Source of the DNA: Psammoneis japonica
Lineage: Eukaryota
Reading direction: 5' to 3'
DNA length: 64,000 nucleotides
NCBI GenBank assembly: GCA_008632985.1
Contig: QPGO01000022.1
Location: forward strand, 1 to 64,000
Part shown: in pieces, positions 1 to 64,000 of the stretch
Layout of the letters: each line of letters opens with the position of its first letter
Numbering within the stretch: the first letter of the stretch is position 1
The notes under the pieces: model-generated
Told to the model about the DNA's origin: nothing
The model's input: the letters and a program-made list of their open reading frames with translations, nothing else
Databases searched by the model: none
Made by a program: the position numbers and the translations under genes

Positions 1-3000
1 CTGAAGCTCGCTCAGCGATCGATCCGACTGGACGGGAAGAAGGACAAAACGGCGCGATGAAGCGAGGGGGTTCGTCAGAAGTGGAGCGGATCCAGATCCC
101 ATTGCAGCACTGGCAAAGTTCAAGTCGTCGGCAGCATCCCCCTTCAGAGAAGGAGCAGCTGATGCGGTGTCTTCTCCAAAAATTGAAGAAAGGAAAAGGT
201 CGCACGCTTGCAGCACATGGCGATGCTTACTTTCGATCGACTGAAACAACGCCACCATGTCCATATCGACTGCGTTACCCATCAATGTGTCTGTAACGTC
301 GCATATTTTTTCGACCAGCATTTTCGATTTCTCGATACTATCGGAATCTGCACTGTTAGAAAGGGATTTCCCGGAACGGACTGGAAATCCGTGTTTGTTT
401 CGATGAAATAAACAAAGCTTCAGAAAAGAAAAATCCACCGCCAGCTGTATCAAAGCAGAGGGTCCACAATCTCTCATTCCATGTCCCTGTCCGTTTACTG
501 CGTCATTCGAAAACTCTGAAGAGTTTAACACAGCAGGTGACACTTGTTCGTCGAGGGATCTGGCAACTGCATGAAGCGCCTGCTGTAAAAGAGACCATCG
601 GATCGTGTCCATCATGTTTGGCACAGAGTCTTGGTTTTGACGAAGAATTCCCATGCTGGCAGCGTAGTCGGTGGATGGTACTGGAGGGAGAGAATCTGAC
701 GGCGATACATTGCGATTCAGCACGGAAGAGACAGCAAGGAAATATCCGACGGCGTAAGAAGACACCTCGCCAACAATTGGTTCCAAAGATGAGGCATTTC
801 CGTTCTCTACCGGTAGGTGACCAACATATTGTCCATCATTAGCGATGTCTCGCAAAGCCGGATGTTCTTCGCTGCCACTCGGGTGCCGAATCCTTCTCCA
901 CTCAGACTCTGACGATTTGCACGCCATACCCAGAACCTCTTTCAACTCGCCGACAAAGGCATCCGTCGGCGGTTGAAGGGCGACGCGTGCCCAGTATGTA
1001 AAACAAGATTCGACAATGTCATCAAGTGACCTCTGGATGTCCCTAGGGCGCTGGCAGATCCAGAAGCCTCGTGACGAAGGCCGCGGGCGATAAGAGGATC
1101 AACTCATTCAACGTAACGTTTCGGTTCCCGGCTGCTTGTTCTCTTGCTGAAGCTTTTGGACCTTCTTCCGAGCCGGAAGTCAAAAGCAAAGTTTCTCTAA
1201 CCATTTCAGCTCCACGGAACTGAGTCCCAGAAAACGCACTATCTACCGCCTCCATCGCTTCTTCAAGTGTTATCAAGCCATCATCGTTGTCATCCGCCAG
1301 ATCAAAAGCGCTTTGCAACTCCATCATTGTAATCATTCCACTACTAGTTCCAGTGGACGCGTGGAGAACTGCAGGAGAGGAATTAGGGTTGAGCAGGGTT
1401 GGCAAGGACGTCAACCGAAATTTGAGCAAGTGGCATAGCCTCCCAACGATTAGCTCCTTTGTTGCTTCCGTCGTAGTCCGATCAGAGGACGCCGACGATT
1501 CCAGCATACGCCTCAGCTCGCTCAAAAGGCGACCCATAATTTCACAAGTTTGGACGTAGAGACTTTGGCGAAGACGCCGTTCACTCTCTAGCCTTTCCTC
1601 TGCATGAACCAGTAACTCATGGGCATCGTCACTAACTTTCAAAAGCGCTGCGTCTAAATCCGTGGCAATTCGCAGGGTGTTGCGGTATGCTTCGTGAGGA
1701 AGGATCCCATTTAAAGGAGGGGCGTTGGCCAGGGATGTCCGGAGCGTGGACACCACACGAGCATGCACGGAGTGAAAAGATGTCGACAGAAGAGAGTGCA
1801 CCAAGGACGAAAATATGTTGGAGAAGAGGACACTCCAAAGTGAGAACTTTCTTTGTTGTGAACCAATACCAGTTATTGCTCCAGAGGCTGTCTTTGAATG
1901 ATCCGAAACAAAGCTGGGACCGTGATTGAGAACAATACGAAAGTCTACCATCCCTTTGACAGCTTCTTCCCAAGTACAAACAGAATTGCTGTCTAGTCTT
2001 TCCATGCATTCGACTCCATCTGTCTTGTCGTACAGCGACTGGCGGATCTTTCCCAACGCACTTGCTGTAGTTCCAGCAATTGTCACCAAGACAGATTTGA
2101 CCTTTGTTCGAATGAGAGGTAAGTTAGCAGCCAAGAAATGAGAAGACTTTGCCTTAACGAGATCGGGGTCAAACGGTGGAAGCGACTGCATGATGGATTC
2201 CGCCGACGACGTTTGATTGCTAGTGGGAAACTTCCTCAATACGAAAACTTGGTACGGGTGAACAATTACATCATACTGCAAGATCAGGACGATCTTGGAC
2301 AGGATCTCTTCGGCTGTCGACGCCGTTGTAATAGCTTCGTCATCGATAGCGGGGGCGTGGTACATCTTTTGTTGCTGCGTCGCCGCTGAGTTCTTGTCAG
2401 TAGTCAACTGATTCAACAGGGAATGCAAGAGCTTGGCCTTTGAATCAAAGTACAAGTCAATGAGCTTGACCGCCCGATCTTGCGTATTTATCTGGGACAG
2501 TGTTCTGGACACGTCTAGCAAATCAAGAGCAGAGATGGCAGCCGCCGAGCTTTGTGCTCCCAAGTCGGCGCTCTGCGAATGCTGGTCATAGGCGGCTGCG
2601 CGAAGTAGGAGTTCTTTGGAGAGGCGAATAGTTCTTTCAGGGATAGTTTGGACGTGGAGAAAGCTCAGTTTCATTTGGGCAACAAGAACAGGGTCGACTG
2701 ACGCATCATCAATGACGGCATTGGTTCCTGAAGTAGCGAGAGCGTTTGCAAGCGGGTACAAATCTGTGTTGCTGGCAATCAGAGTGAAGAGCTGAATAAG
2801 ACACGTCGCTGCACCATGTACGTCGTTTTTATCCAGCGCCCGATGAAGCATTCTCGGCATCAGTGATAAGTCCCGTCGCAACAACGTGACGGATCGTTCT
2901 TCTGCTGCGTCAATTGAGGAGGAGGATTCAGCTGGGTCCATCGGTGCATCGGTATCTTGAGGCTTTGCAGAATCCACAAGCTTTTCCATGAGAGAAGGCA

Positions 3001-3273
3001 GCGCACCAACAAGCTCGTGTAGCTCCTCAGATCGTTCCCTCATTTTTAGACTTCGTCAGAACTTCCAACAAGCTCACGATACCTCGAAGCAAGTACCAAT
3101 CGCAACTCAGTCTTTTTTGCTTCCGCCTCGCTCAGAGCTCGTTGGTGCAAATGTCGCATTTCGTCAATTGTCATTGACTTGGCGATGGACTGAGCATACG
3201 ATGTCTGTGCGGCCGGTGCTGACACCGCCTGAACCCGGCCGCTGGTTCCGTTTCTCATTGCATATGACGACAT
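1..3273 (-). CDS. COG1: COG1/Vps51-Vps67-family Golgi tethering subunit with internal EF-hand; 3' end runs off the window; apparent frameshifts near 3045 and 1080
   Basis: ORF 3046-3273 'EAEAKKTELRLVLASRYRELVGSSDEV' resembles the COG1/Vps51 N-terminal motif (K.ELR..V..RYR.L....D). It continues into the 666-aa helical ORF 1043-3043, which contains 'FDLADDNDDGLITLEEA'. Confidence 0.7.
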
Positions 3274-3662
3274 GGTTCAGCTCAATATCATCGGCAATGG
3301 GGTGTTGTTGGTACCTACTGTATGGTAAATCTAGAAATAGTTGCGCGAGGTATTTTGCATTTTGCCATCGTCCATCGTCGCGCAAAATTGATCCGATGCA
3401 ATGACCGCGATGTGACCGGAGCATGCTGAAATGAACGGGTACTTGTGCCACTCCGCAATCGGACAATCAGACACAGCATATTGCATGTTCACATTCACGC
3501 ACGTAGAAGTTATTCTTTTTTTAACGAAGCCACCAACTTCAACTTTGGAACTTTCGCTTTTTCTCTTTTCTGCTCTCTCATCTCCTGCTTTCCTACTTGC
3601 GTTGAAAAGGATTCGACCAAGAGTTTTGCTAAAATGGCGGAGCCTTAACACCGAGAGGCTGC

Positions 3663-5017
3663 TTGATAGTTATCGTCTTGCTTCTTTGCCAATCACTGGA
3701 ATTTTCTGACGCGGCGTTTGGCTCGAAGAAAAAAGAGCAAGAAACCGCAGCACTTAGAGCCGAGACAGAGCGGCTATCGAAACTCGTCGTTGTCTTTGGA
3801 CATGAAGTAGACAAGGGGATTTTCTATGTATGCTCAAGTCTACTCACAGTAGGGATCTCGTTGATTGTCATGAAAAGATTTGGGACAAGTAACAGTAGAC
3901 GACGATCGGAAACAGATCAACAGCTGACGACACCGTGGACGTGGTCCTTGTTGGTTGCGGTCTACCGAAAAAGGGTATGGGGTGGTATCACCTGACGCAG
4001 CTTCTCGAAATGCGAAACGTCAACGTACGTGGTGTTGTGGAGCCATACTTCATGAATAGAGATCTCTGCAAGGATCCTCCACCATCATGGACGGAACTTT
4101 ACGAATCTCTCGCTTCTTCTCGTGTCGAAGTCACTACTTCTGTAAACAAGTTGTCTAACTTTAACCCGAAGAAGGAGACGATGTGCTTAATTGCTGGAAG
4201 GACACCTGACAACCCCAATCTTTTTAAGCAATGTATTATGAAAGGCGCAACTGTCGTCTACCTGGAAAAGCCAGGAGCTCCTTCAGTGACTGAACTCACG
4301 GAAATGAAAGAGCTCGCAGACTTCCACAACGTTAAGGTTTACTTGGGGTACAACAAAAACGTAACACCATATGTCCAAAAAGCTATTTCTCTCTCAAAGA
4401 ACACACCTGGGACACAAGTTCTATTCTGTCACAACAACTCATATTCGCAGAAGGATCTTCCTGAGTGCTTCAACAGGAATTCCGAAGGGATGCTCAAGAA
4501 CATGGCCATCCATGAGCTGGCCTTGCTGGTAAGCTTTTTTGGGATCACCGTGGATACACTGAAAGAATTCAAAGTTAACAAAAGCAATCGATGCAGTGAG
4601 AAGCTATCCGTACTGAAGACGGGATCATCTCCAACCAATCCAGAATACATCACCGACTTCTCGCGAGTCAAATTCATAGTGACGTCAAAGGATGAAGTGG
4701 TAGTGACTGTCCTTGCCGATCGCTGCGGTGGGAATGTGAGCTATGCGTCAGTACTTGATGAAAAAGGAGAAGAAATAGAAAGGTTTGAGTTCCCCGACAC
4801 AAAGATGATGGAAAGAATCGACGGGCTTGTTAAAGAGGACCCAGAAATGATGCCTTACTTTTTTATTCAGTCTGATGACTATCTCGAACTGAAGAAGAGG
4901 GTTGTCCTCAGTGCGTTGGAGGGAGGCGATGCCGAGGGAGTCGCAACAATCACGGTTGGTATCGAAGCTCTTAAGCTGGCAGAGTTCGGAACAAACAAAT
5001 TGTCAAAGGCTTTGTGA
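3663..5017 (+). CDS. Gfo/Idh/MocA-family NAD(P)-dependent oxidoreductase, probably with hydrophobic N-terminal extension (frameshift near 3930)
   Basis: Rossmann start 'DVVLVGCG', 'VYLEKPG' motif and 'LKNMAIHELAL' in ORF 3935-5017. Overlapping upstream ORF 3663-3995 has signal-peptide-like and TM-like segments. Confidence 0.75.
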
Positions 5018-5168
5018 CTCTAATCTTGATGCTGTGTTTTAATATTTTTCGTTGTTATTGTCAAGTATCGCAAAAAATCGAATGGTGAAAGAGCATCGAA
5101 TGGCAAAAGAAGCCGTCACTTGCTGTTCCTAAGCCAACCTTAGTAGTTTGCTTCGTTGTCGACAAACG

Positions 5169-7699
5169 TCATGATTCCTGCTTTCGTTTTGCACCGTCTC
5201 GAATGAGAGCGTCAGCAAATACTTCTGCCTCATCAACTGCCAGGTCCCAGAAGCCATGCGCGCCAATTCTCGTCTTCGCTCGAGGCCTTCGATAGATGAT
5301 GCATGTACTGAAACTGCCATTCCTTCTTCATTCCTTTGGCTTGCGAATTTTGACCCCACCTCTTTCTGAATAACCACATGGAGGTCGGCCACAGCAGCAA
5401 CCGAAGGACTATGCGTGATGGAGACTACTTGACCCCTGGCGTTTCCTGTAATATCTCCTCCTCTTTGGCGTGACTGGTCTGCAAGCATCTCGGCAACTGA
5501 AACCGCTGCCCGACCACCGACATGAGCATCGATTTCGTCGTAAATTACTGTCACGGGAGGACAAAAATCTCCGCTAGAGGGCGCTGATTCGCCAAAACCT
5601 CTGTCGGGTGAGCCGCAAGATGCTCCAACTGAACCAGGAAGCTCCGTTTCGATCGCCAAGAGAATGCGCGCCTTTTCACCAGAGCTTGCTACTACCTCGA
5701 GTTTCCCACCGCGTCGGCGTTGGGACTGGTAGCTGTCTTTACAAGTACGATCATTGGTTGTTTGATTCATTTCGCTACCGTCGCCGTGATGCAGCATGAA
5801 GTCAACAGCGTCAACCCCTATAGTAGACCCACCTCCATAGACAGAAATGTCGCTACAATTCCGGACAGAAGAGTGAAAAAGAGCCTCAAACGTAGATCGA
5901 CCAAACCCCAACGCCGGCATTCGTTGTGTAACTGCGACTGAAAGCCTACCTGCAATTCTCTTCCTTTCATTGGTCAGTACTTGGCATGCCAACTCGAATT
6001 CAGTTAATGCAGCTTGTTCGTCTTTGACGGCCTTCGGCAAGAGCGACCGAGCCTCAACATTACCGTCTAGTTCGCTCCGCAAAGCCATATGGCACGACGG
6101 CAAAACGTACGGGGAAATGCCATGCTTCCGGGATAAGGTGTTCCAATCGGAAATAATTGTATCGATATCTTCTAACGGAATATCCACAGAACGCCTCATG
6201 TTTTCCAAAACGTTGATAAGTCCTTTGTTGTCGGACTCAATTGACCGCAGACATTTGTCCATTGCTTCCTCCACGTGATTGAGTAGGTCGTGACATCTTT
6301 CAGCTGAATCAGAAAGGGTCCATCCTCTGAATTACTCCCAGCAGCATCGAACAATAAATTCCTAGCACGCCCCATGGCAGTGATCGCTGACTCCGGAAGC
6401 GAAACCGCACCCAAAGCATCTCGCGCATCATTAGCGGCTGAAGCTGATGACATTCAAGGGATTTCATTGCTTCACGGAACTCTAATAAGTTTTCGTACAG
6501 TGATGACGAGAATAATACACCGGTGCTATCCTCTGATGACATGGAGTTGTCCGACCACGATGATGTTTTCAGCGCGTGGACGGAGTCAAGAGATGCATCA
6601 CCCTTCTCCGTAGGCGCTGACAACGAAGTGGAAAAGCGAAGCATTCGGTCTTCAAATGCATCTAGTTCGTCTACCCAGTGCTTCAACAGTACCAGATCCA
6701 CATCACCATTTTCTGTATCAGTGATCGAAGGAGGTAGCACTCTACTAGCGAGCTCCTGCTCTAGTTTTTCACGGTGCTTTCGGCATTTGCGATAACGGAG
6801 CATTGAATATCTCGCGTCTGCCATCACTTCACAGGGTACAGCTGTATCGAGAACTGCCAAGCGTGGATGGGGCTTGGCGAGTGCAGCCGCAGCTACAGGC
6901 GCGTCGACTATTGTTAGAAGTGGCGCTGCAACCGACCTTAGAACCTTGAGAGTGACAAGTTGACCATTATCTCACATGAAGACCTCAGCCTAGCCGCAAG
7001 CGAGTTGCTGCACGATAGCGTGCGCTTCAGTACCAGTGTGCCCATCGAGGACGCTTGGCTATTGTCAAGAAGAGATCGATCAAGCCCAAATCTATCAAAC
7101 TCCTCCTTTGTCCGAGATAAATGAGGCTCACTTAAACGGAACACCATTTCGACGGTTGCATTATTTGATGATCGCTCCGCGCCACCACCGGAAGAGGGGA
7201 TGTACGAGGAAGTCACTTTTCCACCAGTGCAGATCTCAGCAACCCTTGCGATGAGAAGACTCTTCCCAGATCCCGTTTCGCCAGTAACGGCTACCAAATT
7301 CGGACCTTCTCCCAGATTAATAGTGACTTCTTTCCCGTCGCTGTTTACAATTCCTGCAAGGTTACGCGACTTTATGCGAGCAACATGGCTTTCATACCAG
7401 ATAGGTGATCCTTTATTTTTTGAAAATTGGCCATTTGATTCTTGAATTTTCAATCGGCTCCTCTGATTACTCTCAGAAAAAAGCATTGGCCTGGACACGG
7501 TTGGTGAAAAAGGGACATTGAACGCAAAATGTGATTTTCTTCGTCTTTTCGGCGACAACCAACCAGGAGCAAGAGAAGCGGAAGCGTAAGAGGAAACATC
7601 AGACCCGTTGCATTCAGAGAGATGTAATAGGAAAGCAAAAATGATTCTGATTCCAATCATCATGGCCGCTGTTGTTCTGCGACGCGGCGGCTGCCACAT
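5169..7699 (-). CDS. recN: RecN-like SMC-family DNA repair ATPase with N-terminal targeting extension (several apparent frameshifts)
   Basis: Walker A 'VTGETGSGKS', signature 'ASSGEKARILLA', Walker B 'VIYDEIDAHVGG', 'QVVSITH' and 'RRRELARMASG', spread over ORFs 6938-7699, 6309-6860, 6196-6453 and 5129-6274. Confidence 0.85.
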
Positions 7700-8169
7700 T
7701 TATCTCAAACTCCAAAACAATAAAACTAATAAAACACTCTAAAAAAATCATGGTGATGAAGCGAAGAGTGAAGATCGAAGATCCATCGTGCGCTGTCTAC
7801 TTTCGTGTTTGTTTGTCCGTCAGCTTGTGCGATTCTTCAGCCATAATTGCCCTTACGGTTCGGTGTCCCAGAAGCGTGACGAGAAGACATTTCTTTTGGC
7901 CTTTAATTGAATCACCTCTTCAACATAGAAAATTGCATTTTGATTCGCTGATTCCCGTGCGTCATTCTTTTTTGAAGAAAACTAGCGTCACCATGATGTG
8001 AAAATCTGTTCTTCGTGTCAAAAAATTTGATCTTCCCTAAGTAATGACGTTTCAAACTGCTTATGTCATTCGTCTAATTATTGATAGAGAACACACGAGA
8101 AAGAAGGGCTTCTCTTTCTCGTCTTTGCTCAGGATAACACGACAACAACTAACTCATCATCATCTTACC

Positions 8170-9985
8170 ATGACAACAAGACCAGAAGAAACTTGCCAAT
8201 TTGGCTCATCAACAAGTGAAGCTCGAGACACTATTGGCAGTGACACCGGAGATAAAATGTTTGGGTCCAGTATTTCTACTGGAGAGATCGAGCGAGAAAA
8301 CATTCGCGAACCGGGATTGCTCGTCAGAAGTTTGCCATTGACACACCTGTTGCACCACGGACCTCTCGATCAGGAACAGGCTATGATTCGACAGAGGAGA
8401 AGCCACAATATGATATGCCGTCGACCGATGTCCCTGAAGTAGCGCAATTTCCATCAAACCCCGAGTTGCCAATTGATGCGAGTGATCGCAAGAAGGCCTA
8501 CAAGTCAGCATATATTACAGCGAGTGCTACATGAAGGGCGTCAAGCCATCAGATGCAGACGATGCCGCCAAGGATGTGAAGGGAACGTACAGAAAATGGT
8601 GGGTGGAATCTAATTTCCATGAAATCTCTCACTCTCCAAGAGACGCAAGTCATACGTCTGGTTTGCGTCTTGCAAACCAACTCCAGCATGTGACTGGAAA
8701 GTCTCATTCAGGAGGTTTGAAGAGATCTCGTGAGCAAAACGACACTGAACAGAGGTCTCTTGCTAGACCCCAAACATCGTCGACGGCGAGGCGGACTTCG
8801 AGATGTGATCGATGCAGTAACCATTCACGGACATGATTCAGAGACGCAGTCGCATTGTGGAGTCGTTACACTCTCGAGTTCTGAACAGCCCATTGAAGAC
8901 ATCACATCGTGCGAGGAAGATTTTGCCTCGAGGGAACGAATACAACTCAATCGAATGGTGAGTTCGGATTCGTCTGTGGACGAGTCTCCTTTTGGAAGCT
9001 GTGTACTATCAACCTCCATGATCGTACATCAAATGAAAGTAGTAAGGTCGCAATTGATTGAAGAGCTGAAAGTCACCGGAGGTGACACGGAAGGAGCATC
9101 GTTCCTTGAAAAGCTCGAAAAACTCACTTCTTTCTATAAATCGAGTGGATGCGATGCGAGGCTTCAGACATCACCCCTAGAGCTTGATGGAAATTGGTTC
9201 ACGCTATCGAAGCCAACATACTTTGATTGCAGAGGGCGAAATGGCAAGGGTAACTATTTGTACACGCTCGGTCGGATGGCTTTCGATATGTTTCGACCAA
9301 CCAACGTGATTTGCTCGATTCAAGGGATATTTAATACAGTCCACAGTGTCTCTGATAGTTCGTACGCGAGCATATCTGTGCCCCGAACTCTACAAAGGAA
9401 TGTTCGAGCGAATATCTCCATGAATGGGATGGTCGGACTGCGCACATACAAGTAAGCACCAATTGCGTCTTTGATTTGTATACAATGACAACATACCCAT
9501 CACCTTCTGTTGCTATTATTGTTTTGAATTGTAGTATTGTGGTTGCTTTCACCACTGAACCGAGTTCGATCGAGAACTCTGAATTCGAAGGACCATCTCG
9601 TCCGATTCGTGGTATTATGACTAACTACGGATACTTTCTACCTGATCCTGAGGTACCAAACCGATTGTCAGTTTGGTTCACGGGAGGCTCCTTGGAAGTG
9701 AATGACGAAGAGCATGATATGGATGAATGGAAGCGACTCTTTCATCACGATCGTGTTCCTAAGCGTGACATGAGAGAATACGCTCGTGTCTTGGCCACCA
9801 AGATTTTGTTGGGTGCCCATGTTCCTGAAACCATGGATGATGATGGCACGATGCACTACTGGCTCAAGAGACCAATCGGTGGACACGGAAGAGCCTTTTG
9901 TGATGTTATTTATCTCGACGAATCTCTTCGGATTATGCGAGGCCATCAAGGGAGTATTTTCGTCTTTTCTAGAGTATCATCTTAA
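8170..9985 (+). CDS. Uncharacterised protein with C-terminal PAP/fibrillin-like beta-barrel; intron 9452-9534; start uncertain
   Basis: ORFs 8730-9455 and 9476-9985 join in frame across a GT..AG intron (TYN/IVV). C-terminus 'DVIYLDESLRIMRGHQGSIFVFSR' resembles the PAP_fibrillin terminal motif. Confidence 0.55.
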
Positions 9986-10096
9986 AGTAACGTGCATTCA
10001 GAACAAGCTATATTCTAGCTAGCAATCTAAAGCTTTACTTTGAAGTTTCTCCTGGACTATGAAGTGGCGTCATCCAAGCTCGCCAACTCATACTGC

Positions 10097-10748
10097 TTAT
10101 TCGTAAACCCAAGGATTCTGGCAGCTTTCCCACGTCGTGACCCCTTCTGGGAACCAATGAGCGATCTCCTTGTTGGCGCTCTCCACCGAGTCAGATCCGT
10201 GGCAAATGTTTCGTCCGACTTCGAGGCAAAAGTCTCCCCGAATAGTTCCCATGGCTGATTCGCTCGGCATAGTCGCTCCCAACATCTTGCGTCCCTCCAC
10301 GACAGCGGATTCCCCTTCCCACACCATGGCGACCACAGGTCCACTGGTCATGTACGTGATGAGTCCGTCGAAGAATCCTTTGCCCTTGAGATCTTCATAA
10401 TGAGTTTCCATATGCTCCTTTCCAGGCTGAGTGAGCTTCATGGCCACAAGCTTGAAGCCCTTTTGCTCGAACCGCTTCACAATTTCTCCAACGAGGCCAC
10501 GCTGCACGCCGTCGGGCTTGATCATAATGTCTGCGAACCGAACAAAGAAAACAAAGGTTAGAGAAGCCGGGCACCAGGGGGAATACTTTGCACAGCCATT
10601 TCTTGCACCGCCGTTCGAATGGTATTTTTGCGGGGTTCCTTCAACAATGCATATTCCGGAAACGCTTTCCACCAAAAGTAGACAGGAGTGCTTTTTGCAA
10701 GTTGTTCGGAATCCAAAGGCAACTAAAATACCTACAAGTACGTTCCAT
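10097..10748 (-). CDS. NDK: Nucleoside diphosphate kinase; intron 10531-10735
   Basis: Spliced product '[21 protein letters not shown]...GTIRGDF...[10 protein letters not shown]' contains the catalytic NxxHGSD motif. Confidence 0.97.
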
Positions 10749-11042
10749 CGTGAAAGTTAGTTCTATGCTGCCGCGTCGATCGTCGACAATAAATAAATGA
10801 TGCGTCGGCATTTCAAATGGATGGACAAACGATTTCTTGACGCTCATGACCTGAATTCGAACTCCGTGACGACTCTCACTCATCGCTCCGAGAGCTCGAG
10901 CATCGAGAGCCAAAATGCTTCCAACTTTCTACGTAAAAACTGGTACAGAATTGTGTAGAAACGGCGAAGGTGCTGGAAAAAAGCGCGGTATCTCGTCATT
11001 TCTCATTTCGTGGCCTGGCGACCTCCAAACGAATCAGCCACC

Positions 11043-13233
11043 ATGTCGACTCCAGATGAAGCGCTTGCTCGTGCACAGGCTGTGGCAGCACGCCTCTCAG
11101 ACACTGGTGCAACTGCGCCTGCAGCTGCTGAACGAAAGCGTAAGCGCTGGGGAGTTTCAGATGACGGAGGTTCGGCGGCGACGCCCGCTGCACTCCCGGG
11201 CTTGGATGTTGTTGAGAAGAAACTCAAGGCCGCGTCAGAACCCGTGCAGCGACGTGTATGGGTCAAGACGGGCGACAAACCACCAGCCCATTTCGTGGAT
11301 TATCTCGAGGGATCTGAAAGTGACAGACTGGGAGGGATTGTCGCTCAGTACGGCGGCGACGCAGTGAAGATTGAACTCAAGGGCAGAGGCAGCTCCAAGA
11401 CGCAGGCCCTGCCCGGCATGCCAGAGGAGCCTTTGCACGTCCTGATTGATGGACCCCCGGATAAGGTTCAGGAAATAGGGCCAAGGTCGATGACTTGTTG
11501 CGCGAGGCTGAGCAAGCACCAGTGACGACCTCTGTACAGTCTCAGCCGAACGGTACCGACGCACAGAGCCAGCTTTCTGCAGAAAGCATCGCTGCTCGGG
11601 CTGCCGACGCTCTTGCGGCTGCTATGGGAACCAACGGGGCTACGCCAGCCGCTGCGTCTGCTGAATACAAGCCTGCTTCTGTCGCACAGCTAATTGGACA
11701 GAACGCCGCTGCGGGTGCAGCAGGCGTATACGGACCGGGTGGAGGAACTGGAGAGACATTTGAGGAGCAAATTGGTGTTCCGAACGGAGTAGTTGGTTAC
11801 ATTATCGGAAGAGGAGGGGAGTCGATCACATCCATGCAACAGAAATCTGGATGTCGGGTACAGATCCAGAAGGAGCATGAAATGACACCCGGACAGACCC
11901 AGCGTGTTATTACTCTGACGGCGTCTTCCAAGGAAAGCATTGACATTTGTCGAGGGATAATTGAAGGCATGGTGCAAGAGCGAGTCCGTTCTGCGGGTAG
12001 CACTGCGGGGATGGGGATGCCTTCAGCTACAATGGGAAGCGGTGCATCGAGCCAAGCGGCCAAGTTACAGGAAGCCATTTCAATGGGGCATGTCCACCTT
12101 ACGGTACAAGTGCCTGATGGTGACGTCGGCCTCATTATTGGCAAAGCTGGATCCAACATTAGGTCTATCCAAGACCGATCGGGTGCAAATATTCAAATTC
12201 CCCAGGTCGCCGATGCTGACAATCCTAGCGTCAGAACTGTCAATGTGACCCATCCGCATGCCGAAGGGGCCAACCTTGCCAAGCAACTCATTGAAGATCT
12301 TCTCAAGAGCAAGCCTAGCAACCAGTACGGAGGCGCAGGCTCGAATGTTACCCTGCAAGTTTTGGTAAGTATAACTTGCGAAACGAATCCAGACCCTTGT
12401 CGGTTTCCACGATACCTTGTTCCTAACATTTCTCCGTGATTGTGTCTCTTCAGATCCCTGACCAAGACGTAGGAATGTGTATCGGTAGGTCGGGGTGCGT
12501 AATTCGCGAGATGCAAAACAAGAGCGGCACTCGGATTCAGATTCCATCGCAGCCGACACCCGGACAAACTCACCGTGTCGCAACAGTCACAGGGTCGCAA
12601 GAGGGCTGTCAGCAAGTCCAACAAATGATTGAACGAATCATTCAAGATCAGTCATCCAGAGTGTCATGGCAGGAACGGCACCGAGCAACTATGGCAACGC
12701 TTATGGGCAGTATGGACAACATCAGCAATACGGTGGAGCTTATGGACAACAAGCTGCGGGGGGTCAGAAAGATTATTCCGCAGAGTGGGCTGCATACTAC
12801 GCTGCCCAAGCCGCACAGCAAGGAGGTGCCACAGCTGCTCCGGCGGCGTCCGGAAGTGGTAACGCCGCAGCCACTCCAACGGCAAGTGGCACCAATGGGG
12901 ATACCCAGCCAGCCCCTGATGCGTACTACGAGCAATTCTTTCAATACGCATATCATTACGGTGAAGATGCGGCACGAAAGTATTATGGGGCGTGGTCGCC
13001 GCCGGTTGGTACACCCAATCCTTACGGCACCAATCCAGCCCTAGCTTCCGGCGGGGGCTCCGGCGCCTTCGCCAGCACCTGTGGCTGCAACGACAGATTC
13101 GTCACAGCCTGCTGCCGCACAAGGTGGTGGTACAGATACGGCGGCTATCGCAGCATCCATGGGTGCCCGGGATACTGGAGTCCGAAAGCAGAGCAATCTT
13201 CCAGCCTGGATGACCAAAAGTGCTACAGGTTGA
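11043..13233 (+). CDS. FUBP/KHSRP-like multi-KH-domain RNA-binding protein; intron 12365-12453; apparent frameshifts
   Basis: KH loops 'GYIIGRGGE', 'GLIIGKAGS' and 'GMCIGRSG'; C-terminal 'DYSAEWAAYY' (FUBP-type Tyr-rich motif); ends 'SNLPAWMTK'. Confidence 0.88.
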
Positions 13234-14743
13234 CAGACGAAGAAAGTGTCTGTGCGTTGATACAGATTGGAAAGGGGCCGGTCTGGGTGTGCATGCTTTC
13301 ATTGTGATTTGTTGCGATGTCAAATTATGTTTCCTGATGTGTTCTGAGTTTCGTGATTTGGCTTCAATCATTCCATTCCCTTGTGTCGTGTAACTCTTTT
13401 AATATTGTTAACTTGTCTTCAGTTTTTTAATGACAGCGCTCTGCAGCGAAACAAGGAGGTGGCGATGGTATCATCCTACTGCGGATGTACGAGGCGAGAC
13501 TCTTGTAAGTTCTCTCACGCTGAATCTTTCGTACGTACATTATACTCTAGAGTGTGCCGTGACACGTGCTCATTTTTAGATTACGACATATCTGCATGAG
13601 AATGCAAAACCTCCCATCACCTGTGGTGGACAAGCAGTTGGTGCATTATCTCGATTGAACAGAATCGTAGAGCAGTTTCACTCTCCAATTGCAACTGTTT
13701 CGACAAGAGGTCTGAATTTGCTTAGGCTTTTACTCGTGGCCGCAAGGCCTTCTCGGTGTTTTTCTTTGAAAGCTGAGTAAAATGACTCACTGGCTTCGTT
13801 CAACACTGTTTCCAAGCGGGATACCCATACCTGTTACGGTAGTTTTGTCGACTTGAGCGAGTCTCCACTACATCGGGCCACCGAGCTCCGTCGGACGAAT
13901 GAAAACGACGACATGACAATTTCATTGCTCGTGAAGGCTTCAGCGATAAACACGTGCAGATGCATGCTCATGTAACGAGGAAATCAGCTACCGTCATCCA
14001 CCTAAAGTGGGGAGGCGGTCATTCCTCCACCTCACGTAGTCGTCTCCAGACGAATGGCATTTGGCGTCGTCGTCACCAGTTCCAACTCTAACGTCACATC
14101 ATCGTGAGCCCTGTTGATGCCTCGCGGACAGAACAAAAGTAATTTTTGCTTTTACGATTCGTCCAGTGATGACAATCCACCTTTGGAATGCATCTTCACT
14201 AGTTGATTGATTGCTGAAAGCTGCGTGGACTGTGGTTAGAGTGTCACTGTGTGGTTGCCAGGCCTTCTACACACATGCCAGCTACGGCTTCGCGATCGCT
14301 GCGTATCAATTCGATTGATCAGTAAATCGCTTTCAGAGTGATTTCAGAGCTGGGGTGAGCTTGAAAGGTGGAACAAACTTGTTGAACAAACCGTCATCAT
14401 CATTGGCGGCAACTTGCATTTGAGGACAAGTTAGTGGGAAGGGTCAGAATCCAGAATCCGGGCCTGTCCCTCGCGCGCACGGTTTTGGCGCAATGACCGT
14501 GACGTCATTTTACTGGAACGTGCGCATAGAAAGAGTCGTATGTAGAAAACTACTGTGAAATGTTACCAGACAAACAGCCAACGAAAATGGCGGGAAGCGT
14601 GCAACGCCACCGTCATCACGCGTTGGGATGGGAAGCAACAACGAGAATCCAAAAAATCTTACAAAAGCATCGTCACTCATCCTCCGATGACATAGGAAGG
14701 CGAAGAAGCAAGAGTGCAAAGACTCCATTCCGTTCCTGCAACC

Positions 14744-15765
14744 ATGTTCTCTGTTTCATCTTCGGTACTAGCGACGTCCTCAGGAGCAGTGCAGCCCTCC
14801 TCCCCACCGCCCCTTCCTCGTGCGGTCGTGTTCGCGACGTCGGGTTTGGGGGGGTGCTTAGGCTGGATGATTGTGCACCCGGCCAACACGCTTGCTGTTC
14901 GCTGGAACTTAGCAAGCATGCAAGGAAAGAAGTTCAATTTTAAGGCAATGATTAAGGAATCTGGGTGGATGTCTGTCTACGACGGGTTGGCTGCCGGAGT
15001 TTGGAGACAGGTCTTTTATGCTTCCACTCGTTTCGGTCTGTTTGAGACACTTCGTGACAAGCTGCACGATATCCGCGGGAAGACAGACTTTGCATCGCGG
15101 TGAGTTTTGTCGCTACGGTGCATGTTCGTCTCTCTTATTTCTTATTCACATGATGCTTTTGTATGATTACTCGCAGTGTCGCAGTAGGAGCTGTCACGGG
15201 TGGAATAGCAGCGTACATCTCTTGTCCCATGGAGGTCGCCGTTGTGCGCATGTCCAATGATTCGTCGTTGCCGCCCGCCGAACGGCGCAACTACAAAGGA
15301 GTCTTTGACACAGCAACACGTATAGCCAAAGAGGAGGGAATTGCTGCATTCTGGAGAGGATCGGGTCCTTTTGTTCAACGTGCCATGATGGTGGGAGTTT
15401 TTCAAGTCGCTACGCTCGATCAATTCAAGGTGATGTATGCGAACTTCCTCGGGCAGAAGAAAAACTCAATACCCAACGTATTTTGTGCTGCCATGACCAG
15501 CGGATTGCTATACTCGATTGCAACAATGCCATTGGAGGCAAGTAAGAATCGGATGGCTTTTCAAAAGGCAGACCCTGCGACAGGGAAGTTGCCATATACT
15601 TCCACGCTTCAAACCATTCGCAAAGTGTCTGCTCAGGAAGGCTTCTTAGCTTTGTACAACGGATTCCTGCCGTATTACATTCGTTGCGGCGGCCACACCG
15701 TCTCTATGTTTATTATTGTGCAACTTCTCCGTGATGTCTATGCGAAACAAATGAATTTGAAGTAA
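14744..15765 (+). CDS. Mitochondrial carrier (SLC25), 2-oxoglutarate/malate or dicarboxylate carrier-like; intron 15100-15176
   Basis: Px[DE]xxK/R repeats 'PMEVAVVRM' and 'PLEASKNRM', plus 'LPPAERRNYKGVFD' and 'GVWRQVFYASTRFGLF'. Confidence 0.9.
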
Positions 15766-15888
15766 TATATGTTGGAGAACTCGGTGGACGATTTTGTGTT
15801 GATAGCTGTTTCCCCTAAAATAGAAATCCTCAAAGAGTTACTGTCTCCCTTGACCTGTGCGACGACTATTGTTAGCCAGGGGATCTCG

Positions 15889-17696
15889 CTAGGAACCTCC
15901 TGCTGCCTTCTCCACAGCAACCGCGCGGGCAGCAATCTCGCTCCTTTGAAGCTCTTGGAGAGTGCGAGCTTCCTTCTCCTGCATCTCGATCTTTCGATTG
16001 TGCTCCTCTTCAGCTCGTACGGCCTCTCGCTCCTTCGCTTCAAGGTCCACCTCGTTCATTAGGATTTCAGAACCATCTCGAACACCGTAGTACGCCAGCG
16101 TATTATCATCGTTGTCTAATTCAGTAGGAAAAGGATCATCATTGGTTCGAAAGTGAAGAATCTGGAGGTCAATATCTAGTCCAAAGGCGCGAGAGCACAT
16201 GAGCTTCAACCTTCCCACTGCTAACCCTCCTGGAAGTCGCTTCTGTAGAGGGGCCATGTTGCAACTCGATGCGGCCATGGAACGTATAGTTACATTAAGC
16301 GCAAGCTGCGCCGAATCCCCAGTGCCAGCTGAGGCGCGAGATGACGCTGCCATGGAGTCCTTGTGCTTTACCGTGAGCGGAACAAAGCAAGGGTTGTCGC
16401 GGAGAAGCTTCTCCTTCAAATCGTCGGCGTTCCCTTGTTGATTGCAAGCCGAAATCATTAGCAAATCTCGTGCGACGTTAGAGACGTATCTCCGTTCAGC
16501 TTCGACACGTTCCTGAGATGAAATAATGGAAGCATTGAGGCAGTTTAGCGTTGGAAGTCGGGCAATCGTAATGGATCGTGCCTCCCCGGCACCCATGGTT
16601 GAGGTAAGCGGAGTGTTTCGCAACCGAAGTGAAGCTAGCGACGGAAGAGAATTCAAGCCGTCAAGATCGGTCCATTTGGATATTTTCGTTCCAGCAAGCT
16701 GCAAGGACTGAAGCGATGCAAAAGAAACACCTGAAGGATCTTGCATCGGTATATAAGAAATTGCGTTGTCGTCAAGACTGAGATGCTGCAAGTGTGGGAG
16801 TCTCCGAAACACATTTACTTGTTGCTTCCAGGACGTAAACCCACAACTAGAGCAGTCAAGAAAGCGCAGCTTGTCAAACCCACACAATTCTGATTCGGCA
16901 CCAATGTCTGAAAAATCGCTGTAGGCCAGACAGAGCTCCTCGAGATTTTGCGCCATCTTCGCAATTCTTCGCACGGTTTTGAAGGATCTCAAGGAACAAT
17001 CGTTGAGATTGAGAACTCTGATACTCTCCATAACGTCTACAGTGTCCTCGCACAGCCCATCAGGAATATCTTGCAAGCGATTGGACGCCAAGCTCAAGTT
17101 CTCCAACATTGGGAACTGCCGCATGATTTGAAATACAGTGTCCCAACTTCCAATCAAGTTTCCTCCAAGGTCCATTTCCCGCAAATGGGCAAACTCGCTC
17201 AACGAGGAAGAATCAGAGAGAGCTCTGGCTATACCCATACTTCGGAGCGATATTTTATCAAGATCTGGAAGTTGTTGTCGAGCTCGAATCTGTAGTTCTC
17301 CGACAAATTCGATTGGCTTATCTCGCCCGGCGGCTGTCCTTGCCGTGTGCGGGAGGATGTTGTTCGGCGCCACGACGGGGGCGTCTTGATCTACGTATCT
17401 CTTCCTCAGTAATTCTTCATCAAGCGTGACACCAGTGTCTAGTTTGGATAGACGCAGAAATGAACCCGCTTGCTTCGAGCAAGAAAGTGCCGGACGAGTT
17501 GATTCGTACGCCTGCATATGACACTGCCGTCGTGCTTTCCACGTGAGGCGTCATCCCAAACAATACCGGCGTAGACTTCGTTTGGATCCTTGGCGCTTGC
17601 TACTGGGCCCACATATACTACAGTCCCAACAAATCCATCACTGTCCCTTATGCGAGACGTTCCCGGCTTGAGCAACGCAACGTTATCGCTTGTCAT
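15889..17696 (-). CDS. TBCE: Tubulin-specific chaperone E (CAP-Gly + LRR + ubiquitin-like); frameshift near 17490
   Basis: CAP-Gly 'GTVVYVGPV...GIVWDDASRGKHDGS', multiple LxxLxLxxN repeats, and C-terminal UBL 'LDNDDNTLAYYGVRDGSEI'. Confidence 0.92.
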
Positions 17697-17988
17697 TGCC
17701 GTGTTGACTTCTTGAGTTGTAGAGTGCTGTCTGTGTCGGTTGTCGTTGTCGGTTGTCGCGGCGCGACGGACAGCCACAGTAAACCCGGAAATGAACGCGC
17801 GACTTCTGCGCAGAAACGTACGTCAGTCGCCGCGATCTTTGTGCCTCCAAATCTTTCTTGATGGCTGATGGTTGATGGACGGCGGCGGTGAGTCTGGAGT
17901 TGTTTGTTGGGCAAAGCGGTTGTGTGATCTGTGTTGGATGCATGACAAAAGCAAGGCTGCTTGTACGAAGAAAAGCTACAATATTATT

Positions 17989-18593
17989 ATGAACAGCCCA
18001 AAAATAATTGTCGCAGTGTTCTTAATGATGGCGGCGGCTTCGCGGGCCTTTGCCCCGCTCGCGTCAGGTCCGCAAATGATTGTGAGCTCGTCCAGCCAAC
18101 GATTCATGGCTCAGGAAGGAACAGAAGACCCAAAGGAAATGGTAGCTCGCCGTATAATTGTCAAGGGAGATGTGCAGGGAGGATACTATCGCTCTTGTGT
18201 CCTCAACGAGGTAGGTAGCTGCAATTGAGGCGTCCTTGGCAAGACTCCATGCTCATCGTTTTCTGGGTCTCTGCAACAGGCTGGACGATTCAGGAGACTC
18301 ATCGGAACGATGAGCCCTCCAGATGATTCTGACACGGCAGAAATTTATGTTGAGGTAGGTTAGAGCAGTTGACTTATTATTTGGGCATTAAATGTTAAGA
18401 TGTGTGGTTCTTTCATCTTATCCTTTATGGTGTTACTCACGACGCTGCGAAGGGGGAGAGGAAAATGGTAGATGGTTTCTTGCGTTGGTGTAAAAGAGGA
18501 AATGTAGGGCTTAGTCAGGTGATATCCGTTACAGAAGTATTCGACGAGGAGCCAACGGGTTTGTATGATGGATTCTATGTTAAGACGAAATGA
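17989..18593 (+). CDS. Acylphosphatase-like protein with bipartite plastid presequence; introns 18211-18279 and 18355-18452
   Basis: Signal peptide ending 'ASRAFAP' (ASAFAP motif), 'IIVKGDVQGGYYR' and 'AEIYVEGERKMVDGFLRWCKRG'; both introns splice in frame. Confidence 0.85.
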
Positions 18594-18746
18594 AATGGAA
18601 CGGAGCCGTGGCAAAAGGCATAATATTGGAGCTACAATCTGGAGAGGATGAATTACTCTTTGGTACTACTTAGGTTGGCGTTGAAACGACAGTCTTTCTT
18701 GCATTGGTCAGTTCTGGACTAGATTAGCAGCCAACTTACCCGAAGG

Positions 18747-20906
18747 TCAATAACCGTACAAACGAAACAGCGGATCGACTGACATGTCCCTGCCTCGGAA
18801 CTTGCGAAACCCTTTCGTGCTGTTTAAACTCGCACCTGGTTCAAGGAAAGTTTCCCGAAACAGTCGTCCAAGTCGCCTGATTTCCTCCTCATTGGCGATA
18901 CCAGCATCAACAAAAACGCCAAAGAGGTCGGCGCTCATGACTTCAGACCACATGTATCGGTAGGTCGTTACTTGTTCGCCGCGCACGCTATCCTCAAACA
19001 CTTCCAATAGAGGCCATATGTCACTCTTGTGTAATGGATCGTGTGCTCGATAGGTTTCTGCAATTCTCTTAGCACTGACACCACAGACTCATCCTCCAAG
19101 TTGGAAAATATTTCGAACTCTAACTCGGACAGTAAAACGCGATGCATGATTTCGTGCGCTTTGTCATGTGTTCGTTGCTGCATGACCATATCGATCGTTT
19201 CCTTGGGAATGGCCTCGTCTGCCTGAGAAAGCTGCGCTAGACTTTGAAGAACAGATTCTTGATATAACCAATGCTCCATAAACTGAAAGACAGAGATGCA
19301 CAAAATAATGAAATAAGACACCACACTCAGAAGCCTAGTGGGGGATTCCATAGATTCCTGATCTCTTGACTCACCTGGGGCAAAACTTCCGTTACGTCTA
19401 ACTCAAGATTCTGGGCACCAAATACACCCCCTACCTTTTCCTGGCAAAGCAAGTACGAAAGCGCATGGCCAAACTCATGGAAAATAGACCGTGCGTCGTC
19501 GAGAGTTACCGCCGTCGGCAAGTGCGACCAAACAGGCGGTCGAATGTCAATCGAGATACACACCACGGGAAAAACTGAGCTCCCGCATTTGTTCAAAACT
19601 GGACTAACGAAGACTTGGTCAGTTTTCATTTGTCGACGGTATGGATCAAGATAGAAGGAACCAAGGTACCGGTCACTATCTTCGTCGTAAACATGAAAAA
19701 GCCTGACGTCGGGATGCCATCCTTTGACTCTCGCCGCGTCAGTTTCTTCGTGTATAGTGACGCCAAACAAGGCTCTAGACAACCCAAATACACCTCCTAA
19801 TACACCATCCAATGTCAGATACGAGATGAGGTTTGCTTCCTCCCCGATGTTAACAGGAGCTTCAGAAGATACGACTGGCATCACTCTTGGTACCAACTCC
19901 TTGTGTATTGCTCTGACGTCATCCACGCTAGAAGCCATTCTAGACCTTGATTGAAATGTCATGTCTACGTAGTTTTCAAAACCAAGGATGTTTGCTTCTC
20001 TGGATCGCAAAGAAAGAATGGAGTAGATGTCTTCGAGCTTTTCTCGCGTGCCGGTTCTCTTTTGATTCAAGCCGTCCGGTTTCCTCGCGAACTTTCCTTC
20101 CGTCTCCGCCAAAGATATTCGGATGTTTTCAAGCTCTACCATCTCGTTTTCCTCCAAGTTTAAACTTTCTTTTCGTGTTCGCTCAAAAGAAATTGCACTG
20201 CCCAAAGATGGCGGCGATCGCTTTCATGTTTGTGTTGCTTTTGAAGGAGATTGGACTCAATGCCTCGGAGGGCTTCCATTATCACCCTAGAAGTTTTGTG
20301 ATGGGGTTTGAGTTGTCGCGAAGCTGCTTCTAATGCATTTTGCAAGGTGGGATCTTGCTTAACATGATGCAGGAGAAAATGAATTTGACTTGAGGCACGA
20401 ATAGGAGCTTCGATCCGATCCAACTCTGGAATAACATCCGAATACTCTTCAAGCTCTGACGATTCCAATGTTTTTTCGAATTCCAACAACGCCGACTCAT
20501 ATGTTTCCTGAACCTGGCGCGCTGCTGGTTCAAAATGATAGGGTTTCATTGCAGAGAAATCTGGTAAGTCAGTAATCGGCTTTCTTCCGTTGTAAGCTGC
20601 TTTGTGCATATCTTCCATTGCCATAGGTTCAACAGTCTCTTGACGTAACGAAAAAGTAACAGGATTCGGTCGTTGGAGAAATACATCACGAATCCTCTGC
20701 AATGTAGAAAACGATCTCTGCGGCTGTTTTGGAAGCAACACCAAAGCTTGGTGCAGTGGGCTCGATCGACGCATTGCAAGTGGTATATTCCTAATCCTCT
20801 GCCCTCTTGGAAATAGCGATATCTGCACTGAAGGTTGTCGGTGGCCCGATGCTGAAACGGATGCCAGTGACTTTCCGCCACGTTGAGCCACGAAGCGAGA
20901 ACTCAT
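18747..20906 (-). CDS. Peptidase M3 (oligopeptidase A-like), probably organelle-targeted; intron near 19285-19372; frameshifts
   Basis: 'WHPDVRLF', 'FYLDPYRR', zinc motif 'FHEFGHAL' and C-terminal 'FRKFRGRD'; Arg/Ser-rich N-terminus. Confidence 0.88.
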
Positions 20907-21386
20907 GATAAGCAGGAATATGAAGTACTACCGTATTCCATCGGGATGCTATTGAAAATGAGCAAAACGGGAGAACGGGCGGAGAAGCGGCCTCTGCGTT
21001 GGTCAGGTCGGTCGCGGATCGTGCACCGTGCAGTGGTGGCTGCAAGCTGCAACCGCGTGCACCATGATGGACATAGATTCTTCCCCTCGTAGAAACTTAC
21101 GTTACGCCAGTACCAAATAATTGGATGACAGCAAGACAAAAAAGCGCGGGAAAGTTCGCCCGCGTTGTCAGTCGCATGACAACGACGGACAACGGACGAA
21201 AGGCGACGGGGTTGAAAGTCGAGAATACTGTAAATAGAACATGAAACGTGAACCCGGCAATGAAGCGCTGTGGATGTGAAGCTTGATCGTAAATCGCTAA
21301 TAAATATAGAGTCCCAAGAAAAAAAGAATTGGTCGCATCCTTGCAGACTCGAAAAGTGTATCAGCATACGATTATAAGGCAACAAC

Positions 21387-22543
21387 ATGTCAAAGAAGAG
21401 TCAAGTGGAGCCTTCCTTTGGCGACCCATATGAAATTCTGGGTGTCGAACCGGATGCAAGCGACGCCGATATCTCCAAAGCTTACAAAAAGCTCGCCTTG
21501 AAACTACATCCCGACAAACAGCAGGGACTATCTACCAAAGAAGCTGAACGCGTGAGCAAACTATTTCATGATGTGAAAGAAGCTCGGGCCTTTCTGCTTG
21601 AACCAGAACATGCAGAGGACAGAAGAAAATACGATGTCAAGCGGGCGTCAGAGCGATTGCGACGAGCGGAAGATGCTCGCCGAGAAGCACGTATGAGTGA
21701 GCAACGCAAAGCAATGCGAGAAAAATTAGCCAAGCAGGAAGAAAATTTAAAACGCAAAGGACAAAAGACGGAGGGATCAGAGAAGGATTTGCTTGAACGG
21801 TTGAGAAGGGAGGGGTTGGCCAAAAGGCAAAGCCATGCTGAACGTGCAGCTTGTTCGGCTGCAACACGAGAGGCACACCATCGGCGCTCTAAGACCATGG
21901 AACTAGAAGCACGTCAAATTCGTCTCAAATGGAGCCGGCGCCGGATGAAGACTAGCCCATCTGAGCATTCTATATCGTCGATATTGGCGAGATTTGGAGA
22001 TGTTGAGTCTGTTGAATTCATCGGCGGAAAAGGAAACGAAGCTCTCATCACCTTTGGCAACAGCGCGAGTTGCCGCCCCTGTGTTGAATTCTACGAGAAA
22101 AGTGATGAAATGCGAGCTAAGTTTGTCGGCGCGAGAAAACAGGAAGAAGATGAACTGCGAAGAAATGGAGAAAGGCCGCCTTCACCACCCAAAACGAGGA
22201 GAGGTCGAGATAAAGAAAATTTGTTGGATCGAAAGCTGCGACAAGCTGCTGAGCGGGAAATGCTTCTCCGTCAAATGGAAATGGAGGAACAAGGAGACAT
22301 GAGCTCCACTCACAACTGCCCACCGATTCGTCAGCCTTCAGCGAAGCAGATAAATGCCACGCTGCGTGAGAGGGAAACCAAATTCCCCCTAAGTTTCCGG
22401 ATACAGAGCACGAAATATTCTCACCATTAGAACAGCTGCAAAAGTTTGAGACTCTAATTCTCCGAGATTTGGTTCCTCCTGATGCCTTGAAACGGGCACA
22501 GCAATCAGCATTGTCGAGCAAAGTCTCTAACGAGCCAAACTAA
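21387..22543 (+). CDS. DNAJC17/Cwf23-like J-domain protein with RRM-like region
   Basis: 'DPYEILGV...AYKKLALKLHPDK' J-domain, a coiled coil, then 'IRLKW...LARFGDVESV' RRM-like segment; apparent frameshift near the 3' end. Confidence 0.8.
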
Positions 22544-22714
22544 TGATTAATTTCGTTCGAATTGGTGACTCACTACTATAATTGGTCAGAGAGCAGCTGC
22601 TACACAAGAAAGTGATAACGGCGTGCGTACACGGCGTGCGTACTCGGCTCACGCTAAAAAGAGCGACGCTACAGTACGACGTAGGTACTACGACCCAAAA
22701 TTTTGTCTTAAAAA

Positions 22715-23500
22715 CTACATGTCTATCATATCCTTTAGTGCATGCCGTGTCAAGTCATCTTCTGCGTGTACAAAATGAAGTCTAGGAGGGAAATAATGGC
22801 GAAGTCTCGTGTGAACTAACAACTGTAGTTTTCCGCCCCTCTTGACAAGAATGCTTTGCATACGCCGTGAAATTTGGTCCGCAACAGCGTCCGGTAGTCC
22901 AATAAGCCCGTATGGCAATGCCCAGAAAACACGAGCCTGCCTTAAGTCTCGACTGACTTCGACGTCCAATATCACGATGGGTTCTCCTTTTATGCAGAAC
23001 GTTTTGTCGCGTTGTGAAAACTGATCTAGTACTTCAGTGAGATGTTCAAAAATTCGGCGGCCCTCAGAGATTTGCTTGGGTGACGGCGAGTCATCAACTT
23101 CAGAAATAAGAGGCTTTCTAGTCTTTGCGGCAACTTCCTGTGTTGAGGTTTCGAGTTGAGAGATTCCGGCTTTCTTCACCCGTTCAAGAGCATCATTTCT
23201 AGGAAGTGAATGAACTTGCGTAGAATCTCCTCCACTCAAACTTCGAGCGGACGTTGCGACGGTGGCTATGGGCAATCTAAAAATCTCAACCTACGTCTCA
23301 CGACACTCTTTGTGATAATGTGGAGAACTGACATGGCTGTACAATCTTCAGTAGTTCTACGCTGCCTTACTCTCTTCTGAGTTAGAGCAGACCTCAGTAA
23401 CAGGGTTAACAGCGCCTTCAATTCGGTGTTCGGTGGCTGTCTTGTCTTTGCTCACTGGACTGTCGCGGCGCGCGCCAAGCAGCAGGCAGCGAGCGATCAT
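22715..23500 (-). CDS. Ribosome-binding factor A (RbfA)-like protein, organellar; 5' structure uncertain
   Basis: 'ILDVEVSRDLRQARVFW' and 'LRHYFPPRLHFV' match RbfA motifs (V.vS.DL..A.V; P.L.F). Confidence 0.75.
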
Positions 23501-23540
23501 CCATGATGCTCAGCATCACGCGCTCTCTACTCTACTAGCT

Positions 23541-23582
23541 GCTAGCTAGAGAGAGCTAGCTAGAGAGAGCTAGCTAGAGAGA
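23541..23582. repeat. Tandem repeat (GCTAGCTAGAGAGA)x3 at the gene/repeat compartment boundary
   Basis: Three exact 14-bp copies read directly from the sequence. Confidence 0.95.
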
Positions 23583-24549
23583 CTGCTCCTCTCTCCGACA
23601 AAGTTGATGTCTGACGTTTTCATCATGTTTGGAGTGGACATGGCTCCACTGGCACCATCAATGCCTTCTCCCAAACCCAAAGCTGGGCGGCAGCAGGGCA
23701 AGGGGGGGCGGGAGGGAGCAACAAGCCATGCCACTGCACCGTGCTGCAGGGCTGCTGTGTGCCCCGTCTGTGTTGAGCCTGGAGTGAGAACAAACCATGG
23801 AGAAAACAGAGCACAAACAAAACAGGTCAGATCCACAGCATGTTCAATGTGTGTGTGTGGGTTACCCAACCAGCAACAAGCCACCTCAAACAAGCTCAGT
23901 GCTGGTGCTCTGTGCTGAGAACAGTGGTGGTTGCGCCGCCGCAAAAGGGGGCCTGACAAGGAGACAGGCAGAGTCAACCACAATGATCCAGGGTCCTGTC
24001 ATGTGCCACTCTCTGGCAATGTGGACCCTTTGCACATTGTTCTTGCTTCTCCTGGAGCAGGGGTGATGGCTTTGCCATGCACACCTCTGGTGATGCGCTG
24101 CGCGCAAACAGCCCAGCACACATGAGGCAAGCTGAGTGCCGCTTCAGCGCTGCCTTGAGATCACATGCAAAGAGTGGCTGCTCTCCTTGTGCAACTCTGA
24201 GCATTTCATGCATGGGCACAAAACATTGCCACTGGGCCAGAAAAACACCTGCTCATGTGGCTGTGCAGGCCCAGGTTGATGCCCCAACGGCACTTGACAT
24301 CACAGCGGCAGGATTTGTTGCTGAGACAAACCAGAGCTCTGCACATGCACAAACATTGCAACCTGAAAGCACCTCTTCCCTGGGAGGATGACACTGCCTC
24401 AGAAGCACCACTCAAGTGGTTTCAAGCAAAAGCCCATAGAAACATGAGCTCAGGCCCCCCAGAGCTGTGTTGCAAAAGAAGAGCTGCCACCCAAATGAGC
24501 AGCAACTTGAGAGATTTTCAACCCATGGCTGGTTGGAGTTGAGGGTCAC

Positions 24550-24880
24550 TTGAACAAACTCACCAAAGTTGACAAATCCACCAAAGTTTGCAAAGTTGCC
24601 AAAGCTGGCAAAGTCACCAAAAGCTGAGACAAAATTTGCAAAATGGTCAAAGTCTCCAAAGTTGACAAAGTCACCAAAGCAACCAAAGTTGACAAAGTCA
24701 TTGAAGTCAACAACAATCATTGTGCCAAACTTGCCAAAAATGACAAAGTTCTTGCCAAAGCTGACAAAGTTGCAGAAGAAGTCCACAAATTTAAATTTGA
24801 CAAAATCAACAAACTCACCCTCAAAGTGATGAAATTGCCCAAGTTGACAAAGTTGGCAAGCTTGCCAAAGTTGACAAAAC
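24550..24880. repeat. Degenerate 9-bp minisatellite (CCAAAGTTG / ACAAAGTCA-type units)
   Basis: Visible 9-nt periodicity, which produces spurious (PKL/TKS)n ORFs. Confidence 0.85.
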
Positions 24881-24926
24881 ACCCACATCCACTGTCTAAC
24901 AACCAGCTTGCAGATTTGCTGAAGCA

Positions 24927-26870
24927 CAAAAAAAAAACAAATCTGCTTTTTAAGTGCCATCACTCCATTGTCAGCTGTGCCGATGCCGGCCAACCCACAC
25001 TTCTGGCACACTGAGCCAGTGCGGCAGAAGGAAAAAAGGGACTGGCCAGCTGGGGCATCACCAGACAGTGATGCCCTTCCAAAATAACTGGCAATGGAAT
25101 GTGTGCCACAAAGCGCAAGGTGCTTTGCTTCTTTGATGCTGGCTTCAAGGCTGGGCTTGATCATTGACACCCAGTTCATAATCTGTGACGTGCCGTGTGA
25201 CATGTGACCCTCCAACAAATCCATGAGATCTGCTCCATCCTTTGCAAGATGTTCTTGCCTCTTGTCACAAACAGCAGTGAGTTCTGCTTCTGCTGTGCAT
25301 TGTTGTGAAGATGTGTGTGAATCCAAATCATGTCTGTGAACTTGTTTGTTGTGTCTTTCCCACAGCTCCCACCACGACCACCATGCATGTGATCCGATTT
25401 GAACTGCCCACACTGGGGGAGGTTGATTTTCTTTACAACATTGCTCAGGCAAGCCTGACTCCCGTAAATGAATCTCTTGAAACGTGTTCCATGGGGAGGA
25501 ATGCCGGCCGTTAAAAATCTGTCGCCATCCAATGCTGGTCTGGGCCTGCCATGACAACCAGAGCATGGGGGGAGCGTCTGCAGCCCACATCATCTTGTCA
25601 TGGAACCACTTCTCTAAAGACAAAAGGAGGAGATCCCGAAGAGGAGGCATTGTGTCAATCTCATCACAGCACTTCCGCAAACCTTGGAGAAAGGTGCGTC
25701 TCCAGTCCTTGTGGTTGGGACATCATAGAATGTGATCTAGATCCTCCATTGGACTCTTGCAAGATCAGCAATGGTGAGGACAGACATGGTCACACCTGTG
25801 GGTTGTCTTGTTGGCAGGTGACAGCTCGTAAATCAACTTGACCGTAGATGCGTGCTGTTTGAAAAACCATTTGACAAGAGCCGCATGTGCGTCCCAATCC
25901 ATCTGTGACGTGACGGCATCGTCCCATTGGTTTCTCTCTTGCATGTGCAGCATGAGAGCGGGTGCCGTCGTTGCACACTGGACCAAGGATTTGAGACCAG
26001 CTGTCACTGCACCATCTGAAAGAGAAAAGTGAGCTTGGCAGTGTGGGAAAGGCAGGACAGCAGTGGTGTCCTCCAAGATCTGTTGTTGATGCTGGCCAGC
26101 CAACTCATCTGCACAGACATTTACTTTGACATTCAAAGGCAACAATTTGATGGAATCATGACAGTCTTGATGGCCTTTAACCCATTTAACTGGAGGCACT
26201 TGAATGGCAGAGGAGGAGTCCAACATCTCTGCAATTTCCGCAGAAGTCTGTGGCATCTCATTTGCCACGTCCCAGTCCAATGATGACACATTGGCACCAT
26301 GATGATGCATGATGTAGTCCTTGTCTTGATTGTCATGGGTGATGGGGTCTGTGGATGGACAGGAAGAATGCAGTCTCTGCAGAACCTTAACCAAGGCTTT
26401 GTTGTCACACCAATTGTCCATGCCTTGACAATGGGACACTTTGCTGTGCTCAAAGAAATGAAACAGAAACCACAGAATCGACAGAACACCGCATGCCTCT
26501 GAACAGCAAGATGAAGGTGACCTGCCAAACACAGGGCCCGCACAGTCAACCAGCGGAGCACCCTGGATTGTTGTGGTCCATCCAAAGGCAGCCTGCTGGT
26601 GGAGAACTGAGCTGTCACTGCTGGCAGTGAGATGATCAGTCAGCAATGAATCAATCAGAGAGTTGATGGGCACATGAAAAATCATGTCTCTAAATGGAGC
26701 TGCTTCCCACCTGGGCAGTGCTGGAGATGGTCCAGGAAAAAATCTGGGAGAGGGAGTGGCATTTCAAGGGCAAGTCCCACGCAATGCGGTGTAAATTGCC
26801 AGTGGCCCTGATGTGAAGTGCACATTTTGATGGGGAATGATTCATCAGACGGCAATGGAACAGTCTCTAA
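24927..26870 (-). mobile_element. 3' fragment of an Ambal-like non-LTR retrotransposon (RNase H region, C-terminus and 3' end), hypermutated
   Basis: 'AAFGW...CAGPVFG', 'WCDNKALV', 'KWVKGHQD' and 'NVCADELA'; collinear with about 48120-50055; both copies end GCACTTAAAAA followed by a T-run. Confidence 0.85.
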
Positions 26871-26871
26871 G

Positions 26872-28120
26872 AGATTCTGCTGCGATCGCCTGTCACAGCT
26901 ACATTGACCGTGTGCTTCGCTCACACGGATGGTTGCACCCCGCCTCGGATGAATCTGTTTCAGATTTTATGGCTGCTCCTGTGCCTGTTGACTCCATCTC
27001 CAAATTATGTTCAGACATTGGTCCAGAGGAAGGAACCCCGGAATTTGCTGAACTGGCAGAAGCCCAAGGTTTTGGGCATCGAAATCTCCTTGGAGAACTC
27101 CTGTGTGCTCACGTCATTTGTCACCTGGACATCGGACATGCTGTCACTGCCCTTTCAAAGTTTGCATTGCACCTGGCTCCAGTTCACTGCCAGGCTCTGA
27201 AAGGTGTTGCAAAGCATCTCCGGCGCATGAAACACTGGGGCATCAACCATCGCAAGCCCTCCAAGGACACCAGTTTGCCCCCTTGTCCGTTTGAACAACT
27301 TGAAGCGGACCCATCCCTGCCTCCCTTCCCTGCTCCTGATTCATTGATGCATTTGCGGGCTTTTTTGGATGCGGCCTGTGGGAATGATTTGCGCAACTGC
27401 CGCCCCACTGCAGGACATGCTTGCGTCTTGGTGGGCGCTGCCATTGCATGCCGATGTAAGACACAGACGGTGACTGCCACACCAGCTCAACGGAGGCGGA
27501 GTTTTGTGCTGCCAGCGCCACTGCAAAGTTGGTTCTGCACCTTCGTTTGGTTCCATGTGAGCTTGGATTCCCTCAAGACTCACCAACTCCCTTGCACATT
27601 GACAATGAGTCGGCCATCAAGATCGTCAACAACCGCATCCTGACTGAGCGTGCTTGCCACATTGACATCCAGTGGTTTGCTCTCCAAGACTGGAAGGAGG
27701 CTGGCCACATTGTCACACGACATGTCCCTGGCATTGTCAACCCAAGCAATGACCTCACCAAGGCTCTTGGGTTGATGCTCCACGCCCACCATGCCCGTCG
27801 GATGATGGAACACTGCCATTGACACTCCTCCTGGCATCTGCTGAATTGCCCTTTTTTACATTGTGTTGTCTGACTCTTTTTTGAATCATCCAGTTTGCCC
27901 CATGTTCCCTTCTCTCTTTTGAGACTGTCTTCCCTTTTTTTGTGTTTCGTGATCTACATTGTCCAGATTCGAGACATGCCAGATCAGGGGAGGGTGTCAG
28001 CTTGCCCTGTGCAGAATGCATGGTCAGACTGTGTGCGGATGATGGGTCAGACTCTTTTTAGACAGTCGAGATGATCTCTCTGGGATCTTCTCTCACTCTT
28101 TCTTGCTGGTGCACGTGTCA
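26872..28120 (+). mobile_element. Ty1/Copia relic: RT C-terminus, RNase H, PPT (27986-27994) and start of 3' LTR (TG at 27995; right end uncertain)
   Basis: 'HRNLLGELLCAHVICHLDIGHAV', 'STEAEF', 'DNESAIKI', 'HIDIQWFALQDW' and 'NPSNDLTKAL'; AGGGGAGGG followed by TGTCAG. Confidence 0.88.
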
Positions 28121-28289
28121 TTCACTGTTGCCAGTTTGCAGGGAGCTCTTTAGCTTGTCACTCTTACCACATGGGCATTCTGTCAGGTTATGAGACCAAT
28201 CAGCACCAACAAGATGCTTTGCCATGCCCACCAATGCGGCCGAGTTGCTGATTTCAGGAGCCACGTGATCAATTGCATCCACCACCACA

Positions 28290-28701
28290 TCTCTGACTGT
28301 GCCACATCTCTGATTGCAGTTTCTTCGACAGACACCAATCACTCCAAAATGGGCAACAGCGGAAGTGCCTGTGTGCCCTTGAGCAGCAACAGCACAAGCT
28401 TTTTCAACTCACTTGCCAGTTCCAACAAGAGCTCATCTTCATGGGGTTGTTGTCATTTCATTGCAATCATGGCAAGACAGGGCATCAACTTTTGGAGAGC
28501 ATCATTGGCTCCCATGCTGTGCGCCACGACTGCGAAGTGCTTCACAGCATCCACCTTGGCTTTGGTCTGTCCTGTTTCGATTTGAGACTTGAACAAATCA
28601 AAAGAAGTCATGTCCTCCAACTCATCCACACCCTGAGGCATGGACTGTGCCAGAGCAATGGATGGAGTTGGAGAATCTGACACATCTGAAGATGATGACA
28701 T
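28290..28701 (-). pseudogene. 5' fragment of PP2A scaffold subunit A (HEAT repeats)
   Basis: 'AHSMGANDALQKLMPCL', 'EDELLLELASEL' and 'LLPILE*LVSVEETAIRD' resemble the PR65/A N-terminus (DEVLLALAEQL; LE.LA.VEETVVRD); in-frame stops present. Confidence 0.7.
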
Positions 28702-30043
28702 GGTTGTTGTTGCTTTGTGTTGTTGCTGTGAGAGCAAGAACGGTGTGTTGCATGTTGTCAGCGACTGTTGGCATCAGTTGCACGTGATTTCTGCATGAGC
28801 GTGACATCACATTCGTGATTGGGGCGGTCTTTTGAAGAATCAATGGACAGACGAATGCAATGACAAGCTTCAGATGCTGACAAAGTGCAACATTCCGGGT
28901 TCACAATGCCCTCATGTGAACATTTCACAATGAAATGACCACTGACGACAACCAGGTGGTGTCTGCCCTTTGCTTCCATTCTGCCGGCATCTGCCGGCAT
29001 CTATGGTGTCTTCACAACATTTCACGGCAACTGTGACAGGAAGCAGGGAAAAAAGGAGACGAGTGAAAAAAGGTGGCAATGTCCATTGAATTGGACAACA
29101 GGCAAAGCAGCCCAGTTTGTCTCCTTTCTCTACGTAGAGTGAGCATGGTTCAGTCCAGAGTTTAGTGTGCCTTTGTTGAGAACAAAAGCAAAGTTTAGTT
29201 TGACTTCTCAGAGCAGACTTTGTTGCTAGAATTTATTCTGCCTCTAGCTTCACCTGAAATTGTGATGCACCACAATCTTTTTCTTTCTTGTTTACAGCAT
29301 GTGTGGCATCTGGCTCAATCTCTTTTCTCGTCATGAAATGTGGGGACACAAAAGCAGTCCTCACATGCCGGTGTTCTCATTTCTTGTTTTCAAACAAAAC
29401 AAAACTCTTCCTTGTCCTTGTGCACAGCACAAAAACTCTGTTTGGCAGCCTCGATGGCTTTCTGAGCCTTTGTCTTGAAGGACACAATCTTGCCGTGGTG
29501 CTTGAGGTCCTTGAAAAAGACGTGGGCCAAATCCGTTTGGAGGAGACGCCATGCCATGCAGGCTTCCACGTGCGAGGCCACGTGTGAATGCATCTCTTGA
29601 ATCAAGGAACGTGGTGTGACATCTGCTTGTTCTTCTGGAGCTGATTCCCAAACCAACTCTGACAATTCCAGAGACACATCCAACAAATCTCTCAAGGTTT
29701 GTTCGGACGCGGTTTGTGCCTTGGTCATTTTGGCAAAGAGCTTGATTGCGGCCGGCTCATTGGCAGGAGACGGGACACTGAAATGAACTTCCTTTTTGGC
29801 AATGCTGCAATGGCTGCTTCCCATTGGCGTCATGAACCTCACAGCGGTTGTTGCCGTTGGATTTGTGCTCTGCCTTGTGGATCTGTCCAACATGACAATG
29901 GCCTTTTTCTTCAAACTCGAGAAAGGTCCCACTGCAAGGGAAGGCTTTGCTTCAGGTGCATCATCAGTGTTCTCATTCAAGTCGACAGTGGCCAAGCAAT
30001 GGCGAGAAAAGGACTGTGCTGACAAGAACCACAGATGAACGTT

Positions 30044-30404
30044 TGTGGGAAAGTGGCCAGAATTCTGGGATTCGTCTGCACTTTCAGCGATTAAAAGCTG
30101 CAAATGTGACACAACAATCAACCAGCAACTTTGTTGTGCCAAAAGTTGAGAGGTGACAATCAGCACATTAGAAAGATTGTGAGCAGTTTTGTGAGCAGTT
30201 TTATGAGCAGATGCAGCTGCCAACCAAAAGAAACACGAAGTTAAACAAGCGCGAAGCCAGGAACAAACATCGCATTCGTGACTCGGCTTCCGCGGGATTC
30301 GAGACTGAGCATCGCACACGGGGTTCGAATCTTGGATCTCTGATTTGAATCGTGGAGGTCCGATGTTGTTGTGTAAAACATGCAAATGTGAGTGCATTGT
30401 CACA
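30044..30404 (-). repeat. 3' LTR of the Copia element
   Basis: TG...CA termini; aligns to 40321-40666; adjacent to the PPT. Confidence 0.9.
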
Positions 30405-32388
30405 CTCCCTTCAACAATGTTGGGTGGAATGATGACTCAAAAACGTCTTGCCACTTGAGGAGCGACTCCCTGTGATTGACAAAGAGATTCTGTGGCAGAG
30501 GTTTGGCAAAAATGTCTGCAATCTGATCCGCCGCATCAATTGGTGGGATTGATTTGAGACCTTTGCAAACATGGTCTTTAAAGTGGTGGAGAGTGAGGAT
30601 GAAGTGTTTTGTCCAAGGACGCATCTTGGGCAATCACGCGATCTCCAGTGCTCTGGAATTGTCTTCAAAAGCCTTGCAGTGTGTGACTGGTGTCTCTGAA
30701 GGGACATTGTGACCGTGACTCATAAATTCTTGAATGAGGTTCACAATCGGGATGGCGCTTCGAAGACTTTCTGAAAGAGCAACAAATTCAGCTTCAGCAG
30801 TGCTGAGCATGATCTGAGTCTGCAGCTTGGACGTCCAGACAATCTGACATCCTGCGCAGGTGATGACAAACCCAGTTCAAGATTTGGAAGTTCCGACGTC
30901 ATCGGGCACTGTCAGCTTGTTCCAATTGCCCACAAAGTCTGTGTCAGCGTGAACTTCAAGGGACTTGTCCATTGAGGGCTGCAGTGTGATGCCTTCAGTT
31001 CTGGTTGACCTAGGTGCTCACAGAGCCACAGCATTGTGCCTTGCGTGCAGGTGCCCCCGCGCGAACGTCGATTTTTTTCTGCAGTCGCTCCGCTCACCGC
31101 AGCGCACAAAAAAAGCACAAAAACGATGCCATGACAAACAAACTCAGTCAAATGAGAGCCAGCGGCAGCTTGTCGTGCTCCCACGTCCCTTGGGCAATGG
31201 CTCCAAGTTGCCATGATGACATTGTGTCACAAGATTCATCAACAGTGTCTCCAGAGCAGGACCCATCAAGAGAACGGACCAAAGTTCTGACGCACACCGC
31301 AACCAAGCCGACACCACCGTCAATCCCTGCACCCGATCACATTCCTGTGCTACCTCAGAAGCCACTGCTGCCTCCAAAACAGAACAAGCTCACAAGAAGG
31401 ACTTGCTGGGCACTGTCACAAAGCCAAGGGGAAAGAAGGTTGCCCCCTGCACAAATGCAGTCGTGCTGGCGAACAAGCGCATTGAAAAGTTGGAGAAGAC
31501 TTTGGTGGAAAAGCACAACAGCCATGGACACTTGGAGGAAGCAGCGGCCACATCTGTTGATTCCATGCACAACAATGTGAAGTCCATGCACAGCAGTCTC
31601 TTGTCAAAATGGCCCAGTCAAAGGCAACGCTTCAAAACAAGTTCTACGAAAAAGAACACCGCGGTTGAGCAGTCACGACGAGACAAGAAGGAGCTGGAGA
31701 GCATGGAAAAGGATTTGAAGAGAAAAAATTGCCAAATCGAGTCATTGAAACAGCAGCTTGTAGCAGCCAAAGAATCCAACAGGAAGATCAAGAGCTCCAG
31801 CAACAATGCCTTGCAGGACGACGTGCATGAAAGGAAGAAACAAGCGAGCCTGTTGCGTGTCGAAGAATTCAGGGTAAAAGAGCAAATCAAAGTTGATTCA
31901 AAAAAGCAGGAGAAGAAGAATGCTTTAGATGCAAAGAAGGAATGCATGCAATCACTGCATGCTTCCAATGGGCAGTTCGTTGCGAGCATCACATCATTGC
32001 TTTGCTGCATTCACGCATCTTTCACATCTTTAACATCTTTTTGATTTCTTTGACTCCACTCACTGGCCTTTTCTCTTCTCCCTCAAAAAGCTTGGCTCCG
32101 GGTGTCCAATGCCACATGGTCAAAGGCAGTCTGATGATTCCCATTGCCAAGAACAAACAAGGTGTCATGGTCGATCCCGCAATTGATGCCACAGCAGCAG
32201 TGTGTGGTCACTCGAGAGGACACAGGAGCAGAGGCCGCAGCCGCTCTTGCCACAGTCCAAGCTCTGGCAACAGTGAGAGTGACCACAGTGATTTCCATCA
32301 CTGCCACAATTGTTCTTGCTCTTGCTGCCATGGCAGTCACTCTCACAGTTGCTCTTGCTCTCACCGCCGTCACAGCATTTCTCGCCAA

Positions 32389-32568
32389 GGTGAGAGCAGT
32401 GGCTCCAGCGACAGGGAGCACAGTCGTTCTTGCAGTGTCTCTCACCATGGTGAGAGCACTCGCGCCAGTGACAGGGAGCACAGTTGCTCTGACAGTGTCT
32501 CTCACCGTGGTGAGAGCACTCGCGCCAGTGATGGGGAATGCAGTTGCTCTGACAGTGTCTCTCTCCAC
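32389..32568. repeat. Three 60-bp tandem repeats within a Ser/Arg/His-rich cargo ORF of the transposon
   Basis: Units beginning GGTGAGAGCA at 32389, 32449 and 32509. Confidence 0.9.
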
Positions 32569-33488
32569 AATCAAAGTTGGTCTGGCCGAAGCATGGGTGA
32601 TCAAGAAGAGAGGCACCGTGTCACTGCTTCCAGTGGCTGCAAAGATGATCGCCACTGCAACCAAAACCAACCTCCCAGCTCCTCCTCCCATGATTGTCGC
32701 AGCTCCCATGGATGCGATGGAGGGTGTGATGGAGGACATGAGGAAGAGCCCATGCACTCTGATGAAAACAGCATGCAGGAGAAGGAGAACACCCATCCTG
32801 ACGGCAAGGAGAATTCCTTTCAAAATGGTGTGGGGCCACATTCCTTCCCCAGTCCTCCAAAGAATCGTCCTGCATTGACTGCACCATCCTTCTCATTGTC
32901 CAACAAGTCTGAAAGTTTGCAAGTCTGCAAGGATGTTGCTTCGAACAATGCTTCTGTTGGACGCGAAGGCATGGATGTTTGAAGACGATTTCTGCAGATG
33001 TTGAAACTCCTGCGTGAACCCACTTGATGCTTTTGAAACCAATCAAGACTCTCTGTGCTGGCAGGTGACTGTGCTTGCATCTTGTCACCATTGTGCTGTT
33101 CAGGTGTCTCAATCTAGACCCAACTCCGTCAGTTGTAGATCTGTCACTGAAAATTGCATTGTCCCTTGTGCTTTCTCGTGCAATGGTGCTCCGCAAAAAG
33201 TTAGTTTCATGTTCAAATGCCTGGCACCATGAACAACACATGCCCACTCTGTTCTCGCAAGACATTGTTTTAAAGGATGGGAAACCGACGATGCTCACAT
33301 CTTGCGCATTTTGTGGCTCTCGCCGGGGCAAAAGTCTAACTGCCACATTTTTTGGATCCAACATCGCAGCGGCAAAGTGGCACCGGGATCTTGTACACAT
33401 CCTCCGCATCCGAATGATTGGCTAAAAAACTTTTTGCCATTTGCGACTCTGCATCATGTGCCTGGGGCCTGGAAGTTTCAATTGCATC

Positions 33489-34687
33489 TCAGTCTGTTGT
33501 GGGGCATTCTACAGCAGAGCATTCCATTGTGGGACAAGCTTGAGATGCATGTCCACATGCTCTGCACATGCAGAAGACTTGGCCATGCGCAATTTGGGAC
33601 AACACGTCATGGGCAGCACAGGCGGTGGAATGCTCAGTGCACGAGTGGAGCCTGCGGATCGGATGGTGCTTGAGCTGTGTCACAAGTTGACGCCACACAA
33701 GTTCTGCAGGGTTCCATTCAGGGGTCCTTGTTGGAAGAAACAAAACAAAGATGCCATGCTCCATCCACAGCCATTCTTCAAGAACTGCATTTTCGCCATG
33801 CACGTGGTGGGCTGCATCATCTAGAACAAGGATGTCACTGCCTCTGAAAAAGCCCCAATGCACTGCATGCTCAATCTCCATTGCAAACTGTTCGCATCAT
33901 TCGGCTTGTTGTGGATCTGGCAATGCACTGGGCAGGTCCTTGTGTCGATGCCGCAAAAGCCAATGACGGGGCATGTGTTGCGAAAATCAGAGGATGTGAA
34001 GGATGGTGGGACTTCCCTCGTTAGTGCATTTTGCCTTGTCCTTTGGCAATGCACTTCTGAACCTTTCAGCAGCTTCTCATCTCCGCATTTGACCCTCCAC
34101 AGATCATTCTTGGCGACAACCATTGTGAACTCACGCGCTCGTAGGATGTTGTCGAGTTTGAATTTATCACAGGGAATGAGATTTGGCTTGCAAAGTTTCC
34201 CGCTGATTGGAAATGCATGATTCCAGAATCTGCTGATGGCAGCATTCAAAACCACTGCTCCTGTGAGGTTGTGCAGATTCTCCCAACAGTTGGACAGCGA
34301 GCAACTTGGCTTGTCCAGATGCAGAATCAGAAGGACAAAAGCATCTGGACTGTCAATTGTGTTGATGCCTGGACCATGCATTTGTTTCTGGTGAATCTTT
34401 TGCGGGTGAAGCACTTGGCCGCAACAGTCAAGTTCTCGTTCCACTTTGACTGCAAATTTGTGGTCAACCCTGCAAACCTGAGCGACTTCTGTTAGATTCA
34501 TCCTGCCACTCTCTGACGTGTCTTGTGGCAATTGACAGACCCTCTGAACTTCAATCTTCTTCTCAACACCATGTGCCCTCCCACGTTGATGCATTCCACC
34601 ATTGTCATTGACAGCAAGTCCGCACTGGGCTGCAGTGGTGCAATCGATGTTGTTGGCTATTTTGTTTTTCACGACACAATGTCTCAT
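33489..34687 (-). pseudogene. DDE_3 (Tc1/IS630-like) transposase, frameshifted
   Basis: N-terminal HTH-like region, 'GDEK', 'VLDDAAHH' and 'FLPTRTPEWNPAELVW' (compare LPxYSPxLNPIE). Confidence 0.85.
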
Positions 34688-37600
34688 TTACTTACAGCCT
34701 GCTCAAGCCACGCAATGTCCCATGCAATGCTGAATCACCAGAACAGATGGGTGCAACTGCAAGGGAGGAAGATGGAGATGTGACAAAGAATGAATTGCGC
34801 AGAAAAGTGCAGCATTTTGGTGACATCCAAGCACAACAAATCCTGGCAGATTTCTCAAGTGTCTCTTCAACTCTTTGCAAGACCGTCAAGTGACACAATC
34901 TCAGGGACTGGCACAGCGTTTCTGACTGGTCAAACTGTCATGACAATCGTCCAATTACTTGCAATCAACAACAAGATGCCATCCGGAGTTGTTTTTTGGG
35001 TTTTTCAAGCAAGCGCGTGTCGGAGGGAGTCAAAAAAATTCTTGTGCATCGCTCAGGGGCACCTGCACACAAGGCACAATGCGGCTTCACCGTGAGAAAC
35101 CTTGGGATTGGATGAAAAGTGTGCGACTTGGTGCACACGTGAGCAATGTCCGGTCAAGTGCTTTTCTCCAGAAAATTGAGCTTGCCGATGATGGATTGGT
35201 GACAAAAGCTCCCTTGACAAGCAGGCTCACTCACATGCCTGTGGAGGATCTTGGAGGAAGGAGCAGGAGCAGACTTGTCTGGAGCTCTCTTGGGAACATT
35301 GGCCATCTCCAGAATCTGATTGATGAGGTGAGGTTGGGCAAGTTTCATTCTGCCATCTGGTGGCATCTTGACGTTGACACCAAGGCAATCGTCCAGAGTG
35401 CCTTGATCATCAATGTCAAAATTCTCATTTCTGATGTCCTGCATCACCTTGTCAACAGCAGACTTGTCAGGGGATGCAAAGACACCGTCATCAACACAAT
35501 GAATGAAAATGACATTGTTGCAAAAATGGAGGCACTCATCAACCGCCAATTGCACAAAACCAATTCTTGACAATCCATCATGCAAGTGTTCTTGCCATGC
35601 TCTCCCTGCTTGCTTCTGTCCACATGAGTTCTTGAGCAATTTCAGAACGTGTGTCTCACCATTGCCATGTTTTGTTTCAATTCCTGCAGGCAACTCCATG
35701 CACATGTCACATTCAACATCGGCATGCGGGTGCGCCAGAATGAAGTCAACTTGGTGTGCGTGCCACTTCTTGAGAATGGCCATGATCAGCAGGAGCTGGA
35801 CAGTGAACCAGAAGACCACAGCAGAGTGGGTCTGGAAGCAGTTGACTGCATGCTCTTGCTTTCCGCCGTGCACATTGAGTCGGGACTTCCACTCATGTGC
35901 TGCTTGAGTTTTGATGTCTCTTTTGCACTTCATGGACCACACTGAAGGGAGAACATCAACATCGTCAGGTGCATCCTCTCTTGGAATAAGTGTCCAATGT
36001 TTTCTCTCAATGTCATCATTGACTTCCTTAACACAGGCCTTGACAAACTCGTCTACATCAGGTTCACGCATGGCCTGGTCAAAGTGCAAGGCATCGGGGT
36101 CCTAACTTGCCAGAAAAGAGACAGGTGAGTCCACATCATCTTGCAGTTTGCAATCATCCTCGTGCACTGCGTCACAATGTGCCTCTGCTTCTGCATTGCA
36201 GGAGACAATGCCTTGAGCCCATTGCAATTGACTCTCGCGCATCCTTTTGGTCAGGCATTGTTGTCGGCCGGACCTGCTGGTGCTGGGGTGACCCGTGGCA
36301 CGCTGTGGTTCAGATGGTGCATCAGAATCATCTGGAGGCGTGTGTGGCATCTCATCATCCGGTTGGGCATCATCAAATGAGTCATCAGTGGTTGATGTGT
36401 CGCTGGGATGCAGCAGCTGAGGAGGAATGTCGAGATTTGGCTCAGGTGGTTCCGATGCAGCAGGGATTGATTCCTCAACTGGTGCGTTGCTTGATCTCCC
36501 AAAGATGTTGAAAGCAATCCTTGTCTTGAGTTGTCTGAAACCTGCAACACCTTGCCATTGTGAGAATGTAGGAGGATTCCCAGCAGAAGGATTGACGGTC
36601 TCAAAGAAGTCGTCAAATTGAATGTGGAATTGCGGTGATGCGAGTCCGGTCTGCAAGTTGAGGACCAAGGCAACTGAACCTGCGTGTCTGGTTGATGGTC
36701 CCAAATTTATTCCTGACCTTGCTCTTGGGTCCCACTTGGGTGCTCTACCTCCTCCCTGCAACCGGTTGTGCAAGGCGTAGACGGGACAGCCAAAGGTGTG
36801 ATGCTGCTTGAGGTTGGGCTGGACCTTGATGGATGAGAACCGTTCCAGCAGAGAGGAACCATCCTCATGATTCGGCAAGTGATTCCTGATCTTGTTTGAG
36901 TTCCTGAGAGCACTTGGCCACAAGTTCAGCTCAATGGCTGTTGGCCACCTCACTTTTGCATGCAGGAGTTGCTTCCAAGCTTGCTCTTGGAGGTCCCTTG
37001 TTCGTTTCTCCGCAATGCCATTTTGGAAGTGGGCGTTGACTCCACAACATGATGTTGTTTGCTGTTGCTTCTCGACATCTCGCATGAAAGCATTGTCAGC
37101 AAATCTCCCATTGCAAGCATGGCAGTGTCGAATGTGGACGTGCATCCTGAGAGCAAAAGCCTCGAAAGAGTGCTTGGCTTCGAGCGTCTTGGCTGAGGTG
37201 AGTCCTCTTTGCAGACACATGTGTCCCAATCCGCTGAAGTGATCAACAAATGTTGTTGCTGCTTGACACCTTTGTTTTGCAGGTCTCCCTTTGAGCTGTG
37301 GAATCAGTCCAGGAGTGGGACTTTTGAGCTGGTCGACAGATGCGGCCTCTCCAGGCAAAGTTGCCAAGTGGATTTGTCTGTTCCTCTTGGACTTTGAGCG
37401 CCATGGTCATTTTGTCATGGCACCGCACAGGCAACCGGCACATTTTGGGTTGTGTGCCTTTGTAAGGCGTCTCGGCAGGACACCCAGGGCGGCCAATGGC
37501 TTCATCATTTTGAATGACATGTGGCCCAGGTGGTGATGTCAATGCAACAATTCACCCTGGTCATCTGTGGCAGCAAGGGCGTCATCATTTGGCATGATGT

Positions 37601-40320
37601 TGATGGGTTCCAACAAGTCCTGCTGTGCCTCCGGTGTCGTGAAATCCCTCAGGTTTTCCTTGTCTGAGTCTGAACAACTTGTTTTGTCTGTTGGCTCAAA
37701 TGAGACAGGAACATCTGCATCAGTGGGGTTGCGTGTGTCTTGCATCTCAGAAGGATGTGTCTCAGATGGACTTCTGAAGACGTCTTTGTCAATTGCAGCC
37801 TTGTCATCATTTGCAATGCTCTCGTCGTCTGGTGGTGTGATGTGAGCTTGGCAGGCCATGTGTTCGACAGTTTCAACATCGGTTTGTTCTTCGACAGTGG
37901 CTGCAAAGGTCCGGCATTTGTTGGAACCGGGTGCGGAGTGCATCTTGGCAACATTGGAGTTGGCAGACCATGGAATCAGGTGATGATGCTTGCGCTGATC
38001 CCACATGAGCAATGGTCCGTCATCCCCAGTCCAGGATGCGGTTCCGTGAGGCTCTGGCATGTGGTCATCAGCTTGCTGGCTCCATTGCTGTGGGCAGAGA
38101 AGACAGTGAGGCAAGTCCGGCACGAGCAGCGCGTCTCAAATTTTGATGTCATGTGCTCGTCCCATGTCGTCCTCAATTGCCCACTGCACTGTCCCTTCTC
38201 CCTTGACACGCAAGTGACCCTTGACACCAAGGACCACCTTGTTTGTCTTTATGATGGGACCAACAAAGTGTGCCTCGTTGTTGGACATGGTGCAGGAAGA
38301 GTGTGAGTCAACACCAATCACGAATGAGTCCGAATCACAAGTGGGCTTGGTTCACTCGGGACGGCATGGAGTGGTTGAGTTGCATGCTCTGACCATGTGA
38401 CAATGGGCAATGATGCATTGAGCCTTCTTGGTGGCCACTCTGGAGTGGTGACCTGGCCTTGTCAATGTGTGACATCGTGCGCAGCACCCAGTTGTTGGCC
38501 GTCGCTGGCAAGTCTCAACTTGTCTTGTGCCTGGTTCAGCCAGGATGTGTGAGATGACCCACTCACCCAGTGTCATTGTGGCATGTGACAGGTGCTTGCA
38601 CTTTTCTAAAGGAAGGGACAGCATCATGAACAGCAGCATGATCCAAATTGGTGCCGCACATTTCATGATGCCAGCAACCGCTGTCAGGAACACTGACACA
38701 GTGACGGCCATCTGCAAGACAGCAGCAGTGTCAGAATGAACCTGCAGATCAGTCACTCTTGATCCACTTTGTTTGGGATGGTGGAGACAGCACTTGCAAA
38801 GGAGACTTTCTTGTCTGACGCATCGTTGGCAGGAGCTGACTGTTGCTTGCGGAGTCTGCAGCCTTGGTTGCCCGGATCATCAGGTGAGTGAATGACCCAA
38901 GCAGTGTGATGTGGGCATCAGCGACAGTTGTGGTTGTTGACGTGTTTGTGGTGGCACTGATGTCCATTGACCGTCTTCTTAGGAGCGTCCTCCTTGGGCA
39001 GGACTTTCTTCCAGGCTTTGTCTGCCTTCTGTTTCTGATGTGGAGTGGTCTTGGTCTTCCTTGACCGTGTGCTTCTCCACTCAGTTGAACCAGCCTTGGC
39101 CTTCAGAGCCTTGGACAGCTGAAGATTCTGATCCTTGATGGAGTCTACCTTGGCTTTGAGTGCGACAATTTGCTCTTTAGCCGGCAACAGTGCTCCCCAT
39201 TTCTTCTCGCACTTGAGGTTAGTGTGCTTGTGCAGTGCCAGTGTCATGATCTGGGTTGGCAAAAAATCCTCACCGTCATCGCACCTGTCCTTGTGCAACA
39301 TGATGCACTTGACGAAGACCTTGTCAGCAGCAGTGGTGCATCCTTTGAAAAGATTCATGATGAGGTCGTTGCACTGCTCTCCTCTGGCTAGGAGTCCATC
39401 AACGTTGAGCTTGGCACACTTGTTGAACTCCTCGATGTCCAAGCCAACAGCTGCTGTGCACGTGTCCAGGCTTGACAGGTTCTTGCGGAAGCAGTTGGTG
39501 GCAGAGCGTGTGTCAACAATGGCCTTCTGTGTAAGTGGCTTGAAGAAGAGTGTGCCGATTTGATTTCCATCAATCGTGCAGGAATCAATCTCAGCCAGCA
39601 TCTTGTCTCTTGCTTCTTCTGCAAGGGATTGAGATGTTGCCTCGACCCATCTGCACATTGTTCTGTGCTTGTCGCGCAGGCAGATTTGCAAAGGTGTTCA
39701 CGTGAGTTCTCACATCTTGAAGGGTGAGCAGTCTACACTCGGAGATGAGATCTCTGGGAGCGCCATTTGCGTCAGGAATGGCAAACATGTTCCCTGCCCC
39801 TGTCCTCCATCCTGCCTTGGCAGCTTGTTGACTGAGCATCTCACAAAACCGTTTGAGGCCTTCTGAGTTGCCGTTAAACTCGTGAGGCAATGGACAGGCA
39901 GCAGTGTTCCAAAGTTTGACGCCTTGTGATGTCCCGCAGTCAATGAAATTGTTGGGACGGTGTTGACCTGGGGTTGACACGAGGATCAAGAGTGCCAGTG
40001 ATGGACCAGCTGATGGAACACCGCCTGGACCTCCTGGTGTGGTGGAGGAGATCCTCCTCCTCCACCTCCTCCTGCAGGCACACCACCAGGGATGACCTTG
40101 GGGAGCACAGGAGCAGCTGGAGCGGCTGCAGGAGCAGCAGGTGCTGCAGCAGGTGCTGCTGCTGGAGCAGCAGCAGCAGCAGGTGCTGCAGCAGGAGCTG
40201 CAACAGAGGCAGCCAGAGCAGCCGCAGTTTGTGTCTGCATGACCACAGTGGCAGCAAAGTAAAGTGGAATCGAGAGCTTAAGATCGATTGACTTAACTTG
40301 TAGATTGCACAGAGGAAGTG

Positions 40321-40666
40321 TGTGGGAAAGTAGCCGGAATTCTAGGATTTGTCTGCACTTTCAGTGATTAAAAGCTGCAATTGCGACACAACAATCAATC
40401 AGCAACTTTGTTGCACCAAAAGTTGAGAGGTGATGATCAGTGCACTAGAAAGGTTGTGAGCAGTTTTGTGAGCAGATGCAGCTGCAAACTAAAAGAAACG
40501 CAAAGTTAAACAAGCACAAAGCCAGGAACAAACATCGCATTTGTGACTCGGCTTCCGCGGATTCGAGACTGAGCATCGCACACGGGGTTCGAATCTTGGA
40601 TCTCTGATTTGAATCGTGGAGGTCCAACGTTGTTGTAAAACATGCAAATGTGGATGTGTTGTCACA
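40321..40666 (-). repeat. 5' LTR of the Copia element
   Basis: TG...CA termini; aligns to 30044-30404. Confidence 0.9.
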
Positions 40667-41379
40667 CGTTGTTCTTTGAGAAAGATGAAAGATGTGCATG
40701 TGCTGCTGCAACCCGATTGGTGCATTGCTTTGCAACAGAATTTTACACCATCTCACCTGGTTTGGAGTCACGACAAAGCCATGAGTGGCAGCAGCCATGA
40801 AGGCGAGAAGCATGAGGTTCAAGTGGACCATCGTGGTGTCAAGAAAAATTGGGTGAAAAAAGATGCAGCATGTGTTGACATCGCCAAGATTTTTGAGCTG
40901 ATGTTTGGACGTCACTTCCAGTGTGTTTTCTGTGACCACGGCGACTGTGTGCAGCACCAGAATGTTGCTGACGTCACATGTTGAAGCATTGGCTTTGAGC
41001 ATTTTCAAAAAAGCTTCATGCAAAGACAAATGAATGTGCTCTCAAAGATGTTCGCGTGACAACTCCGACTGCTCCGACCGACCCGACCCATCACAATCCG
41101 TCATCACAAACATCATCATCTCAAGGTTGCGATGGTTGAAAGCAAAGGATCAACATGCTCTCTTTGCATTCTTTGCGCACACCATGATGAAGAGCTGCTG
41201 GTGGTGGTGTGTTTTCTTCTTCTTGGGCGGGCGGGTGAGGTGGGCACACACGTGTGAGCTGAGAGTCTCTGACTTTTCAACCAACACAATGCACCACTTT
41301 GCTCTTTCTTTCTTGTCAGGTTCTGCTGCTTGACCTGGATTTTTTGCTTTTTCCTCTGAAGCAGCATCTCTTTTCAGGG

Positions 41380-41545
41380 CCCAGCCACCAAACAGGGTGG
41401 GCTTGTTTTGCAAAATGGCACAGGCAGACGCCAACCGTGGGTTGAAAGCATCGCTGTTTTTTTGTGACATCCAACCTTGATTGCCCCTCAACCTTCACAA
41501 ATCATTCTTGATGCATCGAGTCATGGCATCGCCGTTTGCTTCATC
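41380..41545 (-). pseudogene. Hypermutated fragment of the kelch-repeat gene
   Basis: 'NPRLASACAILQNKPTLFGGW'; aligns to about 55180-55340. Confidence 0.8.
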
Positions 41546-42446
41546 AAAGGCCCATTTCCATGAACTGTCTTGTGGTCAGACCAATGGACATTGTTGTAGA
41601 TGGCGTTTGTGAGTGCCCCCGCACACACATTCATTTGTGATGAATCATGGTCATTTGACACAAATCACACTGATTTGCCACAAACAGTCATGATTGGAAA
41701 TGAGTGAATGTCCACACCAACCAACAAACAATGTCTGTTGGTTCGAACAAAATGTCGCACACTTCCAACAAATGTCCATGGGCTCAAAGCCAGGGATGTG
41801 CATCCAACCAGCACAGTGAAATTCAAGAAGTTTGCACCCACACAAAATGTTCAAGTGGCCATCTAAAGTGCGGCTTCTGCAATGTAAGAATGCTTGAGTT
41901 GGACAACAACAAAATTGTGATCATGGGTTTTCATCTGCCAAACCACCATCAGCACCAGCTTGCTGACCTTGGCACAGCTCACCATGTGGGGTCTCCCCCT
42001 TGTCACCCAAGTCGTGAAGTCCTCCCCCACTTGCTTTCCGTGGCTGCCTGAAATCATTCTGCACAAATCTTCCCATCAACCAAGTTGCTCACTTGTGGTG
42101 TTGCATTGGATCTCCATGACTGGCTCCTTGAAGAACTTGTTGGTGCTCTTGGCAACCATCCCCTCCCTTGCTCTTCCCCTTGGTGCCCTGCATTGTCTCT
42201 TCCCATGCCCTCCTTTGCCGGGTGCAAGTTGCTTGGCACAAAGCACTTGAGTCATCTTGCACACTTTCTCTTCTTTGCAACAGCCTCTTTTTGCATGAGC
42301 CCCTTGTTGGCGATGCTCTCAAGCTCGTTCGCAACACCCATCAGAGCTGGGAGTCACTCTCTTGTCTTGTCCCACCCCTGTGTCATTGGAAATGGCTGTG
42401 CTGCTGGTGTGAGTTTTGAATCTTGTGCAACATCAATTCTCTAATG

Positions 42447-42762
42447 AAACTTGTGGCAAAGCTTGTCTTTGTGCAGCACGCCTGTTTTGTCCAGTCATTT
42501 TGTGCCAAGAGTGTGGCACTCAGAAAAGCTTCTTCTTTGACATGAAATCTCTTGCCTTGATGATGTCTCTGCCAGCCTTTTGACCATCGGCCATTTGCAA
42601 CATCAATCCCTCAGCAAAACTTGCTGCAAAACTTGTTCTTGTGCAGCATGCCTGTTTTGTTGCACAAAGCTTGAGTGCAATGCTCAGAAAAGCCTTGTTT
42701 TTGACACGATCTCTTGCCTTGATGATGATGTCTCTGTGCCAGCCTTTTGATCATTGGCCATC
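42447..42762. repeat. Diverged tandem duplication, about 170-bp period
   Basis: 42447-42597 aligns to 42616-42762. Confidence 0.75.
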
Positions 42763-43244
42763 CACTTGCTCAGATTGGTCTGCTGTCTCTGAGGCGCAGT
42801 TGCAACAACTCTTTGTTGTTTTTTGTGTCCTGTGTTTGCCTGCACTTGCTGTGGCCACACTGCTTTGCATGCTGTTGCAAGCCAGCCCTCCCTTTTTTGT
42901 GTTGTCTCTTGAGTCTTGCAGAGCAATGGTTGTCTTTTTTCCCCCTTTGTGTTTTTTCACTTGCCTGAAAAGGGCACTTCCCCTGTGTTTTTTTTATTGT
43001 CCTGCGGAGTGTCACAAAGCTGTTCAAGGACAGTGCAAAGAAGCATCAAAAACATGCATGACTCCGATTCTTCACTGCACTGAGGGAATGAATTTCCACA
43101 TTGGTGACTGCATTCATGACATCAAAGGGATTGTGGACATCCTCCCTGCCAAGCATCAAACCGGTTCTGAACAAAAGAATGTTTTGGTGATTGAGCAAAT
43201 GTCATAAAAAAGCACAACAAATTCTGTTAGAAGAACTTCCAGGC

Positions 43245-46200
43245 TGGGTTGACGACCCAACTCCCGATGCAGTCCCCCTTTGTGGACAGTCCTCAACCCA
43301 CTGTCCAAGGCCTTTTGGATGAAATGCCAGACACGGCTAAATCTGTTACATTGGCCAGCATTCGCAGCTGGGGCTCCGTTGACTTGTCAGACATCTCACC
43401 AGATGGCTCGGCTTTGCCTCCTCCTCCACCAGCAACCCCCAGCATTCCTCCAGTGCCTCCTGTTGTTGGCGGCCATCAGTTCTCAACACATGCCCAGGTG
43501 CTCGAGTTGTCTGCAGGCACTGCTGCTCCTCCCAATGTCGGCACGTCCGATTTGACCCCTCAAGTTAGTGAGATTAATCGTCTTTGCCATGAACTTCTCC
43601 AAATGCCCCAAGAACAGGATGCCAAGTTGCAATGCATCAAGGAACAACACCGCCAGGACCAGGACGAATGAGAGAAGGCAATGGAAGAGAAGCATAAATT
43701 GTCCTTGCTCCAAATCCAACAGAGTCACCAACAGCAGCTCAACGCATTGATGGGGCAGTTCCGGGAGTTTCTGGAAGAGCAGTTCCCACCTGCCAATCAA
43801 GATTCAGTGTCCTCTCCAGCCCAAAAGAAACCAAGCATTTCCGCTCCAGCGGGGTCCTCACAGAAGAACCTCCCTCTGACACGACCATGACTGACGTTGC
43901 TCAAGATGCAATGGATTTTCCACAGGGCAGACAAAGTCGTCTTCTCCACCTGTCCCATGCAACGCAGAGGCAGCCTCTGATAAAAAGTCTTCCTTCGAGG
44001 AAGCAAGGCCTCAACATGAGTGAGGATTCTTCCTCACAGTCAACAAGAACTGCTGCCAGGCAGCACCCCTGTCCAGATGCACAACCCACCACCCCTGCAG
44101 CTGCTCAAAAATGGAATGATCTCCTTGATGGTTGCCAACATGGCTTGCCACCTCAAACAATTGACTGCTCCTTGTCAAACAGCAATGACGCCATCGGAGA
44201 CCCTCCAGGTCCAAAGAATCCCACAGCCACTCGTCTCTTTGCATTTAACGTGAATGGTTGCTCCTGCAACTTGTCAGGTGGAGACTTCAACAAACATTGT
44301 CAGGTCACCAATGAAACTCAATCAGACATTGTTGACATTTCAGAAATGTGCTTGGATGCAACACAACCCCAAGTCGCTCAACATTCAGCATCCTCCATCC
44401 CATTCACCACCCCACACAAGCCGGGTGGCATTGCCATCATCTCGTGTAATTCCATTTCATCCCAATGCCGCACCAAGCAAATGGACCCATTGGGCTGTTG
44501 GTCTATTCAGGTGTTTGACAGCAGCCAAGGAAAACAGGCAATGTTTGTCTCTTGCCACCGTGTGTGTCGGGACAATGCGTCTTCTGCCGGAAAAACAACA
44601 GCATGCACTCAACAAGTCAATTTTCTCCATCAGCAAGGACGAGCTCACCCTGAACCGAGACGAGCATTTTGCACATTCTGGAAATTTTTCTGGACAAGCC
44701 AAATGGAGAAGTTTTCCTTTTCAGGGATTTCAATGCTGTCTTTCACAATGACACAGACCCGTCAGCTTGCATGGCTCAGCGCTTCAAGTTGTTTGACATC
44801 ATGTTTTGCCACATGCAACACATGGATTTTGCCACCTGTCTTCGAGGGTCCAAATGCCCCCTTGACTGCACACTGGCCACCCCTGGAGCTCTAGATTTGG
44901 TTCTCCAATGTGGATGCAAACCTTTCGGCTGCAGAATGTTGTCGGACCACCAAGCCTGCTTTGTTGATTTTGACACTCAACTGCTGTTTGGTGATCCTTC
45001 TGTTGAGATTCCACGGTTTGCTCACCGTCACCTTCAAGCATCCTCTCCCAAACACGTGACCACGTGCCTCGAGTCCATTGGTCCCATGTTGGATGGTTGA
45101 AATGTCTTGGCACAAATGATCGATCTGTTAGAATCCTCCGAGCCTGACCACCACCCAGCGGAGCGCCTGGACAGAGACATGACACAATTCTGCATTGCCG
45201 CTGCCAAACATTGCGGTCAACATCAAGAACCAGCCTGGTTGCTGAAGTCAGCCAATCTTCACAGGAAGGTGTTTGTCCTTTCCTGTCTCCTGTCTGTGTT
45301 CAAGAACAGAATCAACTTTGTTGATGCCATCATGCATGAGCAGCACAAGTTGGATGCATCTTTCCTCCTTCCTTCCACTGGGGATGCATGTCAGCAGGCC
45401 CTTTGGAAAGCACAGGCTGAATGTGAGAAAGCAGCCAGGGACAGTTTGCATCACCAAGAGAAGGAGCGGGACGCTTGCATTGCTGAACTTGACTTGGAAG
45501 GTGCTCCCACATCCAAGAAAGAGGCGAGGATGCTCCGCAACCTGAGGTGTGCAGAGGAAACTGACCGAGTGTTCCGGAAGATTGATGCCTTTGCAGACAA
45601 AGATGGATCCAGCATGAACAATATTCAAGTTCCCGAGAACCCCCAAGAGAATCCTAAAACCTGTGACAATTGGATTGCTGTCAATGCACCATCAGATGTC
45701 ATGGCAGCTTTGACAGCACGCAATGGGAAACACTTTGGACAAGCACATGGCACCCCGTGGACAGTTCCTCCTTTGTCAATGGACTTGGGACACGAAGGAA
45801 ACACGATTGTGGCAGATTTGATTCTGGATGGCGAGTGTAAAAAGATTGGCATGTCAGAAGCCACTGCCATGCTGATTAAACACCTGCAACGCCGGACTCA
45901 AGTGTCAGTGTCCAATTTTCTGATGGCTGTCAATCTCCAAGGAAAATTCAAGGCATGGTCAGAATCCACATCCACCTCCATCAAGTCTGGTCTTCATCTC
46001 GGCCACTGGAAAGCCATGCACTCAAAACATCTGCACTCATCTGCAACGGACTCTTTCAGCAATCCTGCTGAACAACGCGAGCAATTAGACCAGATGCAAG
46101 AGACTCTCTGGTCCATCCAACTCAACTTGTTGAATTGTGCCCTCAAGTGGGGTCGTTCATGTGATCAGTGGCAAGATGTCGTGAACATCATGATTTTTAA

Positions 46201-49200
46201 GGAGCCCAGCAACAACTGCATCCATTGTTTGCATGTTGTGCACATTTACAAGGCCGACTTTCAATTGATCACGAGTGTAAAATGGAGGGTGCTAGCACAG
46301 CACATGGAGGCTGGTCAGTTCTTCAACCCCAGCATCTGTGGCACCCGTGCATTTTTGTGTCCTCAGACTCCAGTGTTCCTTGAAGTCTTGGTGCTAGAAA
46401 TCTCCCGCACTTCTCAGAAGATGCTGCCAACCAGAGATGACAATTGCACCTCTTGTTGTGATCAAAACCTTCCAGCCCTTGTGGCGATTCCATCAGTTGG
46501 CCTGGGCATGGACCCACAGGCGGTGGCTGCATGCATTGAGACCATTCACTTGGCAAGATGCTGGTTGCTGACTCTGTTGGGACTGTCCAATGCATCATGC
46601 TCTCACACCCCGGCACATCCCACACATGGCACAGGACAAGGCAGCGGCAACTCCCCATTCCACTGGGACAACTTGTGCAGTCTGCCATTTGACATCTTTG
46701 ATTCCAAGAAGGCTCATGGCGCATTTTTTGAACCCCCCAACGGCACTCATCAGATCAACATTTGTGCCCGTGGTCATGTTGATGACACGTTTAAACAAGC
46801 AAATGAATTTCGTGCTTCCCCCCAACCCTCGGTGGAAGAACTGGCTCTCAATCTACAGCATGACAACCAGCTGTGGTGTGACTTGTCACATGCCAGCGGT
46901 CACGAGCTTGAACTCCCCAAGTGCTCCTTTCATGCCATTGAATGGGAATTTTCAGAATGTGGTGAACCAAGTCTCCGCCCATGCAATCAGGACCTGAGCA
47001 TTGAAATCTTCTCTGCAGATTGCTCCACCTCCCAAGAAAGCACTCAACTGTCTTCATTTGCCACTCATAAAACCTTGGGTCATCATGTTGCCCCAGCCGG
47101 AACATTGCAGAAACAGTTCCATGAGTTGAAAAACACGAGCAACGGCAAAGCTCTCTTCATCAGAGCTGTCCCGCTTGCCCGGTCTGAATCCTGGTGGTGC
47201 TGCTGTGCGTGCTGTCTGCCATCTGTTGTGTTTGTTTTGGCAAACTCTCATTTTACCATGAAAGCTCTTTTGAAGATGCAACAGTGAGCCACAAGAATCA
47301 TTTTTGCCAAGTGTGGTTACAACAGAAACACCAAAAAGATTGCATTGTGCAGCCCTCAGTCCTTGGGTGGTGGAGGATTTTGATCCTCAGACGCAGAGCA
47401 AGGTGCTGCCCAAATCCATCAGTTGCTCAAGCATTCTCGGGGAGCACAACCGCTTCTTGCAGATGATCAGCCCTGCAAGGTTGTTCATGTGGCTTCAGCG
47501 TGGCACCAATTGAGTCCAGGCATGGGCGTGAGCTTTCTGCAGGATGTCAGCACCCCCCATCCACACAGTGAGTCACCATGGTTTGCTTCAGTGCATTCCT
47601 TTTTACACCAGATTGGTGGATGCATCCGAGTGGCAGATGACGGCGCACTCCCGTTACAATGTGATGACGATCAGCATCTCATGGACGTCACTCTGGCATC
47701 AGCGGAATTTTCGTCCCTGGAGATCAAATGATGGATCAACTGTTGTCGCCTCTGTCTCAAGGTTCTCATGGTTTGTTTCTGACATCACGTTGGCAAATGG
47801 TCTCGAATTGGATGAATCCAAAATGTGCGGAGACCCAACACATCTCAGCAGCGTGAGCACCCTCAACAACATCGAGCAAACCAAGCCATGTCCCAAAGCC
47901 TGGCAACCATGGATCCAATTGTGTGGCATGCTTTGTCACCCTGACTCAACTCTTCTTCATCATCCATCAAGGGACTGGCTGGTGCCTCAAATAGAAATGC
48001 GCATGCAAGCAGCTGCTCAATTTTCTCCAAGCAAATCACATCTGTGTGTCCATTCCTCAAATGGCTTTGACATCTTTTTGGTGAGCCAAGCTAAAGCAAC
48101 CTCCCTTTCTGAAATCGAAACTGTTCCGCAAGCATTGGATGACTCGCATCCAGTGGAACTGAGCATGGCCACCGATGGTTGTTGGCAGTTCACCCCTCAC
48201 CGGTCAAAGCTTAAACTGGAACAACCCATCCCCATCCCAGATTTCTTCCGCAATTGCTTGCAATCCCTTCCAAAATGGGAATCTTCCTTGTTCATTCAGA
48301 TGGACTTTCACGTGCCAATCCATGAGCTTGTTGACATTGTGGTTCTTTGTCGGGTCACTTCCGGCAGCAACAGTTCTGTGAAACAGAAACAAGCCACGTT
48401 TGGGTGGACTGTCATGGACGATGGCCGCCCTTTGGTTGATTGCACGGGGCCTGTTTTTGGACGATCACCTTCTTTGTAAAGGGCAGAGGTGCATGGAGTG
48501 CTTTCCCTGCTGAGATTTATTTTTTGACTGTTAGAGTTTTGCAAAGCATGCCAACATCAGGGTGTTGAAAACTGGTGTGACAACAAGGCTTTGGTTTTGG
48601 TGCTCCACAAGTTGTTCGGCTCATGCCCAGCTGTTGATCCTCAGTCTGCACCCTCTGAAACGGATTGCAGCCTGCAGTTCCATGGGGCAAACGTGTTGTC
48701 TTTGGACTGGGATGTTGTCAATGAGATTTTTCAGTCCCACACAGACATTGACAAGTTTCTGGACTTTTTCTCTGTTGCCAGATCACCGTCCACTGAATGG
48801 GTCAAGGGACACCAAGACAGAGAGTTCCCCGCAGCATCTCCACCACTCAATGCCAGAGTCAATGCACAAGCTGACAGGATTGCCGGACAATTTCAGGGAC
48901 AATGTTTTTTTGACACCTCTGCAGTCACAGCATTCCCACATTGCCAAAAGCATCTGGACCTTGCAGATGGCACAGTCACCACAGGATGCAAATCAGCAAT
49001 CAGACATGCCACCACCACCACCCCAGCCTTGTTGGCCTGCATCCAGGAGTGGAGTGACTGGGGTGAGACTGCTGCTGACAAATTGATTGGACAGTCCATG
49101 CTACACTCATTCAACGATTCTCAAAGAAACATGTTTCCACAGTCAAACTCTTGCATGAACTGCTGCCCACAAAAAAAATTGCAAATGGATGCAACCTGGC

Positions 49201-50070
49201 ACGTCCTCATCACTGCCTTGCCTGTGAACTCCCCATGGAGGATCAAGACCACATTCACAGGTGTCCAGACAACAAGCCTTGGAGAAGGAAGTTCGACATT
49301 GTGACAAGACAGACACAATGCCCCCTTTGCGTGAAGTTCAACATTGTGACAAGACAGACACAATGCCCCCTTTGCATGACTTTCTCCTCCAGATGTTAGA
49401 GGCCTGGTTCCAGGGTGCTGTGGCACATGACATGGACACACCTCCACTCCTTCGTACACTGTGGCACAAGCAGACTGACACACAGGATGAACGGGAGATT
49501 CTCTAAGTTGTGGAATGTCCACCAAGAGATGCACCTTTGAGAAACCAGAAAGTTGGAGCAACATCGCTGGGAAAATAGCCCCCCTCTGGTGTGGTCAGTT
49601 CAAATTGGCACTTGCATTTGGAAAGCATGGTGGGAGCTTTGGGAACAGCACAATGCGGCCATGCATGGACATGATGCAGATTCCTGGAAGTCTTCACTGC
49701 AGCGTCAGGCGGAAGCAGAACTTATGGCCATTTACAATGAATGCCAGGAGTGTCTTGCACGTGACCACGATGCACTGTTGGAGTCAGTGGAAGAACACAT
49801 GAGTTGCTCAACATCATGAATCCTAAATTGGGTTGCAATGATTAAACCACGCCTGAAAGACAGCTTGAAAAAGGCAAAGCACTCCCCGCTTTGCGGCACT
49901 TGCTTGATTGCAAGTTATTTTGGTGGGGCGTCACCTTCTGGTGACGCCCATCCCGGCCAGTCACGGACTGCTTCTGCCGCACCTTACGGTGTGCTGGAAG
50001 TGTGGGTCAGCCAGCGCCAGCCTGGCTGGCAAAGGACTGACAGCACTTAAAAATTGTTTTTTTTTTTTCC
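43245..50070 (+). mobile_element. Long Ambal-like non-LTR retrotransposon (ORF1 remnant; APE endonuclease, RT, RNase H), dead and hypermutated
   Basis: APE start 'RLFAFNVNG' and 'SDHQA'; RT 'GLHLGHWKA', 'HGTGQGSGNSP', 'GHVDD'; RNase H 'ATFGW', 'RAEVHG', 'WVKGHQD', 'NAQADRIA'. 5' boundary uncertain; clade call is from memory of diatom LINEs. Confidence 0.88.
49291..49379. repeat. 45-bp tandem duplication inside the LINE
   Basis: GTTC(G/A)ACATTGTGACAAGACAGACACAATGCCCCCTTTGC(G/A)TGA occurs twice; the copies differ at CG versus CA sites. Confidence 0.9.
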
Positions 50071-50735
50071 CTGTGTTTTTTTTATTTGGCTGTGCATCTG
50101 CACTCAAATTTAAATGGGCCCTCTGTCTAAAAACAAGAGCTGTTTTACGCATGATTTCTGTGTGGCTTGTGTGTGAGGAAAATGTGCTTTCGCCAACCTC
50201 TCAAGTTGTCAACCGTGATGACCATGATGCAGCACATTTGGGTCAATTTCCAAGTCTCACGGAGTGAAAATCACTGATGAGTCACATCATGACGTGACCA
50301 CAACAATGAACACATGTCATCAGATGCAGCACATCCCATGCTGAAGGCATGTTTTGCTGCCAATTCATTGATCAGCGGTCTCAACAATCAACCACGAACT
50401 TGCCGCTTGTGTCAAAAGGAAGGAGGCTGTTCTTTTTTTGTTGTTGGTTGCAGTTTTGCAGTGACTGTTTGTGCTTCATGAAAGATGGAATGAGCATCAA
50501 TGCTGCTGCACTTCATTGTCATGGTGAGGTCAAATTGTTTGGCAGCTCTTGATGAGGTGTGAAGCTCAGTCTTGCACAGAGAATCCATGGACTCCTTGTC
50601 ATGCCACTTTTGCGGTTCTGCGCTGATTTGCAAAAAACATGGGGGATTGGATCCACAGATCACAAGTGGAAGGGACAAATGCCTCACACACAATTGGTTG
50701 GACAAATGCTGCAAACAAAACATTGTGAGTCGACA

Positions 50736-51072
50736 GTGGTGAGGATGGGTTTTTGAGGGGGGAAACAGAAAAAGGTGAAAATTTTGCTGAATGATTGGCG
50801 TTTGTCATGAAGACAGAAATGCAGTGCTTTTGGCAGCAATGCCATGCACAATGTGAAAACAAACATCTTTCAGTTGGAACAAAGTGCAGTTGTTCAGAGA
50901 TGAGATTGTGAGTTGATGGTGAGCATGGGTTTTGAGGGGGAAACAGAAAAAGCAAGGTGAAAATTTTGCTGAATGGTTGACGCTCATCACGATGAAGACA
51001 GAAATGCAGCGCTTTTGGCAGAAATGCACGCACAATGTGAAAACAAACATGTTTCAGTTGGAACAAAATGCA
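50736..51072. repeat. Diverged tandem duplication, about 180-bp period
   Basis: 50736-50888 aligns to 50917-51072. Confidence 0.85.
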
Positions 51073-51354
51073 CTTCGTTCAGAGACAGCAGAGCAATGCT
51101 GCCATGTTGCTTGGCATGTTGGCACTCAAGTCAACAAGTGCACATTGAACAAAATGCACCCAGGAGCAACAAGCACAAAATGTGCCAATCAGGTTGGTGA
51201 AAACAAATGAAAATGTTGCACTCCCAACAACAAGTGAATGTCGACTTCAATCTGGAGGGGGGTCAACCAATGTTTGCACACGTGTGCATGCCATGAGATG
51301 GTGGGGTTTGACGACCTGTGACTCACGGCCTTTTCTGTGGGTCTCTGATGTTCT

Positions 51355-52912
51355 TTTTCTTCCACACACACCCACCAAAGATGCACAAGTCACCTTGATT
51401 TGTCACAAAAGAGATGTGCCCAGATTAGGGCAGATTGATTTTTGCACTCCTCTTGGAAAGATCTGTTCACTCGGCCTTGCAGCTTGTTGCCAAACTCTTT
51501 GCTTGTGGCGTGTCATTGCAAATGACAATGACAAAGTGCGCAGCTCAACTGTGACACACAGCGGTTGCTCATTGTCCTGTTTTGTGCTGTTGCTGTTGAC
51601 ATTGCTTGTGTCAGCAGCAGCAACAACAAAACAACAAAAGAGAAAAATTCTCCGCCAAACCTCACTTTTTTTCCAAGTGTGAGAGAAAAAAATTTGCTCA
51701 AAATGGAAAAAAATGTGGCCTGCTGCAGGAAAAAATTGTTTTTCTCCACCGAAACTCATTTTTTTCCAAATGCGAGAAAAAAATGCTCAATGTGGGTTTA
51801 CACACATGTTCAGTCATTGACAGTTGCCAGCGAACTGCATGGAACAAAAAAGATTTTGACCGGACAGAATCGGACAAGAATCGGGAAAAAATCTGCCGAC
51901 ATCTTTTTTCGGAAAAAGGCACACACATTTTCAGTCATTTTAAAGAAATTCACCAATCTCAAGATGCACCTTGTCCTTTTTGTTGCTGCCAGCCCTGAGC
52001 GAATGAGCGGCTTGTTGGACACGATCATGCAAGAGCTGACATTTCTTGTCAGATGCCTTTTCAATGAGTCCCTCATTGGATGCCAAGATGAGGGTTTTTG
52101 TTGTCTCTTCCTCCAAATTGATGATTCATGATGGACACTTGGAGGTCGACGTCAAAAGTCAAAAAGAGGCATGCCACATTTTTGAGAAGGCACTGCCCCT
52201 CAGAAGCAAGATGTTTGATTCCTGCACAAACCACATCGACAACATCATCTGAGGCACTCATTTCTGCCACAATGCAGTTGACATTGCAGCTCCAATCACA
52301 AGACACTGGTGGGCTTGTTTTGTAAAATGGAGCAGGCAGATGCCAACCGTGGGTTGGGAGCATCGCTTTTTTTTGTGGAATCCAACCTTGGTTGCTGCTC
52401 CACTTCCACAAATCACTCTTGATGTGTCCAGTTGTGGCTTTGCCATTTCCTTCTTGCTCTTCCACGCGTCCACCAAAGATGCACAAGTCACCTTGATTGT
52501 TGCACAAGAAACATGTCCGGATCGGGGTGGAGTGGTTGTTGCACTCTTCTTGGAAAGATCCATCAGCTCGGCCTTGCAGATCATTGCCAAACTCTCAACT
52601 TGCAGCGTCGTCACAAAGAACAAGAACGCAAGTGTGCAGCTCAACTGCGACATGCAGCGGCAAGAACTCATCATCCTGTTTTGTGTTGTTGTTGTTGACA
52701 CTGCTTGTGACAGCAGCAACAACAACAACAACAGCACAACAAAAGAAAAAAATTCTCAAAAAAAGAGAAAAATTCTCCGCCGAACCTCACTTTTTTCCAA
52801 ATGTGAGAAAAATTTGCTCAAAATGAAAAAAATCGGCCTGCCGCACGAAAAAATCATTTTTCTTCGCCGAAACTCTTTTTTTTTCCAAATGTGAGAAAAA
52901 ATTTGGGTTTGC
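51355..52912. repeat. Two hypermutated partial copies of the mosaic unit at 54230-56060 (kelch 5' part plus A-tract module; the second also carries an AAA-ATPase fragment)
   Basis: 51355-51955 aligns to about 55345-56060; 51955-52305 aligns to 54230-54614; 52308-52912 aligns to 55194-55695. Confidence 0.9.
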
Positions 52913-52924
52913 ACATTTCTTTCA

Positions 52925-54422
52925 TCACAGCTTTTGAGAAAACCATGTTCCTTCATGGCTTTTCCAGACAACTTCAAAGGAGTTCGAGAGCGACCCATGA
53001 GATTCAAGACAAGCTGGTGATGAGGAAGATTCGCTCCCACAGCAGACAGTCATTTGATTGCGCTCCAGCATCTGGGCACAACGCGACTGAAAATCTTTTT
53101 CAAGCTGCTGAAATTACAACGAGAAAAGAGGACAATGACACAGCAATTGACAAAGAACAGTGTCGGCTGTGCACAAGTTGACAGATGAAAAAGGCCAGGC
53201 TTGCTTCCAGGGGCAGACCGGAGTGCAAACAACAGTTGTGGGTGCAGCCACTGGCACAGAGAATTGCATTCTCCATGTCAACAGTTTCCATCCCAACGAT
53301 GCATCCTTTCAGCAAGGGTTTGTGAGTGTCTTGAAGAGGGTTCTGCCACAGAAATGTGAGTGAATGTGCCATGTGGCAACTCCCGCCTCGCATTCCCGTG
53401 CGCTGCTTTTTCAAAAATGGACAATGCAAGCTTTCCAAACCTTGATGCCTCGCTCAATTTCCCAAGTGAGCACTGCACGACTCCATGCTGAGTGAAGGCA
53501 AATGAAGACAGATTTTGTCTCCCTGTTGTGCAGCGTGTGCTTCATTGAATGAAGCAACAGAACAACAAACAAAGTGCTTTTCTTGACCAGAACGCGCACC
53601 GAGCAATCAAAATGATCGCCTTCATTGCGCCAATCTTGTGATCGTCCGTCATTTGTGACAGAGAGAGAAGGTCATCATCGTCTGACTTGCGCACCATTTT
53701 CTTCACTTTTATGTTGTCATGCAAGACATGTGGCATGGATGGTCTCTCGGGTGTGATTTCTCCCAGCTGGGAGAGCAGCTCAAGACAAATTTTAACAGCT
53801 TCGTCACACTTTCTCTGGTTGGCAGAGAGGGACTCTATGATGGCAAAATGCGCAGGGACCTCATCGTCAAGAGATCGAGCATTTGACAGCACCTTGTCTG
53901 ACATGAGTCTGCTCAGTTCAATGTTCCCATTTCTTAGCTCCATTTCAGCCGAAGCACTGTGTGGCTTCAAGTTCAAGTTGTGCTCTTCGTTCCAACTGTT
54001 CTTCTGGTCTTTCAGCAGTGCAATGCCACATTGGAGGTGTTCTGCGCTGGCACAAAAGCGAATGTGCCCATTGCAATCTTGGCGGCTTCTAGGTTCAGCT
54101 TGGTTAATTATGTTTTGGCGTTGTCAGATGAGATGCACCTCGAACCAAGGTTTAATCGATGCGCAGCAATGACCAGCAACACCTCCTTTGATCCTTTGTA
54201 AGAGGCACTGCTGTGCCATATTGTTTTGTCAATCTCAAGATGTAACTTGTCCTTTTCGTCCCCGCCAGCCCCGAGCGAATAAGCGGCTTGTTGGATACGA
54301 TCATGCGAGAACTGACATCTCTTATTAGACACCTTTTCAATGAGTCCCTCATTACCGGTAGATGCCAAGACGAGGGTTTTTATTATCTCTTCCTCCGAAT
54401 TGTGTCCATCAGATTCCGCCAT
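52925..54422 (-). pseudogene. C-terminal part of an AAA-ATPase/TPR-like protein (related to bacterial kinase-ATPase sensor proteins)
   Basis: 'QFSHDRIQQAAYSL', 'LHLEI', 'AHRLNLG' and a downstream helical region; stops and frameshifts present. Confidence 0.75.
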
Positions 54423-54634
54423 GTCTTAATGATTCATGACGGGCACTTGGAGGTCAACGTCAAAAGTCAAAAAGAGGCATGCCGCATTTTTGAGAAGGCA
54501 CTGCCCCTCAGAAGCAAGACGTTTGATTCTTGCACAAACCACGTCGACGACGTCGTCTGAGGCATTCGTTTCTGCCACAATGCGATCAATATTGCAGCTC
54601 CAATCATAAGATATGAGAGAAAATGATATTAAAT

Positions 54635-55611
54635 CATCGCACTACAGCATTAATGGACAATAACCAAACGTCGCTGCATCCTTCCAATCCACCATTCTTC
54701 TTTGGCACGGCACCACCAAACAGCACGGCACCACCATCTTGTACGGTACATAGACAAGGCGAAGCACGAGGACACGGAGCATCATTGGTCATTTCGACAC
54801 GTGTCTATTCCCATATGGGCGTATCTAACACAAACACCTCGTTGGACATGGTCCCATCTTGTGCGGCTCCGCACGTTACCAGTAACTTGTTTTTCGATAT
54901 CAACGTGGCGCCATGCAAACCACGTGGTGAGGGGGCGTCACCCGTTGTATAGACACGCCACTGCCCTTTTCATTTACAGTAGTCACGACAAGAACGTGAT
55001 TGGTACAGCGATGAGTGTGCAACAAAACGCAGTCGTCATGCAAAGCAACCGCGACATCACGACTCGTAGGTCCGTCGGGTAGTTTGATGTTGCTTTCCAG
55101 CGTATTCCATTGGCTTCCATCCTCTAATTGCACGATATCGTCTAGAATTATTCCATCAGTCCCTGGTGTTTGTGGATCCCAACCACCAAACAGGGTGGGC
55201 TTGTTTCGTAAAATTGAGCAGGCAGACGCCAACCGTGGGTTGGGAGCATCACTGTTTTTTTTTGTGGAATCCAACCTTGATTGCTACTCCACTTCCACAA
55301 ATCATTCTTGACGTATGAGTTATAGCATCGCCGTTTGCTTCTTTTTCTTCCACGTATCCGCCAAAGACGTACAAGTCGCCTTGATTTGTCGTAAAAGAAA
55401 CGTGTCCGGATCGGGATGGAGTGATTTTTGCACTCCTCTTGGAAAGATCTATCCACTCGGCCTTGTAGCTCGTTGCTAAACTCTCAACTTCTAGCATCGT
55501 TATAAAGAACAAGAATACAAGTGTGTAGCTTAACTGTGATATACAGTGGCGACTCATTATCCTGTTTTGTGTTGTTCTTGTTGACATTACTTGTGACAGC
55601 AGCAGCAACAA
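54635..55611 (-). pseudogene. Kelch-repeat protein gene copy, frameshifted, TpA-retaining
   Basis: 'PSRSGHVS...LYVFGGY', 'NDLWKW', 'TLFGGWD', 'PRGLHGA' and 'VLFGGA...DVWLL'. Confidence 0.8.
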
Positions 55612-55815
55612 AACAACGCAACAAAAGAGAAGAATTCTCCGCCGACCTCACTTTTTTTTCAAGTGTGAGAAAAAAATTTGCTCAATGTGGGTTTATACAT
55701 ATGTCCAGTCATTATAGGTCTGAATGAAACATGTGGAAAAAAAAAATTTTTGACCGGGCAGAATCGGGCGAAAATGGGGAAAAAATCTGCCAAAATCTTT
55801 TTTTCGAAAAAAAAG

Positions 55816-55933
55816 ATATATATACATATATACTTATATATATATATATATTCAACTATCTATAGACAGTCTATAGATAGTCTATAGACAGTCTATAGAC
55901 AGTCTATAGACAGTCTATAGACAGTCTATAGAC
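55816..55933. repeat. (TA)n-rich tract followed by about 7 copies of an 11-bp unit with palindromic core GTCTATAGAC
   Basis: Read directly; exact palindromes start at 55880, 55891, 55902, 55913 and 55924. Confidence 0.95.
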
Positions 55934-56549
55934 ATTCATCTATTATTTATTAATGACTAAATATATGTATAACTTTTTTTTCGATTCTCAAAAATCTGTC
56001 GACATCTTTTGTTCGGAAAAGAATTATATACATATTCGGTCATTTTAAAAAATTATCAACTGTTGACCAACTATAGTGTTGATCACAACCATTTTTTTTT
56101 CGTGAAACGAAAAAAAGAAAAGAAAACACCAACAAACCAACAAAAAGACGACGACCAACGAAGCAACGGAGATGTATCCAGATTATTCTACAGTATGTAA
56201 AAAGTCGTCGTCAAGTTGCAACATCCAAGTTTCCAAACGAGGTTGTTGTCTGTCCACACAATCGCTCCTTCCACCCAGTCACAATCATGGACAGGCACTG
56301 GCCAAGAATTGGTTGGACGAAAGGTTGCTTGCGACTTGCGACTTTGGCAAGTCCCTCTCGTTGAATGGAGACGAGGCGATAATTCTTGCGATTGGAGACA
56401 CGACAAATGTGACCGTGCAAACCGTGATGATGGTGTTTTTCTGTTTGAGTGCGACTCCGCTTCGGACCGTTGGGTTCTTCTTGCTGGCGATGTTCCTGGA
56501 TTTTCGTGCGGCTCTCGGACACAGGAGACGTTGTTGCTTTCGGAGCTTA

Positions 56550-57150
56550 ACGACGCTCGAGTGCGAGAATGCCAAGACTGCTACTCCACCGTGGCGGAAG
56601 CCAAGGGCATGGCCTACCGAAACATACATGCTGATTCGGGCCATTTACGGATGCGTAGTGCGACCCCTAATGTTGCCGAGTCGGTTGCTTTTACCCTCGT
56701 GGACTTTGTGGCCACGGATGGGGGCGTGCAGGTTGCTATTTTTGTCAGAGCCATGGTCGAAATAGTACCCCGCACTGCGAGGATCCATCTTGCCCAAGTT
56801 ATTGGGTTTCATCGAGGACATTTCTTCTAGCGTATGCCTCTGGGTATTGTGTGAATACATGGATACGGAGGAAACTTTGAAACTTTTTCGGAACAGCCAG
56901 GTCCGACCCCATTCTTGATCTCCAAAGAAGAGAATCACAAAGAGAATCACGAAGAAGAAGAGGCTCCCAAAATGAATACCAAGAACGTTGTGTTGGCCGA
57001 TGGTACTTCTGCAATCCAGACTGTTTACTCCGAAGCTGCTCGTCCTGACGAGTCGGATAATACTCCTCATCTGCGCAAAATGGTGATTGGTGGTGACGTC
57101 TTCTTGCGAACCATTCTTGCTTCCCGCCTCACCAAGTTGTGTTTGATGGC
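56550..57150 (+). pseudogene. Internal fragment of coatomer beta subunit (beta-COP)
   Basis: 'VAESVAFTLVDF', 'CLWVLCEY', 'VLADGTSAIQT' (compare VLADGTYATQS) and 'LRKMVIGGDVFLRTILASRLTKL'. Confidence 0.8.
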
Positions 57151-59039
57151 TATCTGGTACGGATCTTCCTCAAATACCTTGTTCATTAGTTGAGACTATC
57201 GACTCCTCGTCGCGGCAATTTCGGCACTCCACGAAAAGTTGGATGATCCATTGTTTGTTAAACGGATCATAGTATTAGGTGGTTCTTTAGAGGTACGATT
57301 GTATTGCTCTTAGTATTTTACTGTATTTTTCTTTATGATAGCGGTCGAGGATTGTAGAGTACCGGCATGGCATGTCCTTTGGGAAGAAGAAAGATAATCT
57401 TAATGCGTTACAGCATTGGGTTGAGCGCGTACTCGCACTAACTTACTTTCAAATCGAGCGAGCTCTTTTGAAACTCAACCACACCTCTCCCACCCACAAA
57501 GCAACGCGCAAGACGACGAACGGAACGATCGCCAAGCAAATGATTTACGAAATTACATGATTCGTCTACTGCACGATGACGACTTTAATAAGTTTGTTGA
57601 TGATATGGAGCATAGCATAACCTCGGCGGACGATGGTGGAGCGGAAATATTGAGAGCACTTCGCCGGGCTGAAACGTAGAGCATTCATTGATCCGAAACC
57701 GTACTTTTCTGACAAACCTCGACTCGAGGATAAATCATCGAATCAGTCCTTAGGCTAAAGATCCATATCCATGAGTGTGTGAAAAGTATCCTCTTTCTTG
57801 TCTTGAAGAAGGTGGACAACGTCTTCGAGAAAAATCGTTTCTTGACTTGATGATTGTTTCCCTTTTCTAGTCGCTGACAAGATACGATCCAAGCAACTCT
57901 GTACTTCATGAGATCGAACTGACGATTGAGCAGCCATTGGCAGTGAAATCCAGTCATGAATCGTGACTCCTCTTCGTTCCATGCACGGTCTTTGAGTGAC
58001 ACTTCCTGGTTTGCAAGGGAACTCTATTTCCATTCACTCTGATGGACCGCCAGCACTCACCACAATAATCGGTTTGTATCGAGCCTCTCCAACACTTCTG
58101 AAGGTGCCCCACGTGTTCACCAAACGTGGGGCACTTCTGTTCACAAAGTGAAACCCAGGAGTAACAGACACTCTTGCATGTCCTTGCCCAGATTGGCGTT
58201 GTTGATTTTGAAGTGGCCTTTCAATGAAATTGGGAGACAGGCAAAGCAGCAGGTTCTTGGGGTTGGGATCTTCTGGCTCTCAATCATTGATTGATTCACT
58301 GAGGGCCCAAAGAACAAAGAATGAGCACGACATCCCCGAAAAGCACCTTGTGACGCTTGTGCTTTCATGCCACTTCTCACGTTCATAAGAGCATCTTCGA
58401 AGACTTTTCATGATGAGAGTGACACGGCTTGCAAAAGGCCGCATCAACCATCAGTTTCAACTGCCCAAGCCAAGATGCAGTGAGCAAGCAAAGAGCCATG
58501 GACAAATCATTCACCCCAAAGCAGCACTCATCCCATGCAGCCATTGTCACTGTGTCCCATGCCAAAAGCTTCACGCAGAGGTTTGGCAGCAGCCAACACA
58601 CCATGGGAGGTGACTGCAGAAGGGCAAAGCCACATCCCGTTCACTCCTGTCCCCCTCAAGTTTAATCACATTGAAGGAAAATTTTTGTGGTGAGAAACTT
58701 GCCACCCAGTTCAGTGTCTTGTGCAGAACAAATGTTTTCCAGCAATGCTGCCACTTCTCATGGCCAGATGCATCATTTGGTCGGAGAAAACTCAACGGCA
58801 TTTCATGAACATCTCTGTGTTGTGAAAGCACTGGAACCAAGGTTGCTGCAGCTGGAAACCCAGAGAAGAGCATCGGTGGCTGAAGTTGTCAGATTGTCAC
58901 TCATGACAATGAGAATTGATGGATGCCACATCTCCAGATTGTCCGCAACATGTTGAACTCCGCATTTTTGTGGAAGTCAACAGCAACAATGCTTCAGACC
59001 TTTGCATTGAGACTGAGACTTTTCTCCCAACTTGCTCAT

Positions 59040-59800
59040 TGGAAACCAATTCACCTGACGCTGTTGGCAGTGAGGATCACTTCTTAGAGTCTTTGACAGC
59101 TGTTGGCTGCTGCTTTGATGCACTGACCAGGAAGCAGGTTGCTGTCCACAAACGATGCATTGTGTGGAAGCTTGCACTCTGGAGAAAAGGGGCTCAGCTC
59201 TTTCTTGGCTTGGCAATGATTGACTTGTCATCACATGCTACTCCAGCTCTGTGATCAATGCAAGAAGGAATTGAAGGGTGGAGCACGGTCTGCCTTGAGG
59301 AAGGTGTTGAATGGCGATGTCGCGTTGAACACTCCAATGGTCGTTCTCTGCATCAGTCAAGATTTCTCTGCCAGTCCTTCTCTGGAATCAAAGGCAGAGC
59401 TTGCCAAGGGTTGGTGCTGCACTCCATTCAAGCTCTGTTGGATCTGCGCCTCACTCAGTGGGGTTTGGGATTTGCTGCTGGCACTTGTCTACAATGCGCT
59501 TTCATTGTGCTGTGACCCCAATGACCTGGTTGCCTTCAAGAGAGACCATCTTCACGTCTGTCTCATGCACCTTGGTCTCATGTTTCAACAGAGTGCAGTG
59601 CTTGTTCACTTTGTGCTTGCTCATCAATTTGTGGGTTGTGGATGCCAAGTCAGGAGCCTTCAAGCTGCCAATTCCCACACCTTGTGTAAAGTGCATGCCT
59701 TGTCTCATTCTGGGACCAGCAAGAATGAATCACAAAAGAAACAAAAGCTGGGTTCCTTGCAAGAGGATGTTGCAACTGCTGGTGGAGGCAATTGAAAGCA
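59040..59800 (+). pseudogene. BRCA2: Hypermutated fragment of the BRCA2 helical and OB1 domains
   Basis: 'VHKRCIVWKLA' (compare NHYRWIVWKLA), 'LLQLCDQCKKELKGGARSALRKVLNGD...PMVVLCIS' and 'ELAKGWC' (compare ELTDGWY). Confidence 0.78.
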
Positions 59801-60759
59801 ATTTCCACATTCACAATCATTTGTGGACTGACAAGCAATGCTTGTCTCTCGAATGTTTCTTGCCTGCTTCTTAACTTGCACCATGCCACGAAAACAAATC
59901 AAAGAAAGTTCCGCTGCGAAATTTTTGACTGGCAGACTTTTACAATTGGCAAAATCACAGCTGTGCATCTGATGGTCATAAGAAAATTTTTTGTGCCAGC
60001 CATGTGTCTCTGTTGGGAGCGCCTCTGTTGTCATCCAATTTGTGCTTCACAAAAAACAACTCCAATTTTGGCACTGCTTTGACAGTGGTTTTGGAGAACT
60101 CTTTTGCGCTTCCCAGTCTTGAATGTTCAGCTGAGCAGTCCCAGGAAGGAGTGTCCTGGACTCAGCAATTTCCACTGCGGACACATTCAGCCATCATTTC
60201 TCATGATCTGGGGTGGTGCATTGCTTTGTCCCATGAGAGCATGTTGGGATCCTTGTTCTTGCAAGTGGCAGCCTTGCAGACCTGGGGAGCAGTCACAGAA
60301 ATGGAGCACCCGTGATTGAGCCTGTGCTGTGCATGGAGGCAGCTGTCAAAGTGTGCCAAGCAGCCACATCCCTTGGATCCATCATGCCTGTGCCACTGCA
60401 GAGGAGCATGAGATCAAGTCGAACACATGGGAGGAGGAGTGGCAGGCATTTCCTTGCTCCCTCTCTTGGCTGGGTTCATGAGAGAGAGGCTCTGGGGAGT
60501 GGAGGGCTCCAACAGAGGGCTGGTCTTCACACTGGGTGGTGTCTGTGGGGCTGTCCCCCTCTGAGGCAAGTCTGGCATGAGAGGACCTGGAGAAGGCTCC
60601 ACCTGTGGCAGAGATGAAACTGAAGGGGCTGGCAACACCACAGAACTGTGTGTTGGCGTGCTGCAGGTGGGGTGGGAGGCACTTGGGCCACCAGAGAAAC
60701 TGCACTGGTGGAAGAAGGCGTGGTGAGCAGCCATGACTCTGTGGTGGCACAAACCTTGC

Positions 60760-63700
60760 ACATTTGCCAAGACAACACTCATCATGTTCTTGGGAAGGAT
60801 CAGCTTCAGCACCAAGAATCTCAAGAGCCTCTGCCTTCATGCAGAGCAAGCAGCAGGGAGCGCTGATGTGCTTTGCACGTGGAGACAGTTTTGCCATTTT
60901 TGCAAAGTTGAGGCATGCTTGAGGTCAGACTGTCCTTGCACACAATCAAAGTTGGGATCTTGCCTTCTTTTGCATCTGAAAATGCTCTAGATTTGGCAGC
61001 AGCATCAGGTGTCTTGCAGTTCTTGCACCCAAATGTGTGAGTCTGAAATCCTTTCAAAATTTCATGAACTGGAGTTAAGTTGATGTGCATCGCAGCCAAT
61101 GGAGCCAGCCTCTGCACAGCAGAAAGCATGACCTGCATCTGCAGCATGAAGACCCACAGAACAGGACACTCATGACCCAAGATGACATGCACCCAGTGCA
61201 AGACTAGATGCCAACCAGGTCCACAGGGTCATTGTGTGTGAAAAATCATGGGGCCAGCAGATCAATTGTTTGATTCAGAGGATTGATCCCTGCTGCCTGC
61301 TGATTTTTTGTTTTTGCATTCAAGCAGTCTCTTGTTGTCACCACCGTGCAACAATGATTTCTCTGACTGTGTTTCCAAGGGGCCAACAGGAAAAAATTGG
61401 TGCTGCAATTTTTTGCACAGGTGCATTGCTGAGGCCAAGCAAGGGTGGTTCACATGTGAGCTGCTTTGCATGTTGGAGAGACTGGCAGAGGTGATTTTCA
61501 ATGCATTTTGTGGTGTGTGTGTTGCCGTGTGCTTTGTTGCAGCCAAGGGAGTGCCCCACTTAAAAGCATTTTTGTGGTCATCACTCGAAGCAAGTAATTT
61601 CACAGCAAAAAAGTCAATCTTCTGGCACACACAGACAATCTGCTGACAAGCCCAAGTTTCCCATGGCCATGCAGACTGGCAAAATCAGCACCAACAAAGC
61701 AGCCAGTCCATTTGTTGTCACCAGGGCATGAACAGAGTCCCTTGTCCCCAGCACCTTGCAAATGCCATGAAACATGATTTTTTTTTTACCTCAACCATGT
61801 GGGAGTGCTTGGGAGTGTCAGAGAAATGGGCTGCTTGATGAGATGCATCAACACACCAACAAAGGAATGGTGATCCCAGCTCTTGTTGAATTTGGCTCCT
61901 TTTCATCTTTGTGACATGAAGCAGTGGCACATGGAGTGGAGGCTGACCTGCAATTTTCTGCAACAGCTGTCTTGAGAACCTTCTTGTCAAGCCAGACTGG
62001 GTGAGCAGGACTCCTTGGGGGCATTGCAGTCTTGCAAATCTTGATGCCAAGAAAATCAACAAGTTCTTGCTTGTTTTGCAACTCAAACACATGATGTTGT
62101 TTCTCATCTTGCAGCCACCCCCAGGGCTTTGATCCTTTGTTCTTTCCAGCATGAACAGCATTGTCAACACAGACCACTCGAATCATCTCATCCTTGAAGA
62201 ACAGGCATGGTTGACTTGTGACTGAGTCCACAACATTCGAGATTTGTTTTGACGACACTCTGAAGCTTGTCCTCAAGCACCAGAGATGTCCAGACTGGAG
62301 AGCAGCCAGCGTTCTTGTGGAACATCTCATCATCAAAAAAGCACTCCTGATCAGTGGGTGGCTGTGTGCACACCTCAACAAAATCATTGTCATCACTCAG
62401 TTCCATCAAATTGGCAAGTTCAAAAGGCAGAGTGGGTGCATCATTCTTGTCTCTGTCTGAGTGCACCACCAACTCACATTTGAGCTGTGTCATGCCTTGG
62501 GAGAGCAGCACTGGATGAGCACACTGTGGGCAACAGGTCAACTCAGTCATCAAGAGCAGAGACAACATTTTGAGTCTGCCAAGAGCATGGGGAGTTAAAG
62601 GGCTGAAAAGGGTGGGGAAGAGTGTGGCCAGCCACCATGCAATGGAGCAATTTTGCACACAATGACATCCCCATGGCAGGGATGGCAACACAGGGTGGGC
62701 ACACGTTTGAACAGGCAGACATGGTGGGGTGAGAATCCTCAGCAGAGATGCCACAGGCAAAGATGGTGTGAGCTTGGGGCCCCACCAGGTGGCGGTCTGG
62801 TGCCAGATTTGGCTTGGACATGGCATCAATGCAGTGCTGCTCAGTGGCAGGGAGAGCAGAATTGTCAAAGGGGGCACCAACTGGCTTGTGCTGTGGGGGG
62901 TCTTTGTTGGGGAACATGACACCAGCATTGTCCCAAGAGAAGTTGCCACAGCTGCCAAAGCAATGCTGCAGTCACCAGCATCTTCAAGCTCAACAGTCTT
63001 GACTGCAATCTTGGTGAGCTCCCTCTGAGATGCAGGAGCTGGCTTGCAGAAGCCTTTTGCAGTTGGTGCAGCCAGCAGAGGATGGATCCTTGACTTGCAG
63101 GACAATGAAGCCCAGTTCACACTGGTTCCTTGCCGCCAACAGGAGCATCCCTGGGCAAGTCAGTTGGATCGGAGGCAGTCTGGGTGGCCAGCCCAAGTGG
63201 GTGCCTGAGCACAGGTCATTGATGGTTGATGGAGGTGAGGTCACCCACAAGCTGCTCTTGCTTGGACAGCTTGTGAGCATGGTCCAGTTTCCTGTGATTT
63301 GTGCATGTCATGTCCCTGTGACACCAGTGTGTTTGAAAGAGTGCACTTTTCACAGAAACAGGTCAAACCAGACTTGCTCACAATGGGCTTAGAGGGATCC
63401 ACCAGATGGGCACAACAACGGGGCTTCTTGGTGTGAGCAACTCCTTGGGTTTGGCTCTTGTTTCTCAGCAGGGGAAGTTTCAATGGCAGCAGCACATGTC
63501 ATTGATGCTGGCACTTTTTTTCTTTTGCTGTTGTTGTTCACATGCTTGGAACACTTGCATGGGGCTGTGCCAGCCCACCCAGTGGCATGTTGTGGCTCCA
63601 CAGGAGTGGTGGGCACTGCTGCAATCAGATTTGGAGGCATTGTGGCTCTGAGGGGGCTCAGTCAAGAAGCTGAGCCAATCCTCATCAGCATTCAGAAGAT

Positions 63701-64000
63701 GCTGGTGACTGTTTGAGAGGCAATGTCACTGCAGGCGGTGGGTGTGCTTCACAAAACATGCGGTTGAATGAAGAAGGAGTGACAGAACCTCAAGTCACTG
63801 AGGGGCTCAGGAAAGAGCACGTAGAAACAATGTGTTGCATGTCTGACACACTTTGTGATTGGGCAAAAGCTGCTCCCGGATGGGACGAAGTGCCGTTTGC
63901 TGCAGACAAAAGGCGCAACAATTACTTTGCTTCCAAACTTTGCGACAAATTTGGTCTCAACCGTGTCAACAAGAACGGCAAGCAGGCACAACTGTTTGAG
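60760..64000 (-). mobile_element. Heavily degenerate Ty1/Copia relic (RNase H, RT and less certain upstream regions)
   Basis: 'KLSPRAKHISAP', 'CPVLWVFMLQMQVMLS', 'PCLFFKDEMIRVVCVDN' (YVDD position) and 'DFLGIKI'. Extent beyond about 62.3 kb is tentative. Confidence 0.7.

Follow-up and report, generated by a model that had tools for sequence, protein, structure and literature searches.

In the diatom Psammoneis japonica, a transposon-filled stretch of DNA has lost nearly all of its TpA dinucleotides by mutation to TpG or CpA. The window analysed here is a stretch of 64,000 nucleotides of contig QPGO01000022.1. Within it, the mutations are specific to TpA, run in one direction, fall on both strands, arose after the elements had integrated, and are independent of the CpG decay found in the same DNA. 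A strand-symmetric A-to-G (equivalently T-to-C) change at TpA in the repeat domain had been proposed in a preliminary description made from the sequence alone, and polarised repeat copies, tests of conserved residues in two unrelated elements and a pair of long terminal repeats (LTRs) from a related locus now support it. The best explanation, to which we give an even chance, is that an enzyme targeted through chromatin edits the TpA of transposon domains directly in the DNA after integration, probably by adenine deamination. Adenine deamination appears to be the likeliest chemistry. We infer the targeting by chromatin from the sharp borders of the affected DNA and from the co-located CpG decay.

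Composition and layout of the window

Positions 1 to 23,582 hold host genes of normal composition, and this block serves as the internal control. Pfam matches place tubulin-chaperone-E-like, DnaJ, KH-domain and other proteins in it. The homologues of the open reading frame (ORF) at 15,889-17,550 (minus strand) are diatom proteins with 40-61% identity, and spliced contigs from run X2 reach 23,397 within the block. In 2-kb windows over 1-24,000, the observed/expected ratio (o/e) is 0.44-0.66 for TA and 0.83-1.13 for CG. Over 24,001-54,000 and 58,001-64,000, TA o/e is 0.03-0.13 and CG o/e 0.10-0.62, and CA (1.49-2.08) and TG (1.53-1.97) stand at about 1.7 times expectation. The G+C content stays level across the window (0.43-0.52 in 2-kb windows) despite the depletion of TA and CG. 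Counted directly, TpA falls from 35.8 per kb (845 in the 23.6-kb gene block) to 5.24 per kb (190 in 36.3 kb of TA-poor DNA), and CpG falls from 60.4 per kb to 22.4 per kb in the blocks 23,583-54,090 and 58,160-64,000. Ratios and counts in this window thus agree with the earlier observation that TA nearly disappears and CA and TG abound from about 23.6 kb.

The left border is sharp. The final TA of the gene block lies at 23,575, and the next one at 23,863. By inspection, a CTAG-rich simple repeat (23,521-23,581) directly adjoins the first TA-poor domain (23,583-54,090), which contains decayed transposons, nested in one another, as well as short tandem repeats, and has a TA o/e of 0.04-0.13 in every 2-kb window. 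The second domain (58,160-64,000) is the most decayed (TA o/e 0.03-0.09, CG 0.10-0.30) and continues past the end of the window. An island of about 4 kb (54,090-58,080) with normal composition (TA o/e 0.55-0.70, CG 0.98-1.13) separates the two. The affected region, first given as one tract from 23,590 to 64,000, is therefore TA-poor to about 54,090 and again from 58,160, and normal at 54,090-58,080. Within the island lie an unmutated copy of a repeat (54,230-55,811) and a run of (TA)n together with eight TA-rich tandem units of 11 nt (55,804-55,950). Its normal composition could simply reflect a younger insertion.

Direction and context of the mutations

This repeat, roughly 1 kb long, is present in TA-poor form at 51,351-52,901 (self-BLAST pairs of 76-81% identity), only about 1.3 kb from the unmutated copy in the island. 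When the island copy and the TA-poor copy were compared non-redundantly, the 35 TA dinucleotides of the island copy had given 20 CA, 11 TG and 2 CG, with 2 kept. CG was kept at 15 of 44 sites and the other dinucleotides at 58-90%, TC at 81%. Summed over five partly overlapping repeat pairs, 51 changes led from TA to TG or CA and none in reverse. The predicted preference of A-to-G changes for TpA is evident in the polarised copies, where they affected 34 of 68 adenines preceded by T, as against 11/195 after A, 12/135 after C and 6/127 after G. C-to-T changes affected 27 of 86 cytosines at CpG and 3-7% elsewhere, and transversions were rare. A repeated-element segment at 29,222-30,016 has a paralogue, about 92% alike in X2 and X1 contigs, that retains TA and CG at sites reading TG or CA in the window. 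Among the 15 listed differences from the reads, nine set TG/CA in the window against TA, four against CG, and two are of other kinds.

The flanking bases also matter. The ratio of tetranucleotide frequency in TA-poor DNA to that in normal DNA is 0 for ATAC/GTAT (150 to 0), 0.008 for ATAT and 0.019 for GTAC, and reaches 0.50 for TTAA; TA is wiped out in the RTAY context and has its best survival in YTAR. In the interior of L062, a metagenomic Copia element, the remaining TA comprises 26 YTAR, 12 mixed and 0 RTAY sites.

Chemistry of the change

The transposon-filled DNA of 23,583-54,090 and 58,160-64,000 was mutated at the DNA level once the elements had integrated. Acting on either strand, the process turns TpA into TpG or CpA almost to saturation, favours RTAY, spares YTAR, outpaces CpG decay, and halts tens to a few hundred bases from the adjoining genes. 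According to the explanation we favour, an enzyme of the tRNA-adenosine-deaminase type, recruited to silent chromatin, would convert the adenine of TpA to hypoxanthine, which would pair with C at the following replication. Each TpA can be hit once because the product, TG or CA, is no longer a target. Missense mutations, together with lost signals, inactivate the elements: codons for Tyr turn into Cys or His codons, ATA, TTA, CTA and GTA codons are altered, TATA-type motifs are lost, and TAA and TAG stops all vanish. tRNA adenosine deaminases target A34, directly after the invariant U33, so that a preference for TpA is the native context of this family. Against this, most eukaryotic ADAT2/3 substrates are purine-rich at position 35, at odds with the preference for RTAY.

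The main rival to adenine deamination places the change on thymine. A dioxygenase of the TET/JBP type would oxidise T in the TpA of silenced repeats to 5-hydroxymethyluracil (5hmU) and further forms, and the oxidised T would sometimes pair with G, giving T-to-C on either strand. Because TpA is self-complementary, the two chemistries leave identical TA-to-CA/TG footprints that sequence cannot separate, and the palindrome-like RTAY preference would fit a mark on both strands. There is a parallel in the dinoflagellates, like diatoms members of the SAR lineage. In the available part of the published account (PMC11572971), they make 5hmU after replication through TET/JBP homologues, the base is enriched on repeats, its inhibition de-represses transposons, and older work found T to be replaced preferentially in the dinucleotides TA and TC. 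The likeness lies in a post-replicative, DNA-level action on the T of TA that is repeat-enriched and tied to transposon silencing. However, dinoflagellate 5hmU is described there as an epigenetic mark (PMC11572971), whereas the diatom DNA carries a mutational footprint, and TpC is not lost here, as shown by the 81% retention of TC and by GAA/TTC and GGA/TCC at 0.74-0.96 of their gene-block frequency. Moreover, 5hmU or 5-formyluracil (5fU) would have to mispair frequently for the sites to become saturated. We regard thymine oxidation as possible but rather doubtful.

Separation from CpG decay

CpG decay is the ordinary signature of 5-methylcytosine deamination. It accompanies the TpA loss within the same borders, as the preliminary description had noted, and resembles the CpG-to-TpG/CpA decay of methylated transposons. 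Such decay is unable to remove TpA, however, and TpA is lost about 1.9-2.7 times faster than CpG in this window. In related loci the two losses can be separated both ways: L062 is saturated for TA loss at a CpG o/e of about 0.9, and L044, L050, L068 and L072 have a CpG o/e of 0.34-0.42 at a TA o/e of 0.50-0.61. They are therefore independent processes.

This separation bears on a mechanism suggested earlier, in which T:G mismatches at deaminated methyl-CpG would recruit error-prone repair of the Pol eta type, with its WA-to-WG signature. The shared borders fit it, and TA is among the hotspots of Pol eta. Yet ApA, which it should also hit, stays at background (11/195 against 34/68 at TpA), with AAA, AAG, AAC and AAT in the TA-poor DNA at 0.95-1.13 of their gene-block frequency. 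Together with the rarity of transversions and the loci in which one loss proceeds without the other, this makes the mechanism very improbable, and we have set it aside.

Support from sequencing reads

An artefact, in which a modified base of repeat chromatin is misread and TA still stands in the cell, is likewise very improbable. Among the k-mer contigs of the public run X1, at a word depth of about 60, one crosses the left border (19,305-24,620) with 4 differences and another covers 25,343-27,684, which is single-copy TA-poor DNA, with 5. Over single-copy TA-poor DNA such contigs match the window at over 99.8%. X1, for which no sequencing platform is recorded, is possibly the sample of the assembly itself, so that its support is not fully independent. 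Nevertheless, it reads TA normally in flanks and paralogues. TA-poor elements of the same kind also occur in two separate metagenome assemblies, which share the locus L054/L062 at 99.93% identity, and among the predicted proteins of several sources. A base that mispairs in sequencing by synthesis would, in addition, be expected to become a mutation at the next replication.

Transposon proteins, strands and timing

The loss of TpA is written into the transposon proteins. The Copia reverse-transcriptase ORF at 35,154-36,101 (minus strand; Pfam RVT_2, E 1.6e-26) has no Tyr in 315 residues, and its motifs have changed as first reported: VYVDD appears as HCVDD, NLYGQKQ as NSCGQKQ, DYLG as DCLG and GVNYFET as AVNCFQT. 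The integrase region, which lies upstream in this pol (36,102-37,406, minus strand; Pfam SH3_retrovirus, E 5e-6), is in frame with the reverse-transcriptase ORF across one stop. A third ORF (45,101-47,287, plus strand, 729 residues) had been labelled a LINE. Pfam found no domain in the ORF itself, but the label of non-LTR (LINE) retrotransposon is kept because, among its 55 homologues, some carry RVT_1 (PF00078) and AP endonuclease (PF03372) domains. A recount confirmed one Tyr each in the integrase and LINE ORFs. Of the 17 positions with a consensus Tyr in Copia pol, one still has Tyr (the rest have 9 Cys, 6 His and 1 Ser), whereas other consensus residues are conserved at 287 of 357 positions (p 2.7e-10), and V-to-A, I-to-T, I-to-V and T-to-A changes occur at codons compatible with TA loss. 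In the LINE ORF one of 15 such positions still has Tyr (7 have Cys, 2 His and 5 another residue), and the Tyr content is 0.1%, as against 3.6% in the homologues.

Since Tyr was replaced mostly by Cys or His, both strands were hit; TAY-to-TGY and TAY-to-CAY changes occur inside a single Copia ORF, and in 2-kb windows the asymmetry between CA and TG does not go beyond +/-0.17. The LTR pair of L062 (238 nt each) dates the changes. The LTRs differ at 18 positions, of which 13 have TA in the 5' LTR and TG or CA in the 3' LTR and none the reverse (20 TA against 7). LTRs are identical at integration, and these one-directional changes therefore arose afterwards. The 5' LTR was spared although the interior is saturated, a pattern unpredicted by any simple domain model.

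These results leave scarcely any room for editing before integration, whether A-to-I editing of transposon RNA by an ADAR- or ADAT-like enzyme or deamination of cDNA, with the changes copied into new insertions. The domain is dominated by retroelements, and ADAR-type enzymes favour U 5' of the edited A (bioRxiv 10.64898/2026.01.13.699255, available part). Single-stranded editing would nevertheless mark one strand only, and the TA-poor state extends unbroken across several unrelated elements, with tandem repeats and inter-element DNA as TA-poor as the elements themselves. An intrinsic TA-poor composition, through codon or dinucleotide preference or a foreign origin of the block, is hardly tenable: UpA avoidance is common to many genomes and the gene block itself has a TA o/e of about 0.55, but normal-TA paralogues exist in the window and the reads, conserved catalytic Tyr is gone, reading frames are broken, non-coding DNA is equally hit, and related loci range in TA o/e from 0.31 to 0.85.

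Relation to known systems

Animal APOBEC (on cDNA) and ADAR (on dsRNA) also edit bases enzymatically against mobile elements. They act on single-stranded or RNA intermediates, strand-specifically and before integration, unlike the in-place, post-integration mutation of both strands seen here. Ascomycete RIP (repeat-induced point mutation) is likewise a hypermutation by transitions at specific dinucleotides; it too disables transposon copies where they lie, and the resulting blocks of aberrant composition adjoin normal genes. As described in the available part of the source (PMC2621366), however, RIP changes C to T mostly at CpA, creating TpA and stop codons, whereas here TpA is destroyed and TAA and TAG stops vanish. 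The preliminary description's term 'reverse-RIP' holds for a TpA-specific process on repeats. It does not extend to a homology trigger, which is not evident here: mutated copies and an unmutated one are only some 1.3 kb apart, and unmutated high-depth copies are present among the reads.

The closest precedent comes from Bigelowiella natans, in which integrated viral DNA undergoes localised hypermutation at TpA (Mettrop et al., 2026, bioRxiv 10.64898/2026.01.13.699255). In the available part of that preprint, of the 231 mutations that two viral insertions had gained in mutation-accumulation lines, 230 were A-to-G or T-to-C changes, every one of them at TpA, and the rate was about 6e-7 per site per generation; TpA-poor coding sequences were enriched in reverse transcriptase and DDE domains, and an ADAT2-like deaminase was proposed. 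Both cases show only T/A-to-C/G transitions at TpA that give TpG or CpA, a restriction to foreign or mobile DNA in sharp contrast with host genes, and long-term TpA depletion with CpA and TpG gain. B. natans is a chlorarachniophyte, a rhizarian, whereas the present host is a diatom, a stramenopile. The NCLDV region of B. natans has a Rho of 0.45, whereas the nested retrotransposons here are almost saturated across more than 36 kb (TA o/e 0.03-0.13). The available preprint text makes no mention of CpG, flanking context or diatoms, and CpG decay is present here. Our literature search found no report of TpA-erasing mutation in diatoms. The preliminary description, which knew of no account in diatoms, is thus borne out within this search, and a TpA-targeted process has so far been reported only in this one unrelated alga. 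The present analysis adds the hierarchy of RTAY over YTAR and the LTR-pair proof of post-integration timing. It presents a case in which a targeted mutation process has rewritten nearly all TA steps of silent, transposon-filled DNA in a diatom.

Composition and extent of the TA-poor domain

To the right of the gene block (1-23,582), TpA is almost absent. In 2-kb windows of the gene block (1-24,000), the observed/expected ratio (o/e) is 0.44-0.66 for TA and 0.83-1.13 for CG. In every 2-kb window of 24,001-54,000 and 58,001-64,000, it is 0.03-0.13 for TA and 0.10-0.62 for CG, and both CA (1.49-2.08) and TG (1.53-1.97) are in excess. TA drops from 845 occurrences in 23.6 kb of normal DNA (35.8 per kb) to 190 in 36.3 kb of TA-poor DNA (5.24 per kb), CG density drops from 60.4 to 22.4 per kb, and TA o/e is below 0.25 in 71 of 127 overlapping 1-kb windows. 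The G+C level is the same in the two regions because TA loss raises it by 0.031 and CpG decay lowers it by 0.038, so that the two effects almost cancel. The preliminary description had claimed such a TpA deficit, relative to the gene block, from about 23.6 kb to the end of the window. The deficit itself and the TA-poor domain (23,583-54,090 and 58,160-64,000) are confirmed, but an island with normal composition interrupts them at about 54,090-58,080.

The domain contains Copia, LINE and other repeats. The footprint is restricted to mobile DNA and spares host genes, and tandem repeats and all inter-element DNA are as TA-poor as the transposons. The left border is sharp, with a final TA at 23,575 and the next only at 23,863. 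It lies at about 23,582, some 185 nt past the end (23,397) of the last spliced-RNA contig of the adjoining genes. A CTAG-rich simple repeat with units of about 14 nt occupies 23,521-23,581, right at this edge, and retains many intact TAs, among them the one at 23,575.

Support from sequencing reads

Two public sequencing runs, X1 and X2, were compared with the window as k-mer contigs. One X1 contig with a word depth of about 60 crosses the left border (19,305-24,620) with 4 differences, and another covers single-copy TA-poor DNA (25,343-27,684) with 5 differences. Contigs of this kind would presumably not arise from noisy long reads, and a sequencing or assembly artefact is very improbable. 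X1, whose platform is unrecorded, is possibly the assembly's own sample, and the presence of the DNA is attested in one study. A further contig is about 92% alike over 29,222-30,016. Of the 15 differences listed for it, 9 set TA and 4 set CG in the contig against TG or CA in the window. Among the differences listed, 25 of the 30 variants in the transposon block belong to the TA/CG to TG/CA class. Residual TA sites hold two of the eight single-contig differences listed at a depth of about 60 between 24,400 and 28,000 (Poisson p 0.0017), and this variation is the only hint on the rate of new mutation.

X2, listed as 'DNA?', skips 18,208-18,278, 18,352-18,451 and 19,282-19,375 (69, 98 and 92 nt), intervals that X1 keeps and that are bounded by GT..AG or CT..AC. 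None of the listed runs with this DNA is recorded as RNA. Since they are spliced out in X2 and present in X1, X2 behaves as RNA or a transcriptome, and the intervals are introns of the gene block. One gene-block ORF, 15,889-17,550 (-), is tubulin-chaperone-E-like, and its best matches with a named source are diatoms (Thalassiosira, Discostella, Cylindrotheca and Skeletonema; 40-61% identity). This marks the host as a diatom, distinct from Bigelowiella, that has no near relative among the sequences of the database searched. X2 contigs give no cover over 24,005-28,673 and 30,675-36,000, which is no evidence of silence. The ORF at 29,390-30,436 (-) belongs to a high-copy repeat, whose X1 depth reaches about 1,400, and has a weak RNase II winged-helix Pfam match (E 5.8e-8). 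The RNA-like X2 contains a paralogue about 92% alike at a depth of about 540, which suggests expression of unmutated members of this family. X1 contigs also link 31,011 to 35,082 with 23 other letters between. This joint indicates that the intervening 4,070 nt, including part of the Copia element, are an insertion into an older repeat, and that an insertion-free version of this repeat exists elsewhere in the genome.

Direction and context of the changes

Copies of a repeat of about 1 kb give the changes a direction. The repeat has TA-poor copies at 51,351-52,901 and 41,380-41,542 and a normal copy at 54,230-55,811 in the island, about 1.3 kb from mutated copies. With each island position counted once, 33 of 35 island TA sites are changed in the TA-poor copies, 31 of them into CA (20) or TG (11) and two into CG, and only two are kept. 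Of the 44 island CG sites, 15 are kept, 15 read CA, 12 read TG and two are otherwise changed. All other dinucleotides are 58-90% kept, the lowest being neighbours of TA or CG. Across five partly overlapping pairs, TA in the island stands against TG or CA in the TA-poor copy 51 times and never the reverse; for CG the corresponding numbers are 39 and 10. An intrinsic composition of the domain is scarcely credible as the explanation. Adenine is changed to guanine in 34 of 68 cases after T, which is the maximum if each TA is hit once, and in 4.7-8.9% of cases after the other bases (12 of 135 after C). C-to-T changes affect 27 of 86 cytosines before G and 3-7% before other bases. Both the TpA context of the A-to-G change and the accompanying decay of CpG into TpG/CpA, as proposed in the preliminary description, are thus seen in these counts and, for CpG, in the lowered CG density.

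The flanking bases set a hierarchy of survival. Within the window, the frequency of an NTAN word in TA-poor DNA relative to normal DNA is 0 for ATAC/GTAT (150 normal, none TA-poor), 0.008 for ATAT, 0.019 for GTAC, 0.049 for ATAG/CTAT, 0.135 for ATAA/TTAT, 0.14 for CTAC/GTAG, 0.19 for CTAG, 0.26 for GTAA/TTAC, 0.33 for CTAA/TTAG and 0.50 for TTAA. TA between a 5' purine and a 3' pyrimidine (RTAY) is therefore wiped out, and the reverse arrangement (YTAR) survives best. The residual sites in the interior of L062, a Copia locus on a metagenome contig, follow the same order (26 YTAR, 12 mixed and no RTAY).

A preference on individual strands is less consistent. In the window copies, a pyrimidine 3' of the adenine favours change (25 of 40 vs 9 of 28, p 0.026), and over five proteins Tyr-to-Cys replacements outnumber Tyr-to-His by 45 to 18. 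The bias is absent when L062 is compared with L064, a related locus with normal TA. Local CA/TG asymmetry compared with element orientation gave no consistent transcription-strand signal. The RTAY/YTAR hierarchy is the only robust context claim, and the per-strand motif is set aside.

Loss of conserved tyrosines

The same process is recorded in the encoded proteins. Copia pol, 35,154-37,406 (-), was aligned, with stops as X, to 50 homologues (the best 61% identical), and a position was taken as consensus where at least 70% of homologues agree. Only one of 17 consensus tyrosines is kept (9 became Cys, 6 His and 1 Ser), compared with 287 of 357 other consensus residues (p 2.7e-10). Other replacements are those expected of TA or CG loss: five Val to Ala, every codon being GCA; two Ile to Thr, both codons being ACA; four Ile to Val and four Thr to Ala, with T preceding all eight codons; and Arg to Gln, Cys, Trp, His or stop at 8 of 11 changed Arg positions. 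The altered Copia motifs pointed out earlier, such as CVDD for YVDD, were read correctly, as a check on the ORF showed. The ORF at 45,101-47,287 has no Pfam match of its own. Among its 55 homologues are diatom proteins (Fragilaria crotonensis) that carry RVT_1 and AP-endonuclease domains, which identifies it as a LINE. It keeps one of 15 consensus tyrosines (7 Cys, 2 His, 5 other), and Tyr makes up 0.1% of its residues vs 3.6% among the homologues. The occurrence of TAY-to-TGY beside TAY-to-CAY changes in a single ORF means that both DNA strands are targeted.

Related proteins point to a wider spread. Three of the 50 aligned Copia homologues show partial conversion at consensus tyrosines: P0122 (4 Tyr, 11 Cys and 4 His at 22 covered positions), P0127 (11, 12 and 2 at 26) and P0166 (15, 6 and 4 at 26). 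P0127, a protein of 1,481 aa with an ENA source, is at an intermediate stage with a strong bias to A-to-G on the coding strand. Among the best 150 representatives of reverse-transcriptase (RT) relatives, drawn from a library of 1.84 billion proteins, five have less than 1.5% Tyr together with 8-10% Cys plus His, compared with a median Tyr of 3.6%. These five are 38-58% identical to any locus analysed and are therefore separate elements.

Timing and separation from CpG decay

Metagenome contigs were scanned with an alignment of the RT (A1), which gave 79 loci. TA o/e is below 0.25 in 24 of their 765 1-kb windows, 23 of which fall in L054/L062 and L065. L054 and L062 represent a single locus in two assemblies, with 99.93% identity. 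Two LTRs of 238 nt each (931-1,168 and 7,711-7,948) flank the TA-poor stretch of L062 (about 1,251-7,750). The LTRs differ at 18 positions, 13 of which have TA in the 5' LTR and TG or CA in the 3' LTR, with none in reverse. The 5' LTR retains 20 TAs, the 3' LTR 7, and the interior almost none. The LTRs of one element are identical at integration, and the 13 vs 0 asymmetry thus shows that the element was already integrated at its site when the mutations occurred in it. The zone of mutation is shifted with respect to the element: the 5' LTR is spared and the interior saturated. Against TA-normal L064 (78% identical), L062 keeps 8% of 62 TA sites (22 are TG and 19 CA). L054 and L062 differ at six positions in 9,067 nt, five within the TA-poor element (three of CpG/TpG-CpA type, one TA/CA and one other) and one in the 5.2 kb outside, which hints at ongoing, faster change within the element. 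A 1,160-aa ORF neighbouring L054/L062/L065 has no Pfam match.

TA loss and CpG decay share borders in the window, yet related loci separate them. TA loss is saturated in L062, where CpG o/e is about 0.9. Four other Copia loci (L044, L050, L068 and L072) have CpG o/e of 0.34-0.42 with TA at 0.50-0.61, which shows that methylation-type decay alone leaves TpA. In the window, TA loss is about 1.9-2.7 times faster than CpG loss.

Spared copies and the role of repetition

At 55,804-55,984 in the island, a (TA)n run precedes eight TA-rich tandem units of 11 nt, and the arms of an imperfect inverted repeat of 41 nt (76% complementary) enclose the two. All of this is intact, with TA-free DNA 2 kb away. 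The island may represent a gene, a recent insertion or shielded chromatin. Terminal repeats were looked for around it, and none were found; Pfam, searched with 24 more ORFs from the domain and the island at E values up to 0.5, yielded no credible match. A 23-letter stretch occurs in the reads as a TA version at a depth of 523 and a CA/TG version at a depth of 37, which differ only at five TAs. Unmutated versions therefore predominate in the reads for at least one repeat family, and repetition alone does not settle whether a copy is mutated. Either the spared copies are younger arrivals, or the process tracks chromatin state. In Phaeodactylum (P. tricornutum), H3K9me2/3 and H3K27me3 are reported chiefly on Copia elements, which are mostly untranscribed (PMC4504042).

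Possible mechanisms

An in-place, TpA-specific process that acts on both strands after integration very probably exists. The core of the preliminary description, a strand-symmetric A-to-G change at TpA in repeats, gains support from the polarity between paralogues, the loss of tyrosines and the LTR pair. For the chemistry, we tentatively favour enzymatic deamination of the adenine in TpA to hypoxanthine. Each TpA would be hit once, the product no longer being a substrate. Four points speak for deamination: the changes are purely transitions, each site would be hit a single time, the process outpaces methyl-CpG decay, and U33-A34 is the native context of tRNA adenosine deaminases. None of the six gene-block ORFs scanned has a deaminase domain.

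Oxidation of the thymine at TpA is a less probable source of the changes. It would leave an identical footprint because TpA is self-complementary. In dinoflagellates, 5hmU made by TET/JBP homologues is described as concentrated on repeats and as silencing transposons, and in older work the T residues of TA and TC were the ones preferentially replaced (PMC11572971). TpC, however, shows no effect in the window, which argues against thymine oxidation.

Two further processes fare far worse than either chemistry. Pol eta-type repair mutagenesis at WA, a candidate of the preliminary description, requires A-to-G changes at ApA as well as TpA. It is most unlikely, since ApA is changed in 11 of 195 cases (5.6%), close to GpA (6 of 127, 4.7%), and AA-containing trinucleotides are undepleted, as are AA-containing words in general in the TA-poor domain. 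Editing of the RNA or cDNA before integration, as by ADAR- or APOBEC-type enzymes, would mark one strand only, and it can hardly account for the nine Tyr-to-Cys beside six Tyr-to-His replacements of Copia pol, the asymmetry of the L062 LTRs, or tandem repeats and inter-element DNA that are just as TA-poor. The excess of CpG-to-TpG/CpA changes in the domain, for its part, is of the kind that 5mC-driven decay leaves.

Relation to known systems

The closest parallel is Bigelowiella natans. In its mutation-accumulation lines, 230 of 231 mutations are A-to-G or T-to-C, all on TpA, and sit in integrated giant virus and virophage (bioRxiv 10.64898/2026.01.13.699255). According to the same preprint, the rate is about 6e-7 per site per generation, in some lines only, a de novo rate about 1000-fold over background and episodic among lines; TpA-poor CDS are enriched for reverse-transcriptase and DDE domains, and an ADAT2-like deaminase is the authors' candidate. 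The window resembles this type in its A-to-G/T-to-C changes centred on TpA, in that these affect foreign or mobile DNA and leave host genes alone, and in its low TA with CA/TG o/e of 1.5-2.1. The text of the preprint, supplementary tables aside, does not contain 'CpG', 'diatom' or a discussion of flanking context. A literature search covering sources other than subscription journals and bioRxiv supplements found no report of such hypermutation in diatoms. Fungal RIP runs in the opposite direction. It changes C to T, turns CpA into TpA, raises TpA and makes stops, whereas TpA is destroyed in the window and TA never replaces CA or TG in a mutated copy. RIP is also triggered by duplication and hits all sufficiently long copies; in the window the unmutated 54,230-55,811 lies beside the mutated 51,351-52,901, although the unmutated copy may have arrived later.

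Consequences and significance

In the affected elements Tyr codons are lost, ATA, TTA, CTA and GTA codons are altered, and TAA and TAG stops disappear. With TGA as the only stop left, both strands show long overlapping ORFs, as at about 31,900-33,000. TA-poor blocks thus mimic long ORFs and weaken profile and domain searches (Pfam missed the LINE), and they distort the dating and annotation of transposons in diatom genomes.

A targeted chromosomal A:T-to-G:C mutator is known so far from a single preprint on one rhizarian alga. New relative to that 2026 preprint are the diatom host lineage, the saturation throughout a transposon domain that also shows CpG decay, the RTAY hierarchy, and the proof of post-integration timing together with signs of wider spread. 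Saturation in a diatom, metagenomic elements without CpG decay and several unrelated proteins suggest a widespread defence and not a one-species curiosity. These findings open the way to comparative genomics of deaminase and oxygenase genes that track the signature, and any candidate enzyme is constrained to prefer RTAY over YTAR and to act in place on both strands. To our knowledge, no natural enzyme deaminates DNA adenines, and the adenine base editors of the laboratory rely on evolved TadA. If the enzyme acting here proved to be a natural deaminase of this kind, it would therefore be of interest to biotechnology. It is conceivable, though we hold it with less confidence than the deamination chemistry, that diatoms, chlorarachniophytes and further microbial eukaryotes share an ancient TpA editor guided by silent chromatin, which prefers RTAY, acts on double-stranded DNA and edits integrated mobile elements to saturation, and whose catalytic part is a natural deaminase of DNA adenines or, as second choice, a thymine oxidase that acts as a mutator. 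If so, eukaryotes at large would possess a counterpart of RIP whose chemistry is the opposite, and this editor would be a natural base editor for A:T-to-G:C changes.

Follow-up and report, generated by a model that had tools for sequence, protein, structure and literature searches.

A transposon of the Tc1/mariner/IS630 type very probably inserted at a TA dinucleotide of a Copia retroelement, after which both copies of the duplicated target were changed in situ, by a TpA-specific mutational process, into the CA and TG that flank the insertion today. Analysis of the window, that is, the whole 64-kb stretch of DNA, and of contigs from a public run demonstrates how the elements are nested and that a TA occupies the empty site; it also shows in which direction the changes run, that they are specific to TpA, and that the affected domain is sharply bordered.

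Anatomy of the transposon and its Copia host

The features relevant to the insertion are as follows:

31034-35079, minus strand: Tc1/mariner/IS630-type DNA transposon (4,046 bp; TA o/e 0.09)
31034-31057, plus strand: left TIR, 24 bp (23/24 matches to the reverse complement of 35056-35079)
35056-35079, minus strand: right TIR, 24 bp, pairing with the left TIR
33489-34687, minus strand: degraded transposase gene, with overlapping frames 33821-34687 and 33489-33896 that denote a frameshift
31032-31033: left duplication copy, now CA (T to C on the plus strand)
35080-35081: right duplication copy, now TG (A to G on the plus strand)
30030-40667, minus strand: degenerate Ty1/Copia element, interrupted at 31032-35081
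30030-30405 and 40308-40667: Copia LTRs (376 bp, 87.5% identical)

As the original prediction had it, the 24-bp TIRs are flanked by CA on the left and TG on the right, each a single transition away from TA. The TIR sequence is TTGTGCCTTGYGTGCAGGTGCCCC, with termini TTGTGCC..., and the sole mismatch between the 24-bp arms opposes CG to TG. This pair (31034-57/35056-79) is by far the strongest inverted repeat of the window, and a rough calculation sets the chance expectation for two inverted 24-mers that lie within 1-8 kb and differ at no more than one position at ~1e-4 per window. A blastn comparison extends the match to 33 bp with 90.9% identity (31032-64 versus 35081-49), and past the TIRs a weak inverted similarity goes on outward (76 nt, 71%). 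No second clear TIR element that could serve as a replicate occurs within the 64-kb window. A metagenome scan with a degenerate TIR returned a single locus (L001) on an unrelated GC-rich contig, which we took as a chance hit.

The transposon combines a DDE_3-type transposase, TIRs and a TA duplication, the latter evidenced by the empty site of an abundant paralogue. Tc1/mariner/IS630 elements integrate at TA, which is thereby duplicated, a preference that for this particular TIR family we base on superfamily membership and on the empty site. The likeness to the superfamily thus comprises a DDE_3 transposase with DE, DNAxxH and NPxExxW motifs, short TIRs and TA integration. However, these elements are usually 1.3-2.4 kb long, whereas the one described here spans 4.05 kb, of which ~2.4 kb (31058-33488) yielded no recognisable domain in a domain search, and its duplication no longer reads TA.

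The degraded transposase matches DDE_3 (E 2.2e-10), a domain found in 7/7 full-length transposase relatives scanned, and retains the motifs GDEK, LVLDDA and EWNPAELVW. It shares 56-63% identity with an intact relative of 375 aa (P0121) that displays a D-86-D-38-E catalytic triad along with the DNAxxH and NPxExxW motifs. Conserved Tyr codons of the transposase are Cys or His codons in the window; the 16 Tyr of P0121 are replaced by C (8), H (5), N (1), F (1) and S (1), and the two transposase frames (288 and 135 aa) contain no Tyr at all. The interior of the transposon is TA-depleted, as anticipated, with 23 TA in its 4,046 bp.

The host element was assigned to Ty1/Copia, whose members combine RVT_2 with an upstream integrase and flanking LTRs. 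RVT_2 was identified at 35154-36101 (E 1.6e-26, domain search), while the ORF upstream of it (36102-37406) gave only a retroviral SH3-like match, of 26.7 bits versus a cut-off of 27; Copia relatives bear gag_pre-integrase and RVT_2 domains. Degeneration of this copy is manifest in frameshifts and in a CGA to TGA stop at 35154-56, and a 5-bp target duplication of the Copia itself was not definable from its LTR ends.

On the minus strand, the protein frame across the junction reads ...SNPKVSHGEA, a G plus two nucleotides, and LWLCEHL, so that one codon is split by the transposon. The claim that excision with retention of 2 bp restores the Copia frame is borne out by protein relatives: among the 120 listed that match the pre-junction peptide, 117 carry one residue at this position (V 88, I 22, L 4, A 2 and D 1), and the spacing from it to the following (K/R)YL is the same. 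This single residue and the constant spacing imply exactly two target nucleotides between the flanks.

The abundant uninterrupted Copia form carries a TA at the insertion point

The empty site was sought in contigs of the public run X1, which contains the window sequence; runs X2 and X3 provided almost no cover of the transposon. Uninterrupted Copia was recovered from X1 in two forms, on two contigs that bridge 31011 to 35082, their shorter side being 27 letters (below the advised 30-31) and both deriving from one sample that is possibly the source of the assembly itself. The abundant form (word depth 523) reads TAGGTACTTACAGAGCCATAGTA, with a single TA at the insertion point, between ...CCATAG and CGGCTTC..., that completes a GTA (Val) codon. 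The second form (depth 37) reads CAGGCACTCACAGAGCCATGGCA and has CA at this point, and the window counterpart is TAGGTGCTCACAGAGCCACAGCA. The predicted GTA codon therefore exists in the abundant form, and its single TA supports the proposal that the original duplication was TA and that both copies mutated after insertion. Within these 23 bases the abundant copy has five TA, only one of which is retained in the window. A strictly strand-specific rule, altering only the A in TAY, was discarded because this 23-nt comparison contains exceptions.

These data bear on two other accounts of the flanks. If CA...TG were the element's own termini, the TIRs would be 26 bp long and the 2-bp duplication absent or replaced by a different one; CA and TG are indeed reverse-complementary and lengthen the inverted repeat, and the weak outward similarity (76 nt at 71%) points the same way. 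Nevertheless, the empty site holds exactly two nucleotides between the same flanks, the protein spacing demands two target nucleotides that the Copia would otherwise lack, and longer candidate duplications of 5 or 8 bp mismatch each other, all of which led us to reject this account as very unlikely. A CG duplication decayed by 5-methylcytosine deamination, to CA on the left and TG on the right, would fit the CpG decay active in this region (CG o/e 0.46-0.50 in both elements), the CG versus TG of the lone TIR mismatch, and the tolerable GCG (Ala) codon, Ala being present in 2 of the 117 listed relatives. Such an origin is barely credible given the TA at this site in the abundant uninterrupted Copia, the Val in 88 of those 117 relatives, and the TA targeting typical of the superfamily. 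A TA duplication mutated after integration remains our preferred reading.

TA loss is directional, TpA-specific and confined to repeat domains

Four further segments frame the comparison between mutated and unmutated DNA:

23600-54050: TA- and CG-depleted repeat block containing the transposon (TA o/e 0.04-0.13; CA and TG ~1.7)
58150-64000: second depleted block (TA o/e 0.03-0.09; CG o/e 0.10-0.30)
54230-55811: island copy of a repeat, used as unmutated reference (island ~54.1-58.1 kb, TA o/e 0.64)
51351-52901: hypermutated copies of the same repeat in the depleted block, with a further piece at 41380-41542

Over 30 kb, TA depletion runs unbroken from one element into the next and ends abruptly at genes, with borders at ~23.6, 54.1 and 58.1 kb that are sharp within about 100-300 bp. 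The TA o/e is 0.09 in both the transposon and the Copia versus 0.54 in genes, and CG o/e ranges between 0.1 and 0.6 across the block. No ATAC/GTAT site is left in the 36-kb depleted block, whereas normal DNA has 149 of them in 27 kb; GTAT and ATAC are also the contexts, in the most mutable flank class, in which the junction TAs lay.

Polarisation against the island copy revealed TA conversion to CA or TG in 51 of 56 cells, some of which are reference sites counted again across copies, with a single reverse case; in full, the island TA cells read CA (34), TG (17), CG (2), CC (1) and TA (2) in the block copies. The T>C rate was 37/56 at TpA versus 7-8% in other contexts, and that of A>G after T was 19/56 versus 6-9% elsewhere, evidencing transitions concentrated at TpA on both strands, as in the alga Bigelowiella natans (see below). 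Flanking bases biased the outcome, with RTAR tending to CA (12:4) and YTAY to TG (10:4). Island CG cells read CA or TG in block copies at 32 of 54 positions. This repeat, which consists of Kelch-like fragments and is not a retroelement, is mutated in the block and spared in the island 1-3 kb away.

The sharp borders, together with duplication copies changed post-integration, locate the process on integrated DNA in delimited repeat domains. The duplication, the decay of the transposase, the polarised paralogues and these borders uphold the original view of an in-situ chromosomal change rather than one made during reverse transcription. Since the duplication was made from chromosomal DNA at integration, at least the two flank changes arose in situ and not in RNA or cDNA.

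An RNA or cDNA origin would nonetheless be conceivable had the Copia, already with its nested transposon, retrotransposed as a unit. The LTR differences alone are compatible with a cDNA-stage contribution, and A to G changes with a 5' U preference resemble ADAR-type editing, a resemblance that a preprint considers (bioRxiv 10.64898/2026.01.13.699255). On the other hand, the Kelch-like repeat is changed in the block and unchanged in the island, the depletion is continuous across element borders and halts at genes, and the two LTRs differ from each other at TA-versus-CA/TG sites, of which there are three. Both a DNA-transposon duplication and a non-retroelement repeat are altered, at odds with changes made before integration, and ADAR is generally considered restricted to animals. 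We thus consider this origin highly improbable for the flanks. The earlier argument against ADAR editing or RT error holds for the two duplication changes, but an additional RNA- or cDNA-stage share is possible among the Copia's own mutations. LTR-LTR differences were abandoned as stand-alone proof of in-situ mutation, the four CA-versus-TG discordances being not decisive against the ~1.9 expected by CpG decay alone.

A base-calling artefact, with modified bases in silent repeats misread so that TA and CG appear as CA/TG, would account for the joint loss of two palindromic dinucleotides, in repeats only and with sharp borders, and the sequencing platform of run X1 is unrecorded. This is extremely unlikely, however, because 47% of sampled 31-mers from 30000-36000 were recovered in the k-mer contigs of X1, 163 contigs of this run match at >=99%, and these contigs include another TA-poor paralogue beside the TA-rich one. 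In addition to frameshifts and a 1-nt deletion, TA-poor copies contain transversions, their LTRs diverge by 12.5%, and different paralogues among the X1 contigs have chosen CA or TG differently at the same site.

Proposed course of events

In the TpA-mutation model, the transposon would have integrated into a Copia copy at the TA of a GTA (Val) codon, duplicating this TA. A TpA-specific process would later have acted on the chromosomal DNA of the silenced repeat block, making T to C changes, or A to G when it hits the opposite strand, and thereby turning the left duplication copy into CA and the right one into TG, with ordinary CpG decay proceeding in parallel within the same block. This Copia copy had probably received the insertion before the bulk of its mutations arose, and the process is presumably enzymatic and targeted; an adenine deaminase that acts on DNA and is guided to silent chromatin would be one example.

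Relation to known mutational systems

Fungal RIP also degrades chromosomal repeats by dinucleotide-specific mutation with domain-like borders. RIP entails C to T changes in repeats, mostly CpA to TpA, hence creating new TA, and affects both copies of a duplicated sequence. The direction in the window is the opposite (TA destroyed in 51/56 cells versus one reverse), and the island copy is spared. CpG decay of methylated transposons co-occurs in the block and generates the same products, CA and TG, but it does not remove TA and leaves the duplication unexplained, since the empty site reads TA. ADAR/APOBEC editing likewise makes deaminase-type transitions with neighbour preference, and the 5' U before the edited A recalls TpA. 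Its targets, however, are RNA or pre-integration cDNA, and a DNA-transposon duplication arises only at integration, so no earlier editing of it is possible.

The only report of a TpA to CpA/TpG signature found in a full-text literature search, a preprint of 2026, concerns a rhizarian alga; the search returned none on a diatom. This source describes how viral DNA integrated in the genome of the chlorarachniophyte B. natans undergoes TpA hypermutation (Mettrop et al., bioRxiv 10.64898/2026.01.13.699255). There, nearly all changes are TpA to TpG and TpA to CpA, occur in situ on the chromosome and affect foreign-DNA domains only; they were caught as they arose in mutation-accumulation lines, for the most part within two viral insertions. 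Over the long term this leaves a shortage of TpA, modest in a giant-virus region (Rho TpA 0.45), and a surplus of CpA and TpG, and DDE endonuclease and reverse transcriptase domains are over-represented among coding sequences poor in TpA (bioRxiv 10.64898/2026.01.13.699255). Both cases share the signature and the in-situ chromosomal action in delimited domains. They differ in that the host here is a diatom-like stramenopile rather than a rhizarian, the process is deduced from sequence, the targets are transposons and a gene-fragment copy near saturation (o/e 0.03-0.13) with CpG decay alongside, and the flank effect is strong, RTAY being lost and YTAR spared.

Implications

The mutated target-site duplication constitutes a clean natural experiment on whether TpA is lost in DNA or in RNA/cDNA. 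With TAA and TAG stops and all Tyr codons removed, dead repeats display spurious long ORFs in all frames and escape domain searches, and TpA loss inflates age estimates based on LTRs. The near-saturated signature in diatom-like transposons suggests a widespread, unrecognised genome defence or mutational bias. It is a tentative possibility, with the balance slightly against it, that diatom-like algae possess a dedicated defence marking silent repeat domains, which converts chromosomal TpA, preferentially in RTAY, to TpG/CpA until almost none is left. If so, this defence would be the mirror image of fungal RIP, would probably rely on a heterochromatin-coupled enzyme that either deaminates adenine in DNA or modifies thymine and, together with the chlorarachniophyte case, would represent an old, widespread system of the SAR supergroup.

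A Tc1/mariner/IS630-type insertion within a Copia retrotransposon

Features of the insertion and of the repeats compared
31034-35079, minus strand: insert, 4,046 bp
33821-34687 and 33489-33896, minus strand of the insert: two overlapping transposase frames
35154-36101, minus strand: host Ty1/Copia, RVT_2 (E 1.6e-26)
30030-30405 and 40308-40667: Copia LTRs, 87.5% identical
54230-55811: island copy of a weakly Kelch-like repeat (similarity below Pfam cut-offs)
51351-52901 and 41380-41542: block copies of this repeat

Direct reading of the window bore out the 24-bp terminal inverted repeats (TIRs) and the flanking dinucleotides of the original prediction: 31034-31057 and the reverse complement of 35056-35079 are identical at 23 of 24 positions (sole mismatch, CG versus TG), bordered by CA (31032-31033) and TG (35080-35081). 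The TIR match was widened by blastn to 33 bp (90.9%). By rough calculation, ~1e-4 inverted pairs of such quality are expected per window, and scanning the window for inverted repeats revealed none other comparable. Frame 33489-33896 matches Pfam DDE_3 (E 2.2e-10), a domain also found in 7/7 full-length transposase relatives scanned; a full HMMER search returned 394 relatives at E <= 1e-3. P0121, an intact 375-aa relative with D-86-D-38-E catalytic spacing, is 56% and 63% identical to the two frames, and the transposase alignment displays the motifs GDEK, LVLDNAxIH, and EWNPxELVW. The insert belongs to the Tc1/mariner/IS630 superfamily, which integrates at TA and duplicates it. A domain search of the ~2.4 kb outside the transposase gene (31058-33488) returned no recognizable domain; an imperfect internal repeat lies at 32372-32447 and 32492-32567 (74%). 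The whole 4-kb transposon is repetitive in X1, a public sequencing run.

The host Copia is degenerate, with frameshifts and a CGA-to-TGA stop; the TGA at 35154-35156, where relatives carry the Arg of a TRPDIA motif, is consistent with this change. At the junction, its minus strand encodes ...SNPKVSHGEA and, after G and two further nucleotides, LWLCEHL. The pre-junction peptide was matched in 117 of the 120 Copia relatives listed, each with exactly one residue here (V 88, I 22, L 4, A 2, D 1), at the window's own distance from the following (K/R)YL. Excision keeping 2 bp therefore restores the Copia frame, as proposed, and the target contributed exactly two nucleotides; longer target duplications are excluded by the one-residue spacing. 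In X2, another run of the same sample with high depth, contigs pass over three pieces of 77-93 nt (35964-36058, 36122-36200, and 37195-37281) within the minus-strand Copia's integrase region. These pieces have plus-strand GT..AG ends; the gaps may be intron-like, or deletions belonging to a related family.

The LTRs differ at 31 of 360 aligned bases, 27 being transitions, and 22/31 differences sit within YR-to-YR dinucleotide pairs. Three sites set TA against CA or TG, and four are CA-versus-TG discordances (~1.9 expected from CpG decay alone). Taken alone, the LTR pair is weaker evidence for post-integration change than the target-site duplication.

The abundant uninterrupted copy carries TA

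Of the words sampled from 30000-36000, 47% occur in X1. Among its contigs aligned to the window at >= 80% likeness, two bridge 31011 to 35082 without the insert; these two contigs make up the empty-site evidence, with 27 letters on the shorter aligned side. Between the aligned sides, an abundant form (word depth 523) reads TAGGTACTTACAGAGCCATAGTA and a rarer one (depth 37) CAGGCACTCACAGAGCCATGGCA, against TAGGTGCTCACAGAGCCACAGCA in the window at 31011-31033. At the insertion point the abundant form shows TA just once, with the right flank directly after it, and so contains the GTA codon predicted for uninterrupted copies. TA occurs five times in these 23 bases in the abundant form, never in the rarer one, and once in the window, which reads CA at three of the other four and TG at one. 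The abundant form and the window share 18/23 letters, and all five differences set TA against CA or TG; judged by sequence, the 23 letters are plainly homologous. The window's Copia is frameshifted by a 1-nt deletion at 31011-31012; the extra base of the abundant form restores the frame, so that this form looks like the intact lineage. X1 and the assembly may derive from one and the same sample.

TpA loss is regional, polarised, and flank-dependent

Dinucleotide observed/expected ratios
Genes, 1-23.5 kb: TA 0.54; CG 1.02; CA and TG ~1.1
Island, 54.25-58 kb: TA 0.64; CG 1.10; CA and TG ~1.1
Blocks of depleted repeat DNA, ~23.6-54.1 and 58.1-64 kb (2-kb windows): TA 0.03-0.13; CG 0.10-0.62; CA and TG ~1.6-1.85

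The block borders are sharp, TA being dense up to 23575 and falling beyond to about one per 300-600 bp. The claimed depletion of the transposon interior is evident (TA ratio 0.09, as in the Copia). The window's extreme, 60001-64000 (TA 0.03-0.05, CG 0.10-0.15), presumably holds the oldest or most exposed repeats. In the depleted parts of 23751-64000, TAA (78) and TAG (52) are rare compared with TGA (917); this scarcity leaves long open frames in all six frames of the dead repeats, with translations lacking Tyr, and the ORFs at 31220-32982 within the transposon are probably false frames from stop-codon loss.

The island (54100-58100) is 4 kb of normal TA and CG with a depleted block on either side; it has an (AT)-rich palindrome (55804-55984) and frames whose weak Kelch-like similarity stays below Pfam cut-offs. 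Five pairwise alignments of island and block copies yielded 56 TA cells, counted site-by-copy, as some reference sites serve two block copies. In the block copies, 34 of these cells read CA, 17 TG, 2 CG, 1 CC, and 2 TA; the reverse case, TA in a block but not in the island copy, occurred once. T changed to C in 37/56 cases before A and in 7-8% before other bases, and A to G in 19/56 after T and in 6-9% otherwise. The changes show a strand bias (on the plus strand, TA to CA 34 versus TA to TG 17), with both bases changed to CG in two cells. The 16 Tyr of P0121 align in the window to C (8), H (5), N, F, and S (one each), and no Tyr occurs in either transposase frame (288 and 135 aa), compared with 3-4.7% in seven relatives. 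Polarised changes and lost Tyr together indicate that the TA-poor state is derived and that the DNA-transposon interior was affected. Since hypermutated part-copies lie in the block 1-3 kb from the island, the process leaves one copy of a duplicate untouched; fungal RIP affects both.

TA survival by flank, per base, in 36 kb of blocks (23751-54000 and 58251-64000) relative to 27 kb of normal DNA (1-23500 and 54251-58000); ratios are approximate, the baseline being gene-rich DNA and not the repeats' own ancestors
TTAA: 0.52 (33 vs 48)
CTAA/TTAG: 0.33
GTAA/TTAC: 0.26
CTAG: 0.22
CTAC/GTAG: 0.14
ATAA/TTAT: 0.14
ATAG/CTAT: 0.05
GTAC: 0.02 (2 vs 79)
ATAT: 0.008 (1 vs 91)
ATAC/GTAT: 0 (0 vs 149)

RTAY is nearly gone and YTAR best kept, which suggests a recognition motif broader than TpA. 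After integration the left junction TA stood in GTAT and the right one in ATAC, both of the class without survivors, so their loss is expected. A partly strand-specific tendency (RTAR to CA 12:4, YTAY to TG 10:4) is not absolute, as the empty-site comparison reveals.

Discussion

Both TA copies arose when the chromosomal DNA was repaired at integration, and were never in RNA, cDNA, or an excised transposon. Since they now differ (CA versus TG) and the empty site reads TA, the flanks were altered after insertion, in situ, as originally predicted. From a TA target a single transition per side is enough; from CA or TG, one side must have changed twice. It is very unlikely that a composite element changed at the RNA or cDNA stage instead; ADAR is not known outside animals. 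That CA...TG are the element's true termini is just as unlikely.

CpG decay runs beside the TpA process, and diatom transposons carry CpG methylation. A duplication originally CG, both copies lost by such decay, is nonetheless excluded by the TA of the abundant uninterrupted copy, and has next to no probability. A base-calling artefact at modified bases is scarcely more credible.

The transposon found its target TA unchanged despite a highly mutable flank (GTAC), so insertion probably preceded most mutation of this Copia copy.

The source organism is diatom-like by sequence; the best named matches of the window's tubulin-cofactor-E gene are Thalassiosira, Discostella, Skeletonema, and Cylindrotheca (47-53% identity), none closer. 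Full-text literature, with subscription journals mostly outside its scope, yielded the signature only in a Bigelowiella natans preprint and no diatom report. That preprint reports the signature arising live: of 302 new mutations, 231 lay within a pair of integrated viral regions, all except one at TpA, and an ADAT2-like DNA adenine deaminase is the enzyme proposed (bioRxiv 10.64898/2026.01.13.699255). The flank rule comes from the present window. Unlike in B. natans, the changes are near saturation here, and on transposons. TpA-specific transitions, limited to repeat domains, act on chromosomal DNA; the process would be an enzymatic, targeted activity, and is the same as that of B. natans, in another major lineage.

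Follow-up and report, generated by a model that had tools for sequence, protein, structure and literature searches.

Within the 64,000-nt stretch of DNA analysed here (the window), copies of one kelch-gene segment differ in their dinucleotides, one holding many TA and two others none, which raises the question of which state came first and what process turned one into the other. The copies and the pseudogene pieces next to them are as follows.

55178..55800, minus strand: c55, 5′ part of the kelch pseudogene plus upstream DNA, with TA retained (includes segment 55446-55561)
54634..55497, minus strand: kelch-repeat pseudogene of the unmutated island, with its ATG at 55497 and truncated at 54634
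52292..52925, minus strand: c52, hypermutated copy (includes segment 52557-52675)
51345..51905, minus strand: c51, hypermutated copy (includes segment 51460-51576)
41380..41560, minus strand: c41, hypermutated partial fourth copy, from the middle of the kelch gene (repeat family D5)
54224..54611, minus strand: STAND/AAA16-like pseudogene piece in the island, seen as ORFs, with a mutated copy at 51948-52303

The preliminary description of this locus had counted 12 TA in 55446-55561 and none in 52557-52675 or 51460-51576, and had read the 12 sites as 10 CA, 1 TG, and 1 CG in the 52.5-kb copy; our recount agrees on each figure. The c55 segment (116 nt) contains 12 TA, 4 CG, 7 CA, and 7 TG; that of c52 (119 nt) contains 0 TA, 6 CG, 18 CA, and 7 TG; and that of c51 (117 nt) contains 0 TA, 4 CG, 13 CA, and 16 TG. 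In c51 the 12 sites read 8 CA and 4 TG, and a comparison of the two mutated copies gives 5 discordant sites (CA/TG), 6 with CA in both, and 1 with CG versus CA. The examples given of sites resolved in two ways were found as described (GATCTAT to GATCCAT or GATCTGT, GATATAC to GACATGC or GACACAC, and CATTATC to CATCATC or CATTGTC). So was the contrast between the kelch motif LYVFGGY of c55, where the segment translates to a family-like RSGHVSF...LYVFGGY, and LCIFGGR in c52; c51 reads LCIFGGC. Over longer units, TA was changed at 31 of 32 sites between c55 and c52, compared with 154 of the 778 dinucleotides outside the TA and CG classes (Fisher P = 4e-20), while CG was changed at 27 of 40 (P = 3e-10); the c52 unit here is 52292..52925 together with 51948-52303, and c52 lacks the ~570 bp equivalent to 54612-55177. 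Between c55 and c51, the changed sites were 19/20 for TA, 13/17 for CG, and 116/418 for other dinucleotides. Almost all TA changes in both copies led to CA or TG. CG is affected alongside TA in the mutated copies, a point little stressed in the preliminary description.

The order of events can be read from the sites at which the mutated copies disagree. A three-way alignment with 366 ungapped columns holds 19 TA sites, 5 of them CA/TG discordant and 2 CG/CA, and a CA/TG-discordant site points to a TA ancestor, as only TA requires a single change per lineage. The consensus of 27 kelch homologues found in other organisms carries FGGY and R-Y-x-x-NDLW. Of the two consensus Tyr in these motifs, c55 keeps both. 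They are replaced by Arg and His in c52; in c51 the first is Cys, and in c41, which reads TRCIKNDL, the second is Cys. The opposite polarity, with CA, TG, or CG in the outgroup, was checked against the same homologues, and the family has Tyr, as does c55. Moreover, c55 is unlikely to have gained its TA, since the TA observed/expected ratio (O/E) of the surrounding island, 0.63, is close to the 0.54 of ordinary genes. The earlier claim that TA is the ancestral state is thus supported by the discordant sites, the kelch outgroups, and the ordinary TA O/E of the island, and we regard the direction of change, TA to CA/TG and CG to CA/TG, as established by these sequence comparisons. The claim that each copy was hit independently on either strand also holds up: 9 sites are CA in both, 1 is TG in both, and 5 are discordant, where 8.9, 0.8, and 5.5 are expected from the CA:TG ratio of each copy (n = 19 TA sites). 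At ordinary sites, c52 and c51 have 10 differences from c55 in common and a further 18 and 26 that are private, and part of their mutations may have been inherited in common.

The retained TA of c55 does not reflect function. The island kelch pseudogene matches a diatom kelch family of ~380 aa (27 matches) and shows three frame changes, a TAG at the family W of WeW, and no C-terminal ~70 aa. In this assembly, c55 is a truncated pseudogene and not the functional parent, and because it is itself broken, it is position, not selection, that protects it. The window contains two domains purged of TA and CG, with an unmutated island between them.

23600..54090, no strand: purged domain A, with remnants of Copia, LINE-like, and DDE transposons plus host-gene fragments
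54091..57950, no strand: unmutated island separating the two purged domains
57951..64000, no strand: purged domain B, continuing past the end of the window

Domain A has a TA O/E of 0.09 (170 TA), with CG at 0.41, CA at 1.67, TG at 1.69, and a GC content of 0.491 (over 23701-54050), and domain B has a TA O/E of 0.06 (23 TA), with CG at 0.18, CA at 1.90, and TG at 1.65 (over 58001-64000). The island stands at TA 0.63, CG 1.08, CA 1.15, and TG 1.15 (over 54051-58000), and its simple repeats are intact, namely, an (AT)18 run (55816-55851) and 6.9 units of an 11-mer (55859-55934). TA loss is therefore regionally confined: O/E falls to 0.09 in domain A and 0.06 in domain B, versus 0.63 in the island and 0.54 in ordinary genes. 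The lack of TA is not peculiar to 52557-52675 and 51460-51576 and is general across the ~30-kb domain. Relative to genic density, arithmetic on dinucleotide counts gives ~910 TA and ~1,085 CG missing from domain A and a surplus of ~2,093 CA plus TG; the CA and TG surplus of the purged DNA thus approximately equals its TA and CG deficit, and GC content is unaltered (0.491 versus 0.488).

The domain edges were located to within ~100 to 400 bp and are not tied to the borders of mobile elements. On the left, domain A begins sharply near 23575; on the right, it shows a shoulder at 53700-54090 and cuts through one continuous pseudogene. The STAND/AAA16-like pseudogene, a putative assignment from its motifs with no family match in the searches made, extends from the island into domain A, to ~53545. 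Its 54224..54611 piece aligns with the copy at 52 kb over 359 nt at 87.5% identity, and that copy has lost TA at 11 of 11 sites (6 CA and 5 TG) and CG at 15 of 20. Exposure to the process is evidently positional, with edges that run across a continuous pseudogene. Promoter and intergenic DNA is purged too, besides the DDE transposon remnant. As a separate observation, the host-gene fragments (kelch and STAND-like) and unannotated DNA are purged as much as the Copia, LINE-like, and DDE remnants. None of the 117 ORFs scanned in the window is a viral hallmark gene, and the host is diatom-like, judged by named best protein matches at only ~50 to 55% identity.

The mobile-element remnants of domain A extend these comparisons to sequences with many relatives elsewhere.

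35157..37406, minus strand: pol remnant of a Copia-type retroelement (RVT_2 plus an ORF with the integrase-accompanying retroviral SH3-like domain)
30030..30405, no strand: first of a pair of LTR-like direct repeats
40308..40667, no strand: second LTR-like repeat, aligned with 30030..30405
45101..47284, plus strand: ORF remnant of a LINE-like (non-LTR) retrotransposon, with 55 homologues
33492..33896, minus strand: DDE_3 transposase fragment (Pfam PF13358, 2.2e-10)

The Copia remnant matches RVT_2 at 1.6e-26 and SH3_retrovirus at 5e-6 (26.7 bits, slightly below the curated cut-off of 27). Its reverse transcriptase ORF contains 0 Tyr in 315 aa. Aligned with 40 homologues, it reads H5, C4, F1, and no Y at 10 consensus-Tyr columns and R5, C2, Q2, and H1 at 10 consensus-Arg columns, and it retains L at 15/16, W at 5/5, and D at 10/11; the Tyr of the YxDD box is replaced by Cys. 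The H5:C4 ratio means that both strands were hit within one element. The LINE-like ORF, some of whose homologues carry PF03372 and PF00078 and whose named homologues are from Fragilaria crotonensis, has 1 Tyr in 728 aa. Against 22 homologues, it reads C7, H2, F3, W1, R1, D1, and Y1 at 16 consensus-Tyr columns and retains W at 8/8. Pooling the two ORFs, Cys or His stands at 18 of 26 consensus-Tyr columns. The two LTR-like repeats, aligned over 360 nt at 91.4% identity, differ by 27 transitions and 4 transversions, including CA/CG 6 times, CG/TG 5, CA/TG 4, TA/TG 2, and CA/TA 1. The pair thus diverged after insertion, chiefly at hypermutation-type dinucleotides. Taken across the copies and elements, the mutation came later than duplication or insertion, and both strands of resident DNA were hit.

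In codon alignments with two environmental relatives, 33 TA of the first (L001) correspond to 14 CA and 10 TG in the window, with 0 kept, and 37 TA of the second (L033) correspond to 13 CA and 11 TG. The 78 related Copia loci of metagenomic origin, many of which are CG-poor (CG O/E down to 0.09), all have a TA O/E between 0.42 and 0.90; since none falls outside this range, the TA purge is not a trait of the Copia element family. Tyr is likewise purged in protein-library representatives of other records (P0121, P0140, P0206, and P0260).

The two dinucleotides differ in how their loss depends on neighbouring bases. With survival scaled to genic density, and genic TA contexts taken as ancestral (mobile elements may have differed), TA survival was 0.005 in ATAC, 0.008 in ATAT, 0.019 in GTAC, and 0.055 in ATAG. 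It rose to 0.14 in ATAA and CTAC, 0.21 in CTAG, 0.26 in GTAA, 0.33 in CTAA, and 0.49 in TTAA. CpG survival in domain A ranged from 0.29 to 0.68 across 10 tetranucleotide contexts and was almost flank-independent. The TA step is, by these site counts, clearly flank-dependent with an apparent preference for 5′-T-A-Y, so that RTAY sites would be lost first and YTAR sites, TTAA above all, last.

Contigs built from 31-letter words of a public sequencing run at a depth of ~60 reproduce the purged sequence with 0 to 18 differences per piece; the run is probably the sample behind the assembly, so this support is not independent. The read contig for 51469-51875, within c51, shows 0 differences. That for 42890-48126 (5,238 nt) shows 18, of which 11 are CpG versus CpA/TpG and 3 are TpA versus CpA/TpG, where the 5.2 kb hold ~121 sites of CG and 33 of TA; these differences offer no more than a hint of a raised rate of new mutation. 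The inferred TA loss of ~30 per kb is far above the differences between window and read contigs.

We propose, with a probability of about 0.8, that the two domains are silenced, transposon-rich DNA that underwent regional in-place hypermutation of TpA to CpA/TpG together with CpG decay. A:T pairs of the palindromic TpA would be changed to G:C, yielding TpG or CpA according to the strand hit, and conversion would have run on until TA was nearly gone, while CpG sites of the same domains would have become TpG or CpA. The chemistry could be enzymatic adenine-to-inosine deamination in DNA by a TadA/ADAT2-like deaminase, perhaps attracted to silent, CpG-methylated chromatin, and the CpG loss could be ordinary deamination of 5-methylcytosine. 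The role would be lasting inactivation of mobile and duplicated DNA, with Tyr codons turned into Cys or His and the catalytic Tyr of reverse transcriptase lost. TadA/ADAT2 enzymes act on tRNA A34 preceded by U33, and bacterial TadA reads a U-A-C-G loop; the putative 5′-T-A-Y target resembles the U33-A34-C35 context. No TadA/ADAT2-type gene lies within the window, and enzymes of this type are not known to act on chromosomal DNA in any alga.

In the literature, the only precedent that we found for TpA hypermutation of resident DNA is a preprint on Bigelowiella natans. Mutation-accumulation lines of this chlorarachniophyte show TpA-to-TpG/CpA changes in integrated giant-virus and virophage DNA, with 210 of 211 changes in hypermutable regions being A>G or T>C and almost no GC-to-AT excess, and an ADAT2 homologue is named as a candidate (Mettrop et al. 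2026, bioRxiv 10.64898/2026.01.13.699255). The two cases share TpA-to-TpG/CpA transitions on either strand (here, outgroup TA became CA/TG at 24/33 and 24/37 sites) and restriction to certain silent or foreign stretches flanked by normal sequence. They differ in the host, which here is diatom-like (stramenopile), and in the targets, which here are Copia, LINE-like, and DDE elements plus tandem duplicates of host pseudogenes, with no viral gene recognised. Depletion is also near saturation here (0.06 to 0.09), unlike in the B. natans viral region (TA O/E 0.45). The B. natans restriction to AT>GC changes is not found here, with CG lost at 27/40 and 13/17 sites and domain CG O/E at 0.41 and 0.18; CpG is mentioned 0 times in the preprint text, which likewise makes no reference to flanking context to set beside the present rule (TAY favoured and TAA resistant). 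Since CpG loss is prominent here and not in that account of B. natans, either two processes overlap or the systems differ, and CpG loss may be a separate overlaid process. The B. natans evidence is a measured mutation rate; ours is a footprint with few polymorphisms.

Several other readings of the contrast were weighed. One is that RIP-like C-to-T mutation of CpA/TpG gave c55 its TA and that the TA-free copies are unmutated. At 9 of 19 sites, both other copies have CA, where taken alone a single C>T in c55 would suffice; the 5 CA/TG-discordant sites, however, need 3 changes each versus 2 under a TA ancestor, CA-to-CG and TG-to-CG changes would also be required in c55, the outgroups have Tyr/TA, and c55 sits in an island with gene-like TA (0.63 versus 0.54) whereas the other copies sit in a domain at 0.09. 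We consider this reading highly improbable. A foreign origin of the domains, or selection against TA and CG without any mutation process, would draw on the scarcity of both dinucleotides in many genomes and viruses and on the mobile DNA in the domains. Within one genome, though, paralogues diverge at little other than TA and CG sites, and Tyr and Arg residues conserved for catalysis or structure are destroyed; 78/78 related elements elsewhere have a TA O/E of ≥0.42, and the spared c55 is a pseudogene, so that selection does not account for the contrast. We give this reading almost no credence. The same holds for an assembly or base-calling artefact in which modified bases of silent chromatin are misread as CA/TG. 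CpG-type differences and disputed homopolymer lengths are typical of long-read consensus errors; differences between window and read contigs are mostly CpG-type (15 of 40 listed are CA/TG in the window and CG in the contig), and the two disagree on the length of a homopolymer at 55255. Against it stand the read contigs at a depth of ~60, which reproduce the purged sequence with 0 to 18 differences per piece, and the four Tyr-purged representatives from other records.

Another reading is that transcripts underwent ADAR-like A-to-I hyper-editing and were then reverse transcribed and inserted. ADARs favour a 5′ U, which the TA context fits; two affected elements are retroelements, and the LINE-like ORF has 7 Tyr-to-Cys versus 2 Tyr-to-His changes, a sense-strand bias. 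The 5′ U preference is mentioned in the Discussion of the B. natans preprint (bioRxiv 10.64898/2026.01.13.699255). However, the purge covers a contiguous 30-kb domain with edges independent of element ends, reaches upstream and intergenic DNA, the DDE remnant, and tandem genomic duplicates, and hit the Copia reverse transcriptase equally on both strands (H5:C4), and the LTR-like pair diverged at the same dinucleotides after insertion. ADARs also favour a 3′ G, whereas the favoured 3′ neighbour here is a pyrimidine. We judge RNA editing very unlikely. The same regional hypermutation could instead proceed from a thymine lesion, for example, if a TET/JBP-like dioxygenase oxidised T in RTA to 5-hydroxymethyl- or 5-formyl-uracil pairing with G, with no adenine deamination. 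5-Formyluracil gives T-to-C transitions, and T-oxidising enzymes are present in several protist groups. T-directed RTA chemistry predicts the same pattern, since TA is palindromic and T>C at R-T-A on one strand looks the same as A>G at T-A-Y on its complement. The sequence nonetheless gives no preference for a thymine lesion over adenine deamination, and the sole experimental precedent likewise proposes a deaminase as candidate; we regard the thymine route as unlikely.

Regional TpA hypermutation with CpG decay resembles other defences in part. Like ascomycete RIP, it would irreversibly inactivate duplicated and mobile DNA by dense dinucleotide-specific transitions in place, leaving mutated islands beside normal genes. 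RIP is C-to-T mainly at CpA, creates TpA, and mutates all copies of a duplication. Here, in contrast, TpA is destroyed, with CA and TG in excess and GC content unaltered, and c55 keeps its TA and CG despite sharing 350 to 900 bp with the saturated c52 and c51. The CG-to-TG/CA changes, limited to repeat domains and almost flank-independent, are like CpG decay of methylated transposons in vertebrates, plants, and many protists, but such decay accounts for the CG half only, and the 78 related Copia loci lack TA depletion. ADAR hyper-editing and APOBEC3 editing also inactivate mobile elements by deaminase-type transition clusters; they act on RNA or reverse-transcription intermediates, marking one strand of retro-copies, whereas here both strands, non-retro DNA, and LTR-like repeats after insertion are affected.

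Purged domains have practical consequences: they create spurious long ORFs through the loss of TAA and TAG, place Tyr-less, Cys/His-rich "proteins" in public databases, and skew the dating of transposon insertions. The locus also constrains the mechanism, with RTAY erased and TTAA spared, both strands hit, edges that ignore element borders, a nearby pseudogene spared, and CpG decay co-located. TpA-directed hypermutation of resident DNA has a single prior report, the 2026 chlorarachniophyte preprint, and the same signature is seen here, saturated, in a diatom-like genome from a different supergroup. As a tentative and so far doubtful extension, diatoms and Bigelowiella, in at least two distant supergroups, might share a chromatin-guided DNA adenine-deaminase defence that erases 5′-TAY in silenced mobile or duplicated DNA, alongside or recruited by CpG methylation, as a counterpart of RIP with opposite chemistry that permanently disarms transposons. 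In a bolder form of this idea, a single enzyme working strand-wise would deaminate A at TpA as well as C at CpG, a version hinted at by a polarity that was not replicated. Diatoms are major marine primary producers with genetic tools at hand. The signature in a diatom-like genome therefore makes the question experimentally tractable and suggests an old or recurrent system.

The preliminary description had singled out three paralogous kelch-gene segments, one retaining TA dinucleotides and two devoid of them. On recounting, 12 TA were found in 55446-55561 (the copy near 55 kb, c55) and none in either 52557-52675 (c52; 18 CA, 7 TG, 6 CG) or 51460-51576 (c51; 13 CA, 16 TG, 4 CG), and the paralogy was confirmed by repeat families D1-D3 and alignments. 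As described, the 12 TA sites of c55 correspond to 10 CA, 1 TG and 1 CG in c52. In c51, CA is read at eight of them and TG at four, and the two mutated copies resolve 5 of the 12 in opposite ways. Translation likewise returned the kelch motif as LYVFGGY in c55 and LCIFGGR in c52, and as LCIFGGC in c51. The repeat unit extends beyond these segments.

Kelch copies
~55178-55800: c55, adjoined at 54224-54611 by a gene piece that we take to be STAND/AAA16-like from its motifs
51948-52303 and 52292-52925: c52, lacking ~570 bp of c55
51345-51905: c51, from repeat comparison
41380-41560: c41, a fourth fragment, from repeat comparison

Across the whole unit, c52 is altered at 31 of the 32 TA sites of c55 and at 27 of its 40 CG sites, compared with 154 of 778 other dinucleotides (Fisher P = 4e-20 and 3e-10, respectively). 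The corresponding figures for c51 are 19/20 TA, 13/17 CG and 116/418 others. Upstream of each copy (51655-51780, 52780-52900, 55645-55675), a short inverted-repeat motif recurs in the order CTCAC, T-run, CCAAR, TGTGAG, then an A-run and TTTGCTCAA. It is present once in c55 and twice in both c52 and c51, which therefore have in common a ~90-nt duplication that c55 lacks.

The three kelch copies belong to a far larger compositional anomaly, in which two domains purged of TA and CG (domain A, 23600-54090; domain B, 57951-64000) lie on either side of an unmutated island (54091-57950) holding c55.

Observed/expected (O/E) dinucleotide frequencies and GC content by region
1-23500, gene-dense: TA 0.54, CG 1.02, CA 1.12, TG 1.14; GC 0.488
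23701-54050, domain A: TA 0.09, CG 0.41, CA 1.67, TG 1.69; GC 0.491
54051-58000, island with c55: TA 0.63, CG 1.08, CA 1.15, TG 1.15; GC 0.445
58001-64000, domain B: TA 0.06, CG 0.18, CA 1.90, TG 1.65; GC 0.496

Measured against genic densities, domain A is short of ~910 TA and ~1085 CG and has a surplus of ~2093 CA+TG. Conversion of the two palindromic dinucleotides to CA/TG predicts both this balance and the unchanged GC. Ordinary eukaryotic genes occupy the left part of the window; they encode KH, DnaJ and peptidase M3 proteins and a tubulin-cofactor-E-like LRR/ubiquitin-like protein. Among the 120 matches listed for the last of these, all organism-named ones are diatoms at ~47-53% identity, including Thalassiosira, Discostella, Skeletonema, Stephanocyclus, Cylindrotheca and Bacillariaceae. 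Named matches of the kelch family are Seminavis robusta, an MMETSP entry starting "Cosc" and one haptophyte. Together with the named matches of the LINE-like ORF listed below, these indicate a diatom-like host, distinct from Bigelowiella. The following features were found in domain A.

Features of domain A
35157-37406, minus strand: Copia-type pol remnant (Pfam RVT_2, 1.6e-26)
30030-30405 and 40308-40667: LTR-like repeat pair
45101-47284, plus strand: LINE-like ORF, whose named matches are exclusively Fragilaria crotonensis
DDE_3 transposase fragment
RNase II-like fragment

A six-frame view of 23.5-64 kb reveals overlapping ORFs of 100-700 codons on both strands, and Pfam families were matched in only 5 of the 117 stop-to-stop ORFs of this interval. 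Since TAA and TAG stops have been lost, most long family-less ORFs in the domains are artefacts, and gene callers run on such domains would call many false Tyr-less proteins. No Rfam RNA families were found in the whole window, and no RNA data set was listed for 50001-58000. A tandem repeat in domain A (50737-51085; period 184, 1.9 copies, 86% matches) belongs to a high-copy family; read word depth is ~570-700 in two bins over 50006-51339 and ~60 elsewhere.

Comparison of the sequences indicates that the ancestor carried TA and CG, with four independent lines in agreement; the same reading of TA in the preliminary description is borne out by discordant sites and by kelch, retroelement and DNA outgroups. 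A three-way alignment of c55, c52 and c51 gave 366 ungapped columns with 19 c55 TA sites.

State of c52/c51 at c55 TA sites
CA/CA: 9 sites
CA/TG: 4 sites (discordant)
TG/CA: 1 site (discordant)
CG/CA: 2 sites
TG/TG: 1 site
TG/TA: 1 site
TT/CA: 1 site

The two copies had been proposed to be hit independently, and the observed 9 both-CA, 1 both-TG and 5 discordant sites of 19 agree with this, the expectation under independence from each copy's CA:TG ratio being 8.9, 0.8 and 5.5. At ordinary sites, 10 differences from c55 are common to c52 and c51, and 18 and 26 are private. The two copies may thus have a brief common history, and the majority of hits are private. The kelch outgroup consensus (27 homologues, ~380 aa) contains FGGY and R-Y-x-x-NDLW. 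The two consensus-Tyr positions are both Tyr in c55 and read Arg (CGC) and His, respectively, in c52; Cys is found in c51 at the first and in c41 at the second. Tyr is absent from all 315 residues of the Copia reverse-transcriptase ORF, whose YxDD box carries Cys in place of its Tyr. Compared with 40 homologues, its 10 consensus-Tyr columns read H5, C4 and F1 and its consensus-Arg columns R5, C2, Q2 and H1, while L is conserved at 15/16, W at 5/5 and D at 10/11. Similarly, the LINE-like ORF has 1 Tyr in 728 residues (3.7% Tyr in homologues), with 16 consensus-Tyr columns reading C7, H2, F3, W1, R1, D1 and Y1 and W kept at 8/8. In codon alignments with the environmental relatives L001 and L033, the window has CA at 14 and TG at 10 of the 33 TA of L001, and CA at 13 and TG at 11 of the 37 TA of L033; it retains no TA in either case, and CG behaves in the same way. 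The three-copy comparison is a sound internal control, and its interpretation is supported.

The converse named in the preliminary description, a gain of TA by c55 through a RIP-like change, is refuted by the four lines of polarity evidence. Nor is c55 enriched in TA, because its island has an ordinary TA O/E (0.63 vs 0.54 in genes). Fungal RIP follows a similar logic with the opposite chemistry: RIP makes TpA, whereas the process in the window erases it.

Loss of TA depends on the flanking bases. Survival was calculated for each tetranucleotide, strands collapsed, as the density of remaining TA in the domains over that in genic DNA; these figures presuppose that TA contexts in the elements were originally distributed much as they are in genes.

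Survival of TA by context
ATAC: 0.005
ATAT: 0.008
GTAC: 0.019
ATAG: 0.055
ATAA: 0.14
CTAC: 0.14
CTAG: 0.21
GTAA: 0.26
CTAA: 0.33
TTAA: 0.49

The per-strand target appears to be 5'-T-A-Y: sites with two target strands (RTAY) vanish and those with none (YTAR) last longest. CpG survival shows little context effect (0.29-0.68 in domain A, 0.08-0.36 in domain B), so the two losses look like two processes. Strand-coordinated patches amount to an unreplicated hint. In c52, polarity runs are below chance (20 runs, P = 0.024) and adjacent TA/CG events have the same rather than the opposite polarity at 14:5 (P = 0.023); c51 shows neither effect (15 runs, P = 0.94; polarity 5:7), and scarcely any over-dispersion is seen domain-wide in the CA-vs-TG skew of 500-nt windows (variance 1.74 vs 1.33 in genes).

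Exposure is set by chromosomal position, not by repetition alone or selection, as follows from several features of the domains. Among 360 aligned positions of the LTR-like pair, 31 differ, by 27 transitions and 4 transversions; 18 differing dinucleotides are of the CG/CA/TG/TA classes, and this divergence arose after insertion if they are true LTRs, which are identical at insertion. Non-coding sequence of the kelch unit, both upstream and intergenic, shows mutation like that of its coding part, and both strands are hit inside single elements (the Copia reverse transcriptase; c52). At its right edge, domain A ends within an uninterrupted STAND-like pseudogene (from 54422 to ~53545), and TA density takes intermediate values over a shoulder at 53700-54090. 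Finally, c55 was not spared through function, because it is a broken pseudogene: its kelch reading is truncated and needs three frame changes, with TAG at a family Trp and TCG at the family FGG. At a poly-A/T run (55255-55263), contigs from the read runs X1 (depth 168/341) and X2 (45/45) are 2 bases shorter. This would remove one c55 frame change, so part of the brokenness may be assembly error or allelic. The island also holds an intact (AT)18 and 6.9 copies of the 11-mer TCTATAGACAG at 55816-55934, ~2 kb from either purged domain; (AT)18 is kept there though ATAT is among the most fully erased contexts in the domains. RNA editing followed by retro-copying is opposed by this in-place, both-strand and position-bound pattern.

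The purged sequence was compared with three public read runs from a single sample, probably the source of the assembly, whose support is thus not independent; the third, X3, contributed no contigs. Contigs of one run (word depth ~60) reproduce it, with 0 differences over 51469-51875. Over 42890-48126, a read contig has 18 differences in 5238 nt, 11 being CpG vs CpA/TpG and 3 TpA vs CpA/TpG, in a stretch that holds just ~121 CG and 33 TA sites; these 14 of 18 represent roughly 100 times the rate per site elsewhere. The differences could be alleles, culture drift, ongoing hypermutation or consensus errors at modified bases. Overall, the window differs from read contigs at 412 places, the analysis covering 40 of them, and paralogous contigs occur over 53205-55580. 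A further contig (depth ~43) links 52910 to 56110 through 32 letters of its own in place of 3199 nt that include the entire c55 unit. At two places these letters carry TA where c55 likewise carries it and c51 reads CA or TG. This junction reflects a structural variant or else a paralogous locus without the island copy.

Among related metagenome Copia loci, no TA-purged locus was found in the 78 kept (of 323 confirmed). Their TA O/E is 0.42-0.90 and many are CG-poor, down to 0.09, so CpG decay is common and TA erasure rare. Of 150 reverse-transcriptase relatives in a public representative library, four (P0121, P0140, P0206 and P0260) are Tyr-poor (0-0.9%) and Cys/His-rich (8-10% combined), a composition that appears to record this kind of TA erasure at the level of proteins. 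P0121 shares 61% identity with the reverse-transcriptase ORF of the window and resolves 5 of 10 Tyr columns differently, which identifies it as a separate, independently mutated copy. No Tyr-poor member was found among 55 LINE relatives.

The literature searched, outside subscription journals, yielded no report of TpA-to-CpA/TpG hypermutation in diatoms, and the sole precedent found is a 2026 preprint on Bigelowiella natans. According to its accessible text, 231 of 302 new substitutions in 15 mutation-accumulation lines fell in two integrated viral regions, where nearly every change was A>G or T>C and all lay at TpA; clusters of low-TpA, high-CpA+TpG windows occur genome-wide, enriched in reverse-transcriptase and DDE domains, and an ADAT2-like deaminase is proposed (bioRxiv 10.64898/2026.01.13.699255). 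That part of the text makes no mention of CpG, flanking context or diatoms.

We consider the best-supported reading to be a regional hypermutation of silent DNA by TpA-directed transitions, acting after insertion and superimposed on CpG decay (probability about 0.8). At roughly even odds, the lesion would be deamination of adenines in the DNA, for which a TadA/ADAT2-like enzyme is a possible agent. The natural context of such enzymes is U-A-C, which resembles the putative TAY target in the window; the main mechanistic rival places the lesion on the thymine, as oxidation at RTA. The finding gives one view of a rarely described genome-defence-like process, in a new lineage.

What the first reader, a model, noticed from the sequence alone, without database searches (positions are those of the whole stretch)
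54100..58100. A ~4 kb TpA-retaining island whose left edge cuts through a single pseudogene
TA and CG are abundant again between about 54.1 and 58.1 kb even though the sequence is duplicated and pseudogenised. The AAA-ATPase relic (52925-54422) straddles the edge: Tyr is kept on the island side (QQAAYSL), while TA is nearly absent from 52.93-54.08 kb. The mutation therefore appears to follow chromosomal position or chromatin state rather than element identity or duplication alone (inference).
Basis: partly seen in the sequence, partly recalled or inferred. Interest (0 to 1): 0.72.

Follow-up and report, generated by a model that had tools for sequence, protein, structure and literature searches.

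The report
Spared island inside TA-erased diatom DNA
In a diatom-like alga, a 4-kb patch of dead, duplicated gene pieces has kept its TA and CG letter pairs while the DNA on both sides, and copies of the same patch elsewhere, have had them mutated away, which suggests that this rare mutation process picks its targets by where DNA sits (probably silent versus active chromatin) rather than by what the sequence is.

Summary
Confirmed. Window 54,090-58,078 holds 49 TA/kb against 3-4 in both flanks; CG recovers too. The island is a chain of broken host-gene fragments around an AT-rich core, with no intact gene found. A sister copy on contig C10, equally old (17 vs 19 private background changes), lost 50 of 58 TA sites that the island kept. 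So duplication and element identity do not decide erasure. The left edge lies inside a colinear AAA-ATPase relic and is graded (TA kept 2/30, 4/19, 8/14, then 46/50). Two caveats: its sharpest step coincides with the end of a 349-bp conversion tract shared with an erased paralogue, and the right edge lies at rearrangement junctions. Short-read contigs support the assembly. A run that I infer to be RNA holds island-specific contigs over 56,204-57,233. Best reading: a small active patch that escapes a silent-chromatin TA>CA/TG mutator (0.55). Boldest rival: a centromere core, since this is the lowest-GC spot in 674 kb of the contig (0.12). The mutator itself is reported in Bigelowiella natans, and this scan noted it many times before on other DNA of this genome; the spared island is what this finding adds.

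The parts
54090..58078 (.). TA- and CG-retaining island inside an erased domain (23,576-79,928)
   Evidence: HMM segmentation and counts
52914..54650 (-). Frameshifted relic of an AAA_16 ATPase gene (C-terminal part only, source intron 53,108-53,204 retained); straddles the left edge, colinear with the open-frame copy on C235
   Evidence: 90% identity over 1,741 bp, tblastn to residues 317-809, Pfam AAA_16 E 4e-30 on the source
53756..54104 (.). Gene-conversion tract shared with the erased paralogue at C22:137.8-138.8 kb; erased sequence; its right end is the sharpest step of the left edge
   Evidence: 15 of 15 erased TA sites resolved alike, 0 background differences in 349 sites, against 7 of 14 and 2 of 4 alike on either side
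54105..54350 (.). Partly erased fringe of the island
   Evidence: 8 source TA kept, 6 changed to CA/TG, against 46 and 4 further in (P 0.005); two sites resolved opposite to the paralogue
54645..55580 (-). Kelch-repeat pseudogene (three frameshifts); open-frame copy at C225:22,172-23,377
   Evidence: 93% DNA identity, 40 of 46 source TA and 50 of 53 source CG kept; Pfam Kelch on the source; tblastn in four pieces
55590..56170 (.). AT-rich core (31% GC; lowest 500-bp window 28.2%), lying head to head between the Kelch 5' end and the rightward fragments; candidate bidirectional promoter or centromere core
   Evidence: relatives only at C152, C10 and 51.6-52.9 kb, all erased
55816..55934 (.). (TA)n microsatellite followed by 6.9 copies of an 11-bp unit with a palindromic core
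   Evidence: TRF; array found only here in G000; one of 8 (TA)8 loci in G000; reads as CA/TG repeats in the C152 copy
56172..56765 (+). 197-aa chimeric ORF over the FG-GAP-like and beta-COP fragments; probably not a conserved protein
   Evidence: no Pfam hit; no homologue at E 0.001 among proteins of 108-345 aa
56221..56548 (+). FG-GAP-like gene fragment
   Evidence: 65-70% match inside an FG-GAP_2 ORF on C2; erased copies on C10 (two) and C152
56548..57175 (+). Beta-COP (coatomer beta) pseudogene fragment with small deletions
   Evidence: 82% to the 845-aa open frame on C88; Pfam and PDB identify the source
56204..57233 (.). Stretch covered by two island-specific contigs of run X2, which I infer to be an RNA run; strand unknown
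   Evidence: records 12 and 13, 0 and 2 differences, depth 6.4 and 8.2; X2 record 9 skips a GT-AG intron
57462..57983 (.). 3' ends of a REC114-like gene (+) and a DEAH helicase gene (-), convergent as in their source on C305
   Evidence: 92% identity, 15 of 20 source TA kept, 1 changed to CA/TG; Pfam REC114-like E 0.032 (weak), HA2/Helicase_C on the source
57983..58126 (-). LMF1 gene fragment between two junctions at the right edge; partly erased
   Evidence: 85% to the LMF1 ORF on C153; 3 TA kept, 3-4 changed
58129..63743 (.). Erased right flank shared with C225; includes BRCA2 pseudogene pieces at 58,492-60,135
   Evidence: 84% to C225; 3 of 57 BRCA2 source TA kept
51351..52821 (-). Erased tandem duplicates of the Kelch, AAA and AT-rich pieces in the left flank
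   Evidence: 1 of 48 source TA kept

Best explanation
The genome carries a regional mutator that turns TpA into CpA or TpG on both strands, together with slower CpG decay, in silenced blocks (shown from paralogue pairs; the link to silencing is inferred). The island is a mosaic of dead host-gene pieces that has stayed outside that state while DNA in cis on both sides, and sister copies elsewhere, fell inside it (shown). The likeliest cause is that its AT-rich core works as a promoter, keeping a few kilobases transcribed and unmethylated, as happens around live genes (transcription of 56.2-57.2 kb inferred from one run; promoter role and cause inferred). The mutator's reach fades over a few hundred bases at the left edge (shown), where a short conversion with an erased paralogue has sharpened or coincides with the step (tract shown, direction open). 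The right edge follows rearrangement junctions.
For: Spectrum: of 289 TA sites in retaining copies 245 read CA or TG in the erased copy, 24 kept; of 378 CG sites 185 read TG/CA, 171 kept. Equal age, opposite fate: with live genes as outgroup the island and C10 lineages have 17 and 19 private background changes in 1,227 sites, yet C10 changed 50 of the 58 TA sites kept in the island. No unerased copy of the composite turned up in G000. Left edge colinear, background divergence from C235 3.2% left and 4.8% right, and changes shared with the C22:138-kb paralogue on both sides of the edge. Graded retention 2/30, 4/19, 8/14, 46/50. CG retention rises with it: 12/45, 19/38, 7/10, then 73/75. Left part erased independently of the paralogue (7 of 14 alike), so after their split. 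X1 contigs match the island and bridge the right edge with 0 differences at depth 60-69, like the flanks. X2 skips a canonical intron of the AAA source and holds two contigs matching only the island. Fragments next to the core point away from it (Kelch and AAA leftward; FG-GAP-like, beta-COP and REC114-like rightward). 13 of 17 enclosed TA-rich blocks under 10 kb in C22 1-594 kb hold an ORF of 250 aa or more. Mettrop et al. describe the main hypermutated region of B. natans as transcriptionally silent.
Against: The RNA evidence is one run that the tool labels 'DNA?', contigs only, no strand, no level. The contigs begin 2.1 kb from the left edge, whereas erased edges lie a median 605 bp from the nearest long ORF and 1.95 kb or more in only 8 of 48 cases, so a second, leftward transcript or another cause is needed for the left half. 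The same AT-rich element did not protect its copies at C152, C10 or 51.6-52.9 kb. The conversion tract ends at the left step and the right edge sits at junctions; 14 of 16 TA sites at 58.5-59.45 kb are resolved alike in the window and C225, so that flank may have been erased before it joined the island. Transcription could be a result of being spared rather than its cause. No methylation or chromatin data.
Confidence: 0.55

Rival explanations
1. Closing remnant: nothing protects the island. Silencing and erasure spread inward from both flanks and have not yet met; the RNA is incidental. Position still decides, but by distance from the nucleation sites.
For: CG retention rises toward the island over 2.5 kb on the left (12/45, 19/38, 7/10). 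Partly erased fringes at both edges. The left part of the AAA relic was erased only after its split from the C22:138-kb copy.
Against: The core shows no leakage (4 of 50 TA changed at 54,351-55,600) over a time in which C10 changed 50 of 58. The right edge steps from island level to 2 TA in 360 bp. The older duplicates on the left are also more diverged (8-12% background), which can explain the CG gradient by age.
Confidence: 0.17
2. Centromere core: the island is a CENP-A domain of a few kilobases with an AT-rich centre, kept free of methylation and of the TA mutator inside a pericentric repeat block.
For: Top 3-kb score for 100-bp windows at 32% GC or less among 671 windows of C22 1-674 kb (8; next locus 5), and lowest 500-bp window (28.2%; next 32.6%). 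Size 4.0 kb lies in the 2.4-5.6 kb range of P. tricornutum CENP-A peaks, which are mostly intergenic low-GC spots (Diner et al.). No intact gene found. 52 kb of erased DNA around it.
Against: 8 windows is under the ten or more that mark most P. tricornutum peaks, and they form one 500-bp block. Erasure itself raises GC, which favours any spared AT-rich element (erased sisters 34-38% GC). Every contig has some minimum, and 105 kb of C22 was not read. Other enclosed islands lack long ORFs too (79.9-81.5 kb, 508.6-509.3 kb). The 11-bp array is not a genome-wide family; three other (TA)8 loci examined score 0-3. Island-specific RNA contigs fit a promoter as well.
Confidence: 0.12
3. Structural origin: an unerased segment was brought in recently by recombination, conversion from a homologue, or insertion, and has not been erased yet.
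For: The right edge lies at junctions 57,983 and 58,126/9; the nearby right flank shares its erasure with C225. The left step coincides with the end of a conversion tract. Young insertions do make TA-rich islands here: a 936-aa RT/RNase H/integrase frame sits unerased in an erased block at C10:424-427 kb.
Against: No donor with the AAA-Kelch junction or an unerased core was found in G000 (these searches score only the best candidates). No lineage switch at the left edge. The tract is erased sequence on the flank side, not the island. In-place partial erasure continues 250 bp beyond it. Depth equals the flanks, so the island is not on one homologue only (inference from contig depth).
Confidence: 0.13
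4. Assembly join between erased and unerased copies.
For: No listed short-read contig bridges the left edge (558 pieces were not shown), and a near-identical 349-bp tract lies there.
Against: An X1 contig spans 57,940-59,290 with 0 differences. A path swap at the tract would still join erased sequence to the island, as both possible left partners are erased. Depth at 53,714 splits 57.6 of 176.1, as for three real copies.
Confidence: 0.03

Closest known systems
TpA hypermutation of integrated viral DNA in Bigelowiella natans (Mettrop et al., bioRxiv 10.64898/2026.01.13.699255; parts 1-3 of 5 read)
   Same: TpA to TpG or CpA on both strands, confined to regions; long-term clusters of TpA-poor, CpA/TpG-rich DNA; main target described as transcriptionally silent.
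   Different: Here the erased DNA includes host-gene pseudogene mosaics, erasure is near complete (about 92% of TA) and comes with CpG decay. In the parts read the paper has no spared island, no paralogue pairs with opposite fate and no edge profile.
Repeat-induced point mutation (RIP) of ascomycetes (features recalled; abstract openings seen)
   Same: Dinucleotide-specific transitions that wreck repeats; reach into neighbouring DNA (recalled).
   Different: Opposite direction (RIP makes TpA from CpA). RIP is triggered by duplication and hits both copies; here an 88-93% identical duplicate of more than 1 kb and its live sources are untouched.
DNMT5 CpG methylation of transposon-rich regions in Phaeodactylum tricornutum (PMC9998398; passages read)
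   Same: CpG decay in the erased blocks and CpG retention in the island fit methylated versus unmethylated domains.
   Different: 5mC deamination does not explain TA loss; the TA mutator is faster (C10 changed 50 of 58 TA but 16 of 78 CG).
Diatom regional centromeres (Diner et al., bioRxiv 10.1101/096016; abstract and passages read)
   Same: A few kilobases, intergenic, the local low-GC peak.
   Different: 8 low-GC windows rather than ten or more; built of duplicated gene pieces; CENP-A untested.

Membership tests
B. natans-type TpA hypermutation (flanks and sister copies) | TpA to TpG/CpA transitions on both strands | tested here: met
   127 CA and 118 TG of 289 TA sites
B. natans-type TpA hypermutation (flanks and sister copies) | Confined to regions, with the rest of the genome normal | tested here: met
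   264,540 of 594,000 bases of C22 in TA-poor blocks at 1.6-10.5 TA/kb against 31-74 in the others
B. natans-type TpA hypermutation (flanks and sister copies) | Targets of viral or other foreign origin | tested here: not met
   Erased DNA next to the island is host-gene derived (AAA, Kelch, BRCA2); retrotransposon remains lie further left (RVT_2 at 35-36 kb)
B. natans-type TpA hypermutation (flanks and sister copies) | Silent targets, active DNA spared | tested here: inconclusive
   Island-specific contigs in a run inferred to be RNA; silence of the flanks not shown
B. natans-type TpA hypermutation (flanks and sister copies) | De novo rate in mutation-accumulation lines; ADAT2-like deaminase proposed | not testable with these tools
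   No lines; enzyme not searched
Fungal RIP | C to T at CpA, raising TpA | tested here: not met
   TpA is lost; CA and TG steps are kept at 92% and 91%
Fungal RIP | Duplication is sufficient and both copies are hit | tested here: not met
   Island 88% identical to C10 over 1.0 and 1.2 kb and 93% to C225 over 0.95 kb, yet unerased
Diatom centromere (P. tricornutum type) | Scaffold-wide peak of 100-bp windows at 32% GC or less in 3 kb | tested here: met
   Top of 671 windows over 674 of the contig's 779 kb; the contig is not a whole chromosome
Diatom centromere (P. tricornutum type) | At least ten such windows (most peaks) | tested here: not met
   8 (criterion)
Diatom centromere (P. tricornutum type) | Mostly intergenic, 2.4-5.6 kb | tested here: inconclusive
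   4.0 kb without an intact gene, but the size here is a mutation shadow, not a ChIP peak
Diatom centromere (P. tricornutum type) | CENP-A occupancy; episome maintenance | not testable with these tools
   No ChIP or conjugation data
Recent transposon insertion | Element ends at both compositional edges, intact mobile-element genes | tested here: not met
   Left edge inside a colinear host-gene relic; no mobile-element Pfam hit among island ORFs

The most novel reading that the evidence does not exclude
The island is a centromere core: CENP-A chromatin shields about 4 kb of otherwise dead, duplicated DNA from both CpG methylation and the TpA mutator, so that gene-free, AT-cored islands spared inside erased blocks would map this diatom's centromeres from sequence alone and show that the mutator reads a chromatin mark that centromeres exclude.
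Probability: 0.12. Interest if true: 0.82.

Novelty: new variant of a known kind. Interest (0 to 1): 0.55.

Why it matters
How the TpA mutator chooses its targets is open: the one report, in B. natans, suggests defence against foreign DNA and leaves the guide unknown. This locus is a natural control. The same dead sequence, of the same age, is erased at two places and spared at a third, and one gene relic passes from erased to spared within a few hundred bases. That argues against a RIP-like homology trigger and against recognition of foreign sequence, and for a chromatin-guided process. It names a 4-kb target where methylation, RNA and CENP-A data would separate the explanations. If the core is a centromere, spared islands become a way to find centromeres in repeat-rich diatom genomes.

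Tried and rejected
No RNA holder was listed on record for 53-59 kb. Run X2 had no contig on 46.0-50.8 kb or 58.6-64.0 kb, and no island-specific contig on 54.1-56.2 kb; missing cover is not used as evidence. X3 laid nothing. A live protein-coding gene in the island: ORFs gave no Pfam hit except a weak Kelch piece, the 197-aa chimeric ORF had no homologue, and an intron I had guessed at 56.19-56.28 kb is not removed in the X2 contig. Structured RNA: no Rfam match at 52-60 kb. A genome-wide centromere satellite: the 11-bp array occurs only here; of 8 (TA)8 loci I could examine 3 besides this one, 3 kb each, and none has a comparable AT-rich core; the other 4 were not seen. The last 105 kb of contig C22 were not read. 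Flanks as transposons and island as non-transposon: rejected, both flanks are host-gene relics. Island as conversion from the C235 gene: rejected, it is 4.8% diverged from C235 and shares changes with the erased paralogue. Direction of the conversion tract: unresolved; 4 of 20 TA kept inside against 0 of 27 outside in the paralogue favours window to paralogue (P 0.027), while the coincidence with the step favours the reverse. Literature searches listed no paper on TpA hypermutation in diatoms or on spared islands; the library lacks most subscription journals. Earlier-finding look-ups by words and by sequence returned nothing.


Full report
Setting. The window is G000:C22:1-64,000 of a 91-Mb, 597-contig genome. 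I call it diatom-like: the nearest Atlas clusters for the AAA relic are mostly Bacillariophyta (a lead only) and earlier notes say the same. Bases 1-23,576 are gene-rich with normal TA and CG; from 23,576 to 79,928 TA is nearly gone except in the island. Over C22 1-594 kb, 264,540 bases lie in such TA-poor blocks, so the genome is a mosaic and TA-rich islands are common: 17 enclosed blocks under 10 kb, 13 of them with an ORF of 250 aa or more (one of the other four, 88.8-91.6 kb, is split off only by a stretch of N).

The island runs 54,090-58,078, with 196 TA in 3,989 bp against 14 in 4,090 and 16 in 3,922 bp of flank; CG rho is 1.07 against 0.46 and 0.19. Removing the AT-rich core leaves 143 TA where 13.4 are expected. 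The AAA relic spans 52,914-54,650 and is the C-terminal part of an 809-aa AAA_16 frame on C235. Three of 6 source Tyr codons survive on the island side and 0 of 11 on the left.

The mutation. Nine pairs of retaining and erased copies give 289 TA sites: 127 CA, 118 TG, 24 kept; of 378 CG sites 185 became TG or CA. Background differences are 1-10%. This is the signature that Mettrop et al. measured in B. natans (bioRxiv 10.64898/2026.01.13.699255; abstract, results, discussion and conclusion read; methods and supplements not seen). Earlier notes of this scan gave me that paper and report the same process on many other pieces of this genome. It is not new to the scan.

What the island is. A chain of broken host-gene pieces: the AAA relic, a Kelch pseudogene with three frameshifts (open copy on C225), an AT-rich core with a (TA)n run and an 11-bp array, an FG-GAP-like piece, a beta-COP piece (open copy on C88), the 3' ends of a REC114-like gene (weak Pfam hit, E 0.032) and a DEAH helicase gene (C305), and an LMF1 piece (C153). 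No intact gene, Rfam RNA or mobile-element gene was found. The flanks are the same kind of material, erased: tandem Kelch and AAA duplicates on the left (1 of 48 source TA kept) and BRCA2 pieces on the right (3 of 57).

Same sequence, opposite fate. The composite recurs on C10 and C152, both erased. With the live genes as outgroup, island and C10 have 17 and 19 private background changes in 1,227 sites, so neither is the younger copy, yet C10 changed 50 of 58 TA and 16 of 78 CG sites that the island kept. No unerased donor of the composite or of the core was found (these searches score only the best candidates). Duplication and element identity therefore do not decide erasure.

Left edge. The relic aligns to C235 across the edge without a break; background divergence is 29 of 915 left and 21 of 438 right, and changes shared with a third, erased copy at C22:138 kb occur on both sides. 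Retention of source TA (kept of kept plus CA/TG) is 2/30 at 52.9-53.76 kb, 4/19 to 54.10, 8/14 to 54.35 and 46/50 to 55.6 kb; the 8/14 zone differs from both the 2/30 zone (P 0.0006) and the core (P 0.005), but not clearly from the 4/19 zone (P 0.07). At 54,206 and 54,214 window and paralogue took opposite routes, so these were erased in place. Against the simple picture: 53,756-54,104 is nearly identical in window and paralogue (15 of 15 erased TA alike, 0 background differences in 349 sites, 3 differences in all), whereas the flanking parts agree at 7 of 14 and 2 of 4 and overlapping pairs of erased Kelch copies at 45-69%. This is a conversion tract and it ends at the step. If it came from the paralogue it sharpened the edge; the direction is open.

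Right edge. It lies near junctions at 57,983 (helicase to LMF1) and 58,126/9 (LMF1 to the segment shared with C225). At 58.5-59.45 kb window and C225 resolved 14 of 16 TA alike, at 59.46-60.1 kb 10 of 20; 58,129-58,490 has 6 opposite CA/TG pairs. So part of this flank was erased before the copies split. This edge says little about position.

Assembly and expression. In run X1 a contig covers 57,940-59,290 with 0 differences at depth 68.8, another 56,308-56,800 at 59.7, like the flank contigs at 52-64; no listed piece bridges the left edge, but the table was cut. A path swap at the tract would still join erased DNA to the island. Run X2 is labelled 'DNA?', but its record 9 skips 53,105-53,205, which is a GT-AG intron in the C235 gene, its depth differs by gene (21-202) and it totals 29.9 Mb; I infer RNA. 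Of 12 X2 records laid, two match the window at 99% or more, covering 56,204-57,233 with 0 and 2 differences at depth 6.4 and 8.2; known paralogues differ there by about 18% or more. One sample, no strand, no level.

How it most likely works. Shown: a regional TA mutator plus CpG decay; a spared, equally old copy; a graded edge in cis. Inferred: erased blocks are methylated, silent chromatin, as transposon-rich regions are in P. tricornutum (PMC9998398, passages); the island stays active because its AT-rich core fires transcripts, with the neighbouring fragments pointing away from it. I give this 0.55. Its weak points are that the RNA contigs start 2.1 kb from the left edge while edges usually lie within about 0.6 kb of a long ORF (8 of 48 at 1.95 kb or more), that the same core did not save its sister copies, and that transcription may follow rather than cause protection.

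Rivals. A closing remnant with no barrier (0.17) fits the CG gradient but not the clean core. A centromere core (0.12): the island has the top low-GC score of 671 3-kb windows in 674 kb of C22 (8, next locus 5) and the lowest 500-bp window (28.2%), and its size fits P. tricornutum CENP-A peaks; but most of those have ten or more windows (Diner et al., bioRxiv 10.1101/096016, abstract and passages; its supplementary table on methylation at centromeres was not seen and bears on this), erasure raises GC elsewhere, and the array is no genome-wide family. Recent structural import (0.13) explains the right edge and the step but has no donor and no lineage switch. Misassembly 0.03.

Comparison and verdict. 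The flanks work like the B. natans TpA hypermutation and meet its spectrum and regional features, but not its viral target. They fail the RIP tests (direction; duplication sufficient). Six literature searches listed no diatom report and no account of spared islands. I rate it a new variant of a known kind. The value of this finding is the control it offers on targeting, not the mutator itself. Interest 0.55.

Noticed in passing
window 53,756-54,104 and G000:C22 about 138.3-138.6 kb: Since the conversion, the paralogue has lost 3 CG but none of 4 remaining TA. Either TA erasure comes in bursts or some contexts (pyrimidine-TA-purine) resist it.
   Followed up: partly
window 46,438-49,964: Eight listed differences between X1 contigs and the window in the erased flank: five are CpG transitions, one is TG versus TA (46,814), two are other. 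If these are alleles, both processes are recent.
   Followed up: partly
window 56,548-57,175; L009-L019: Beta-COP has many decayed copies in this genome (over 15 further places); most of the eight loci examined keep their TA, another sign that duplication alone does not trigger erasure.
   Followed up: partly
window 51.3-60.1 kb; C10 434-440 kb; C152 12-14 kb; C225 16-23 kb: Long chains of intron-keeping host-gene fragments (AAA, Kelch, FG-GAP-like, beta-COP, REC114-like, DEAH helicase, LMF1, BRCA2) duplicated as units. Resembles gene-fragment capture by Helitrons (recalled); a weak Pif1 2B hit lies at C22 98-99 kb. Element ends not identified.
   Followed up: no
G000:C152 about 13.5-13.6 kb (L004): The island's (TA)n microsatellite reads as CA and TG repeats in the erased copy, a direct picture of the mutation.
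   Followed up: yes
G000:C10 424,391-427,198 (L064): 936-aa open RT/RNase H/integrase frame keeps its TA inside an erased block: a young insertion not yet erased.
   Followed up: partly
G000:C22 79,928-81,464 and 508,588-509,320; C10 430,349-432,720: Other enclosed TA-rich islands without a long ORF or Pfam hit.
   Followed up: partly
window 23,541-23,582: The left end of the erased domain (23,576) falls on a three-copy 14-bp GCTAG/GA-rich repeat just upstream of an RBFA gene.
   Followed up: no
window 57,200-57,460: A further + strand gene fragment with what looks like a short GT-AG intron; source not found, no Pfam hit.
   Followed up: partly
runs X1-X3: X2 is listed as 'DNA?' but skips a canonical intron and varies in depth by gene, so it appears to be an RNA run.
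   Followed up: yes
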